Virus record (IMG/VR): IMGVR_UViG_3300049070_000075
Coordinates: 1-40,599 of that record
Length of the DNA stretch: 40,599 bases
Strand: one strand, 5' to 3'
From: a virus
Taxonomy: Duplodnaviria > Caudoviricetes
Part shown: positions 1 through 40,599 of the stretch, piece by piece
Layout: every line of letters starts with the position of its first letter
Position numbering within the stretch: the stretch's first letter is position 1
Made by a program: the position numbers and the translations under genes
Notes under the pieces: model-generated
Databases searched by the model: none
What the model was told of the DNA's origin: nothing
Seen by the model: only the letters and a program-made list of their open reading frames with translations

Positions 1-1
1 T

Positions 2-100
2 GATAACGGTAGTAATCTTTATTTGTTAACTGTAGATGGTAGATATGATTTTGAAGAAGTTGCGTATTGGATTGAGAATTATGAAAAAAGAGAGAAATAA
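2..100 (+). CDS. 5'-truncated small hypothetical protein, paralog of 100..315
   Basis: Frame 2 reads DNGSNLYLLTVDGRYDFEEVAYWIENYEKREK*. Its TAA overlaps the next ATG (TAATG), and it shares D.RYDF.EV...IENY with the next ORF. Confidence 0.7.
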   Translation, partial: DNGSNLYLLTVDGRYDFEEVAYWIENYEKREK

Positions 101-315
101 TGGAAAAGCCTAAACCAAAAAGAGAAGTAGCTATTACTAATATTTTCAAATTTAATAATGAGATATGGTTTCAAGCCTCTCAGGATTCCGCTAATGACTT
201 AGAAGAATTTGGAACAATTATTAAACGAGCAGATAGAAAAGAATGGTATTCTATCCGAATAGATAGCAGGTATGATTTTGATGAGGTATTAAAATATATC
301 GAAAATTACGGTTAA
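100..315 (+). CDS. small hypothetical protein
   Basis: 71-aa ORF, translationally coupled to the upstream paralog. Confidence 0.75.
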   Translation: MEKPKPKREVAITNIFKFNNEIWFQASQDSANDLEEFGTIIKRADRKEWYSIRIDSRYDFDEVLKYIENYG

Positions 316-317
316 TT

Positions 318-339
318 TTTATCGTTAAAAAAGTTAGAA
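318..339 (+). repeat. dispersed 22-bp motif, copy 1 (TTTATCGTTAAAAAAGTTAGAA)
   Basis: One mismatch to consensus; identical to the copy at 40350. Confidence 0.9.
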
Positions 340-363
340 TTTCTATTACCCGGAAAGTTTTAT

Positions 364-1170
364 TTATACCGTATAGATTAGTTTGCTTTGAACAAACAAG
401 TTTTTTATAATTGATTCCCCCAAAGATTGACAACATAAAAAACACATAGAAACTCTAATATCACTAAATTGTGTACCATCTGCTTGAGCGCCAATAGCTA
501 AACCAGTAGCAGAATTATTCAACGTTGCAGGGATAGAGGTTGTATTATTTACTGAAATAAATCCACTAGATGAACCTTGATAGATCGTTATAGAAGTAGA
601 TGGAACAAAAACACCTACGATAAAATACCACACATCTGCATCAAAAGTTAAGCCTGTAGCTACTGTGGTATCTGTAGTTCCATTATTTGAAACTCCAAAA
701 ACAAACTGGTTCAAGGTATTTCGTCTCAAAGCATAGGCCCTAGCATTACCTGTCGTTGTTCCTTTTGAAAATAATCTAGTGGCTGTACTAGGGGTTGTAT
801 CTGATTGTACCCACATTCCAATGGTTAACCCTGTATTAGAAATATAAGCTTCATTTCCAATAATATCATGAGCGGCATTATCAGCTATGGAATGATACTG
901 AGTAGTTCCATTGTAAATGCAATAGGGAACACTGTTAGCAGAAGTATGAATAAATAACGAATTGGCATTATTTGTTAAACTATTTCCTAATGCCAAGTCA
1001 ACCGCTTGACCGGATGAACCTACAACACTCATGGGAGCGAAAAACCTTAATCCGGGTAACATCATATAAGAAGATATGATATTTCCCCAACGATTTACAA
1101 AATCATTTCTTCCAATAAAATAACCATTTAATGATTTAGCCAAAACATCTGGATTAAGTGTATTTGTCAT
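364..1170 (-). CDS. LamG/concanavalin A-like jelly-roll domain protein, probable tail tip or receptor-binding component
   Basis: LTIGMWV...WYFIVGVF...ITIY...LAIGA pattern typical of LamG_3 domains; lies at the end of the tail gene series. Confidence 0.75.
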   Translation of the reverse strand: MTNTLNPDVLAKSLNGYFIGRNDFVNRWGNIISSYMMLPGLRFFAPMSVVGSSGQAVDLALGNSLTNNANSLFIHTSANSVPYCIYNGTTQYHSIADNAAHDIIGNEAYISNTGLTIGMWVQSDTTPSTATRLFSKGTTTGNARAYALRRNTLNQFVFGVSNNGTTDTTVATGLTFDADVWYFIVGVFVPSTSITIYQGSSSGFISVNNTTSIPATLNNSATGLAIGAQADGTQFSDIRVSMCFLCCQSLGESIIKNLFVQSKLIYTV

Positions 1171-1209
1171 AATTTAAGGTTGAGTTATTATATTTATACA
1201 AATTGATAC

Positions 1210-1238
1210 TTGACAAATAAAAAAAAGTGTGTTAATAT
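1210..1238 (+). promoter_or_regulatory. sigma70-type promoter for 1281..1475
   Basis: TTGACA (1210-1215), 17-bp spacer, TAATAT (1233-1238) with an extended -10 TG; SD-like GAGGGAG before the ATG. Confidence 0.75.
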
Positions 1239-1280
1239 ATCTGTAGAATTAGATGATAAATTTTTCGAGGGAGTTATAAA

Positions 1281-1475
1281 ATGTTAAAAATAGGTGATAT
1301 TATCGAAGTTTCAAGTATTCTAAATGCTTTTACAAATGGTGAAAAACTTATTGGTAGAATTACTAAGATTAACAGTGATAGAATTACCTTACAGTTTCAA
1401 ATCGTAAATGATGGTTTTGAATATTTAGCTTTTACTGAAAATTGCACTAAGTTAGATAGAATCACCTTAAACTAA
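1281..1475 (+). CDS. small SH3/KOW-like hypothetical protein (moron-like)
   Basis: LKIGDIIEV...GRITKI beta-barrel-like pattern; has its own promoter, SD and terminator. Confidence 0.7.
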   Translation: MLKIGDIIEVSSILNAFTNGEKLIGRITKINSDRITLQFQIVNDGFEYLAFTENCTKLDRITLN

Positions 1476-1495
1476 TCCTCTTCTAAATTTATTTC

Positions 1496-1519
1496 AAACT
1501 CCCTCATTAGAGGGAGTTT
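1496..1519. terminator. probable bidirectional intrinsic terminator
   Basis: AAACTCCCTC-ATTA-GAGGGAGTTT hairpin between convergent genes. Confidence 0.75.
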
Positions 1520-1524
1520 CTATT

Positions 1525-2811
1525 TTACCCTGGTATATTTATTCCTCTTTGGACTTTAGCTAATAATTGAGGAAGTTCTTCCAATTCGTCACCTGATATT
1601 TGAAATTGATCTGGCGCTGTAAATGTCACAGAAACAATAAACGTATTTCTTAAATCCTCTTTTAGATTTGTTGGTTGAGAACGTCCTACTAAAAAATCAG
1701 GAGTTCTTAACCATTTCCCAGGTTGAATATTCCAGGGAAAAACTCTATTGTTTTGTTTATCCTCAATAGATTGTTCTTCGATTCGATAAAGATATTCTAT
1801 TTCATTTACAACAGCTTCATAGATTATTTGTCTATCCGCTAAAACCATAAAACTATAACGATTTAAGTCAACATCTCCGAGAGGTACTAATTCTTCAATA
1901 ATAGATTTTGCTCTAGGTGAACTATCTTCATAGGTAGGTATAGGTAAAGAATTACTTTCAAATCTACTTGTATCACTACTAAATATAGTAGAATACTGAG
2001 GGTAAGCTTGAATAATTGCTAATAATACATTGTCTAAATCATCTGTGATATTTATTAAATTATTATAATAATAAGTATCGAATAAATGATAATAACCCAA
2101 ACATTCTATTGATAGAGTGACATCGCCTCCATCCGAACTAATATCGGTAGAAGTCGGAGGGAATTTATTTTCATAAAGATATTTGTTAACCGCTTGATCG
2201 GCTATAGTTTGAGTTGTACTACCTACCGATAATATTTGTTGAATTACCCCATATCTATTTCGACTTGTAGCATCCTCAACTAAATCTGTAGTAGTACTTT
2301 CCCCGGAACTAGGAGGGGTTGTATTTACATCCAGTGGGGAGTAAGTACCAATAACTGAATTGCCCATATCGAGCAATGGACCTATAACCTTACTTTCTCC
2401 CCCAATTTGAACACTGATTCTATTTACAAATCCTTCCCAAATAACAACCAAACTTTCATTTTTAGTTACAATATGCCTACCTAGACCATTGATTAACCAA
2501 TTATCAATATAAGAACTATTGCCAGCAATTGAAAATGAGCATTGGTCAAAACCTTTGTAAGCTGAAATCGAATGTTGATAATCGTTCAATTCATCCGATA
2601 AAGTTTCAATATAACCCTGTCTGTCAGTTTGCCATAAAGGGTCACTGACAATAACAGGTAAAGACAAAGATTGAAACTGAGTAGGAATATTTAGAGTATC
2701 TTCTTGTAATAGAGATACCTCAACAACAGCATCCCCATATTCAGGAAAATAATCCAGGGGAATATAATCTACTGGTATATAATCTTCTGATAAAATATAA
2801 TCAGGAGCCAT
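1525..2811 (-). CDS. putative baseplate hub / tail tip (Tal-like) protein
   Basis: Lies downstream of TMP and the Dit-like gene; VIWEGFV and S..RYGV motifs as in hub proteins; N-terminal DY(I/F)P repeats. Confidence 0.55.
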   Translation of the reverse strand: MAPDYILSEDYIPVDYIPLDYFPEYGDAVVEVSLLQEDTLNIPTQFQSLSLPVIVSDPLWQTDRQGYIETLSDELNDYQHSISAYKGFDQCSFSIAGNSSYIDNWLINGLGRHIVTKNESLVVIWEGFVNRISVQIGGESKVIGPLLDMGNSVIGTYSPLDVNTTPPSSGESTTTDLVEDATSRNRYGVIQQILSVGSTTQTIADQAVNKYLYENKFPPTSTDISSDGGDVTLSIECLGYYHLFDTYYYNNLINITDDLDNVLLAIIQAYPQYSTIFSSDTSRFESNSLPIPTYEDSSPRAKSIIEELVPLGDVDLNRYSFMVLADRQIIYEAVVNEIEYLYRIEEQSIEDKQNNRVFPWNIQPGKWLRTPDFLVGRSQPTNLKEDLRNTFIVSVTFTAPDQFQISGDELEELPQLLAKVQRGINIPG

Positions 2812-3367
2812 CCCTAGTCCCTACCGCTGTTCTATTTCCGTTAGCGTCAACAGTTGCACTTATACGATTTTTACTATCGGCTATATCTCTAAATACAACA
2901 GTAGAAGTACCACCACCTGAACTTTTACCTGTTGCAAAAGACAATAATAATCTAACAGCTTGCCTAAAAGTAATAGTTGTTTCTACTACTTCGTCGTGAA
3001 TACTATCAATAGTTCCGCTTGTTAAATCGACCGTAAAATTATCAGTACCAGCTACAAAATAATCATAAACCTCAGCAGGTACAACCATCCAATCATCCCA
3101 AACGCCTAAATGGACAGCACTATCTGTTGTTTGTATTTTTAATTTTCCAAGTGTATTAGTATCAGTGGTATCTAAAGGAAGAAAATAATACCCCCCTCTG
3201 TCATGAGTTATAGCTGTTGCACTGTTTCTTAAAGCCATAGTAGCGCCATTTTTACCTAAATAAACACTCATTCCTGATATAGCGGTTTCAGGTGTTACCC
3301 CATCTGTTTTATCTACAAATTGACCGTAATGAAGTGTAACAGCAGTGGATTGTTTTAATATTTTCAT
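2801..3367 (-). CDS. putative virion structural protein
   Basis: 188-aa beta-rich ORF overlapping its neighbours in the tail module. Confidence 0.6.
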   Translation of the reverse strand: MKILKQSTAVTLHYGQFVDKTDGVTPETAISGMSVYLGKNGATMALRNSATAITHDRGGYYFLPLDTTDTNTLGKLKIQTTDSAVHLGVWDDWMVVPAEVYDYFVAGTDNFTVDLTSGTIDSIHDEVVETTITFRQAVRLLLSFATGKSSGGGTSTVVFRDIADSKNRISATVDANGNRTAVGTRDGS

Positions 3368-6231
3368 CGTCGTCTCATTATGTGGTAGTGTCTGGAAATT
3401 GGAGCTATTGTAGTAGTAGAAGCGGCAGGGCCTTCTAGAGCAAAAGCAAATACTTTTTTAGCTGTCCCTGCTACGTTAGTATGATTTAGCTGCCAACCTG
3501 TGGAAGTAAATTGAATAAATGAAGCAAGATTTTGAACAGTTCCATCGTCGTCAGGTAAATTTATAGCTAAATCATCCGATAGTGATTTAGATACGGTAGT
3601 GGCAGCGGCATCTTCGGTATAAATAACATTTGAAAACGAATTATAAGAAGTAAATGCGCCTATCCCTATACTGCCTGCCTTATTATCGTTGTAAGCTGTA
3701 TTAGCTGCTTCTGTATTAGTTAATCCTAAAATAACCAATTGAGGGTAAAATGTAGGTGTGGTTATTGTTTGTGTACCTATTGCAGTAGGAGTATCAGTAT
3801 CACCAATCCAGTAATTTTCATCATCGAATTGCAACGCTAAATAGCCTACCTCATCCGTTCCTCCTGCACCTGTTCGTTGCGTAATTGTAAAATCTGTTGC
3901 GCCTACAGCCGTTAATTCGGTAGCATTTAAGACCGTTCCTCCTGATTGTAATCTGGCCGATACTCTATTATTAAGAAATTGAGAAGAAACATCAGTATCG
4001 GCTACACCATTGGCAGAACGAGTAACCCAGCAACGTTGTGTTAAATTTCCTCCTGCTATACCGAAAGATAATAAGGCTGTAGCCGAACTATCAGGTATTG
4101 CTCCACTGGCAGCAATAAATAAAAATACATTAGCTTGAAAGCCTATAGAGGGGGCAACTGCCCCCCCATTAGAGGCAGGAGTTAAAAAAGTCCCAACTTT
4201 AGCATTAGTCGCATCAAACAAAATAACGGTGATTAGATAAGCGGCGTCAGGCGCATCAGTCCAGTTAATTGTTACACCTGCTCCTGAGCCTACATCAGCA
4301 TCAAATTGTACAAAATCAGCTTGTGCCGTAATAGTTCCAGTAGAGGTTATCACAAAAATACAACCATCTTCAATTGATCTTCTTCTAGTTGCTGTAGTAC
4401 CAACTGCATCGTCATCCCATTGACAAATTGCTACTCTTTCGCTTGTACTTGTAGCAAACCCTATCCCTAAAACTGAATCGCTTGAAGCTGTTCCGTCAGT
4501 AATAGCTGAGGTGATAATAAACATGGCAGCATTAGGGGTAGTATGTAATTGGCTATCCCTAAAAGTCTGATTTCCTATAGATGTATTTGTAACTGTTCTA
4601 ATCAAACCTGATGATTTAACAGGAATGCCAGGATCGGCATTATAAGGCTGCCAACCTATTGTTAAATCACCATTATAAGCTGTTCTATCTGGAAAACTTG
4701 CAGGTAAAGCCACACCATTATCAATAGCAATGGATGAACCTGAAGTAATTGTCATGGGGTAAGGATAACTATCTAAATCAATAAAAGGATTACCATCAGT
4801 TTGATCTAATCCGTTAGTTTCCCATCCACTAGCTATCCCTTCAGCACTCGCTCTAAAGGCGTCAAGATCGGCTCTTTCTTGACCATTGTTTTTATCAAAA
4901 TCTTTAAGTAAATTACCACTTCCGCTAATTCGATAGTAAATATTGCCATCGTATTCGTTACCTGTCTCGGTATGGAGGGGAGAACCATTGATGGCAAATT
5001 TACTAGCCTCGACTAAAAATATATTATTATAAACTTCAATGTTTGTCAGTTCCGATGGTGTAGCATTTCCCATTGGGAATACATTACCATTAGCGGTCAT
5101 AACATTGTGATAGATTTTTATATTGTTTCTGGTTTGACCATCCGAACCTTTCCAACATCTCCCAGATCCATTACTGTCTTTATCGGCTGTGATTTTATTT
5201 CTGTAAAAATAAGTAGGCCCATCATAATGGGGTGTCATGGAAACCCCATTATAACAGTCATAAATTTCGTTTTGGAATATTTCTATGTTGCGGCAATAAT
5301 TTTCAATTTCTATACCATCATCCATAATATCATGCATAACATTTTCATAGATCAAATTGCCGTTAACATATGGAGTACTACTATCTGTTTTATTAACATT
5401 TATTCCATTAAAAAATCCAGATATTTGGTTTCTTCTAAATATATTAGACAATCCTCCAATGGCTTGTTTTATACCACTCCCTTCCATTGGAGAAGCTTTG
5501 ATTTGAGTCCATGTCCATGTTGATTTACGAGTATCGACAATAGTACAATCTTCAATGATATTTCCGTCTGCGCCTCCCCCATCATTACGAAAATATGCTC
5601 CCCATTTAGCAAGTTTCAAAATACAATTTGAAACAGTATTATTGTCAGCCCCATCTAAAAATTTAACGCAGCCTTCACCCGCTATTTGAAGTTCTAAATT
5701 TCTAACAGTACAATTTGATATATTGCTAAATAAAAAAACATGATTGGCAGCACTAATTCTTAAATTTGTACTATTTGGATTACCTGTCCCTGTTGCCCCA
5801 AGAATTATATAGAGACGATTATTAGGATTATCAAAATAAATCCCTTCCCCTCTATCAAAACCTGTCAGATCGGCATAAGTCTCATATGTAAATAATCTAG
5901 TATCGCTACTTTGATATACTCCATTGACTTCATTGTTATTAGCGGTATAAGAATATCTATAAACACTTCTGCCTGATACTGTCGCGTGAAATGTCCAACT
6001 TCCACTAGGGGATGTTGCTAAAATCTCAATTGCTCCTGAGATGACTGGATTTTCTCCTGTTTTGGCTTCTACTGTTATTCCACTGATAAGGGAAATTACT
6101 TCATAATAAGGAGTGCCTTTATCACCTATTTTTACTTTATATCCACTGGAAGCCGCTGTAACAGCCGATTGAATTGTAGTATGTCCAGATACAAAAATAT
6201 CTGAAGCATCATATAAATCAACATTTGCCAT
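3364..6231 (-). CDS. tail spike/fibre with right-handed parallel beta-helix (pectate lyase-like), possible depolymerase
   Basis: TIQSAV..A..G..V.I..G.YYE start; repeated N.I.NN and GI.I beta-helix rungs; S/T-rich C-terminal half. Confidence 0.7.
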   Translation of the reverse strand: MANVDLYDASDIFVSGHTTIQSAVTAASSGYKVKIGDKGTPYYEVISLISGITVEAKTGENPVISGAIEILATSPSGSWTFHATVSGRSVYRYSYTANNNEVNGVYQSSDTRLFTYETYADLTGFDRGEGIYFDNPNNRLYIILGATGTGNPNSTNLRISAANHVFLFSNISNCTVRNLELQIAGEGCVKFLDGADNNTVSNCILKLAKWGAYFRNDGGGADGNIIEDCTIVDTRKSTWTWTQIKASPMEGSGIKQAIGGLSNIFRRNQISGFFNGINVNKTDSSTPYVNGNLIYENVMHDIMDDGIEIENYCRNIEIFQNEIYDCYNGVSMTPHYDGPTYFYRNKITADKDSNGSGRCWKGSDGQTRNNIKIYHNVMTANGNVFPMGNATPSELTNIEVYNNIFLVEASKFAINGSPLHTETGNEYDGNIYYRISGSGNLLKDFDKNNGQERADLDAFRASAEGIASGWETNGLDQTDGNPFIDLDSYPYPMTITSGSSIAIDNGVALPASFPDRTAYNGDLTIGWQPYNADPGIPVKSSGLIRTVTNTSIGNQTFRDSQLHTTPNAAMFIITSAITDGTASSDSVLGIGFATSTSERVAICQWDDDAVGTTATRRRSIEDGCIFVITSTGTITAQADFVQFDADVGSGAGVTINWTDAPDAAYLITVILFDATNAKVGTFLTPASNGGAVAPSIGFQANVFLFIAASGAIPDSSATALLSFGIAGGNLTQRCWVTRSANGVADTDVSSQFLNNRVSARLQSGGTVLNATELTAVGATDFTITQRTGAGGTDEVGYLALQFDDENYWIGDTDTPTAIGTQTITTPTFYPQLVILGLTNTEAANTAYNDNKAGSIGIGAFTSYNSFSNVIYTEDAAATTVSKSLSDDLAINLPDDDGTVQNLASFIQFTSTGWQLNHTNVAGTAKKVFAFALEGPAASTTTIAPISRHYHIMRRR

Positions 6232-8280
6232 TTATCTAGATCCTCGCATAGATAAATAACGTTGATTTTTATAGACTTGAATATTCCAAGCTACTTCAGG
6301 ATAAGATACCCAAGTATTACTAATTCCATAACTCATTGAGAATACCCATAGTCGTTGAGTAGAATTGGCTTGTAACATTGCATGTCCATTTGTAGAATAT
6401 TCGTAAATGGAAGAGATGTAATCATCTTCATTTCTAATAACTGATCTTCCTTGTTTTCTTAGATTAGTAATACTATCTATGTCAATCAAGTGTTTATCAT
6501 CGTTAAAATAGCCAATAATTGAATTGCCATTATTGGTCTTATCTGTAAAATCACCTATCCATTCGTCTGTGGGGATTAAAATCAAGTCATAAAAATAAAC
6601 TGTTCTGCTAACATTCGATACATTGGCCAGTTGAATTTCTATTGATGTTTGATCGCATATTTCATCGAAGTTTATGGAGTTCCCACCTAAAGTAATAGCA
6701 TCTAAATCTATTACTTCCCAATCATTATCTGCTTTTGGGCTAACTATTCTTGAATAAAATGGACTTCCCCCACTCCCTGTAATAACCTTTAGTCTTATTT
6801 CAATATCACCAGCATCACCATTAGTTTGATACATTCTCAAAAAGACATGATACGTGCCATAATAATCTCTAACATTATTGACAAAAGTAAAACTAACTCT
6901 TGTAATAGGGGAACCATCTAAATTAGAACTTGTGTATTGGGCATAACCATTAGCCGGTGTTCTAGGATTAAAACCCACAAAAAAGGTGGTATCTGTACCA
7001 GTATCTACTGTTACATCCACAGGAATATAAAAAGTAGGTGCAATGTTCAAATAGGCAGAGAAATTATCGCCCCTACTTGTTGATCTCAATCCACAAACTA
7101 CCCTATTAGAATGTAGCTCTAAACTATTACTATCAGAAACATTAGTTAGCTTAAATCTTGCTAAGGCTGGCATGTCACCTAATACATCTTCTGTTTCAAA
7201 GTATGGGACATTGGCAGCATAAATTTGTCTATTAACTTGAGTAGGTGGGCTAACTGTTCCTGTTAACGCTGTTATTCTAGCTCTTACAATTCCACCTAAA
7301 GAGCCATTTATATTAACGGTGTTAGCCATACCAGAAGGAATTTCCCAAAATACACCATTAACCCCTGTGACAGTAAAGTTAAAAGTATGATCTTGGACAA
7401 TTAAAGTTGTCCATGCTGCCCCATTATAATATTCCCAGGTTATGGTAGGATTGCCAGATAAGGCAGTACCTATATCAAAAATTAAAGATGAAAAAGGCCA
7501 TGCCTCTTGTGTTCCTGATATACTATCGTCTATTATAAAGTATAAAATATCACCTACCGCAGGAGGGTTAGGATATAGATTTTTAGGAAATGAACTTATA
7601 GGGAGAATGTTTGTATAACTGCTTCCACTAGCATCAAATATCTTTATATGAGTTAGATTTGAGATTGGATACTTGTTGCTTATAAATAAAATCCCATCGC
7701 TATCTACTTCAGCGCCCATGTTTGTGGTATCAATCCCATTATATGCCCATTCAACCACATTACTTATTTCTACTTCATCCCCAGTTCCAGGCTGATTACT
7801 AAGCCAATGCCCTCTTTCGATAACTAAAGCCATATTAGTCATTAAAGACTTTTTCTTTTTAGTAGAAATAAAAGCATTGTCTAAGGGGTTTTCATCGTCA
7901 GGACTTTGAAAGAACTTCACAAGAGCATATCTTATTTCAGTTTCATTACTTGCTTTTGCTTCAATCCAGACAGGTTTGTTAATCCACAAAGAGACATAAT
8001 AATTTAATCCTTTAACTAATAACCTCCGAGTATCTTGGAGAATGGCGATTAGATCATCCTCTGTGTAAGCTGACAAATCATGGTCAAATGTCTCTGTTGC
8101 ATTTTGGAATCGCCATTGAGATAACTTTCTTTCGCCTGTTAAAGGACTTTCTCTAAACGTTCCTACATTCTCAGGAGTTCTAGGACGCCAATCCTTCACC
8201 TCAATGCCACTTGGTATTTTTGGATTGATTAAATCTATTCTTGTAGTTCCATCTGTGATTGCTAAAATTGGGCCTGCCAT
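6232..8280 (-). CDS. distal tail (Dit)-like protein with inserted carbohydrate-binding-like segments
   Basis: Immediately follows TMP; contains GDMPA and TWEYYNG.AW motifs and ends in ...QRYLSMRG. Confidence 0.55.
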   Translation of the reverse strand: MAGPILAITDGTTRIDLINPKIPSGIEVKDWRPRTPENVGTFRESPLTGERKLSQWRFQNATETFDHDLSAYTEDDLIAILQDTRRLLVKGLNYYVSLWINKPVWIEAKASNETEIRYALVKFFQSPDDENPLDNAFISTKKKKSLMTNMALVIERGHWLSNQPGTGDEVEISNVVEWAYNGIDTTNMGAEVDSDGILFISNKYPISNLTHIKIFDASGSSYTNILPISSFPKNLYPNPPAVGDILYFIIDDSISGTQEAWPFSSLIFDIGTALSGNPTITWEYYNGAAWTTLIVQDHTFNFTVTGVNGVFWEIPSGMANTVNINGSLGGIVRARITALTGTVSPPTQVNRQIYAANVPYFETEDVLGDMPALARFKLTNVSDSNSLELHSNRVVCGLRSTSRGDNFSAYLNIAPTFYIPVDVTVDTGTDTTFFVGFNPRTPANGYAQYTSSNLDGSPITRVSFTFVNNVRDYYGTYHVFLRMYQTNGDAGDIEIRLKVITGSGGSPFYSRIVSPKADNDWEVIDLDAITLGGNSINFDEICDQTSIEIQLANVSNVSRTVYFYDLILIPTDEWIGDFTDKTNNGNSIIGYFNDDKHLIDIDSITNLRKQGRSVIRNEDDYISSIYEYSTNGHAMLQANSTQRLWVFSMSYGISNTWVSYPEVAWNIQVYKNQRYLSMRGSR

Positions 8281-8284
8281 AAAA

Positions 8285-8306
8285 TCCTAACTTTTTTATT
8301 GTTAAA
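8285..8306 (-). repeat. dispersed 22-bp motif, copy 2 (TTTAACAATAAAAAAGTTAGGA)
   Basis: Three mismatches; spans the TMP stop codon and the RBS region of the next gene. Confidence 0.7.
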
Positions 8307-11300
8307 TATTTTGCCTAACATATTTTCTAAACATCATACCATTTAACTGAGGATTACCTGATGAATTCCCCCCAAAGTTCATATTTCCAAAGTTGTAATT
8401 ATTGGAGTTATAAATAGTTGATGAGGAAGAAACTAACTTATTTCCTACTCTACCCATTGCACTTTGTAACATTCCTTTTGATTTCTCAATACCCAGAGCT
8501 AAACCTTGTCCAGCCTGTAAACCTTTTTTCATAAGAACTTTAGAGGGTGAGGCAATTTGTAAATCGCTATTTATTTGATCGACTAAAGCCATAGTGACAG
8601 CATTAGTAGCAGCTAGTAGATCTTCTACACTTGCATCTAATCCAAATTTCATGCCAGAGAAAATATCCCCGCCAAGTGATTGACCTAACTTTAATAAGTC
8701 CAATTGAACTTTTAACTTATCTAGTTTTTCCTGGGCTTCTTTTTGGCGTGTAATTAACTCTTCTTTTCTCTTTTGTTCTTCCAAAAGCCTATTATATTCC
8801 TCTTGTGCGCTTACTTTGTCCCAAAAAATATAAGACATTTGACCTTCAAAAGCGCCATGTAACATTTCATCAGCTAAAGTAATACTTTCTTTCCCGCTAT
8901 CTAAAAATTCTTTTAGAAATGCCATTCTTTCGGCATTATCGCCCTTAGCCAATTCATTAAACTCTTTTTTACTATCAATTATGGCTTGGTTGTTCTTTTC
9001 GATGGATAACCTATTTTTATCCATTTCTTCAGTTAATTCTCTAATTGCGATTTTCTTTTTATCAATTGCAATTAAATCTTGGTTTTCGTTTGTAGTAAGT
9101 TCTGAAAGTTCCCTGTTAAGAATGCTTAATTTTTCTTCCTGTTCTAACAAAGTATCAGTTAGTTTAATATTCCCATCATTTAGTTTTTTATTACTGTCAT
9201 GATATTTATCGGTAGCCTTTTTAGCCCCCTCCATATTCCCCATTTGCTTTTGTAACATGTCCGCAAGAGTAGAGCCGGCACTAGACCAAGAGCCAGCCAT
9301 TTGCATCATATTTCCGAGATTTTCTATTCTTATTTGTTTTTGAAATGCCAAGAAAGTATCACTAAAATGTGAAAATAAACCTTGTGCCTCAGCTATTCCT
9401 TGAAGCATTTGGGGAGGTACATTCCATGCTCTTGCTTGTTCTCCTAAAATACGTGGTAAATCAGCGCCAGATAATTCGCCTGATGCCAATCTCCCCATAT
9501 TTCCACTTATATTCAACTTCAAAATGTCTCTAACATCATTCCAGTTAGATAACATAGAGTTGGCAGCAAAACCCCCCATGTTGAGACTATCTATAAATCT
9601 ATCAGCAGAGGCAGCACTGCCTAACATGCCTTGTTGCATTCCTGCTATAGCGTTTGTTGCTTGTTGCGCCCCTCCTGCTATATCCATCAAAGCATAAGCC
9701 ATAGGAGGAGGAGAACCAGGGGTTAAAATGTCAGGTAAACTAAAACTAGCTACTGTGTCAGCCATTGAATTGAAATAGCCAATCATGTCTTTAATGGCTT
9801 GAATAACCATTTCAATTCCTTCATTGAGAATAGGAAAAACTACCTCGCCTAAATCTTTTAGAACAGGAGAAACATCACTTTTAACTGTAGCCCCCAAACT
9901 TGTAAAATAAGGCATGATATTATCACGCAAAGAATTACCAACCTGAACCAAAGCAGGTTGAAGTATATTTTTCCAAATACCCGCCATTGCTTCCAAAGCT
10001 TTACCTACAACCGCATTAAGTAGATTTCCCAATGAAGCCATAACATCAACTATCAGGGATATACCATCATTCATTGAAAGGAAAACAGGTACTACATCGG
10101 ATTGTATAAATGAGGATAAGGATTGAAATGCACCATAGGCAGTTTGGATATATTGTACCCATAAAGAAAACGCACTCGCAGCAACACCACTTAAAAAACC
10201 AATCCACTGTACCCATGCTGGTATAAGAGTAGATACAATAAAAGTGCCTATTGCTGATAATCCAACTAGGAACGAATCAAGTAAACCTTTACCACTTCCA
10301 AAAGTAGCAGTTAATTGACCAAAAGATTGCTGAATTGAAGTGATGGCAGGTTGTACTAATGTGGAAAGAGTTGTAAATTGTTCTGTCAAATAAGCAACAA
10401 CAGAACCTACTATACCCTGGATATTCCCCCAATTACCCATCCAGGCAGCACCTAATAAACCCGCTGCTGCAATAATTAAATTGATTGGAGTAAGAAGAGA
10501 CATTACACCAGCGACTAAAGCAACAAATACTCCTCCTGCTAAAACTGCCCCTACTCCTAATAAAATTCCTTTGAATTCTTCAAAATGCCGATTGACAAAT
10601 TCAATACTTGTATTGATCGTATCTAAGAAACTAAATTCACCCAATCCCGAAAAAGAAGAAGTTATAGTACTACCTAAATCTGTAAATAAAGTAGTCATTT
10701 TGCTGATTAGTTCTAGTGTTTGTGGGGTTAAACCTAATGCCGCAACTAATCCACCTGTTCCCTCGGATTGGAAAATTGAAAATAATAACTTTCCCTTATT
10801 GATAAAATTATCAATTCCTGTTGCAATCAAACCAAAAGCATCAACAACCTTTGAACTATTCTCTGATGCAAATTTTGAAAAAGCTTCAGTAACACTTCTG
10901 ATAATAGGTAGAAACTTATCGCCTAATTGAATTTGGATTGCTTCAATAATTCCTTTGAATATTTCCCAAGCACCTTTGAGACTGTCAACTCTTGTTGCGG
11001 CACTTTCAGCGGCTAAACCGTTTTTGTTAACTTCTCCTGACAAAGTTCTAAATTCATCCTCTGTCATTTCAGCTAAACCTAATACAGTTCTCATTGCATC
11101 AGTACCACCTAAAATAGTGGCAAGTTTAGCTTTTTCTTCTTCTGTTAGTTTCTTAGTTGTTGTGATAGTTTCAGTTTGAGCATTATTAACTAAATCAATT
11201 GCACCTTGATACTCACCTAACTTTTCTTTATTATCAGTTATATTGTTAGTTAACTTTTGAATGGCTAGTGCCTGGTTTTTCATTCCCATTTCACTAGCAT

Positions 11301-12522
11301 CATGATATTTAAGACTTTCGTTATATGTATCAGTAAGATTTTTAAGCTGTGTTTCTTGTACCCCTATATCTCTAGCCAAGTCTCCTATTTTGGATGAGGC
11401 ATTTTCAGCCGCCTTTGCCTGTTTATCTGTTGCTCCACCTACTTGAGTAGTTAAAGTTATATTCTCATTAAATACTTTGTTTAATTGGCCTGCTATTTCT
11501 GCAAAAGGTTTCATCTTTCCTTCAGCATCAAATATGGAAATTCCATACTGTTGCATAGCGTCTTTAACTTCATCGGTAGGATCACTCAGTCGAGTTAAAA
11601 GAGTTTTGAATGAAGTACCAGCATCACTACCCGATGAAAAATTAGAAGCAGTAGCAGCCAAAACAGTATTAAAATCTGAATAATCTACGCCTAATTGAGC
11701 CGCTATACCACCAGCATTAGACAAAGCCAATGAGTAATCTTCAGCACTAAATTTAGTCTGAATTAAAACCCCTGAAATTCCATCTGCAACAGTAGATAAA
11801 TCCTTAGCATCAATTCCAAATTGAGCCATTGCATCAGTCGCAATTGTGGCAGCGACAGTAAAATCGCTCCCTGTTGCATTGGCTAATTGAACTGTTCCTT
11901 TGGCAGCACCATCTAAAATTTGCTCTAATTCTAAGCCATTAGCAGCAAGCATTTCTATAGCTTGTCCTGCCTGGGTAGCATTTACAGTTAATCCAGGATC
12001 TAAAGCCAAATCGGTCATTAAGGTTTTGAGAGGCATGGCAGCGTCTTTAGTTGTTCCAAGTGTGGCGGCAATTTGGGCTAATTGATGATCTACGTCCATA
12101 GCCGCCTTTACACCTGACACACCAAAGGCTGTTACCATTCCTATACCTAAAGCAGTCACTCCACCTAAAGCTTTAGTAGCAGTTAAACCGATATTAAGAA
12201 TAGAAGTGCCTATGCCAGATAAACCAGTTGTTAAAGATGGAAGATTGAGAGAATTAAAACTACCACCTAAAGATTTTATTCCACTGGCAGCACCAGAAGC
12301 ACTCCCCCCCATAGCAGCAAATGAACCGTTGGCATTTCTCAATCGACCATTGGCATCAACGAAAGTTTTATTCATATCTTCAAAAGCATCGTTGACTTTC
12401 TTTGCACCGTCTTGGGTTTTCTTAACCATATCATCGACGGTTTTATTATATTCTTTTGAACCTGATTTCAATCCTTTATTATCAATTTCGGATTGAAGTC
12501 CTATTTTTGAATCGTCTGCCAT
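8302..12522 (-). CDS. tail tape measure protein (TP901-family core)
   Basis: 1406 aa; AGQAIEML..NG, LANAT.SD...AA and GSDAGTSFK motifs; helical aromatic repeats, hydrophobic segments and a C-terminal IASPSK. Confidence 0.93.
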   Translation of the reverse strand: MADDSKIGLQSEIDNKGLKSGSKEYNKTVDDMVKKTQDGAKKVNDAFEDMNKTFVDANGRLRNANGSFAAMGGSASGAASGIKSLGGSFNSLNLPSLTTGLSGIGTSILNIGLTATKALGGVTALGIGMVTAFGVSGVKAAMDVDHQLAQIAATLGTTKDAAMPLKTLMTDLALDPGLTVNATQAGQAIEMLAANGLELEQILDGAAKGTVQLANATGSDFTVAATIATDAMAQFGIDAKDLSTVADGISGVLIQTKFSAEDYSLALSNAGGIAAQLGVDYSDFNTVLAATASNFSSGSDAGTSFKTLLTRLSDPTDEVKDAMQQYGISIFDAEGKMKPFAEIAGQLNKVFNENITLTTQVGGATDKQAKAAENASSKIGDLARDIGVQETQLKNLTDTYNESLKYHDASEMGMKNQALAIQKLTNNITDNKEKLGEYQGAIDLVNNAQTETITTTKKLTEEEKAKLATILGGTDAMRTVLGLAEMTEDEFRTLSGEVNKNGLAAESAATRVDSLKGAWEIFKGIIEAIQIQLGDKFLPIIRSVTEAFSKFASENSSKVVDAFGLIATGIDNFINKGKLLFSIFQSEGTGGLVAALGLTPQTLELISKMTTLFTDLGSTITSSFSGLGEFSFLDTINTSIEFVNRHFEEFKGILLGVGAVLAGGVFVALVAGVMSLLTPINLIIAAAGLLGAAWMGNWGNIQGIVGSVVAYLTEQFTTLSTLVQPAITSIQQSFGQLTATFGSGKGLLDSFLVGLSAIGTFIVSTLIPAWVQWIGFLSGVAASAFSLWVQYIQTAYGAFQSLSSFIQSDVVPVFLSMNDGISLIVDVMASLGNLLNAVVGKALEAMAGIWKNILQPALVQVGNSLRDNIMPYFTSLGATVKSDVSPVLKDLGEVVFPILNEGIEMVIQAIKDMIGYFNSMADTVASFSLPDILTPGSPPPMAYALMDIAGGAQQATNAIAGMQQGMLGSAASADRFIDSLNMGGFAANSMLSNWNDVRDILKLNISGNMGRLASGELSGADLPRILGEQARAWNVPPQMLQGIAEAQGLFSHFSDTFLAFQKQIRIENLGNMMQMAGSWSSAGSTLADMLQKQMGNMEGAKKATDKYHDSNKKLNDGNIKLTDTLLEQEEKLSILNRELSELTTNENQDLIAIDKKKIAIRELTEEMDKNRLSIEKNNQAIIDSKKEFNELAKGDNAERMAFLKEFLDSGKESITLADEMLHGAFEGQMSYIFWDKVSAQEEYNRLLEEQKRKEELITRQKEAQEKLDKLKVQLDLLKLGQSLGGDIFSGMKFGLDASVEDLLAATNAVTMALVDQINSDLQIASPSKVLMKKGLQAGQGLALGIEKSKGMLQSAMGRVGNKLVSSSSTIYNSNNYNFGNMNFGGNSSGNPQLNGMMFRKYVRQNI

Positions 12523-12843
12523 TTACCTTTTTCTACCCGCTTTTACTTTATCTTCTTTGGCTTTCTTCTTAGCTTTTCTTTCCGCTTCTTCTTCTTCAAA
12601 TGCTGCCATTTTGTTTTTATGGTTCCACCATGATAGGAGTTCCCCCCTATCTTCTTTAGGTAGCTTCCTGAATTCCATAGGCCATTTCTGGAATTCTTTC
12701 GCTATCTCTATCTCCAAAAACCTCTGACTGTAAGTCCAATGCCCCTCGCTCGGCTTCGTCAAAAGCTGAAATAATAAAGTTGAGTTGTTGTTTTCTGGCT
12801 CTATCCATGTTACCTCGAAAAAATGCCCTGAATTTCTCAGCAT
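12523..12843 (-). CDS. tail assembly chaperone C-terminal frame (gpT-like), probably reached by frameshift
   Basis: Overlaps the chaperone gene in its +1 frame and abuts TMP; W.P.EF..LP-like motif. Confidence 0.65.
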   Translation of the reverse strand: MLRNSGHFFEVTWIEPENNNSTLLFQLLTKPSEGHWTYSQRFLEIEIAKEFQKWPMEFRKLPKEDRGELLSWWNHKNKMAAFEEEEAERKAKKKAKEDKVKAGRKR

Positions 12844-13351
12844 CCTCCTTAGATAAGTCCATTCCTGCTATAATACTTTCATAATTTAATTTGGCTATAT
12901 CATCTGAGGTATGGAGTAATTCAGTCATTGCATATTGATATTTTCTCTCAGAACCATTTGCAGGAAGGGCTACACCTGAAATGTATTCATATTCCTCTGC
13001 CCATTCTGTCAGTTTATTATCTGGTATCATTGAAAAATCAATAGCTTTCAAACAGAGAAATTTAACCATTGCTGTATTCTGTTCTTTTTCTAACCGATTA
13101 ACAGCATCTTGATGTAAAGCTAAGATTTCCTTTTCCTCATCTGTGATAACATTAGTGTCATCTAAGATTTCTTTTTGTTTTCCCCCTCCCATAACTTCAA
13201 ACTCTCTTGTGGGAGGGTCTAAAGGTTCATTCCTTTTTTTGAAATCTTTTTTAATGGCATTTTTTATAGTGTTTAATTGTTCTTCATTGATTGGAAGATA
13301 ATAAATCTTATCTCCCTTTGAGTTTACAAAACTTAATTCTTTTTTAGACAT
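12656..13351 (-). CDS. tail assembly chaperone (gpG-like)
   Basis: Canonical position between tail tube and TMP; acidic and helical; SD AGGGGG. Confidence 0.7.
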   Translation of the reverse strand: MSKKELSFVNSKGDKIYYLPINEEQLNTIKNAIKKDFKKRNEPLDPPTREFEVMGGGKQKEILDDTNVITDEEKEILALHQDAVNRLEKEQNTAMVKFLCLKAIDFSMIPDNKLTEWAEEYEYISGVALPANGSERKYQYAMTELLHTSDDIAKLNYESIIAGMDLSKEDAEKFRAFFRGNMDRARKQQLNFIISAFDEAERGALDLQSEVFGDRDSERIPEMAYGIQEAT

Positions 13352-13368
13352 TTTTGCCCCCTTATAAA

Positions 13369-13422
13369 AATAACACGGGACTATCTAGCAGGGGGAAGAA
13401 AGACTAGATAGCCCGTGTTATT
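13369..13422 (-). terminator. long hairpin (terminator or regulatory RNA) after the tail tube gene
   Basis: 19-bp stem with one bulge, 15-nt loop, followed by a T-run on the minus strand. Confidence 0.7.
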
Positions 13423-13451
13423 CACAGTATTAAACTCCCCCTATCAAACTA

Positions 13452-14963
13452 TTAAACCCCTGTCTGAATACTGTTGTTAGCCTTATAGACTACAGCAGTA
13501 CCTCCTGTAGGTTGGCCTACAGCATACATTAGATTGGCTGAAGTCATCCATACAGAGTTTAATCCAGCATTAGTGACATTATTGGTATATTGTTTCCAAG
13601 TATAACCACCATCGTGAGTTCGGAAGAATGAACCAACAGGGCCAGCGGTATTAGAAACAAAAACACCATTCCATTTATCCAACCAATGCATAGAACGAAC
13701 TTGTCCAACATCGGTATTAGCAAAAGAAGTTCTTTGTGTCCAGGTAGTACCACCATCTAACGAGTAGAATAAATCCCCATCGTCAGTACCTACCCAAATC
13801 CTATTCTTGTCTAACCTGGCACAAGAGATAATATCCCCACCTGTACCTACAGCAGTAGCAGCACTCCAAGAATCCCCGCCATTATTAGTAATGGCGATAA
13901 TATCACCTACTGCACCAGCCACACCATATTGTTTATCAGCAAAATGGATGCATTTGTAATTACCAGTTGTAACAACTCCACTGTCTTTTGCTGTCCAAGT
14001 TGCGCCGCCATCAACCGATTTATAAATATATCCGGCAAAAGTAGCCATCCAAATGAAGTAAGGATCGTAAGGAAACGCAAATAAACCTTTTCCATAAGTT
14101 GCACCATGTCCAGCAGTAGCGCCTCCAACTGATACCGTAGTCCAACTAACCCCATCATTATCAGAGTAGAAAATCTGCCCCTGGGTAGTTGTTACACCAG
14201 TTTTGGAAGTAATAGTTCTAACAGTGTTGTTAATATGCACTCGGATAACTGCACTCAAATCATCATCGTTTGCGCCAGGTAGGGCAGCAGCAACAGTCCA
14301 AGTTACGCCACCATTTGTAGTAAAATATGGTTTTGGTTTAGCCCCTGATGCACTATCGGTAACAATTACACCTCTATCTCCTTTTTTGTAAGTAACCCCG
14401 CAATTGCTATCACATTCATCGTCAACATTCATCGCAATGTCGTTAGCTTTATCAACGTTTGCAAAAGTCATCCTATTGACGGTCACTGCAAAAGAAGTAA
14501 CAGCAGGAGGAGCAGCTTGTAAATCAACGTTGTACATTGAAACAGTATCTTCATCTCTTGTCACCATTCCTTGATAAGTGTAATTAGTAATCAAACTATC
14601 AGACAAAAGAATAAGACGCTCAAAATTGTTATGGTCAGTTAAAAGTCCACATTCTTGTTGTTTTACATAAACTGCAAAACCACAATCTCTATCTTTCAAA
14701 TCTTCTAACCAATCAGCCTTCTTAGTTAGCAAATTTTCAAATGAAAAATCTAGTGGTTCAAATGCGCTTTTGGTATAGCCTTTTGTGACATACTCGCCAT
14801 TTGCTCCAGTACCCAATACCAACTCAATACCCCCTAGAGAGGCAGAAATATCTCCGAGTGTTCGGCAAAACAAAGGATAGACCTGGGTATTAGGCCCATC
14901 CGGTTGAATAAAAGTAAGACCATCTGGTTTACTTGTTAAAGCTCTATCGCCAACAATAGGCAT
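13452..14963 (-). CDS. putative major tail (tube) protein with C-terminal Asp-box/BNR (Ycf48-like) beta-propeller
   Basis: Directly precedes the chaperone and TMP genes; six Asp-box repeats: TTNGGVTW, SDNDGVSW, SVDGGATW, TNNGGDSW, SLDGGTTW, THDGGYTW. Confidence 0.7.
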   Translation of the reverse strand: MPIVGDRALTSKPDGLTFIQPDGPNTQVYPLFCRTLGDISASLGGIELVLGTGANGEYVTKGYTKSAFEPLDFSFENLLTKKADWLEDLKDRDCGFAVYVKQQECGLLTDHNNFERLILLSDSLITNYTYQGMVTRDEDTVSMYNVDLQAAPPAVTSFAVTVNRMTFANVDKANDIAMNVDDECDSNCGVTYKKGDRGVIVTDSASGAKPKPYFTTNGGVTWTVAAALPGANDDDLSAVIRVHINNTVRTITSKTGVTTTQGQIFYSDNDGVSWTTVSVGGATAGHGATYGKGLFAFPYDPYFIWMATFAGYIYKSVDGGATWTAKDSGVVTTGNYKCIHFADKQYGVAGAVGDIIAITNNGGDSWSAATAVGTGGDIISCARLDKNRIWVGTDDGDLFYSLDGGTTWTQRTSFANTDVGQVRSMHWLDKWNGVFVSNTAGPVGSFFRTHDGGYTWKQYTNNVTNAGLNSVWMTSANLMYAVGQPTGGTAVVYKANNSIQTGV

Positions 14964-14982
14964 GTTCTAGTTCCTTTCGTAA

Positions 14983-15273
14983 TTATTCGGTAAGTGAGTT
15001 TTGATGTTGTCTAGCTATTTCTCTGATAGCCGATAGATCAATAGCATAAGCAGATTGCAACGCACTAATCACAAGATTAGGTTTGGTTGCTACATCTTCA
15101 TAAGTGAATAGTTCAAACTCATGAAGTTTCTTTTCAATGTCTTTTGGAGTAAGTGTTAATTTAATCAACTTGCTCCAAGGTACTTTATCTGTTTTTTCCT
15201 CTTCTAACTTTTTTAACGTTAAAGGGATTTCTTCTTGTGGTAATTCCGTTTGTAGTTCTTCTTGTTTTTTCAT
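14983..15273 (-). CDS. hypothetical protein
   Basis: 96-aa ORF in the tail operon. Confidence 0.65.
   Translation of the reverse strand: MKKQEELQTELPQEEIPLTLKKLEEEKTDKVPWSKLIKLTLTPKDIEKKLHEFELFTYEDVATKPNLVISALQSAYAIDLSAIREIARQHQNSLTE
15202..15223 (-). repeat. dispersed 22-bp motif, copy 3 (exact, intragenic)
   Basis: Exact consensus on the minus strand; read as LTLKKLE. Confidence 0.95.
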
Positions 15274-15281
15274 ATCAACCT

Positions 15282-15797
15282 TTATAGTTTATGTCCTGAT
15301 TGACTAGCCCATTCATCCAATGCCCTTTTCATCGCATCAAAAAATGGTTTTCTCCATTTAGGCATAATTATCTTACTGAAATTTCTAGCTTTTATACCAG
15401 GATGAGTAACACCTTTAGAGTAGATTGTTTCACCTGTAGGCCCTCCTGATTGTGAACGAATTTGACCTATAACAGTTTTGGCATTATATCCTGATGAAAA
15501 TTTTAATCTCTTAGCTCTTTTTGGTTTGATCTCATAAGGCCCTTCAGTACCATCATGAACAAACTGATAAATATCGCCTATAAGATCATTTGTAATTCTT
15601 ACTCCATTGTCATCTATTTCTACTTTTACAATTTGTTGAGGTTTACTTTCAGCACTCCAAGTCGAATAAGTTTTCTCAAAGTCTCGTTTAATTCCATCAG
15701 CATAGGGTCTAGCATGTTTTTCAAGTTTTGCTCTTAGACCATTTAATTTCAACTTTTTAGGCGAAATAGGTTTGTACATTACTGGCATTAGGTACAA
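15282..15797 (-). CDS. tail completion / HK97 gp10-like neck protein
   Basis: Basic; FVHDGT...IKPK...L.F and VTHPGIKAR.F motifs; position. Confidence 0.65.
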   Translation of the reverse strand: MYLMPVMYKPISPKKLKLNGLRAKLEKHARPYADGIKRDFEKTYSTWSAESKPQQIVKVEIDDNGVRITNDLIGDIYQFVHDGTEGPYEIKPKRAKRLKFSSGYNAKTVIGQIRSQSGGPTGETIYSKGVTHPGIKARNFSKIIMPKWRKPFFDAMKRALDEWASQSGHKL

Positions 15798-16285
15798 CCT
15801 CCCCCTAATCCAATAACCCTAAAGGTCACAGTAAAACCGTGAAAAAAATTAGTGCTGCCAACAGGGTAATTTAGATTCCCTTGATAACCACTATAAAGAA
15901 ATGGTTGAGAAACATCTATATAAATTAAATTGTCAGGGGTATCTACTAATTTTCTTGAATAATCTTGATACAAATAAGTTTGACCATCAAAATAGGTATT
16001 TCTAAAAGCATCTGATAAATTTGCGGCTAACACTCTCAAAGGCCCATAAAAGCCTTTCTCAGCACGTTCTAATAAAATAACACTTGTCAAGTTAAAAATT
16101 ATTCGATTGTTAGCACAGTCCATAAAAAATTGAGTACCATCTGTTATATCAGTTAAGGAACAGGGTAATTGAAGGCTATCCAAAGAAGTAGGGTAATCCT
16201 CTAAATGAGGGGAAAATTCTATCCCTTTGATCTTTTCGTTGACATCTTGAATTGCATCAATTGTTTTATAAATCAATTCAGACAT
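15788..16285 (-). CDS. putative tail terminator protein
   Basis: Size, LP.S motif and C-terminal beta strand; position between neck and tail tube genes. Confidence 0.5.
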   Translation of the reverse strand: MSELIYKTIDAIQDVNEKIKGIEFSPHLEDYPTSLDSLQLPCSLTDITDGTQFFMDCANNRIIFNLTSVILLERAEKGFYGPLRVLAANLSDAFRNTYFDGQTYLYQDYSRKLVDTPDNLIYIDVSQPFLYSGYQGNLNYPVGSTNFFHGFTVTFRVIGLGGGCT

Positions 16286-16590
16286 TAAATAATAGCCTTA
16301 AATAATTCTCTACGTTTATAAGTATTTGAACCACAAATGAATGTAATTTCAACAGCGTATAAATAACCTTTTAGGAAACCACTTACACTAGGCCATGTAA
16401 TAACATCACCATCTATAGTAGCACTACCTGAGACAATTGAACTTGTAACAGTTTGACCAGTAGTTAAATTTTTAGCTACCACACTACTGACAGTAGGGCT
16501 TCCTCCATAATCTTCTGTATCAGTTGAGAAAACTAATACATCTGCAATAGAGACATATACAGGTGATTGTTCAAAGTCTAATTGGTTCAT
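16285..16590 (-). CDS. small Ig-like virion protein (fibre adaptor-like)
   Basis: 101 aa, beta-rich, G..KG.LY.V motif; coupled to its neighbours. Confidence 0.5.
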   Translation of the reverse strand: MNQLDFEQSPVYVSIADVLVFSTDTEDYGGSPTVSSVVAKNLTTGQTVTSSIVSGSATIDGDVITWPSVSGFLKGYLYAVEITFICGSNTYKRRELFKAII

Positions 16591-17231
16591 GAAGTAACGT
16601 TGATTAACATTCCCAAAGTATCAAATGTGATTGTAAAAGTACCATTGTTAGTAGTTTGGTTTCCACCAAAATCAATTAGACCAATTAAAGGACGTGTAGC
16701 ATCACTTCCAGGCGTTCTGTCATAGACAACAGCATATCTAGCGGTTATAGTTGAACTTGCCCATGAAGGATCGACGGCATCCCATTGAATTAGAGTTCTT
16801 CCTATATTTGTCCAAGTCACTGAAGAATTATCAACTACTGTAACACCTATAGTAGTAGGCCATGTAGGTTCAGTAGAAGCATGAGAAGTTCCTGCTACAC
16901 TCGCTCTATACAAAAACCCATTGCCTGATGTTGGCCTAACAATTCTACCCAAACTATAAGCTGTTGCAGTTGCCCATGTTGTTGCCCATGAGTTAGCAGC
17001 GGTTATAGTTATAGTTTTACTACCAAGTGTAGCACCATTGGCTGTGTAACCTGTTCCGGATACTTCATTGGCAACTACATCATCCCAAAAATCATGAGTT
17101 GCTAAATTAGGCGTATAAGAACTTGTTACGAGAGCAATATTTATAGTATCACTCAAATAATCTATGTTAGGGGCATTACCTGATGAAGTTGAGCCAAAAG
17201 CGTTAGTTAATGCTGAAGCATACCATTGCAT
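16587..17231 (-). CDS. virion structural protein with inserted W..TAY..G carbohydrate-binding-like module
   Basis: ID...DTI.IAL, NEVSGTGY.A.G and ARYAV.Y motifs, interrupted by WATATAYSLG...EPTWP...VTW. Confidence 0.6.
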   Translation of the reverse strand: MQWYASALTNAFGSTSSGNAPNIDYLSDTINIALVTSSYTPNLATHDFWDDVVANEVSGTGYTANGATLGSKTITITAANSWATTWATATAYSLGRIVRPTSGNGFLYRASVAGTSHASTEPTWPTTIGVTVVDNSSVTWTNIGRTLIQWDAVDPSWASSTITARYAVVYDRTPGSDATRPLIGLIDFGGNQTTNNGTFTITFDTLGMLINVTS

Positions 17232-17995
17232 TATGTAATTTTCCTAAGAGTTAAACTAGATGATCTTTTGCTAAGTGTTAAAGTATCCTGTCTTTTTCCT
17301 AAAGTTAATGGTATAGGATTTTCAGGAGGATTAGTTATTGTTACAGTTGTTATTGATGCAATAGCGAGAGCTAGAATTGTACTGTCAGTTATTGATATTC
17401 CTGTTGAAACAATAGATGTTGTTTCAAAACCTAAAGAAGTTAAAACAACATCTTGAATAATAATTCTCGGAGTATCGACAGTCTCAAATGCAGTTGATAG
17501 ATTAACCGTATCATTTATATTTATTCCTGTTGAAAATGAATCAACAGTTTCAAAATTACTTGATAATTCATTAGTGTCTGATAAGTTAACCCCTGTTGAA
17601 AGAATATCAACAGAATAAATGCCAATTACTAAATCCGCTATATCAGAAATTGTTATAGAAACAGATACATTGTCACTCGTCGATAATCCGTTAGTTAAAT
17701 CGCTAGTATCAGTTACGGTTAATCCAGTAGATAAAGTTTCAACCGTAACAACGCTAATAGCTAATGTGACAGTATCGGCATAATTAACTCCAATTGATAA
17801 AGTATCAACAGTAGAAAGAGTTAATGATAAATCGTTAGTATCAGTAATTGTTATAGGTGTAGCAGCAATTACTAATCCTTCTTCAGGCTCAGTTCTTCGA
17901 TAATAGTCAAAACCTGAGTTATCTACTGCCCCTTTTAGAACAGGGGAAGGTTCACTGCGCCTATAATGATCGAAAGCGTTAACATCTATTGTCAT
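17231..17995 (-). CDS. Ser/Thr-rich repeat protein (about 8 x 22-aa repeats), putative fibre shaft
   Basis: Repeats such as TITDTNDLSLTLSTVDTLSIGV and NLSDTNELSSNFETVDSFSTGI. Confidence 0.65.
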   Translation of the reverse strand: MTIDVNAFDHYRRSEPSPVLKGAVDNSGFDYYRRTEPEEGLVIAATPITITDTNDLSLTLSTVDTLSIGVNYADTVTLAISVVTVETLSTGLTVTDTSDLTNGLSTSDNVSVSITISDIADLVIGIYSVDILSTGVNLSDTNELSSNFETVDSFSTGININDTVNLSTAFETVDTPRIIIQDVVLTSLGFETTSIVSTGISITDSTILALAIASITTVTITNPPENPIPLTLGKRQDTLTLSKRSSSLTLRKIT

Positions 17996-19503
17996 TGAAT
18001 ATTAAAATCATCGAAGAAGGCACAACCATTACCAGCACTAGAACGACTGATTAAACGAATGGTAACAATGCCTTTTCTAGTTGGAGTAAAATTTAATGAA
18101 AGCTGTTGCCACGTATCAACCCCATCAGTCATTGTTGCCGTCGCTTCACTTACTCCGCACTCTTCGCCATTCAATACTTTCATTTGTGGTTTATTGGTAG
18201 TTCCATGATTTGTATCATATCTACCATAAACTGAAATAGTTGTACTGACAGCATCGACAGGAACTATAAAGTCATGATCACCTGGGCCTGTTATTTTAAG
18301 AGAGTTTGAACCAGTTCTTACAGTAGTTGTTTCTTTAATTCCTGTGTCATGACGTTCAAAAGCACCAATTGATTTACTTGTTGATGCGCCTCCCGCTGGC
18401 CTGGGTCTATTCATAATGTCGGTTGTTAAAGAAACAGCTCCATCCGAACCAAAGCCTAACATCGGTGAACCTGTCATTGGCATTCCAGCGGGCTTAACAT
18501 TCATCCCACTATTCAGCCATTCATGTCCCCAACTCAGCATTCTGGCATAGCTATTATTTGAGATACTGTTACCCCCTGCGGTAACATTAGTCCTGACAGT
18601 TGCACCTGTAAGAACATTGTAGTTTTCTGTGATTTGTCCGGAAGTATTGGCGCTCATACAAGCACCTTGGCCTACTTCTATAATAGAATTATAAACCGTA
18701 CAAGGAATAGATGTTGCAATATTGGCATTATTTACAGATACTCCGCCTCTCCCACCAATAAGGCAGTTTTGAATATCAACTCCACCCCCCTTGAATGAAT
18801 TTGCTCCACTTCCAGTAATTAGAATAGTGGTATCCGCTCCTCCGTAAAGTAAACAATTCTTAATTAGAAAGTTACTGTCATAATCAGCAGAAGCAGAAGT
18901 TGGCAAATCAATCCTTATGCCCGTAATGTAAGGCCCTACAACAATACAACTGTCGATAACCCAATCAGCACTTTCGCCCGCTGTCCCTGTATATCGAATT
19001 ACCCCTGAATTGTTCCCATTCCCAGGATAAAAAGCGCATCTTCTAAATGTAATATTGCGAGAGTGGGCAGTATCAGCATCAATAATATTTCGCGTTGTTC
19101 CAGAACCACCATAAAGAACAATGTCTTGTAAAGTAAGATAATCCCTTCCATTTAGAGATATGGGGGCCGAGCTACTTGGGGCAGTAGTATCATTGGTTGT
19201 ATATGCCGTCCATATAATAGGGCCACTGTTAATTAATACTCCTCCACTTGTCTTAAATCCTTGAGCATTGGCGGGATCACCTAAAATCTGAAGCTCGGAA
19301 GTAGGCGAAGTTATGTTAACAGTAACAACTTCTCTATAAGTACCAGGAGCCAAGTAAACAATATCACCACTTACACCTACCCCACTAGTAGCTAATATTT
19401 TTCCAATGGTAGCATAGGGTTTATTGCTACCATGAGAAGCATCAGGGCCTAATCCGTTATTTGAATTATTTCCATTTACAGGGTCAATATAATACGTTGT
19501 CAC
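17992..19503 (-). CDS. beta-helix (pectin lyase-like) virion protein with C-terminal galactose-binding-like domain
   Basis: YYIDP.NG...N.G...PYATI and GD.VYLAPGTYRE start; RPAG...IGAFE; WQQLSL.F...FFDDF end. Confidence 0.7.
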   Translation of the reverse strand: MTTYYIDPVNGNNSNNGLGPDASHGSNKPYATIGKILATSGVGVSGDIVYLAPGTYREVVTVNITSPTSELQILGDPANAQGFKTSGGVLINSGPIIWTAYTTNDTTAPSSSAPISLNGRDYLTLQDIVLYGGSGTTRNIIDADTAHSRNITFRRCAFYPGNGNNSGVIRYTGTAGESADWVIDSCIVVGPYITGIRIDLPTSASADYDSNFLIKNCLLYGGADTTILITGSGANSFKGGGVDIQNCLIGGRGGVSVNNANIATSIPCTVYNSIIEVGQGACMSANTSGQITENYNVLTGATVRTNVTAGGNSISNNSYARMLSWGHEWLNSGMNVKPAGMPMTGSPMLGFGSDGAVSLTTDIMNRPRPAGGASTSKSIGAFERHDTGIKETTTVRTGSNSLKITGPGDHDFIVPVDAVSTTISVYGRYDTNHGTTNKPQMKVLNGEECGVSEATATMTDGVDTWQQLSLNFTPTRKGIVTIRLISRSSAGNGCAFFDDFNIQ

Positions 19504-19688
19504 TTATTAATCTCAATTTGAGTATTTAAGGCTATCAATTGAACATCATTTAACATTTGTTTAATCAGTTTTAATTCCTCCCTTACCATCACCATTTGTT
19601 CCTCTATTGTTGGCAATGGTGGAGGGGGAGGAGGCGTAGGTGTTTTACTTTTAATCGAAATTTGACTGATTAAACTTAAAAGCCTCAT
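19500..19688 (-). CDS. small proline-rich hypothetical protein
   Basis: Poly-Pro followed by a coiled coil; ATGA overlaps on both sides. Confidence 0.55.
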   Translation of the reverse strand: MRLLSLISQISIKSKTPTPPPPPPLPTIEEQMVMVREELKLIKQMLNDVQLIALNTQIEINK

Positions 19689-19918
19689 TGCAATCCTGCT
19701 TTCATAAAAACAATCATAGTTGCAATTTGGCTCATAATATATTCTCTTTGTTCAACCGATAAAGTAGACATTACGTTAGGAAATCTAATAGAATTCCCAC
19801 CTGTAAAATCTGCTATAACAGTTTCATCTTCGATAACTAAAGCAGTAATTTCATAAACAGGAACAATGACTTGAGCCGCGCTTTCAGGAATAATTGCAAA
19901 TGATTGTAAATCAGACAT
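19685..19918 (-). CDS. hypothetical protein, paralog of 19911..20156
   Basis: Shares M.D.Q.F...I.D(F/Y)TG.N.IR(F/Y)PN...KAGL with 19911..20156. Confidence 0.7.
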   Translation of the reverse strand: MSDLQSFAIIPESAAQVIVPVYEITALVIEDETVIADFTGGNSIRFPNVMSTLSVEQREYIMSQIATMIVFMKAGLQ

Positions 19919-20156
19919 TTAATCCTGCCTTCTGTCTAGCTAACAATTGCGCCAGTTCCCATACAAAGCTTTCTCTTTTTGTTCCAACAGGAAACAATGA
20001 GGGAATATCATTAGGGTAACGAATTTTATTAGAGCCTGTATAATCGTGTATTATTTGTCCTGTTTGACTATCTGTTACAAGGGTTTCAACTTCAAACACT
20101 AACTGACCGGCTGTATTAGTTATTAGATTAACTGTGAAATTTTGAAAATCTGCCAT
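19911..20156 (-). CDS. hypothetical protein, paralog of 19685..19918
   Basis: Shares M.D.Q.F...I.D(F/Y)TG.N.IR(F/Y)PN...KAGL with 19685..19918. Confidence 0.7.
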   Translation of the reverse strand: MADFQNFTVNLITNTAGQLVFEVETLVTDSQTGQIIHDYTGSNKIRYPNDIPSLFPVGTKRESFVWELAQLLARQKAGLNV

Positions 20157-21148
20157 TAGTATAAACTCTGATTTCCATTTGGTGATTTCTTATACTTATC
20201 AATCATTAGCTTAACTTCATTTGGCAATTGTGGAGGCATAATAATAACACCTGTAGAAGTAGCAATAGGTTGATCTATTTCTGGCCTACCTATATTTCCC
20301 GGCCTTCTGTAAGAGTAAGTAGCAAGAGCTAATATAGCTAATTTAATCTCTTCTTGTGGCCTATACACGTATATTCCAGTAGTAGAAGTCTGAGCCGTTG
20401 CGGTAGTTCCATTAACCCCCCTAATAATATTTAATGTTTGTGTACCATCAACATTTCTACCGATGATATAAAACATTTCACCATCATTACCAGTTCCAAA
20501 TCTGCAAAGCTGTTGCAATTGAAATCTAGGGGTAAAACCTTGCTCATCTACTCCATCAACATCTGCTACAGTTACAGAAGTAGCACTAGAGGTAATGTTA
20601 GATTGAACAGTATCAACTAATGCCCATGCCCCACTGTATTTTTCGTGATAACCCCACAAACCAGTTATAGAATTTGATTCCTGAGTAGTACCACTAAATA
20701 AAAATACGGTTTGACTACTATTTGATTTTAAGACCAATCTATCATAAGGTGGATAGTTATAATTTTCACCTGTCATCAAATAATAATTATCACTCGTTAT
20801 AGTTGTATCACCATTGTTAGTTGTAACAGTAATAGGAGCTAATAAATCGTCATCTAATTCAAGCATTGAGACGTTGACATGTCTAAGTGATACATTAGGA
20901 TAAAGCCCTATGTTGCCTCTTGCTCTCAAATAAGCAGGATATAAACCGCTTGTATCAGGATGATCGTAGTAGCGAGTTTCTTTTCTTGGAAAAAATCTTC
21001 TATTACACTCAGTATCAAAAGTTCTACTAGCCTGTATGCAAAACTTCATTATTTTTTGATCGTCTTTGACATGGAAATTGACTTGCTCTGTGGTAGTCAA
21101 ATATTCCTTAACCTCTTCCATTGTCGCATACACGCCATAGTCGGTCAT
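20156..21148 (-). CDS. head-tail connector/adaptor (gp6-like) with insertion
   Basis: YAT.EEVK.YL, ASR.FD..C.R.F, ITG.WGY, P.EIK.A...LA and LP..V...I..YK motifs; internal RGVNGTTA module. Confidence 0.8.
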   Translation of the reverse strand: MTDYGVYATMEEVKEYLTTTEQVNFHVKDDQKIMKFCIQASRTFDTECNRRFFPRKETRYYDHPDTSGLYPAYLRARGNIGLYPNVSLRHVNVSMLELDDDLLAPITVTTNNGDTTITSDNYYLMTGENYNYPPYDRLVLKSNSSQTVFLFSGTTQESNSITGLWGYHEKYSGAWALVDTVQSNITSSATSVTVADVDGVDEQGFTPRFQLQQLCRFGTGNDGEMFYIIGRNVDGTQTLNIIRGVNGTTATAQTSTTGIYVYRPQEEIKLAILALATYSYRRPGNIGRPEIDQPIATSTGVIIMPPQLPNEVKLMIDKYKKSPNGNQSLY

Positions 21149-21450
21149 TATTTCTTATTCTTCTTAGATTTTCGTTTTTCAGTTAAAAGTTCTGTTGCCT
21201 CAAAAGCCTGTTCTGGCTCTTTAACGTTAAAAAAGTTAGAAAGTTTTTCCTGTTTTTCTTCTGTGAAAACAATCTCTTCTGGTAATTCTTCCGGTTTAGA
21301 CATGGAAACTAAATTGAGAAAAACAAGTTGTTTAGCATACCAATCAGGAAAATTAACTTTTTCCCCTTTATGAAAATATTTTGATTTAACTTTACCAACA
21401 TTTGTTATTTCACTGATATAAAGACCTGGAATCACAATTATTACATCCAT
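21148..21450 (-). CDS. hypothetical protein following the capsid genes
   Basis: 100 aa; GEKV.FP...A..L motif then an E/K-rich tail. Confidence 0.65.
   Translation of the reverse strand: MDVIIVIPGLYISEITNVGKVKSKYFHKGEKVNFPDWYAKQLVFLNLVSMSKPEELPEEIVFTEEKQEKLSNFFNVKEPEQAFEATELLTEKRKSKKNKK
21220..21241 (+). repeat. dispersed 22-bp motif, copy 4 (exact, intragenic)
   Basis: Exact consensus on the plus strand; read as LSNFFNVK in the minus-strand ORF. Confidence 0.95.
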
Positions 21451-21452
21451 GA

Positions 21453-22010
21453 TTACCTCAATATTCCAAATAGATAAACGTTAGCAGTAGCTACACTTGC
21501 TACAAGGCCAGCCGTTTGAACATCAAATTTTATAGCTGAACTTCCTATATCAATACTCAATACAGTAGTCACTAAAGGGATAGTTAAAATCGTTCTGACT
21601 GTAGTTAAACCTGTGGTGGTAAACAATGGAGCTAAATTACTGAAAGTTCCATTATTTCCAATTCTCACAACGGGAACAGTTAAAACACCTGTAACAGCGG
21701 TTAACTCAATCATTGCTGAATAAGGAATAAAACTTAAAGCACTCGAAGTGGCTACTAAAGTTGTTTGACCTGTTGCCAGTAGATTTATTCCTGTTGCTCT
21801 CCAAACTCCAATAGTTTGTCCAAATTGAGCCAATTCGCCATTGGCATCTGCAACAACATTCAAATTACTTTGGACAGAATTAGTAATAGAAGTTGTCAAA
21901 CCTGGAATATCAATTTCATCAATAATATCTTGTTGAATTTGATCTATTGTTGACTGGCTAACTTCCTCAGTTATATTATTTGTTTGATTGTTAACAAAAC
22001 TAACAGGCAT
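21453..22010 (-). CDS. putative virion structural protein
   Basis: 185 aa with a beta-rich C-terminal domain; coupled ORF. Confidence 0.6.
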   Translation of the reverse strand: MPVSFVNNQTNNITEEVSQSTIDQIQQDIIDEIDIPGLTTSITNSVQSNLNVVADANGELAQFGQTIGVWRATGINLLATGQTTLVATSSALSFIPYSAMIELTAVTGVLTVPVVRIGNNGTFSNLAPLFTTTGLTTVRTILTIPLVTTVLSIDIGSSAIKFDVQTAGLVASVATANVYLFGILR

Positions 22011-22321
22011 TATTGATATTTTTCAAAACTTATAACAATTGTTGCATCACTACCACCTTCACGAATGAAGGATAGTTGTCTAATATTTCTATTACCTTCT
22101 ACAACTAAATTAGAATTTGAACCAAGATAAAATCCCAAACTTGCCGTAGGGGTTATTCCTGTCCAAGTAATCATTACCCCGGATGTTCTAGCAGTAATGT
22201 ATGCTCTATCGGCTGTTTCTACATCATTTACACCCCATGAAAAATCAGCGTGAGTTATTGCTTTAGCTGTATTGCTGATTGTTGCAGATTTAGTTTGATA
22301 CCCGACAGTTGTATTTATCAT
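22010..22321 (-). CDS. putative virion structural protein
   Basis: 103 aa; V..TW.G.TPTAS.G..L motif. Confidence 0.6.
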   Translation of the reverse strand: MINTTVGYQTKSATISNTAKAITHADFSWGVNDVETADRAYITARTSGVMITWTGITPTASLGFYLGSNSNLVVEGNRNIRQLSFIREGGSDATIVISFEKYQ

Positions 22322-22330
22322 ATCGTTACC

Positions 22331-22362
22331 TTAAAAGAGGGGAGTTAACTCCCCTCTTTTAA
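22331..22362. terminator. intrinsic terminator (perfect 32-bp palindrome)
   Basis: TTAAAAGAGGGGAGTTAACTCCCCTCTTTTAA downstream of the capsid-proximal genes. Confidence 0.85.
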
Positions 22363-22370
22363 TTAGAATT

Positions 22371-23222
22371 TTAGGGAGTACCTTTTATGCACCAAGTCAC
22401 GTTGACAGCATCACCTGAAGCTGTAGGAGTACCTGCTGTTGATTTCCAAACTTTCAGAGTAACAACCGCAGCACTATTTGTATAGGATACAATTTGATCT
22501 CCAATAGGGTCAGCCGCAAGATTGGCATTAACAAAAGTTGGAGTAGACAATCCATGAGGCGTAGTTGTTGCACTACCTGTAACAGATTGAGTACCACAAC
22601 TTTCTTTGATCGCACTACCATAACTGACAACTTGACCAGTAACCGCGCCAGCATTACCTACAGTAAATACAGGAGTAGCATTTTTAGAAACTACCACAAG
22701 ATTATGAGCCGATGCGCTATTAACATAGAATACAGGAGTAGCAGTAGCTAAAGCTGTAGGCCCTGCAACAACAGCATTAACATTGTTGACAGAACCACCA
22801 TTCAAAGTAACTAAACCCGATGCTGTAACATTTCCACCATCAACTATAGTAAATACAGGAGTCGAACTATCCCTAACTTCTAGCGGATTACTAACCCCAT
22901 CATTATTGATAAGCAAAGCAGGGGTAGAAGTACCAACCGCAGTAGGCGCATTGATAACCATATTAGAGCTATTGGTCATACCACCCGCAAAGGTAACTGT
23001 AGCACCGGCTTGGACATCAAGAATACTACCTGATAAAAATTCGTATTCACAACCAGAAGCAGCAACAGCTTTGTTACCACCTTGAAGCAAATAACATTTG
23101 ACATTTTGAGCGATGGCAGGGTAATTAACAATAATCACAAAAACACTTACAAGAGCAATTACGTTAACTATTTTACCCCAATGTTGTTTTAGAATATTTT
23201 TAATCATTTGATTATCCTGCAA
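22371..23222 (-). CDS. putative head fibre/decoration protein with N-terminal hydrophobic segment and internal duplication
   Basis: Signal-like IVNVIALVSVFVIIVNYPAIA; two PTA..T.TP...TPVFT(I/V)...G.VT repeats; C-terminal HGL..P domain. Confidence 0.6.
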   Translation of the reverse strand: MQDNQMIKNILKQHWGKIVNVIALVSVFVIIVNYPAIAQNVKCYLLQGGNKAVAASGCEYEFLSGSILDVQAGATVTFAGGMTNSSNMVINAPTAVGTSTPALLINNDGVSNPLEVRDSSTPVFTIVDGGNVTASGLVTLNGGSVNNVNAVVAGPTALATATPVFYVNSASAHNLVVVSKNATPVFTVGNAGAVTGQVVSYGSAIKESCGTQSVTGSATTTPHGLSTPTFVNANLAADPIGDQIVSYTNSAAVVTLKVWKSTAGTPTASGDAVNVTWCIKGTP

Positions 23223-23661
23223 TCAAAACATGGGCGCTATAATTAGCATGTTGGGTAACAGGAACATTCCGAGCATTCCAACCTTCAAAAACTACACAAA
23301 GGTAATCATTACCACCTGCAGCACCAGAAACAGCAAGAGTAACATAACGGAAATTGTTATTGATATCCAACTTTGCAGTTTCAACTTCGATGATAACCCA
23401 TTCGTTATCATCAGAAGTCCCAACAGTTACAGTCGCGCCAGTAACATCTTTGATGCTGGCTGTTTCAGTTGCAGAAGTATCCTGTTTAACCTGGCAAGTC
23501 AAAGCACTATCGAGCGTACCAGCAAAAATCTTGAAACAGAAATGCGTAAATTCTGAGGTATCAATGTAAGCCGTACTCGCCGGGAAATTTCCGTCAACCG
23601 CAGCCGTATTAAAATTGTTACATTTGAGAGTATAAACATTTTCGTATTGATTGTTTCTCAT
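23212..23661 (-). CDS. putative capsid decoration protein
   Basis: Immediately after MCP; YIDTS.F...FRYV.L...PV.Q pattern. Confidence 0.6.
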   Translation of the reverse strand: MRNNQYENVYTLKCNNFNTAAVDGNFPASTAYIDTSEFTHFCFKIFAGTLDSALTCQVKQDTSATETASIKDVTGATVTVGTSDDNEWVIIEVETAKLDINNNFRYVTLAVSGAAGGNDYLCVVFEGWNARNVPVTQHANYSAHVLIAG

Positions 23662-23686
23662 TTTATATTTTTCCTTTATTCAATTA

Positions 23687-25180
23687 TTAGGAAGCAGCAA
23701 CTTTAACAGCTACTAACGTCCAAGGCATAGTTAACTGCCCACCAATACGGAACTTCATTTCATAGGTGATGGTATTAGTTCCGGCTTGAGTATCATAACG
23801 TTGAACAGTCATACCAAGTCTATCGACAATTTGATAACCTTCTGGATTACCAAAAAGAATAGGATAGGCGTTGGCTGCAATGTCCGGCATAATTTCCTGC
23901 TCTAAAGTTTTATAACCCCTGAGAGTACCAGGCAATCCAGCGGCATTATTACCCCTCATTTCAGTCCAAAGATAATTACCAGTTCCATCTTGGAGCATCG
24001 AAAGAGCCAAATAAGTATCTTTATTGGCAATCCAAACTGAGCCATCTTTGTATTGAGAATCGATTCCGAAAATAGCTCTTAAAACACCATTGAAAGTCAT
24101 TGCTGAAGCATCGCCAGTAACAACACTAGCTAGACCAGCAGCTAAACCAGTACCACCAGGCAAAACACCTTGAGGTTTGCCTGAACCATTGCCAACCAAG
24201 AAAGCATTATCTTCAGCGATAGTTTTTGCTTTAGAGAATTTATCAATGATGTAGGTTGAAAGATTAAAAGCACTATCTTCCAAAAGATTTTTACTCATTG
24301 GAACAGTAGCCATTGCCGTATGAACAGCAATGTCTTTTAACCCAAAAGTAGAATTAGTTTCACTTACAGAGGCGGCGGATGGAGTTTCGTCAACCCAGGT
24401 AATTCTAACCCCATCTACATATTGACTATCCCCACCTGTAGCAGTAGGCAATTGCACACGATCCCGTGAAGTGTTCATTTGTTGCGCTCTACCACGCATA
24501 ACTACCATTCCCGGTTTACGTTCGATAATCCGAGTTTGGTAATCAACAGGAACAGTGATACCACCAAGCGTATCAATAGCCTCAACCATTGTTGATTTCA
24601 AAAATGCAACATCAGCCCCATTCTTAATAGCTTCCTTAATCCATTCGGGGGTAAGAATAACTTGGTGTAGTAAGTCCAATCCCTTAGCAGAAATGAGCCT
24701 ATCCTTACCACGCATATAGAGATTAAAAGCTTTGATTTGTTCGTTCCTATCATCTTCGTAAGATGCGCCATACAAATCCTTAATTACGGATTTGGTAGCA
24801 GGATCATAGTCACCATATCGAAGTTGATAAACAGCCTTATTAGCATCATTCTGTTCTGGCTGAGGGACATTGACTAAAGTTCCGTCAACAGGAGCATAAG
24901 AAGGCATAGAAGCAGGTAGAACGGCTTTAGATTTCTCAGTTAATTCCTTTTCAAGCCGATTGACTTCCACTTCATTATCGTTAACTCGCTCTTGAGCCAT
25001 TGTCTTTTGCTGTTTAAGAATTTCCATTTTGCCTTTGACGGCATCCAATTCTTCTACAGTTACAGCTTTGATACTCTCATCGTACAAACCATCAAACTTA
25101 GTATTGATTTCCTGAAGTGCTTTTTTAGCATTGTTATAACGTTGCTTTGCTTCTTCAAGAAGTCGTTTCACTTCATCCAT
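23687..25180 (-). CDS. major capsid protein, HK97 fold, with N-terminal coiled-coil delta domain
   Basis: GG.TVP.D...IIE, WVDE, S.NLLEDSAFNL..YI, ED.AFL.GNG.GKPQG, L.DG.G.YLW, ILFGN and R.GG motifs. Confidence 0.95.
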   Translation of the reverse strand: MDEVKRLLEEAKQRYNNAKKALQEINTKFDGLYDESIKAVTVEELDAVKGKMEILKQQKTMAQERVNDNEVEVNRLEKELTEKSKAVLPASMPSYAPVDGTLVNVPQPEQNDANKAVYQLRYGDYDPATKSVIKDLYGASYEDDRNEQIKAFNLYMRGKDRLISAKGLDLLHQVILTPEWIKEAIKNGADVAFLKSTMVEAIDTLGGITVPVDYQTRIIERKPGMVVMRGRAQQMNTSRDRVQLPTATGGDSQYVDGVRITWVDETPSAASVSETNSTFGLKDIAVHTAMATVPMSKNLLEDSAFNLSTYIIDKFSKAKTIAEDNAFLVGNGSGKPQGVLPGGTGLAAGLASVVTGDASAMTFNGVLRAIFGIDSQYKDGSVWIANKDTYLALSMLQDGTGNYLWTEMRGNNAAGLPGTLRGYKTLEQEIMPDIAANAYPILFGNPEGYQIVDRLGMTVQRYDTQAGTNTITYEMKFRIGGQLTMPWTLVAVKVAAS

Positions 25181-25182
25181 TT

Positions 25183-26685
25183 CTAAACGAACTCCTTTTG
25201 TAATTCTAGTTGAATTTGTAATTGTTTCTTTTTGAAGATTTGAGTTTCTAACTCTTTATCTAGTTCAATTCCAAGTGCTTTTAAGGCAATTAGATGATTT
25301 TCATTTAACATTCTCGGTTCCATAGGCATTACTGTCAATGTATCTCTTTTCAAAGGCCATTTAATAATCTGCCCATTAGAACCTTTTACTACCCCACTAG
25401 AAACGGCTTCAGATGAATTACCAATCAACCCATCTTTTATTAAACCTTCTAGCATTTTTATATATTTATTTCTACGGTTGAGTACTCTTTCGACCCATAA
25501 ACCTTTTGCATCAATCTTAGCAGTAGACCAATCTACATAACCCAAAACGTCATCTTTCTTAGGACTTTCAGGATCATTATCAAAGCCATGCTCCCAATCT
25601 ACTGCTAAGACCCCCATTGCTTTTGTATAGTCACTTTCAAATTCAGTCTCAGGAGTAAAATATTCACCTTTTGAACCATCTTTGTTTTTTTGTGAATTAA
25701 TTACACCTGTTAAATCTTTACCATGCCAAACTACTATCCTATTGCCAACAACTAAACTATCCTCATCTTCTCTAAGAGCTTTTAGAGAGTTGTTTTCGTC
25801 TAATGGAAATTCATCGGCCATTTCTCTATAGGCATCAAAGAGAGAAGAATTTTCTATTGTTTCAGCAGGTATTGATTTTTCCTCTTCCCCAGTTTCTTCT
25901 ACCACATGACCTAATGCAATAGCAGCATCTTTGATGCTATTAGCATTAGTATAAATGTCTCTCAGGAGGCTATTGTCAGATTGAGAGTGTCTAGCACCGG
26001 CTTTGATAGGGGTAAATGTATCGTATGGCACATAGGGAGAGGAGTAGTCATCACAAACATAGCCAGTATCATAAATAAAGGAGTACAGATTACAATAGCC
26101 ATCCTGAGAGAAGAAACAGTTATCACATTTGATAGTTCCCTCAGACAAGTGATAATTGGGAGGATTTTCATCACCTTTACCAAGGGGGAATTTGTAGGTA
26201 TCTTGTCCTAATTGAAGATAGAGAAATGGAAATGTAACTGATTGGGGTTCAAATGTATCAAATGGATTACCTGAATCACCAGGGATGTAAGAGAGAGTAA
26301 CATGAGGAATAAAGCCATGAGTAGGTTCATTATAAATACCTACATCATAAAGAGTTTGGCATAATTGAAATCTAAAAGTAAATAATTTAGTGCTATCTAC
26401 TGCTAAACAAAAAGCGTTATTATCTTCATTACAAAAGCGAATAACTCCATTTAGACTAGCTTCTATAGGTGTTTGCCATGCTGAGAAATTAGCTAGTGCG
26501 GCAACAAGTAGATTTACATCTTTGACATCTGAGGTTTTACCGAGATAAACTAAAGTACAATGTAAATCATCTTGGGGTAATCCACCTTCAATAGCCAATG
26601 GTAAATCATCTGGCACGTATAGGCAGATCATAACGCTATCAGAGAAATCTTGTAGTGCTTTTGTGGTTAAAGTGTATCTAGTCAT
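25183..26685 (-). CDS. fusion of 2H phosphoesterase (2'-5' RNA ligase-like), Cys4 HiPIP-like segment and prohead protease
   Basis: HxT motifs LHCTL and PHVTL; CDNC-x7-C-x12-C; C-terminal GEYF, DWEHG, GLWVE, GNSS, WPL and T.MPMEPR motifs; directly upstream of MCP. Confidence 0.8.
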   Translation of the reverse strand: MTRYTLTTKALQDFSDSVMICLYVPDDLPLAIEGGLPQDDLHCTLVYLGKTSDVKDVNLLVAALANFSAWQTPIEASLNGVIRFCNEDNNAFCLAVDSTKLFTFRFQLCQTLYDVGIYNEPTHGFIPHVTLSYIPGDSGNPFDTFEPQSVTFPFLYLQLGQDTYKFPLGKGDENPPNYHLSEGTIKCDNCFFSQDGYCNLYSFIYDTGYVCDDYSSPYVPYDTFTPIKAGARHSQSDNSLLRDIYTNANSIKDAAIALGHVVEETGEEEKSIPAETIENSSLFDAYREMADEFPLDENNSLKALREDEDSLVVGNRIVVWHGKDLTGVINSQKNKDGSKGEYFTPETEFESDYTKAMGVLAVDWEHGFDNDPESPKKDDVLGYVDWSTAKIDAKGLWVERVLNRRNKYIKMLEGLIKDGLIGNSSEAVSSGVVKGSNGQIIKWPLKRDTLTVMPMEPRMLNENHLIALKALGIELDKELETQIFKKKQLQIQLELQKEFV

Positions 26686-26700
26686 CTAGTACCAGAAAAC

Positions 26701-26940
26701 AAAAAAGGCTTACCAATTGGTAAGCCTTTTGTATCTAACGTTTCAAAAGTTCGGGATATAATGTTATCCCTGACAAACTTTTATTTTATTTTTAGTGCGG
26801 TTTTTCGATTAGGATATACCGCTAAACCTGTTCATTTGTTAAGGCACAAATTTACAAAAGCCTGGTTAAGGAGGAAGATAAATTTCTATACCCAACAGTG
26901 AAAGAGATTTTCCAAAAGTTCCAGAAAAGGTATAGTTACA
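26701..26940 (-). ncRNA. candidate structured small RNA / attenuator leader (~240 nt)
   Basis: Bounded by a near-consensus promoter and a terminator; no substantial ORF; several hairpins. Confidence 0.5.
26703..26730 (-). terminator. intrinsic terminator
   Basis: Perfect palindrome AAAAGGCTTACCAATTGGTAAGCCTTTT; T6GT4 follows the stem on the minus strand. Confidence 0.85.
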
Positions 26941-26946
26941 TAAGTT

Positions 26947-26975
26947 ATTTTACTTTATTTTTAATGATATGTCAA
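26947..26975 (-). promoter_or_regulatory. sigma70-type promoter
   Basis: TTGACA (26975-26970), 17 bp, TAAAAT (26952-26947). Confidence 0.75.
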
Positions 26976-27292
26976 GTAGTTAATTTATTTATATCAAAAT
27001 TTACCCAGTCTATAAAACTATCCTTATATCTTATAAACATATAAACTTGACCATTATCCCCAATGATAACAAATCTTATATCACAACAAAGATCAATATC
27101 TTTTAATTCTTGGTGTATACTCTCCCATTCTAAACCAGGCCCTAAAGAACCAACTTTACCAGCAATAACTCTAACCTCATCAATTTGTCTACCTGTTAAA
27201 TACTTATCCGACTGGCAAAGAATTGGTTTCAATTTCTCAAAACATTCTTTACAATAAATGTATTCTGTCACAAAAGAACTACGCTCACTCAT
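26972..27292 (-). CDS. hypothetical protein (CxxC)
   Basis: 106-aa ORF with SD GGGAGG. Confidence 0.7.
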   Translation of the reverse strand: MSERSSFVTEYIYCKECFEKLKPILCQSDKYLTGRQIDEVRVIAGKVGSLGPGLEWESIHQELKDIDLCCDIRFVIIGDNGQVYMFIRYKDSFIDWVNFDINKLTT

Positions 27293-27316
27293 TACAATCT
27301 ACCTCCCATCAATATG

Positions 27317-27652
27317 TTAAGATGTAATCCCTTCTTTATCAAACATAACGGATATATTTCCTATAGTTTGTTCTTTAGGAATAGTAAATCTATACCAACC
27401 ATTATTATTTGTAGTTGTCCAATTACCATTACTGCTTGTGGTTGTCCAATTAGTAAATAAATGACTACCAACTTCATCATTCATCCACTTCTCAACATTT
27501 ACCACACTATCATCTTCAATATCAGAATATTCATATTTTCCATGAATATTTTCCTCAGTTATTTGAGATGCTAATTTTTCATCAACCAACATCAAAGCCG
27601 GTAAGAGTGCTAATGATTGCACAAATGTTTTTAAGAATGTTCGCCTGTTCAT
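27317..27652 (-). CDS. hypothetical protein with twin-arginine (Tat-like) N-terminus
   Basis: MNRRTFLK followed by a hydrophobic stretch; SD AGGGGA. Confidence 0.65.
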   Translation of the reverse strand: MNRRTFLKTFVQSLALLPALMLVDEKLASQITEENIHGKYEYSDIEDDSVVNVEKWMNDEVGSHLFTNWTTTSSNGNWTTTNNNGWYRFTIPKEQTIGNISVMFDKEGITS

Positions 27653-27662
27653 CTATTCCCCC

Positions 27663-27684
27663 TTTAACGTTAAAAAAGTTAGAA
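27663..27684 (+). repeat. dispersed 22-bp motif, copy 5 (exact)
   Basis: Exact consensus; overlaps the stop codon of 27679..27885. Confidence 0.95.
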
Positions 27685-27885
27685 AATATTTAGCTTTTCT
27701 TCAGGTCCAATAGGAGCATCAATAAACCTGATAGTAAAACTGTCAGTAGTCCATTCAACTATAGCAGTTACTTTACCATTTCTATTAAACTCTTGTCTCA
27801 TCCTAAAAAGTAGTTTTCTCTCTGATAAAGTAGCTTTAACATTACAATTTCTTCGTTTGTCTATTTGCTGTTGTGTTATTTCCAT
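27679..27885 (-). CDS. hypothetical protein
   Basis: 68-aa ORF overlapping the upstream ORF. Confidence 0.6.
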   Translation of the reverse strand: MEITQQQIDKRRNCNVKATLSERKLLFRMRQEFNRNGKVTAIVEWTTDSFTIRFIDAPIGPEEKLNIF

Positions 27886-28073
27886 ACTTTATCGGCATCC
27901 ATTTCCCATTCTTCAAAATAAATCGCATAACTAGAATCTCTAGCTTTTAATTCCTCTCCTATTTCTTCTGCTTGTTCTCTGGTATAGACTACTGCTTTAA
28001 CTTCTTTTAATTCTATTTCCATTCCCCACCAAATAGTTTTAACCAAATAAACTATCCAAACTCTATCCCTCAT
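27876..28073 (-). CDS. hypothetical protein
   Basis: 65 aa; VW.VY...AVV.TREQAEE pattern common in small phage proteins. Confidence 0.65.
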   Translation of the reverse strand: MRDRVWIVYLVKTIWWGMEIELKEVKAVVYTREQAEEIGEELKARDSSYAIYFEEWEMDADKVWK

Positions 28074-28230
28074 TTCTTATTGTCCATCTGTCTTAAACAT
28101 TTAGGGCAATATATCCTCTCTCCAATTCTTTCCCATCCTTTTTGTTTCATCTGCCAACTTTCAATAACTAATTCAATCGAGCTATCTACTTCTGTTAATT
28201 GTAATTATGACAAGTAATATAACTAGGCAT
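28070..28230 (-). pseudogene. frameshifted small zinc-ribbon-like gene
   Basis: MPSYITCHNYN* followed in another frame by QLTEVD...GWERIGERIYCPKC...KK*. The span is 161 nt, with a good SD and an ATGA overlap with the next gene. Confidence 0.6.
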
Positions 28231-28240
28231 TATTCCTCTC

Positions 28241-28504
28241 CTATATATAAATGTTCATTTCCTCATCAAGCCAAGTTAAGAACTGTTTTATATCTTCTAT
28301 CCCATAACCTTGTTCAATCATATCATCGGTTAAATATGTTCTGGCATATTTAGATAGAATTGTAGTTAATGATTTATCATCTAACCCATTAAGATAATCT
28401 TTAATCTGTTGTTTTAACCTATCATTCTTAATACCACTATCAACAGAACCTAAATCATACGCCATTAAACCATCTATATTTTCAAATAATTCTTGCTCAT
28501 CCAT
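28241..28504 (-). CDS. hypothetical protein
   Basis: 87-aa acidic ORF with SD. Confidence 0.7.
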   Translation of the reverse strand: MDEQELFENIDGLMAYDLGSVDSGIKNDRLKQQIKDYLNGLDDKSLTTILSKYARTYLTDDMIEQGYGIEDIKQFLTWLDEEMNIYI

Positions 28505-28581
28505 CCCCTATACCTCTTATATAATGTTTTTAGTTTTCTCTGTCTTTTATCGAACTTATAACAAGCTGTAAATTTATTCAT
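28474..28581 (-). CDS. possible 35-aa basic peptide (not in the ORF track)
   Basis: MNKFTACYKFDKRQRKLKTLYKRYRGWMSKNYLKI fills the gap and overlaps both neighbours. Confidence 0.35.
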   Translation of the reverse strand: MNKFTACYKFDKRQRKLKTLYKRYRGWMSKNYLKI

Positions 28582-28759
28582 GATTATAACTTTCAAAATA
28601 CAAACCCCTAAGAGTTTCAAATTTCTCATTGAGTGATATGAATTTATATTGGAAGGCTTCTATACTTAATTTTTCATCCTGAGATAAAATGAAATATTTT
28701 TCTAAATACTTTATCTCTTCTTTTATATCATATAAAACGGGTTTAATATCTTCTAACAT
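28574..28759 (-). CDS. hypothetical protein
   Basis: 61-aa ORF abutting the upstream stop codon. Confidence 0.6.
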   Translation of the reverse strand: MLEDIKPVLYDIKEEIKYLEKYFILSQDEKLSIEAFQYKFISLNEKFETLRGLYFESYNHE

Positions 28760-29452
28760 CTATCCCCATACCCCTGGATTAATTACTTTACCCTTTCTAA
28801 TTTTAACCGTGTTGCCATTTCTTCTTTTACAGCCTGGGCAAGCTTCAGATGAATTATGCCACGTTACATCATGACCATCTGTTACTTTCTTCCATTCAAG
28901 AAAACAAAGGCAACTGACCAAACAGATAGTTGAACCATCGCGTGGATAATGAGGAAGAGTTACAGTTTCCCATGCTTCGCTCATCCCTCTCATATAGGCT
29001 TGACCACTACTGGAACTATAGAGATTACTTCTATTAGCTATTCCTGCTATTTGTTCATCAGTGTATCTACCATTTTTAATATCACTGGCAAATGAACCGA
29101 GATACTTGTATTGATCTTGCAAAGTTCGGCCAATTATACTCCAGTCCCTTTGTGTCATGTTGTTTCTTCCACCCTTCCCGATAAGATATTGAAGAGTATA
29201 ATCTTTTCTTAAATTATCTCTCATTGTCTTTTCCCATTGTTGGAGAGTGATTTTCTTATCAACTAATTTTTGGGCTAATTCAAGATTACGTTCTTTAGCA
29301 CTATCAATAATAGATTGTCTAGCTTGTTCTATTTTTTCTTGAGATATGTATTTGCCCTTTGTATCTCTAAAACGTTTAGAGTTATTATCCCAAGAGAATG
29401 AACCACGCGCTTTAATATAATCTGTTAGTTGTTCTAGTAGTCTGGTTGTCAT
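28760..29452 (-). CDS. minor head / head morphogenesis protein (gp7/MuF-like)
   Basis: Between portal and protease; RFRD.KGKY, QY.YL..FA.DI..G, R.NLY and P.DGST.C...CLC.L motifs. Confidence 0.7.
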   Translation of the reverse strand: MTTRLLEQLTDYIKARGSFSWDNNSKRFRDTKGKYISQEKIEQARQSIIDSAKERNLELAQKLVDKKITLQQWEKTMRDNLRKDYTLQYLIGKGGRNNMTQRDWSIIGRTLQDQYKYLGSFASDIKNGRYTDEQIAGIANRSNLYSSSSGQAYMRGMSEAWETVTLPHYPRDGSTICLVSCLCFLEWKKVTDGHDVTWHNSSEACPGCKRRNGNTVKIRKGKVINPGVWG

Positions 29453-29649
29453 TCTGGCTCAAATTTAGCTTTTGAAAGATATAATTGAACTATAGGTACT
29501 CGATTATTTTTAAGTACAAAATATTTTCTAACTACTTCATAAATAAATTCTTCGTTGTATAAAATAGTGTCAGACACATTAGGAATAACATCTAATTCCC
29601 ATTCTGCTATTCTCTCACCACTGTTGTTATGAATAAGTAATACTTTCAT
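29449..29649 (-). CDS. hypothetical protein
   Basis: 66 aa, coupled; IPNVSD.I...YEV motif. Confidence 0.65.
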   Translation of the reverse strand: MKVLLIHNNSGERIAEWELDVIPNVSDTILYNEEFIYEVVRKYFVLKNNRVPIVQLYLSKAKFEPE

Positions 29650-29900
29650 TTCTTTAACTCATCCAAATAACTCTTAAATTTCCCCATATAATTCTCTAAA
29701 GGTCTAGCAAATAATGGAGCATCCCAATGCTTAGTATATTCATTCCATTCAGAACCACATAAAGCACATTCTATTCTATACTCAATAGCATAACTATCGG
29801 GAAGAGTAAGACTAAAAAATGATTTAGCCCAATCAGGAACAACAAGAGGATATATTATTTTTTCTGAATGAGAACAGGTTTTATAATCTGTGTAAATCAT
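29646..29900 (-). CDS. hypothetical protein (CxH...CxxC)
   Basis: 84 aa, coupled. Confidence 0.6.
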   Translation of the reverse strand: MIYTDYKTCSHSEKIIYPLVVPDWAKSFFSLTLPDSYAIEYRIECALCGSEWNEYTKHWDAPLFARPLENYMGKFKSYLDELKK

Positions 29901-30259
29901 GAGAAAGTTATCTCTTCAGTAGTTACTATACTAAATCCATATAGATGATTAGGTATTTCATCTGTAAGCAATGCACCAAAGAAAGTATAACTACCTACAT
30001 ACCCTTTACCTTTAGCAATTATATTTGAGTTGAGAGGATTTATTTCAAACTCAATTTCTTTTCTTGATTGACAAATATCTTTGATAAAAGTTTGTAACCC
30101 AGGCATATAATAATATTTTATGTCTATTTCCCAAGGTAAAGGTTCTTCTCTTTGAATTGCAAATACTTTGTAATCAGTACCTACTCTTTCATAGATCGGG
30201 TAAGCCATGCCCATATCTCTGGATGCATCCATTGGAAACAATAGGAAATAAACTGCCAT
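29897..30259 (-). CDS. hypothetical protein
   Basis: 120-aa ORF; start uncertain. Confidence 0.6.
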   Translation of the reverse strand: MAVYFLLFPMDASRDMGMAYPIYERVGTDYKVFAIQREEPLPWEIDIKYYYMPGLQTFIKDICQSRKEIEFEINPLNSNIIAKGKGYVGSYTFFGALLTDEIPNHLYGFSIVTTEEITFS

Positions 30260-30416
30260 CTATTTTCATCCATCCACTAGGATTAGATTTAGTAATAGGT
30301 AGTTCTGGCTGAGATACTAAGTAATCAATAGTCTTAGTAATCTCAACTGGTACTGCTGTATAAGCTACCAGAGTAGCTATTGATTTAAGAAATGATCGTC
30401 TACTTAATTCAATCAT
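30189..30416 (-). CDS. hypothetical protein with twin-arginine (Tat-like) N-terminus
   Basis: LSRRSFLK followed by a hydrophobic stretch. Confidence 0.6.
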   Translation of the reverse strand: MIELSRRSFLKSIATLVAYTAVPVEITKTIDYLVSQPELPITKSNPSGWMKIDGSLFPIVSNGCIQRYGHGLPDL

Positions 30417-30619
30417 CCTAAAAATACCCTAATCTTATATCTAGGAGTACCAACAGTTACTAACTCAGCCGCCACTTTATAAACCTCTCCCTTGAATACC
30501 CCATCTTTAGAAACAAGAGTTATTTCATCCCCTCTACTTGGAACATACCACATTTTCATAGTTTCAAAAATAGTTATATTCAATTTAGTAAAAACAAACT
30601 CTATGTTTAATTCTTCCAC
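30413..30619 (-). CDS. hypothetical protein
   Basis: GTG start with SD AAGGGGGA; VPSRGDEI motif. Confidence 0.65.
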   Translation of the reverse strand: MEELNIEFVFTKLNITIFETMKMWYVPSRGDEITLVSKDGVFKGEVYKVAAELVTVGTPRYKIRVFLG

Positions 30620-30855
30620 TATTCCCCCTTACCATTAACAGAAGCCTCTAACATTCCATCTTGAAAAATATTATTTATTTTAAGTATTCTTTCTTCAATC
30701 CAATGAAACCAAGTAATCAATTGCATTTCTAATTCAAAACCCTCTAAATTTTCATAAGCATAATCCAAATTAGAAATGCCTTGCTTTATACCTTCATACT
30801 CATACTTAATTTTCTTTTCCGTTTTTTCCGTTAACATTTGCTTCCAACATTCCAT
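30619..30855 (-). CDS. hypothetical protein ending in a copy of the portal C-terminal peptide
   Basis: Ends DGMLEASVNGKGE; the portal ends DGMLEANVNGKNGKEN. Confidence 0.55.
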   Translation of the reverse strand: MECWKQMLTEKTEKKIKYEYEGIKQGISNLDYAYENLEGFELEMQLITWFHWIEERILKINNIFQDGMLEASVNGKGE

Positions 30856-32317
30856 CTAACTGAGGATTTCTTTGATTGAATTCATTAACATAATCCTCTA
30901 TTTCTTTTTGTGCCAATTCTGCTATTTCTTCCTCCGATAATTGATTAAGAGGTTTACCTTTTGGTTTTAATACTGCCTTAATTGGCTCTCCCTTTTCATC
31001 TAATTCAATTTCTTTTTCCTCATCTAGCTTAACATCTTTATTGACATCTACTACTTTAGCATATTCAGATTGGTAAATAATCTTTACTGCTTCAGTAACA
31101 GAAACAAATGGAGCATTGCCTATTCTTTCATCAGGATGAGGTTCTAAACTTTCCTCTTCTCTGACTTCATTATAAGTTTTTGGTTTACGTCTTAATTCAG
31201 TTTCTTTAACAACATTATCAATATCATCTTTAGTGTCAGGTTTGAATACTACACGAAAGTTTTCACCATAATAAGGATTGACAACCTGAGCATTTAAGTC
31301 CTCAGATATTAGATCAAGTAAAGGTTTTAATGTTTCCCTTTGATAGACTTCATCAGCAACTTTAGCACTCGCCTCTGTTGCGTTTTTATCTCTTAAACCT
31401 TCTGGGATTCCCCATACCCGTTCGGCATAATATCTAGCACGTTCATGAACTGACTTTCCATCTTCCCCCCTGCGAGTTGTTAAATCCTGTACTGATACAT
31501 CCCCCCCTCTAAATATTCTGTAACGCGCATCCTCCATTTTAGCCTGTTTCCAATCTGAAAGAGCCTTAATAAAATCCCTATCGGATAAATCAGCACGTAA
31601 AGAAATTATTTTAGAAAGAGTTAAGCCATGTACATAATCATCTAAATCAAACTTCTCTGCCTGGGTAGCTAATTGAAGTATCATTAGATAAGTTGATAAG
31701 GGAGATAATCCTCTTATCGGATTAAATGGATTAGGTAATTTATGAAAACAGACTTGATTAACTTCTAATCGTTCCGGGTAGTGAGGATCATTAGGTGTAT
31801 AAGAGAAATAGGCTATAAGTCTAGGTTCCCCCCCATGATGAGTTTTCCAGGGGATAGGCTTAATCATATAGGCAGGGATTGGAATAAACATGTTTAATTC
31901 CTTAAAGCCATTGGGTACAATCATCCAATAAGCTTCCCCTCTCAATAAAAGCCAAGTCATCTGATACTTCCATGCGAATGTTGCGCCCATTTGTGGCATA
32001 GGTGATTTATTCAACATTAAATCAAATGGATGATTGATTACTTTTTCCCAAGTGTCAGTAGCAAAATCTTTTGATTGTTCTATGCTTAATATAGCCCTAG
32101 CTACACCATTAGCTATAAAGTCAATATTGGGCTTTACTAAAGGGCTAGTAACCCCTAGCCTCTCAAAAGCTTCCTCATCGTAATTAGACCAGGGGTTTTG
32201 ATCTTCACCCGGATAACTAAAACCTGATATAAGACTACCAGGGGAATAAAGTTCTGTTTTTATAAATGGTTGAATAGCTTTTGCTAGTGATTGAAGTACT
32301 CTAGTTCTAATCGACAT
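30806..32317 (-). CDS. portal protein (HK97 family)
   Basis: HP...L..P, LLLRGEAYW, H.K.PNP.NP.RGLSPL, GIP.GL, L..ISE.LN and T.NEVR...LEP motifs. Confidence 0.9.
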   Translation of the reverse strand: MSIRTRVLQSLAKAIQPFIKTELYSPGSLISGFSYPGEDQNPWSNYDEEAFERLGVTSPLVKPNIDFIANGVARAILSIEQSKDFATDTWEKVINHPFDLMLNKSPMPQMGATFAWKYQMTWLLLRGEAYWMIVPNGFKELNMFIPIPAYMIKPIPWKTHHGGEPRLIAYFSYTPNDPHYPERLEVNQVCFHKLPNPFNPIRGLSPLSTYLMILQLATQAEKFDLDDYVHGLTLSKIISLRADLSDRDFIKALSDWKQAKMEDARYRIFRGGDVSVQDLTTRRGEDGKSVHERARYYAERVWGIPEGLRDKNATEASAKVADEVYQRETLKPLLDLISEDLNAQVVNPYYGENFRVVFKPDTKDDIDNVVKETELRRKPKTYNEVREEESLEPHPDERIGNAPFVSVTEAVKIIYQSEYAKVVDVNKDVKLDEEKEIELDEKGEPIKAVLKPKGKPLNQLSEEEIAELAQKEIEDYVNEFNQRNPQLDGMLEANVNGKNGKEN

Positions 32318-32327
32318 TGTATATTTT

Positions 32328-32349
32328 TTCTAACCTTTTTATCGTTAAA
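32328..32349 (-). repeat. dispersed 22-bp motif, copy 6 (TTTAACGATAAAAAGGTTAGAA)
   Basis: Two mismatches; 10 nt upstream of the portal ATG. Confidence 0.85.
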
Positions 32350-32364
32350 AATTTAATCCCCCAA

Positions 32365-32748
32365 TTATTTCTTATTCCAAGGCTTAAAGCCTTTTAGAGT
32401 TTCAATAGTAGGCCATTGACCAGTAAATGTTATAGCCCTATCGTCAATAGTAATTGTGGCGGGTGGTTTATAAACCGGGAATTTTACTTCCATTAAAAGA
32501 AAACTTCTACCTGTTTCTCTATGCCACTTCATATAATAATCATGAAACCATCTAACCATTGCATCTATTCCCCCTGGCTGATGACTTCTACTCGAATGAA
32601 TATGAACTTCAAAATATTTCATTGCTTCAGATAGAAATTCAAATAATCCTGGCACAGGCTCATCATTACATACATTAGCGCCTTGCCAACCTGATGAATA
32701 ATCCGAACATACGCCGTCAAAGTCCAAACATAAAATAGGCTTACCCAT
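32365..32748 (-). CDS. HAD-superfamily phosphatase-like protein
   Basis: Motif I LDFDGV, motif II HSSR, motifs III/IV KPPA..TIDDRA. Confidence 0.85.
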   Translation of the reverse strand: MGKPILCLDFDGVCSDYSSGWQGANVCNDEPVPGLFEFLSEAMKYFEVHIHSSRSHQPGGIDAMVRWFHDYYMKWHRETGRSFLLMEVKFPVYKPPATITIDDRAITFTGQWPTIETLKGFKPWNKK

Positions 32749-32769
32749 AGTTCTCCCCTTTGTACAATT

Positions 32770-32985
32770 TTATTTAGGAGCATCCAAAGGCCATAATAAA
32801 TATTCACCTGCTACATGATGAGTTAATATGTCTATCGTTGATAACGATTTAGGAAATACTTTATAATGCCAACCTTGCAGGCTTATAGGACAATCACCTA
32901 TTGCATCTACAGCTATATAAACATGGGTTAACTCATCTTCAAATACAAAACGTAATTCTTTAATAATAGTTTGACAGTTAGCCAT
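32770..32985 (-). CDS. hypothetical protein
   Basis: 71 aa, coupled to the upstream ORF. Confidence 0.6.
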   Translation of the reverse strand: MANCQTIIKELRFVFEDELTHVYIAVDAIGDCPISLQGWHYKVFPKSLSTIDILTHHVAGEYLLWPLDAPK

Positions 32986-33119
32986 TAGATAACCAACGAG
33001 AAAGTTAACAAAGCAAATCCTAGATTCATCCAGCTAAATCCTCTTTTATTCCAAGGCCAAAACTCAAGAAGAAAAGCTATTGTTGCCAAAATATATAAAG
33101 CGTAATCTCCGATATACAT
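32985..33119 (-). CDS. 44-aa two-helix membrane peptide (not in the ORF track)
   Basis: MYIGDYALYILATIAFLLEFWPWNKRGFSWMNLGFALLTFSLVI; TAATG overlaps at both ends; SD GGAGAGG. Confidence 0.7.
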   Translation of the reverse strand: MYIGDYALYILATIAFLLEFWPWNKRGFSWMNLGFALLTFSLVI

Positions 33120-33514
33120 TATATCCTCTCCTGATAAAATTTAAGCAATTCAATAGTTTTTGAAAACAGTTCTTCTACTTCACTATATGGTACAGCTTTA
33201 TGAACCTTTTCAGGAATACCCATTTTATCTTCAATTTGATAGGATTCCATTTGTTTATCTTCTAAAGTCCAACTAGGGAAACTATAACTAACTTTCTGTT
33301 CTAATCTTTTATCGGCTTCCTCCAATTCATTGAACTTTATAGCAGCTATATATAAGTCTCTAAATGGGCTATCATATATTGTGTTACCAAGTATACCAGC
33401 AATAGCTAAATTACCGATTAAATTTTTTAAGTTCACTTCTTCTCTTTGATCTTCCATTCCGATAGTTTTCTCAATAATTCCTGATGCATTTCTTCCTCTG
33501 TTTTTTCTTTCCAA
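33119..33514 (-). CDS. hypothetical protein
   Basis: 131-aa ORF; the real start may be further downstream. Confidence 0.6.
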   Translation of the reverse strand: MERKNRGRNASGIIEKTIGMEDQREEVNLKNLIGNLAIAGILGNTIYDSPFRDLYIAAIKFNELEEADKRLEQKVSYSFPSWTLEDKQMESYQIEDKMGIPEKVHKAVPYSEVEELFSKTIELLKFYQERI

Positions 33515-33987
33515 ATTCTCCCTATTGTCTTTTGAAGTATTGGTATATTACGCCATGATGGTTGTTTTTCAGGGGGTCGATATTCTGCTAATCCTTTAAT
33601 AGACAACCAATAAAGGAAATGCATATATTTCCAATACAACGCTATACGAAACCTTAACCAGTAATGAATTACCTCTCCCTTAAAACTATATCGAGTGGCA
33701 TAGATAATGTTTCTTACATAATCACATTGAACAAATCTAACCTTGTAAGGCCCGATGTTATGAATACTATATAATGTATCTTCTATGTTTTGGTCATATA
33801 ATGTCATGCCTTCAAAATCATAACCAAACAAATTATTGACTGCTTCTAATGAGATAGCTATTACTTCTCCACCTGTCCATTCATAATCTAAAACATAATC
33901 ACTGTAAGGCAGGGAGTAATCAAAGTTCTTATTTACTTCAATATAACGTCTAGTTATTTTAATAATTCCTGTTGCTCTAATATCCAT
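33433..33987 (-). CDS. hypothetical protein
   Basis: 184-aa aromatic-rich ORF; G9 run in the SD position. Confidence 0.65.
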   Translation of the reverse strand: MDIRATGIIKITRRYIEVNKNFDYSLPYSDYVLDYEWTGGEVIAISLEAVNNLFGYDFEGMTLYDQNIEDTLYSIHNIGPYKVRFVQCDYVRNIIYATRYSFKGEVIHYWLRFRIALYWKYMHFLYWLSIKGLAEYRPPEKQPSWRNIPILQKTIGRIWKEKTEEEMHQELLRKLSEWKIKEKK

Positions 33988-34000
33988 TTATCCCCCCCCC

Positions 34001-34216
34001 TTAATATAAATCAGGTATAGGTAAATAATGAGTGACTAGATGAGCTATTTTATTAGTATCTATCCATATCCATCTACGATCATACGGATAATATTTAGCC
34101 TTATCGTATATAGCTAATCCCATTCCATCTACTCTAGTTTGAATAAGAGCTAATGTATTTTCAGGTATAATATTATTAGAGGCTACTTTAACCCATCTAG
34201 TTGTTTTTTCTTCCAC
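34001..34216 (-). CDS. DUF551-like small protein
   Basis: W.KV....PE...VTHYLP.P pattern. Confidence 0.6.
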   Translation of the reverse strand: MEEKTTRWVKVASNNIIPENTLALIQTRVDGMGLAIYDKAKYYPYDRRWIWIDTNKIAHLVTHYLPIPDLY

Positions 34217-34506
34217 TACTCCCCCTTAAATCTTAACTGTACTTCCTTAAATTCAATCCGGTATTTATTCTCTGCTTCTTTGTACTTCATAAAATTCTCT
34301 GATGATAAATAAGACAATCCTCTGAGAAGAGTCAAGTTCTTTTTCCACTGTTCTAATCTGTCTGAGGTATAATATAATCCTGTTGCAGTATGACATTTAG
34401 GACATTGCTGAGTAATTTTTCTATAGTCATCTTTTACATATCGAATGACTATATGCTTCATTGTTAGATCATATTGATAATGGCAGAATGGGCAATCAAT
34501 CTTCAT
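34216..34506 (-). CDS. zinc-ribbon hypothetical protein
   Basis: CPFC...CPKC. Confidence 0.65.
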   Translation of the reverse strand: MKIDCPFCHYQYDLTMKHIVIRYVKDDYRKITQQCPKCHTATGLYYTSDRLEQWKKNLTLLRGLSYLSSENFMKYKEAENKYRIEFKEVQLRFKGE

Positions 34507-34762
34507 ATAGTTTAACCAAATCTTTAGAGTGTTGTTGAAACCATAATAATTGTTTAATCAATAAATATTCTGCCTTAGTAGCTAATCTATAAGTCCATTC
34601 TCTTTCATCATTTATAAAATCTTCATTATGGTTAACAAGTTCAAATATGCAATATTCTCCCTCATTATCCCTGTGAACAGCTATAGTATCGGACAAGTTC
34701 ATAACAAATTCAGTAAAAGCTACATCTATAAATTTGAGCCATTTTAACCATTCTTTATTCAT
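34496..34762 (-). CDS. hypothetical protein
   Basis: 88 aa, abutting the terL stop codon. Confidence 0.6.
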   Translation of the reverse strand: MNKEWLKWLKFIDVAFTEFVMNLSDTIAVHRDNEGEYCIFELVNHNEDFINDEREWTYRLATKAEYLLIKQLLWFQQHSKDLVKLYED

Positions 34763-36310
34763 TTACTCCCATCCCATAAGCCACTTTGAACCATCCAACA
34801 TTGTCAATAAAACACATTCTCCCAAATCAGGACTTCTCCCTATACGTTCTTTGATCTTCTTCTTTTCTTCAATCAGTATTTGCCCACTAGATGTTAATGA
34901 ATAAGTAGCAGCACATAAATCTGCTAATAATTCATTGTCAGGTGGTAAACATAAGTTATCGCCATGCTCAGGGTCTAAGGCCTCTCTCATTCTCCAATAC
35001 ATCTCACTTCTTTTGTTTTTCATTCCATGACGATTTGATCTATCTCGGAAAGTAGAAGCTTCTGCAACATTTATAGCTGAAACAAAATCATAAGTTTCTT
35101 TTAACATATCATAAGGCGATGAACCTACCCCGATAGCGTCAACGTTTATTGTTTCTGGAAAATCTTCTTTGTCTAATTCTGGCTTAACTACTGTTATTAG
35201 GGATTGACCATCAGGAGTTTTACTACCAGGCCATTTTAATAGTTCATCAAAATAATTTTCTCTTCTCTTAGCCAGGGTAGTTTTATCTCTTCCTCCTCTG
35301 GCAACGTCAATACCTATTGCATTTATTGGTATATTAGGTTTTTCTGTTTCTCTCCAACGTTGTTGAGCTTTTAATACCCACGCTGAAGGAATGACTTGTA
35401 ATGGATTAGGATCAGCTTTAGCAGCAAAATTCCCAAATAAAAACATACTCCTATATGGCTCTTCATAACGTTGTAATTGAGAAACATAATCAGTATTTAA
35501 TAAATATGGGTTATCGAATACAGTACCAGGAATAAAAGTTCTACTTCTTGGATTTAATGTTTCTCCATTATACTCTATTGGCTCATCATTTTCACATTCA
35601 ACTTCCTCACCATCTATAGATGTATACCATCTTAATTCTCCTGGTTTAGCTGGACTAGGGTGTTGATAAGCATCAGGGAACAAATAAGCTAACCAAGGCT
35701 TAAAATAATCTATTACCCATTGCCCTTGATCTTCTGTAGGGGGGTTAAAGGTTAATACTACCCTACATCTTTGATTAGGGTCAGTGGTTCTATTCCATAT
35801 TGTTATATATTCAATAATTTCTTTTGTAAAAAATTGAGCCTCATCAAATCCAAAAAAATCTCTTGCCCTACCTTGTTGTTTTCTTTTATCTTTTTCTAAT
35901 TGGCAACTTTCAAACTCAACCATTCGTTTACCACCATCTAAACTCCAACGGTGTAAACTTTCATTAAAACTATCTTTAGTATGGTCTATTTCCTCAGCGT
36001 TAAATATCTTCCTGCTATCTTCAATAATTCCTCTTAACTCTGGAAATGTCCTTCTAAAGATAGCAGAACGTTTATGCTTAGTTGCTGCCAATCCTAAAAG
36101 TAATGAAGTTTTTCCACTTCCTGCTCCTCCCCCAAATCCTAAAACATCAGCTTCACTTTCATAAGCTAATCGTTGAGGATTAGGAATTCCATCTCTGTCA
36201 GGATTAGGTTCCCAAAGTGGTTTTTCTTTTGGAATTAAACCTAGTCTTTTTCTTCTTTCAATCTCAGCCCTGGCTTGAATCTGATAGGACGATAGAGACA
36301 TCTTCACCAT
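34763..36310 (-). CDS. terL: terminase large subunit
   Basis: Walker A GGGAGSGKT, Walker B FGFDEA, coupling motif TFNPP, nuclease motifs GIDVARGGRD, VDAIGVG and GRSPD. Confidence 0.95.
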   Translation of the reverse strand: MVKMSLSSYQIQARAEIERRKRLGLIPKEKPLWEPNPDRDGIPNPQRLAYESEADVLGFGGGAGSGKTSLLLGLAATKHKRSAIFRRTFPELRGIIEDSRKIFNAEEIDHTKDSFNESLHRWSLDGGKRMVEFESCQLEKDKRKQQGRARDFFGFDEAQFFTKEIIEYITIWNRTTDPNQRCRVVLTFNPPTEDQGQWVIDYFKPWLAYLFPDAYQHPSPAKPGELRWYTSIDGEEVECENDEPIEYNGETLNPRSRTFIPGTVFDNPYLLNTDYVSQLQRYEEPYRSMFLFGNFAAKADPNPLQVIPSAWVLKAQQRWRETEKPNIPINAIGIDVARGGRDKTTLAKRRENYFDELLKWPGSKTPDGQSLITVVKPELDKEDFPETINVDAIGVGSSPYDMLKETYDFVSAINVAEASTFRDRSNRHGMKNKRSEMYWRMREALDPEHGDNLCLPPDNELLADLCAATYSLTSSGQILIEEKKKIKERIGRSPDLGECVLLTMLDGSKWLMGWE

Positions 36311-36794
36311 TTTGAATTCGTTGTACTTGTTCTAGTGATAACTTTTCCCAAGGGATGTTGATATTGAGAGATGTTTCTTTATAAAGACCTTTGATCTTAG
36401 CTAAACTGTCTAATGCCGATTGAGGACTATGCAATTCTATTTCAGTAGTGATTATTTCAGCATCACTATCTTTATTTTCTTTCCGAGATGTTGTTTTTAT
36501 CTTTTTAACCAATCTGGATTTAGGATGATCTGCTAAATCAGAAATAGAATATACATTTGAAAAATCACCTAAATCACCATTTGCAATTTGAGAAAAAGCT
36601 AAAGATATTTCATCTTTAGTTAACTGAAGTCTTTTCTTTTCATCTTCAACTGCCTGTCTAATTTCAGGTATTTTCATTAGTCGTGTAGCTTGTTGATTAG
36701 GAAAAGAATAGCCTGCAAGTCTAGCCGCTTTTGTTGCATCCCAACATATAAGTAAATAATATTTGAATATTTCCTGTTTAGTAGTTAAAGCCAT
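36264..36794 (-). CDS. terS: terminase small subunit (probable start at MALTTKQ rather than the TTG at 36833)
   Basis: LT.KQ..F...YL...DATKAARLAGYS helix-turn-helix and IELHS...ALD.LAK..G motif; upstream of terL. Confidence 0.9.
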   Translation of the reverse strand: MALTTKQEIFKYYLLICWDATKAARLAGYSFPNQQATRLMKIPEIRQAVEDEKKRLQLTKDEISLAFSQIANGDLGDFSNVYSISDLADHPKSRLVKKIKTTSRKENKDSDAEIITTEIELHSPQSALDSLAKIKGLYKETSLNINIPWEKLSLEQVQRIQNGEDVSIVLSDSSQG

Positions 36795-36908
36795 AACAAA
36801 TATCCACAAATAAATACAAACAAAAATCAACAAGTCTTGTATTTCTTCTTAATCATCTTAGTATAATTCTTAGCTCTAAGATAAGACTTTATTATGTAAA
36901 GTATATCT

Positions 36909-37193
36909 TTAATCAGTCCCATGTTTCCTATTAACTTCACTTTCCCAATATTCAACAGCAACGGCACTCCCGTCTAAATGAGAAGCCAGATAAACAGCTA
37001 TCCATTTTCCAGACGCAATAAGTAAACACGAAGGTCTATTCTTTTCATCATTTTGTCTTGGAGTAAAAGATAAATCTCCTGTAGGAGTTATCTCTACAGT
37101 ATCAGCCCTTACATATATTTCACCATCTTTTGAGATTGTCTTAGGAACTTTTACACAAAAATAATAACTACCATAATCATTAGGACTTGGCAT
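36909..37193 (-). CDS. hypothetical protein
   Basis: 94 aa; AD.VE...G.L.F...A.GKW pattern. Confidence 0.7.
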   Translation of the reverse strand: MPSPNDYGSYYFCVKVPKTISKDGEIYVRADTVEITPTGDLSFTPRQNDEKNRPSCLLIASGKWIAVYLASHLDGSAVAVEYWESEVNRKHGTD

Positions 37194-37410
37194 TTATCCC
37201 CCTAACATTCAACATAAAAGTTAAATCGTTTATTCCTAATTGACCTATAAATTCAATATATTCATCTTCATCAGATTTACCCACACATATATAAAGTTCA
37301 CCATTTTCATATAGTTGAAGTGATGATACTCTTAGATTGTAGGATTTAATCTTTTTGATAGCTTCTTTAATTGTCATTCTTTCCATTACAAAAGTATGTA
37401 CATACTCCAA
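37180..37410 (-). CDS. hypothetical protein
   Basis: 76-aa ORF; probable start at MERMT. Confidence 0.55.
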   Translation of the reverse strand: MEYVHTFVMERMTIKEAIKKIKSYNLRVSSLQLYENGELYICVGKSDEDEYIEFIGQLGINDLTFMLNVRGINAKS

Positions 37411-37589
37411 TCTGAATTCATTTGAACTTCTTTTAATTCCCCTGCCTGGATTGCTTCAATGTAAAGTTCAACTAACTTTTTTGTTTCTGCTATTTGTTCA
37501 TATAACTTAGAACTGGGAGGAGCATAACAATATTTTTGACTGCCTTCTTTTACTCCTAATTCTATTACCAATTTAGTTCCTTCTGTCAT
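37386..37589 (-). CDS. hypothetical protein
   Basis: 67 aa, coupled. Confidence 0.6.
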   Translation of the reverse strand: MTEGTKLVIELGVKEGSQKYCYAPPSSKLYEQIAETKKLVELYIEAIQAGELKEVQMNSDWSMYILL

Positions 37590-37978
37590 TCTTCCACCTT
37601 ATATTCATTTACTTCAAAACACCAGGGGCATACCCATTGAATTTTATCTGTTGGAGCATCGCCTATTGAAAACCATTTAGAACAGTCAGGGCAGTTAAAA
37701 TGAGCTAATTTCTCAATTGATATTTTACCCATTTTACTTTTGGGATATTTCCCCCTAAGAGCCTTTATCTTTTGTTCTCTATCGAATAAATTAACCATAT
37801 CAATCCTCATAGGTTTACCGGGATAGTCGAAATCAATTATATTTTCTTTATAAATATCTGTCACAATCATGGAATGTTTATAACATCTTCCACTTTGACA
37901 ATCTCTACACCATATAGCAGGGTTAGTTATTTCATACATTTTTCTAACTTTTTTAACGTTAAAAATTACTATACGCAA
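37586..37978 (-). CDS. Cys-rich zinc-binding hypothetical protein (probable start MYEIT at 37939)
   Basis: CRDC....C..H and CPDC...CPWC. Confidence 0.65.
   Translation of the reverse strand: MRIVIFNVKKVRKMYEITNPAIWCRDCQSGRCYKHSMIVTDIYKENIIDFDYPGKPMRIDMVNLFDREQKIKALRGKYPKSKMGKISIEKLAHFNCPDCSKWFSIGDAPTDKIQWVCPWCFEVNEYKVEE
37942..37963 (-). repeat. dispersed 22-bp motif, copy 7 (exact)
   Basis: Exact consensus on the minus strand; overlaps the stop codon of the yhhQ-like gene. Confidence 0.95.
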
Positions 37979-38537
37979 TAGTTATTTGATCTTTTCGATG
38001 TCTGAATAACCAAATAATAGGTAATACTAATAAAGTCATTTCTAATTTACCAATAATTTGACCTGTTAAAAATTCCATTGGTATCCCTGCCAAATAAAGA
38101 AAAACAATAGAATCGACTACCAATCCAACAAGATTAGAGGCTAGAACGGCTAGGGTTAAGTTTCTTTCTTGCAAGGGAGTATATACAAACAGGTCTAAGA
38201 GTTCGCTTAGTAAAAATGCTGTTCCTGATGCTATACCTAAATAAGGATCTATAAAAGCTGAAATCAATGCCCCTATTCCAATTCCTATCAAAGTCCAATT
38301 TACTCCGAGATACCTTTGTACTAAATCTCTAAGAGTAAATCCTAACCCTATAGCCAATACCCCACTGGGCGCATAAATACTAGGCCATACTGGAATAACA
38401 CAAACAGGGTCACAAAATAAACCTACATTTTTAATGAGCCAATTTGCCAGAAAGATTGTACCTATAAATCCGATCAAATAAATATATTTCATAATTCCCC
38501 CTAGAATAACTCTGATTTCAATTGCTGATTTAACCAT
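37959..38537 (-). CDS. yhhQ: VUT/YhhQ-family queuosine-precursor (preQ0/preQ1) transporter (probable start MKYIY)
   Basis: Multi-pass membrane protein with ANW, P.GV...G..FTLRD.VQ, IAS..AFL.SEL.D..VY, SN.VG..VDS.VF and GQ..GK motifs. Confidence 0.8.
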   Translation of the reverse strand: MVKSAIEIRVILGGIMKYIYLIGFIGTIFLANWLIKNVGLFCDPVCVIPVWPSIYAPSGVLAIGLGFTLRDLVQRYLGVNWTLIGIGIGALISAFIDPYLGIASGTAFLLSELLDLFVYTPLQERNLTLAVLASNLVGLVVDSIVFLYLAGIPMEFLTGQIIGKLEMTLLVLPIIWLFRHRKDQITIAYSNF

Positions 38538-38905
38538 TTTAATTGTTGTAACAATCCCCCTTTACCTTTAAGAGGAGTTTCTATTTCCTTCCATATTTTA
38601 CTACAAATTTTCACATATTCGCTTCCCCCTAACACTATAACTTTCTCATTCAAAAGATTTAATTCTTCTGCTTGTTGGCGAATAAAATCAATCTTTACAG
38701 AATTTTTATCGTCCATTTTAACATTATATGGTTCAATAATTTCACTTAGGTCTAACAATCCATATTTAGCTGAGAGAATATAAACCCTAGCGGTTAAAGT
38801 TAAAGCGTAATTCAGACACAATTTGTGATATGAGCCTTGATACATATATCGGGCTTTAACCGGATAAGGTGATTTCTTTTCCCCACATGCTACAATCGCA
38901 ATCAA
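38501..38905 (-). CDS. DUF6884-like protein
   Basis: IVACG.KK...A..MY.G.Y, YILSAKYGLL, IEPY.V.M, LGG..Y and PL.G..G...QL.WL motifs. Confidence 0.7.
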   Translation of the reverse strand: MIAIVACGEKKSPYPVKARYMYQGSYHKLCLNYALTLTARVYILSAKYGLLDLSEIIEPYNVKMDDKNSVKIDFIRQQAEELNLLNEKVIVLGGSEYVKICSKIWKEIETPLKGKGGLLQQLKWLNQQLKSELF

Positions 38906-39732
38906 AACATACTCTCCATTTTAGCTAGTGGCTGATAAGTGTAAATCTTATAAAGTTCGAGTAAGTTCTTAGCGTTATAACGAGCTACTATTTTTTCATA
39001 GCTTTTAGTAGGGCCTTCTCCCTCAATCCAACCTTCTCCTATTTCATCTTTCAGATAAGGCCAATAAGTCTTGAAATCAGTTTTATTATTCAAATGTACC
39101 CAAGTAATTTTATCTTCTTGTCGATAAATAGCCCTGCCAAATTTAGAAGCTGTATAAATCCAAGCTGTGCTATCCATTGAATAAAAATCATAATTCAATC
39201 CAGTTTGTGGACTAGTCGCTCCAAAACAATGAAGTCTACAATTCGGATTTATTTCATCTTTTAATCTAAAACAAACTTCTAAAGCTTTATCGCTTCTTGT
39301 TGCTTTAGAAGCTAATCCACCTATACCTATATAGTTTTCTTCTCTCAACATTTCCTCTAACACTTCCCAAGGTTCACCTACATGAAAACTAGTTATAGAG
39401 TTAATTCCTGCTTGCCTCATCTTAAGATGATTTTCTCTAGTGGCTTCATGATCTCCAATAACATCTAGTGAGGCGATCAATTCAAAACAATCAGGGTACT
39501 TTAAGAGAAATTCAATATACTCATCAACATTTATTTCTGCAGCTATAGTCATAGCTGAATATGCGCCGCTATCCATAAAGATTGGTATATTTCTTTCTTT
39601 GCAAAATTTAATCAAATCGTCAGGAGTTTTCTTATTCTTTTTATACCACCAATAAGAGACAAGAATTGATACATTATCTAGCCCATCAAGATAATGATAT
39701 TTCTGTTCGCATCCTGCTAGGTACAATTTCAT
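38902..39732 (-). CDS. dpdA: tRNA-guanine transglycosylase-fold protein, DpdA-like DNA base-exchange enzyme
   Basis: FMDSGAYS, LDVIGD, FH.GE, IGIGG, LHCFG and SMDSTAW motifs of the TGT barrel; adjacent to a YhhQ-like transporter. Confidence 0.7.
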   Translation of the reverse strand: MKLYLAGCEQKYHYLDGLDNVSILVSYWWYKKNKKTPDDLIKFCKERNIPIFMDSGAYSAMTIAAEINVDEYIEFLLKYPDCFELIASLDVIGDHEATRENHLKMRQAGINSITSFHVGEPWEVLEEMLREENYIGIGGLASKATRSDKALEVCFRLKDEINPNCRLHCFGATSPQTGLNYDFYSMDSTAWIYTASKFGRAIYRQEDKITWVHLNNKTDFKTYWPYLKDEIGEGWIEGEGPTKSYEKIVARYNAKNLLELYKIYTYQPLAKMESMF

Positions 39733-40001
39733 TCTTTCTTTAACTCTTCCTCTAATTTATTTTTCAACTCTTCTGTATAAGTTTCAATACTACTAGGATT
39801 TTTATTTGGTATTTGCCACACTAAATAAGCAGTAGGAGCGATAACACAAACAATATAAATTATTACCAACGCACTTTGCGGTAATTGTAAACTTTCTCTT
39901 AGCGTTGGTACTACTGTCTCAGCAATTCCTATTCCAATTCCTACACCTGGAATAGTAGAAAACATTTTAGCCATGTTCTTAAAATGATCTAGTCGGTTCA
40001 T
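39729..40001 (-). CDS. small membrane protein
   Basis: One or two hydrophobic segments and a charged C-terminus. Confidence 0.6.
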   Translation of the reverse strand: MNRLDHFKNMAKMFSTIPGVGIGIGIAETVVPTLRESLQLPQSALVIIYIVCVIAPTAYLVWQIPNKNPSSIETYTEELKNKLEEELKKE

Positions 40002-40021
40002 GTTCTAGTCCTTAAACAGAA

Positions 40022-40075
40022 AATAAAGTATCAATATTGATACTTTATTATAACACACTTCTTTATATAAAACAA
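40022..40075 (-). promoter_or_regulatory. sigma70-type promoter with an overlapping 28-bp perfect palindrome
   Basis: TTGTTT (40075-40070), 17 bp, TG-n-TATAAT (40052-40047); palindrome AATAAAGTATCAATATTGATACTTTATT at 40022-40049. Confidence 0.65.
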
Positions 40076-40079
40076 TCAC

Positions 40080-40331
40080 TTATTCTGTTCTAAAATGAAT
40101 TTCTTCAAGTCTCTTTTCATCTATAGGATAACATGCCCCATCATTACCTAAACCCTCTTCAAACAATTGACCATCCGGCAACTTATAAACTGACCTATAA
40201 CTTATTCCAGTTTTTCCAAGTCTTTGCCAACCTTCAACTTGCATAATCAAATGCGCACTTATAGGGGTTCGAGGATGCCATCTATTTTCTTTCCAATCCT
40301 CATATGACTTGAATTTTAACCATTCGTTCAT
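40080..40331 (-). CDS. hypothetical protein
   Basis: 83 aa with SD GGAGAG. Confidence 0.65.
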   Translation of the reverse strand: MNEWLKFKSYEDWKENRWHPRTPISAHLIMQVEGWQRLGKTGISYRSVYKLPDGQLFEEGLGNDGACYPIDEKRLEEIHFRTE

Positions 40332-40349
40332 TTCATTCTCTCCATTATT

Positions 40350-40371
40350 TTTATCGTTAAAAAAGTTAGAA
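40350..40371 (+). repeat. dispersed 22-bp motif, copy 8 (TTTATCGTTAAAAAAGTTAGAA)
   Basis: Intergenic; identical to copy 1. Confidence 0.9.
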
Positions 40372-40374
40372 AAA

Positions 40375-40575
40375 TTAAATACTTCCCCTATTAGCGCATC
40401 GGACTAAATCATAGATTCTATTCCAAGCAGTTACATTTGCTGCTCTACTCATTAAAACTTCTCTACCTGGATTAGGTAAAATAGCATTAGACATAGTCCG
40501 AACAGCTATAATATTTCCTTCCTTATCTTCAATTACAAAGGTTTGATTTTCTACATCAATTCTAGCATACCACAT
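40375..40575 (-). CDS. hypothetical protein
   Basis: 66-aa ORF. Confidence 0.6.
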   Translation of the reverse strand: MWYARIDVENQTFVIEDKEGNIIAVRTMSNAILPNPGREVLMSRAANVTAWNRIYDLVRCANRGSI

Positions 40576-40599
40576 TTTACATCTACAATTATTTTTAAC

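Follow-up and report, generated by a model that had tools for sequence, protein, structure and literature searches.

Eight evenly spaced 22-bp sites in an uncultured soil phage as a candidate dispersed protein-binding system

What might a 22-bp sequence do that recurs, in both orientations, between and within the genes of a tailed phage? The question is raised by a 40,599-nt stretch of DNA (hereafter the window) from an uncultured soil phage, which represents the virion half of a genome in a record that is ~49% complete. Members of the Chloroflexota are the likely hosts, and capsid kin were found within Chloroflexota genomes. The virion genes are all carried on one strand in the usual order (Table 1). 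Cultured phages have capsids that are only ~30% identical, a single-protein capsid scan revealed no close kin, and the capsid tree was built by a quick method only. Neither a tRNA nor an Rfam match was found in the window, and an ESM Atlas search with ORF 33433-33987 returned no usable match. None of five runs that contain the phage is listed as RNA, and those with small shares of it (X3-X5) were left out of the habitat assignment.

Table 1. Sites, related sequences and genes of the window
Feature	Coordinates	Strand	Setting
Site 1 (1 mismatch)	318..339	+	between convergent ORFs 100-315(+) and 364-1170(-)
Site 2 (3 mismatches)	8285..8306	-	contains tape-measure stop codon and AGGA just 5' of next ATG
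Site 3 (exact)	15202..15223	-	residues 18-24 of ORF 14983-15273
Site 4 (exact)	21220..21241	+	antisense, acidic C-terminal linker of ORF 21148-21450
Site 5 (exact)	27663..27684	+	overlaps stop of ORF 27679-27885; upstream of ORF 27317-27652
Site 6 (2 mismatches)	32328..32349	-	10 bases upstream of portal ATG
Site 7 (exact)	37942..37963	-	directly 5' of an ATG
Site 8 (1 mismatch)	40350..40371	+	between ORFs 40375-40575 and 40080-40331
Possible ninth copy	40588..40599	+	T-rich flank and first 6 bases (ATTATT-TTTAAC), cut by contig end
Weak look-alike (6 mismatches)	26734..26755	+	long intergenic gap, adjoins terminator-like hairpin
Virion module	8302..36833	-	context; ordinary gene order
terS	36264-36833	-	virion module
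terL	34763-36310	-	virion module
Portal	30806-32317	-	virion module
Protease/2H fusion	25183-26685	-	virion module
Major capsid	23687-25180	-	virion module
BNR-repeat gene, putative tail tube	13452-14963	-	tail-tube label from position
Tape measure	8302-12522	-	virion module
Small conserved gene bearing site 3	14983..15273	-	upstream of BNR-repeat gene
Small gene bearing site 4	21148..21450	-	upstream of head-tail adaptor

Copies, spacing and distribution of the 22-bp word

A first-pass annotation had listed eight copies of the word, and all eight were recovered with the same positions, strands and mismatch counts. By comparison, 100 dinucleotide shuffles of the window yielded a mean of 0.01 matches and a maximum of 1, even a single exact copy has an order-4 Markov expectation of 3e-7, and an unbiased motif finder returned eight dispersed sites from the window and none from its shuffle. 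These results exclude chance. The set is also sharply bounded, as evident by the fact that no sequence carries 4 or 5 mismatches and that the weakest true site has a PWM score of 28.8, compared with 10.2 for the next-best sequence, the look-alike at 26734, which probably is a chance match. The prospect that the repeats are an assembly artefact is negligible in our estimate. The word is private to this genome and X1 may be the source sample, as an artefact might suggest, but five sites reside within Logan contigs of X1 and site 6 is spanned by a piece from X2 (with 30 letters on one side), in all cases with 0 differences. Furthermore, the copies differ from one another, leave reading frames intact and draw on rare codons.

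The gaps between neighboring sites (7967, 6917, 6018, 6443, 4665, 5614 and 2408 bp) likewise agree with the earlier list. Their coefficient of variation (CV) of 0.29 at ~5.7-kb spacing is more regular than expected from random placement (P~0.002), and the two orientations are represented 4:4. Sites become denser toward the non-structural end, where the gap narrows to 2.4 kb, and to 1.65 kb on a contig outside the window. At least three further copies exist outside the window, in runs that contain this phage, and two additional copies are carried by a 9,281-nt contig of run X1. The letters at the end of the window suggest a possible ninth copy; the X1 contig ends at 40580, before the end of the window.

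No other carrier of dispersed copies was found. A degenerate 22-mer matched one viral locus and 6 loci in metagenomes, each with a single copy in unrelated DNA, and neither the 22 loci matched by a 19-mer nor the 51 matched by a 16-mer hold dispersed copies, with three of the latter having two 14-mer look-alikes. Weak matches occur in 1 of 26 capsid relatives. Absence from orthologous positions in close relatives had been named as evidence against the annotated sites, and the one relative available for this comparison (67% capsid identity) indeed lacks the word. However, this absence does not refute the claim because the relative is too distant. A literature search, mostly of open-access papers, turned up no account of comparable sites in phages of Chloroflexota, nor of an orphan phage ParB with dispersed sites.

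Site architecture and genomic setting

The site had been described as a 12-bp palindromic core within an outer imperfect dyad. Such a core is indeed present, and site 7 together with its flank forms a perfect 16-bp palindrome, TTTTTAACGTTAAAAA, but symmetry does not extend to the set as a whole, since substitutions at positions 5, 7 and 8 are uncompensated. Positions 16-20, which belong to an arm on one side of the dyad, are invariant, and no conserved arm is present on the opposite side across the copies. The word is therefore best represented as a dyad plus an asymmetric arm. With their flanks, all eight sites fold no better than shuffled sequences (z +0.65 to -1.6), and this lack of a stable hairpin indicates that they are not attC-like. 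Flanking duplications are also absent.

Six copies had been placed at gene junctions, and 6/8 are in fact mostly non-coding, compared with 3.4% of all 22-mers. The AGGA within site 2 may serve as a ribosome site. The two intragenic copies are translated as LTLKKLE and LSNFFNVK, as previously noted, and both are spelled with rare codons within linkers that show no conservation. Site 3 lies outside the conserved part of its ORF (residues 29-96, from 18 related loci) and employs ACG, which accounts for 4% of Thr codons; site 4 is missing from the orthologue of its ORF in L008. The rare codons in unconserved linkers, the even spacing, the extra copies outside the window and the analogous words of relatives support the proposal that selection acts on the DNA to maintain a dispersed protein-binding system, with binding itself being predicted. 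We consider it very probable that some phage protein binds the eight sites.

Unlike stoperators, as the annotation had recognized, the seven sites within the minus-strand gene run comprise four that point with transcription and three against; site 1 falls between convergent genes, outside that run. The best-scoring predicted promoters (26975-, 1216-/1210+, 37864- and 32838+) overlap none of the sites, although the scan total does not exceed that of shuffles and the promoter model may not be that of the host. Long intergenic gaps are skipped as well.

Words and ParB genes of related phages

Dispersed words are carried by 9/29 relatives, each word different. Several of the nine are not analogues of the window's word: the top word of G008 resembles a ribosome-site or start context, those of G016 and G040 are one-stranded, intergenic and promoter-like, and that of G019 is a hairpin. 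The capsid relatives G009 and G005 carry 7 and 5 parS-like and NBS-like palindromes, respectively, and each encode a ParB with a helix-turn-helix (HTH). Their sites are clumped despite the presence of ParB (CV 0.94 and 1.32). Tail relative G034 encodes ParB and has a 16-bp palindrome of very different sequence, present five times and in one case just upstream of parB, from which it follows that a word can drift far.

Among 80 viral loci of the HTH-ParB family, which include near-duplicates and the record that supplied the pattern, the parS/NBS-like pattern occurs 171 times compared with 27 in shuffles, and at least twice in 51/80 loci compared with 4/80 shuffled. Sequence comparison thus points to parS/NBS-like sites being spread through many HTH-ParB Chloroflexota phages, a result that is better supported than our reading of the window. 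Even spacing is found in such phages, as 9 ParB records have gap CVs of 0.24-0.54, with 4/9 at P<0.05, a set that comprises those with positions listed, from 35/80 loci, and was picked after the pattern count. The value for the window falls within this range. For eight relatives with other words, the CVs are 0.61-1.34, with none at P<0.05.

ParB is scarce among the window's structural kin. ParB was detected in 2/40 tail relatives by profile A2 (0/20 of the complete ones), in 4/40 by PF02195, and in 5/38 structural kin by phrog_1033, and a capsid of the window's family is present in only 2/80 ParB loci. The parS/NBS-like pattern of ParB-encoding Chloroflexota phages is not matched by the word found here. 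In G029 and contig G023:C27, an HTH-ParB is present and a dispersed palindrome was not found. The A/T-rich palindromes of G052 are within Markov expectation (5 vs 1-6), and its weak ParB match is not relied on. Short ParB-N-only proteins of G031, G032, G048 and G013 have no evident HTH on reading and were excluded as readers.

Dispersed words also occur where no HTH-ParB was detected, in G004 (17 sites), G040 (14) and G010 (7). Tail relative G046, in which no ParB was found, carries an asymmetric word 26 times within 41 kb, on both strands and with 19 copies intragenic. One copy lies within a 144-amino-acid triple-HTH gene; the product of this gene, a candidate reader, is without further relatives in viral contigs.

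Candidate readers and comparison with known systems

By analogy with the ParB-encoding phages, we tentatively favor a ParB/KorB-type clamp as the binding protein, with the sites serving to load it, at a confidence just short of even. A partner-less clamp of this type would be encoded in the unassembled half of the genome: no ParB was found in the window, and neither ParA nor parB had a match among its 62 ORFs examined with PHROGs or 58 with Pfam, in a record that is about half complete. The TTTAAC/GTTAAA dyad would be recognized by a dimer of the clamp and the one-sided GTTAGAA arm by a further domain or by a partner protein, and the clamp would spread a few kb out from each site. Given the even spacing, such spreading could cover the whole genome, and this coverage might dampen virion-gene transcription or keep the DNA organized, as with KorB. 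The 16-bp dyad of site 7 is identical to the parS consensus TGTTTCAC-GTGAAACA at 12/16 positions (PMC7383237) and resembles the OB oligonucleotide ATTTTAGCGGCTAAAAG (PMC11790492), although AT-rich words match easily and the window's word lacks the C of TTTC that is common to parS and NBS. An invariant one-sided arm with uncompensated breaks in the dyad is unexpected for a symmetric ParB site. One elaboration, which we regard as unlikely, is that each site is bipartite and directional, with a dyad for a ParA-less ParB-type CTP clamp fused to a fixed box on one side that a second domain or clamp-locking partner would recognize. If so, the spacing would be near the sliding range, and few loading events would suffice to coat the virion operon and silence or organize it.

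The main rival to a ParB-type clamp is a phage repressor, either P1 C1-like or a multi-HTH monomer, that reads an asymmetric site. We judge this to be a real though doubtful possibility. Separate domains would recognize three TAAC/GTTA-type elements, and the sites would act as operators or roadblocks to silence lytic genes. The conserved word is asymmetric, most sites occupy gene junctions and are denser toward the non-structural end, and P1 provides a precedent with 22 dispersed asymmetric 17-bp C1 operators (PMC8546580). The relatives with words and no detected HTH-ParB, particularly G046 with its triple-HTH gene, also favor a repressor. However, the words of non-ParB relatives are clumped rather than even, the window's sites fall neither on the top predicted promoters nor in the long intergenic gaps, no HTH regulator was detected among the window's genes, and the mixed orientations differ from those of stoperators, which follow transcription (PMC9283540).

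The remaining alternatives have far less in their favor. Phage T5 is a precedent for marks of the nick or ejection type, and the very even spacing along packaged DNA would suit site-specific nicks or packaging or ejection pause sites. This option is quite improbable, as the sites take both orientations and are denser at the right end, the word is common to no relative, and none of the five sites examined marks the end of a Logan contig, although contigs cannot reveal nicks. A host protein, such as a nucleoid organizer or transcription factor, would account for the lack of a reader gene in the window, and an unsampled host is possible because the host is only inferred. We rate this option no higher: a search of 401 Chloroflexota genomes at up to 2 mismatches gave 7 matches in 6 genomes, a number similar to the 5 of the reversed control, no multi-copy carrier emerged from viral and metagenome scans, and relatives each use a different word. 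Recombination for inversion, excision or cassette uptake merits still less credence. The four identical copies in both orientations and the outer dyad TYTAAC-N9-GTTARA with its asymmetric middle are compatible with such exchange, and the first-pass annotation had raised recombination between converging pairs. This suggestion gained no support: contigs of four runs covering 20600-40599 contain no joints (though contigs drop rare variants), Logan contig ends lie off the five sites examined, and the gene order is ordinary. Moreover, such events would disrupt two genes or eliminate that of the capsid, neither a hairpin, flanking duplications nor a recombinase was found in the window, and at 9 bp the spacer is longer than the 6-8 bp typical of tyrosine recombinases. 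Among the functions originally listed, the best match is silencing or genome organization brought about by a protein at the sites.

Cluster O mycobacteriophages already offer an example of phage-wide repeats whose function is unknown. The window extends this record to a little-studied phage group, with a new site that is strictly conserved, unusually regular in its spacing and equipped with an arm on one side. If the reader is a ParB-type clamp, the site would show the extent to which such sites diverge and would provide a test of the role of partner-less phage ParB proteins, whereas a multi-HTH repressor would constitute an orientation-independent counterpart of stoperators. The gain is modest without a reader in hand.

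Among known systems, the P1 C1 operators (PMC8546580) and Cluster A stoperators (PMC9283540) are likewise asymmetric, dispersed and located at short gene junctions. They differ in that the window has no promoter overlap found and no repressor gene seen, and stoperators point with transcription. The 17-bp Cluster O repeat is similarly private, phage-wide, between and inside genes, independent of transcription direction and mostly off promoters, and these phages encode a ParB-like protein (PMC4351075). That repeat is a perfect dyad in 34 unevenly spread copies, whereas the window's dyad bears an arm and is sparser and even. The resemblance to ParB-parS and Noc-NBS lies in the 12/16 identity of site 7 and in related phages that have true parS/NBS-like words and ParB genes; site 7 departs from parS at four symmetric positions, among them the C of TTTC (PMC7383237), and the window's site has a weakly conserved left outer arm and an extra arm, with neither ParB nor ParA found in the window. 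For KorB of the IncP-1 plasmid RK2, the OB site is symmetric and the known reader adjoins a partition gene (PMC13768133, PMC11790492), in contrast to a 12-bp dyad with an invariant 8-bp one-sided arm in a tailed phage with no reader in hand. Nevertheless, the twelve OB sites occupy ~60 kb, at distances from promoters that range between a few bp and >1 kb (PMC13768133), so that RK2, like the window, carries about one site per 5 kb replicon-wide, many of them far from promoters, and its T-run/A-run dyad has a similar look (PMC11790492).

Placement and make-up of the 22-bp word

All eight 22-bp copies reported by the first-pass annotation are present in the window, whereas 100 shuffles yield a mean of 0.01. 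The sites are real. Their PWM scores range from 28.8 to 35.4, compared with 10.2 for the next-best score in the window, and a window scan revealed no weaker copies with 4-5 mismatches. Across the eight copies, 14 of 22 columns show little or no variation, changes are confined to positions 5, 7, 8, 15 and 21, and conservation drops off abruptly at both edges. The word comprises a 12-bp dyad (TTTAAC-GTTAAA), two invariant A nucleotides and a one-sided arm ending in GTTAGAA. The palindromic core described previously is present, but dyad changes occur without compensation and nothing on the left side mirrors the arm. Folding tests gave no hairpin formed by the sites, and no Rfam family matched.

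Gaps between sites average 5.7 kb (CV 0.29, P~0.002). Gene junctions hold six of the eight copies yet represent 3.4% of 22-mers, and the sites are squeezed into these junctions such that stop codons and ATGs are overlapped or adjoined. Long intergenic gaps in the window carry no sites. None of the top promoter-like predictions overlaps a site, in a scan that is weak because it predicted no more sites than it did in shuffles.

Both ORFs that carry intragenic copies are real genes. The earlier proposal that selection acts on the DNA at these sites is upheld by their rare codons, by the fact that every alignment of the ORF around site 3 to its homologues (18 of the 73 tail loci have one) starts at residue 29, beyond the residues encoded by the site, and by the absence of the word from the orthologue of the ORF around site 4 in L008, a relative with 67% capsid identity.

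Coordinates of the sites and of other features in the window and in related phages
Feature	Position (strand)	Observation
Site 1	318 (+)	
Site 2	8285 (-)	Contains tape-measure stop codon; ATG follows after 4 bases
Site 3	15202 (-)	Residues 18-24 of ORF 14983-15273; includes ACG (4% of Thr codons)
Site 4	21220 (+)	In ORF 21148-21450; region has two AAC (21%) and CTT (16%) codons
Site 5	27663 (+)	Contains a stop codon
Site 6	32328 (-)	ATG follows after 10 bases
Site 7	37942 (-)	ATG follows after 2 bases
Site 8	40350 (+)	
Cut ORF at contig start and ORF 100-315	1-315 (+)	Similar ends (RYDFEEV / RYDFDEV); putative opposite-strand tandem paralogues
Gene at head-protease position	25183-26685 (-)	N-terminal 2H phosphoesterase fusion; weak Acb1 anti-CBASS-like match (E 1e-4, under cut-off)
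~30 small ORFs without assignment	26972-30855, 32365-34762, 36909-40575	Interspersed among head/packaging genes
ORFs with twin-arginine-like leaders	27317-27652, 30189-30416	
TGT-like, DUF6884 and preQ0/queuosine-precursor transporter-like genes	37959-39732 (-)	Upstream of terminase; likely 7-deazaguanine DNA-modification genes
Triple-HTH gene of G046	L374:8191-8622	Holds one copy of the G046 word
GATTAGA direct repeat of G040 (period 11)	L420-L421, 4145-27326	14 intergenic, one-directional copies

The phage and the distribution of the word

The window is the entire record G000 (~49% complete by CheckV). It covers the virion half of a tailed phage, and almost every gene lies on the minus strand. 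Its products comprise terminase and portal, a fusion of protease and 2H phosphoesterase, the HK97 capsid protein, an adaptor and the tape measure. The cognate DNA-binding protein or recombinase that the first-pass annotation proposed to look for elsewhere on the contig did not emerge: neither 62 ORFs compared with PHROGs nor 58 compared with Pfam yielded a ParB, repressor, integrase or replication gene. A Chloroflexota host is suggested because contigs from Caldilineaceae, Chloroflexota and Thermoflexales genomes rank first for capsid similarity among 71 genome loci, and because a quick capsid tree pairs the window with L008 (support 100) inside a 28-row group (98) that includes two of these contigs.

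The word is private to this phage. Viral and metagenome scans returned chance single copies only, one genome among 26 capsid relatives showed two weak matches, and 401 Chloroflexota genomes gave seven matches versus five for a control. No publication describing sites of this sort in Chloroflexota phages turned up in the literature searched.

Dispersed words in related phages

Capsid and tail relatives were compared as whole records by using a motif finder, which showed that 9 of the 29 carry a dispersed word present at least five times (maximum of two in shuffles). Some relatives combine a palindrome with an HTH-ParB: G009 (seven copies of a parS-like word), G005 (five copies of an NBS-like word, also found four times in 19 kb of G006) and G034 (five copies, from a separate palindrome scan). 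The HTH of the G005 protein contains a Q. The ParB family of G009 has 146 matches, some named from Anaerolineae. Across 80 viral loci of this family, which include near-duplicates and the record that provided the pattern, the parS/NBS-like pattern occurs 171 times versus 27 in shuffles (6-fold), and it is present in 29 of 35 whole records picked from these loci (reversed control, 0). Such 16-bp palindromes occur genome-wide in many Chloroflexota-type phages that encode a 500-660-aa HTH-ParB (L220-L299; G467-G501; G005, G006, G009, G034), and in several loci a copy lies inside parB itself. No dispersed palindrome was found in the HTH-ParB records G029 and G023:C27.

Six other relatives have a dispersed word with no HTH-ParB detected. 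G046 (L373-L375) carries 26 copies of the asymmetric word AACGCTAACAGGGG in 41 kb, on both strands and with 19 intragenic; its triple-HTH protein is a candidate reader. G004 (L159-L164; 105 kb), where ParB was not found, has 17 mostly intergenic copies of an imperfect dyad around CAAATTTG, and also encodes a long glycosyltransferase/NeuB sugar-pathway cluster, RtcB, a sigma factor and a TnpB-like gene. The repeat of G040 (complete, 66 kb) appears promoter- or activator-like, and 13 of its 14 copies, as written, oppose the nearest gene. G031 (L405-L407) has five copies of the palindrome TTGGCA-N4-TGCCAA ~10 kb apart, four of them intragenic, and also encodes a short ParB-N/zinc-ribbon protein and an Ocr-like DNA mimic. 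G016 has eight copies on one strand, and G010 has seven.

Even spacing mostly accompanies the class with palindrome and HTH-ParB: gap CVs are 0.24-0.54 in nine records of this type versus 0.61-1.34 in eight others, although these eight include the ParB-bearing G009 and G005.

Candidate readers and known systems

The word is very probably bound by a phage-encoded reader, because it is long, private and under selection as DNA, and because relatives carry analogous words that differ from one another. We tentatively favor a ParB/KorB-type clamp as this putative reader because of the spacing, the indifference to orientation and promoters, and the parS/OB-like dyad. A C1-like or multi-HTH repressor is a less probable reader, for which the asymmetry of the word, the example of G046 and the rarity of ParB among structural kin (2/40, 4/40 and 5/38 with three profiles) all speak. 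The stoperator analogy of the first-pass annotation, which had itself flagged the difference in orientation, is rejected because the sites failed an orientation test (PMC9283540).

Marks for nicking or ejection, host-protein sites, recombination sites and artefact are unlikely even when taken together. Window DNA is present in five soil runs, one of which holds 99% of its words and may be its source. Run comparisons covered 20600-40599 (sites 4-8), where assembled contigs of soil run X1 cross all five sites with 0 differences, contigs of four runs reveal no rearranged joints, and no contig ends coincide with sites. Contigs that match the window by the word alone carry three mutually different upstream flanks, none in the window; therefore, the word has at least three further copies. 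Two of these are separated by 1.65 kb on an X1 contig of 9,281 nt (depth 28.9; window's contigs, 9-46), which we infer derives from the same phage.

Regarding the favored clamp, P1 ParB reads a second box through its C-terminal domain (PMC5016525), and one possible explanation for the one-sided arm is that it would likewise be read by a second domain. The site itself is new and belongs to a kind already known. KorB loads at OB in a CTP-dependent manner, then slides and is halted by a partner at promoters (PMC11790492), and RK2 carries twelve OB sites over ~60 kb (PMC13768133). The sites are candidate members of the ParB class, and the KorB-OB system and the Cluster O repeat (PMC4351075) are jointly the closest to them in manner of working.
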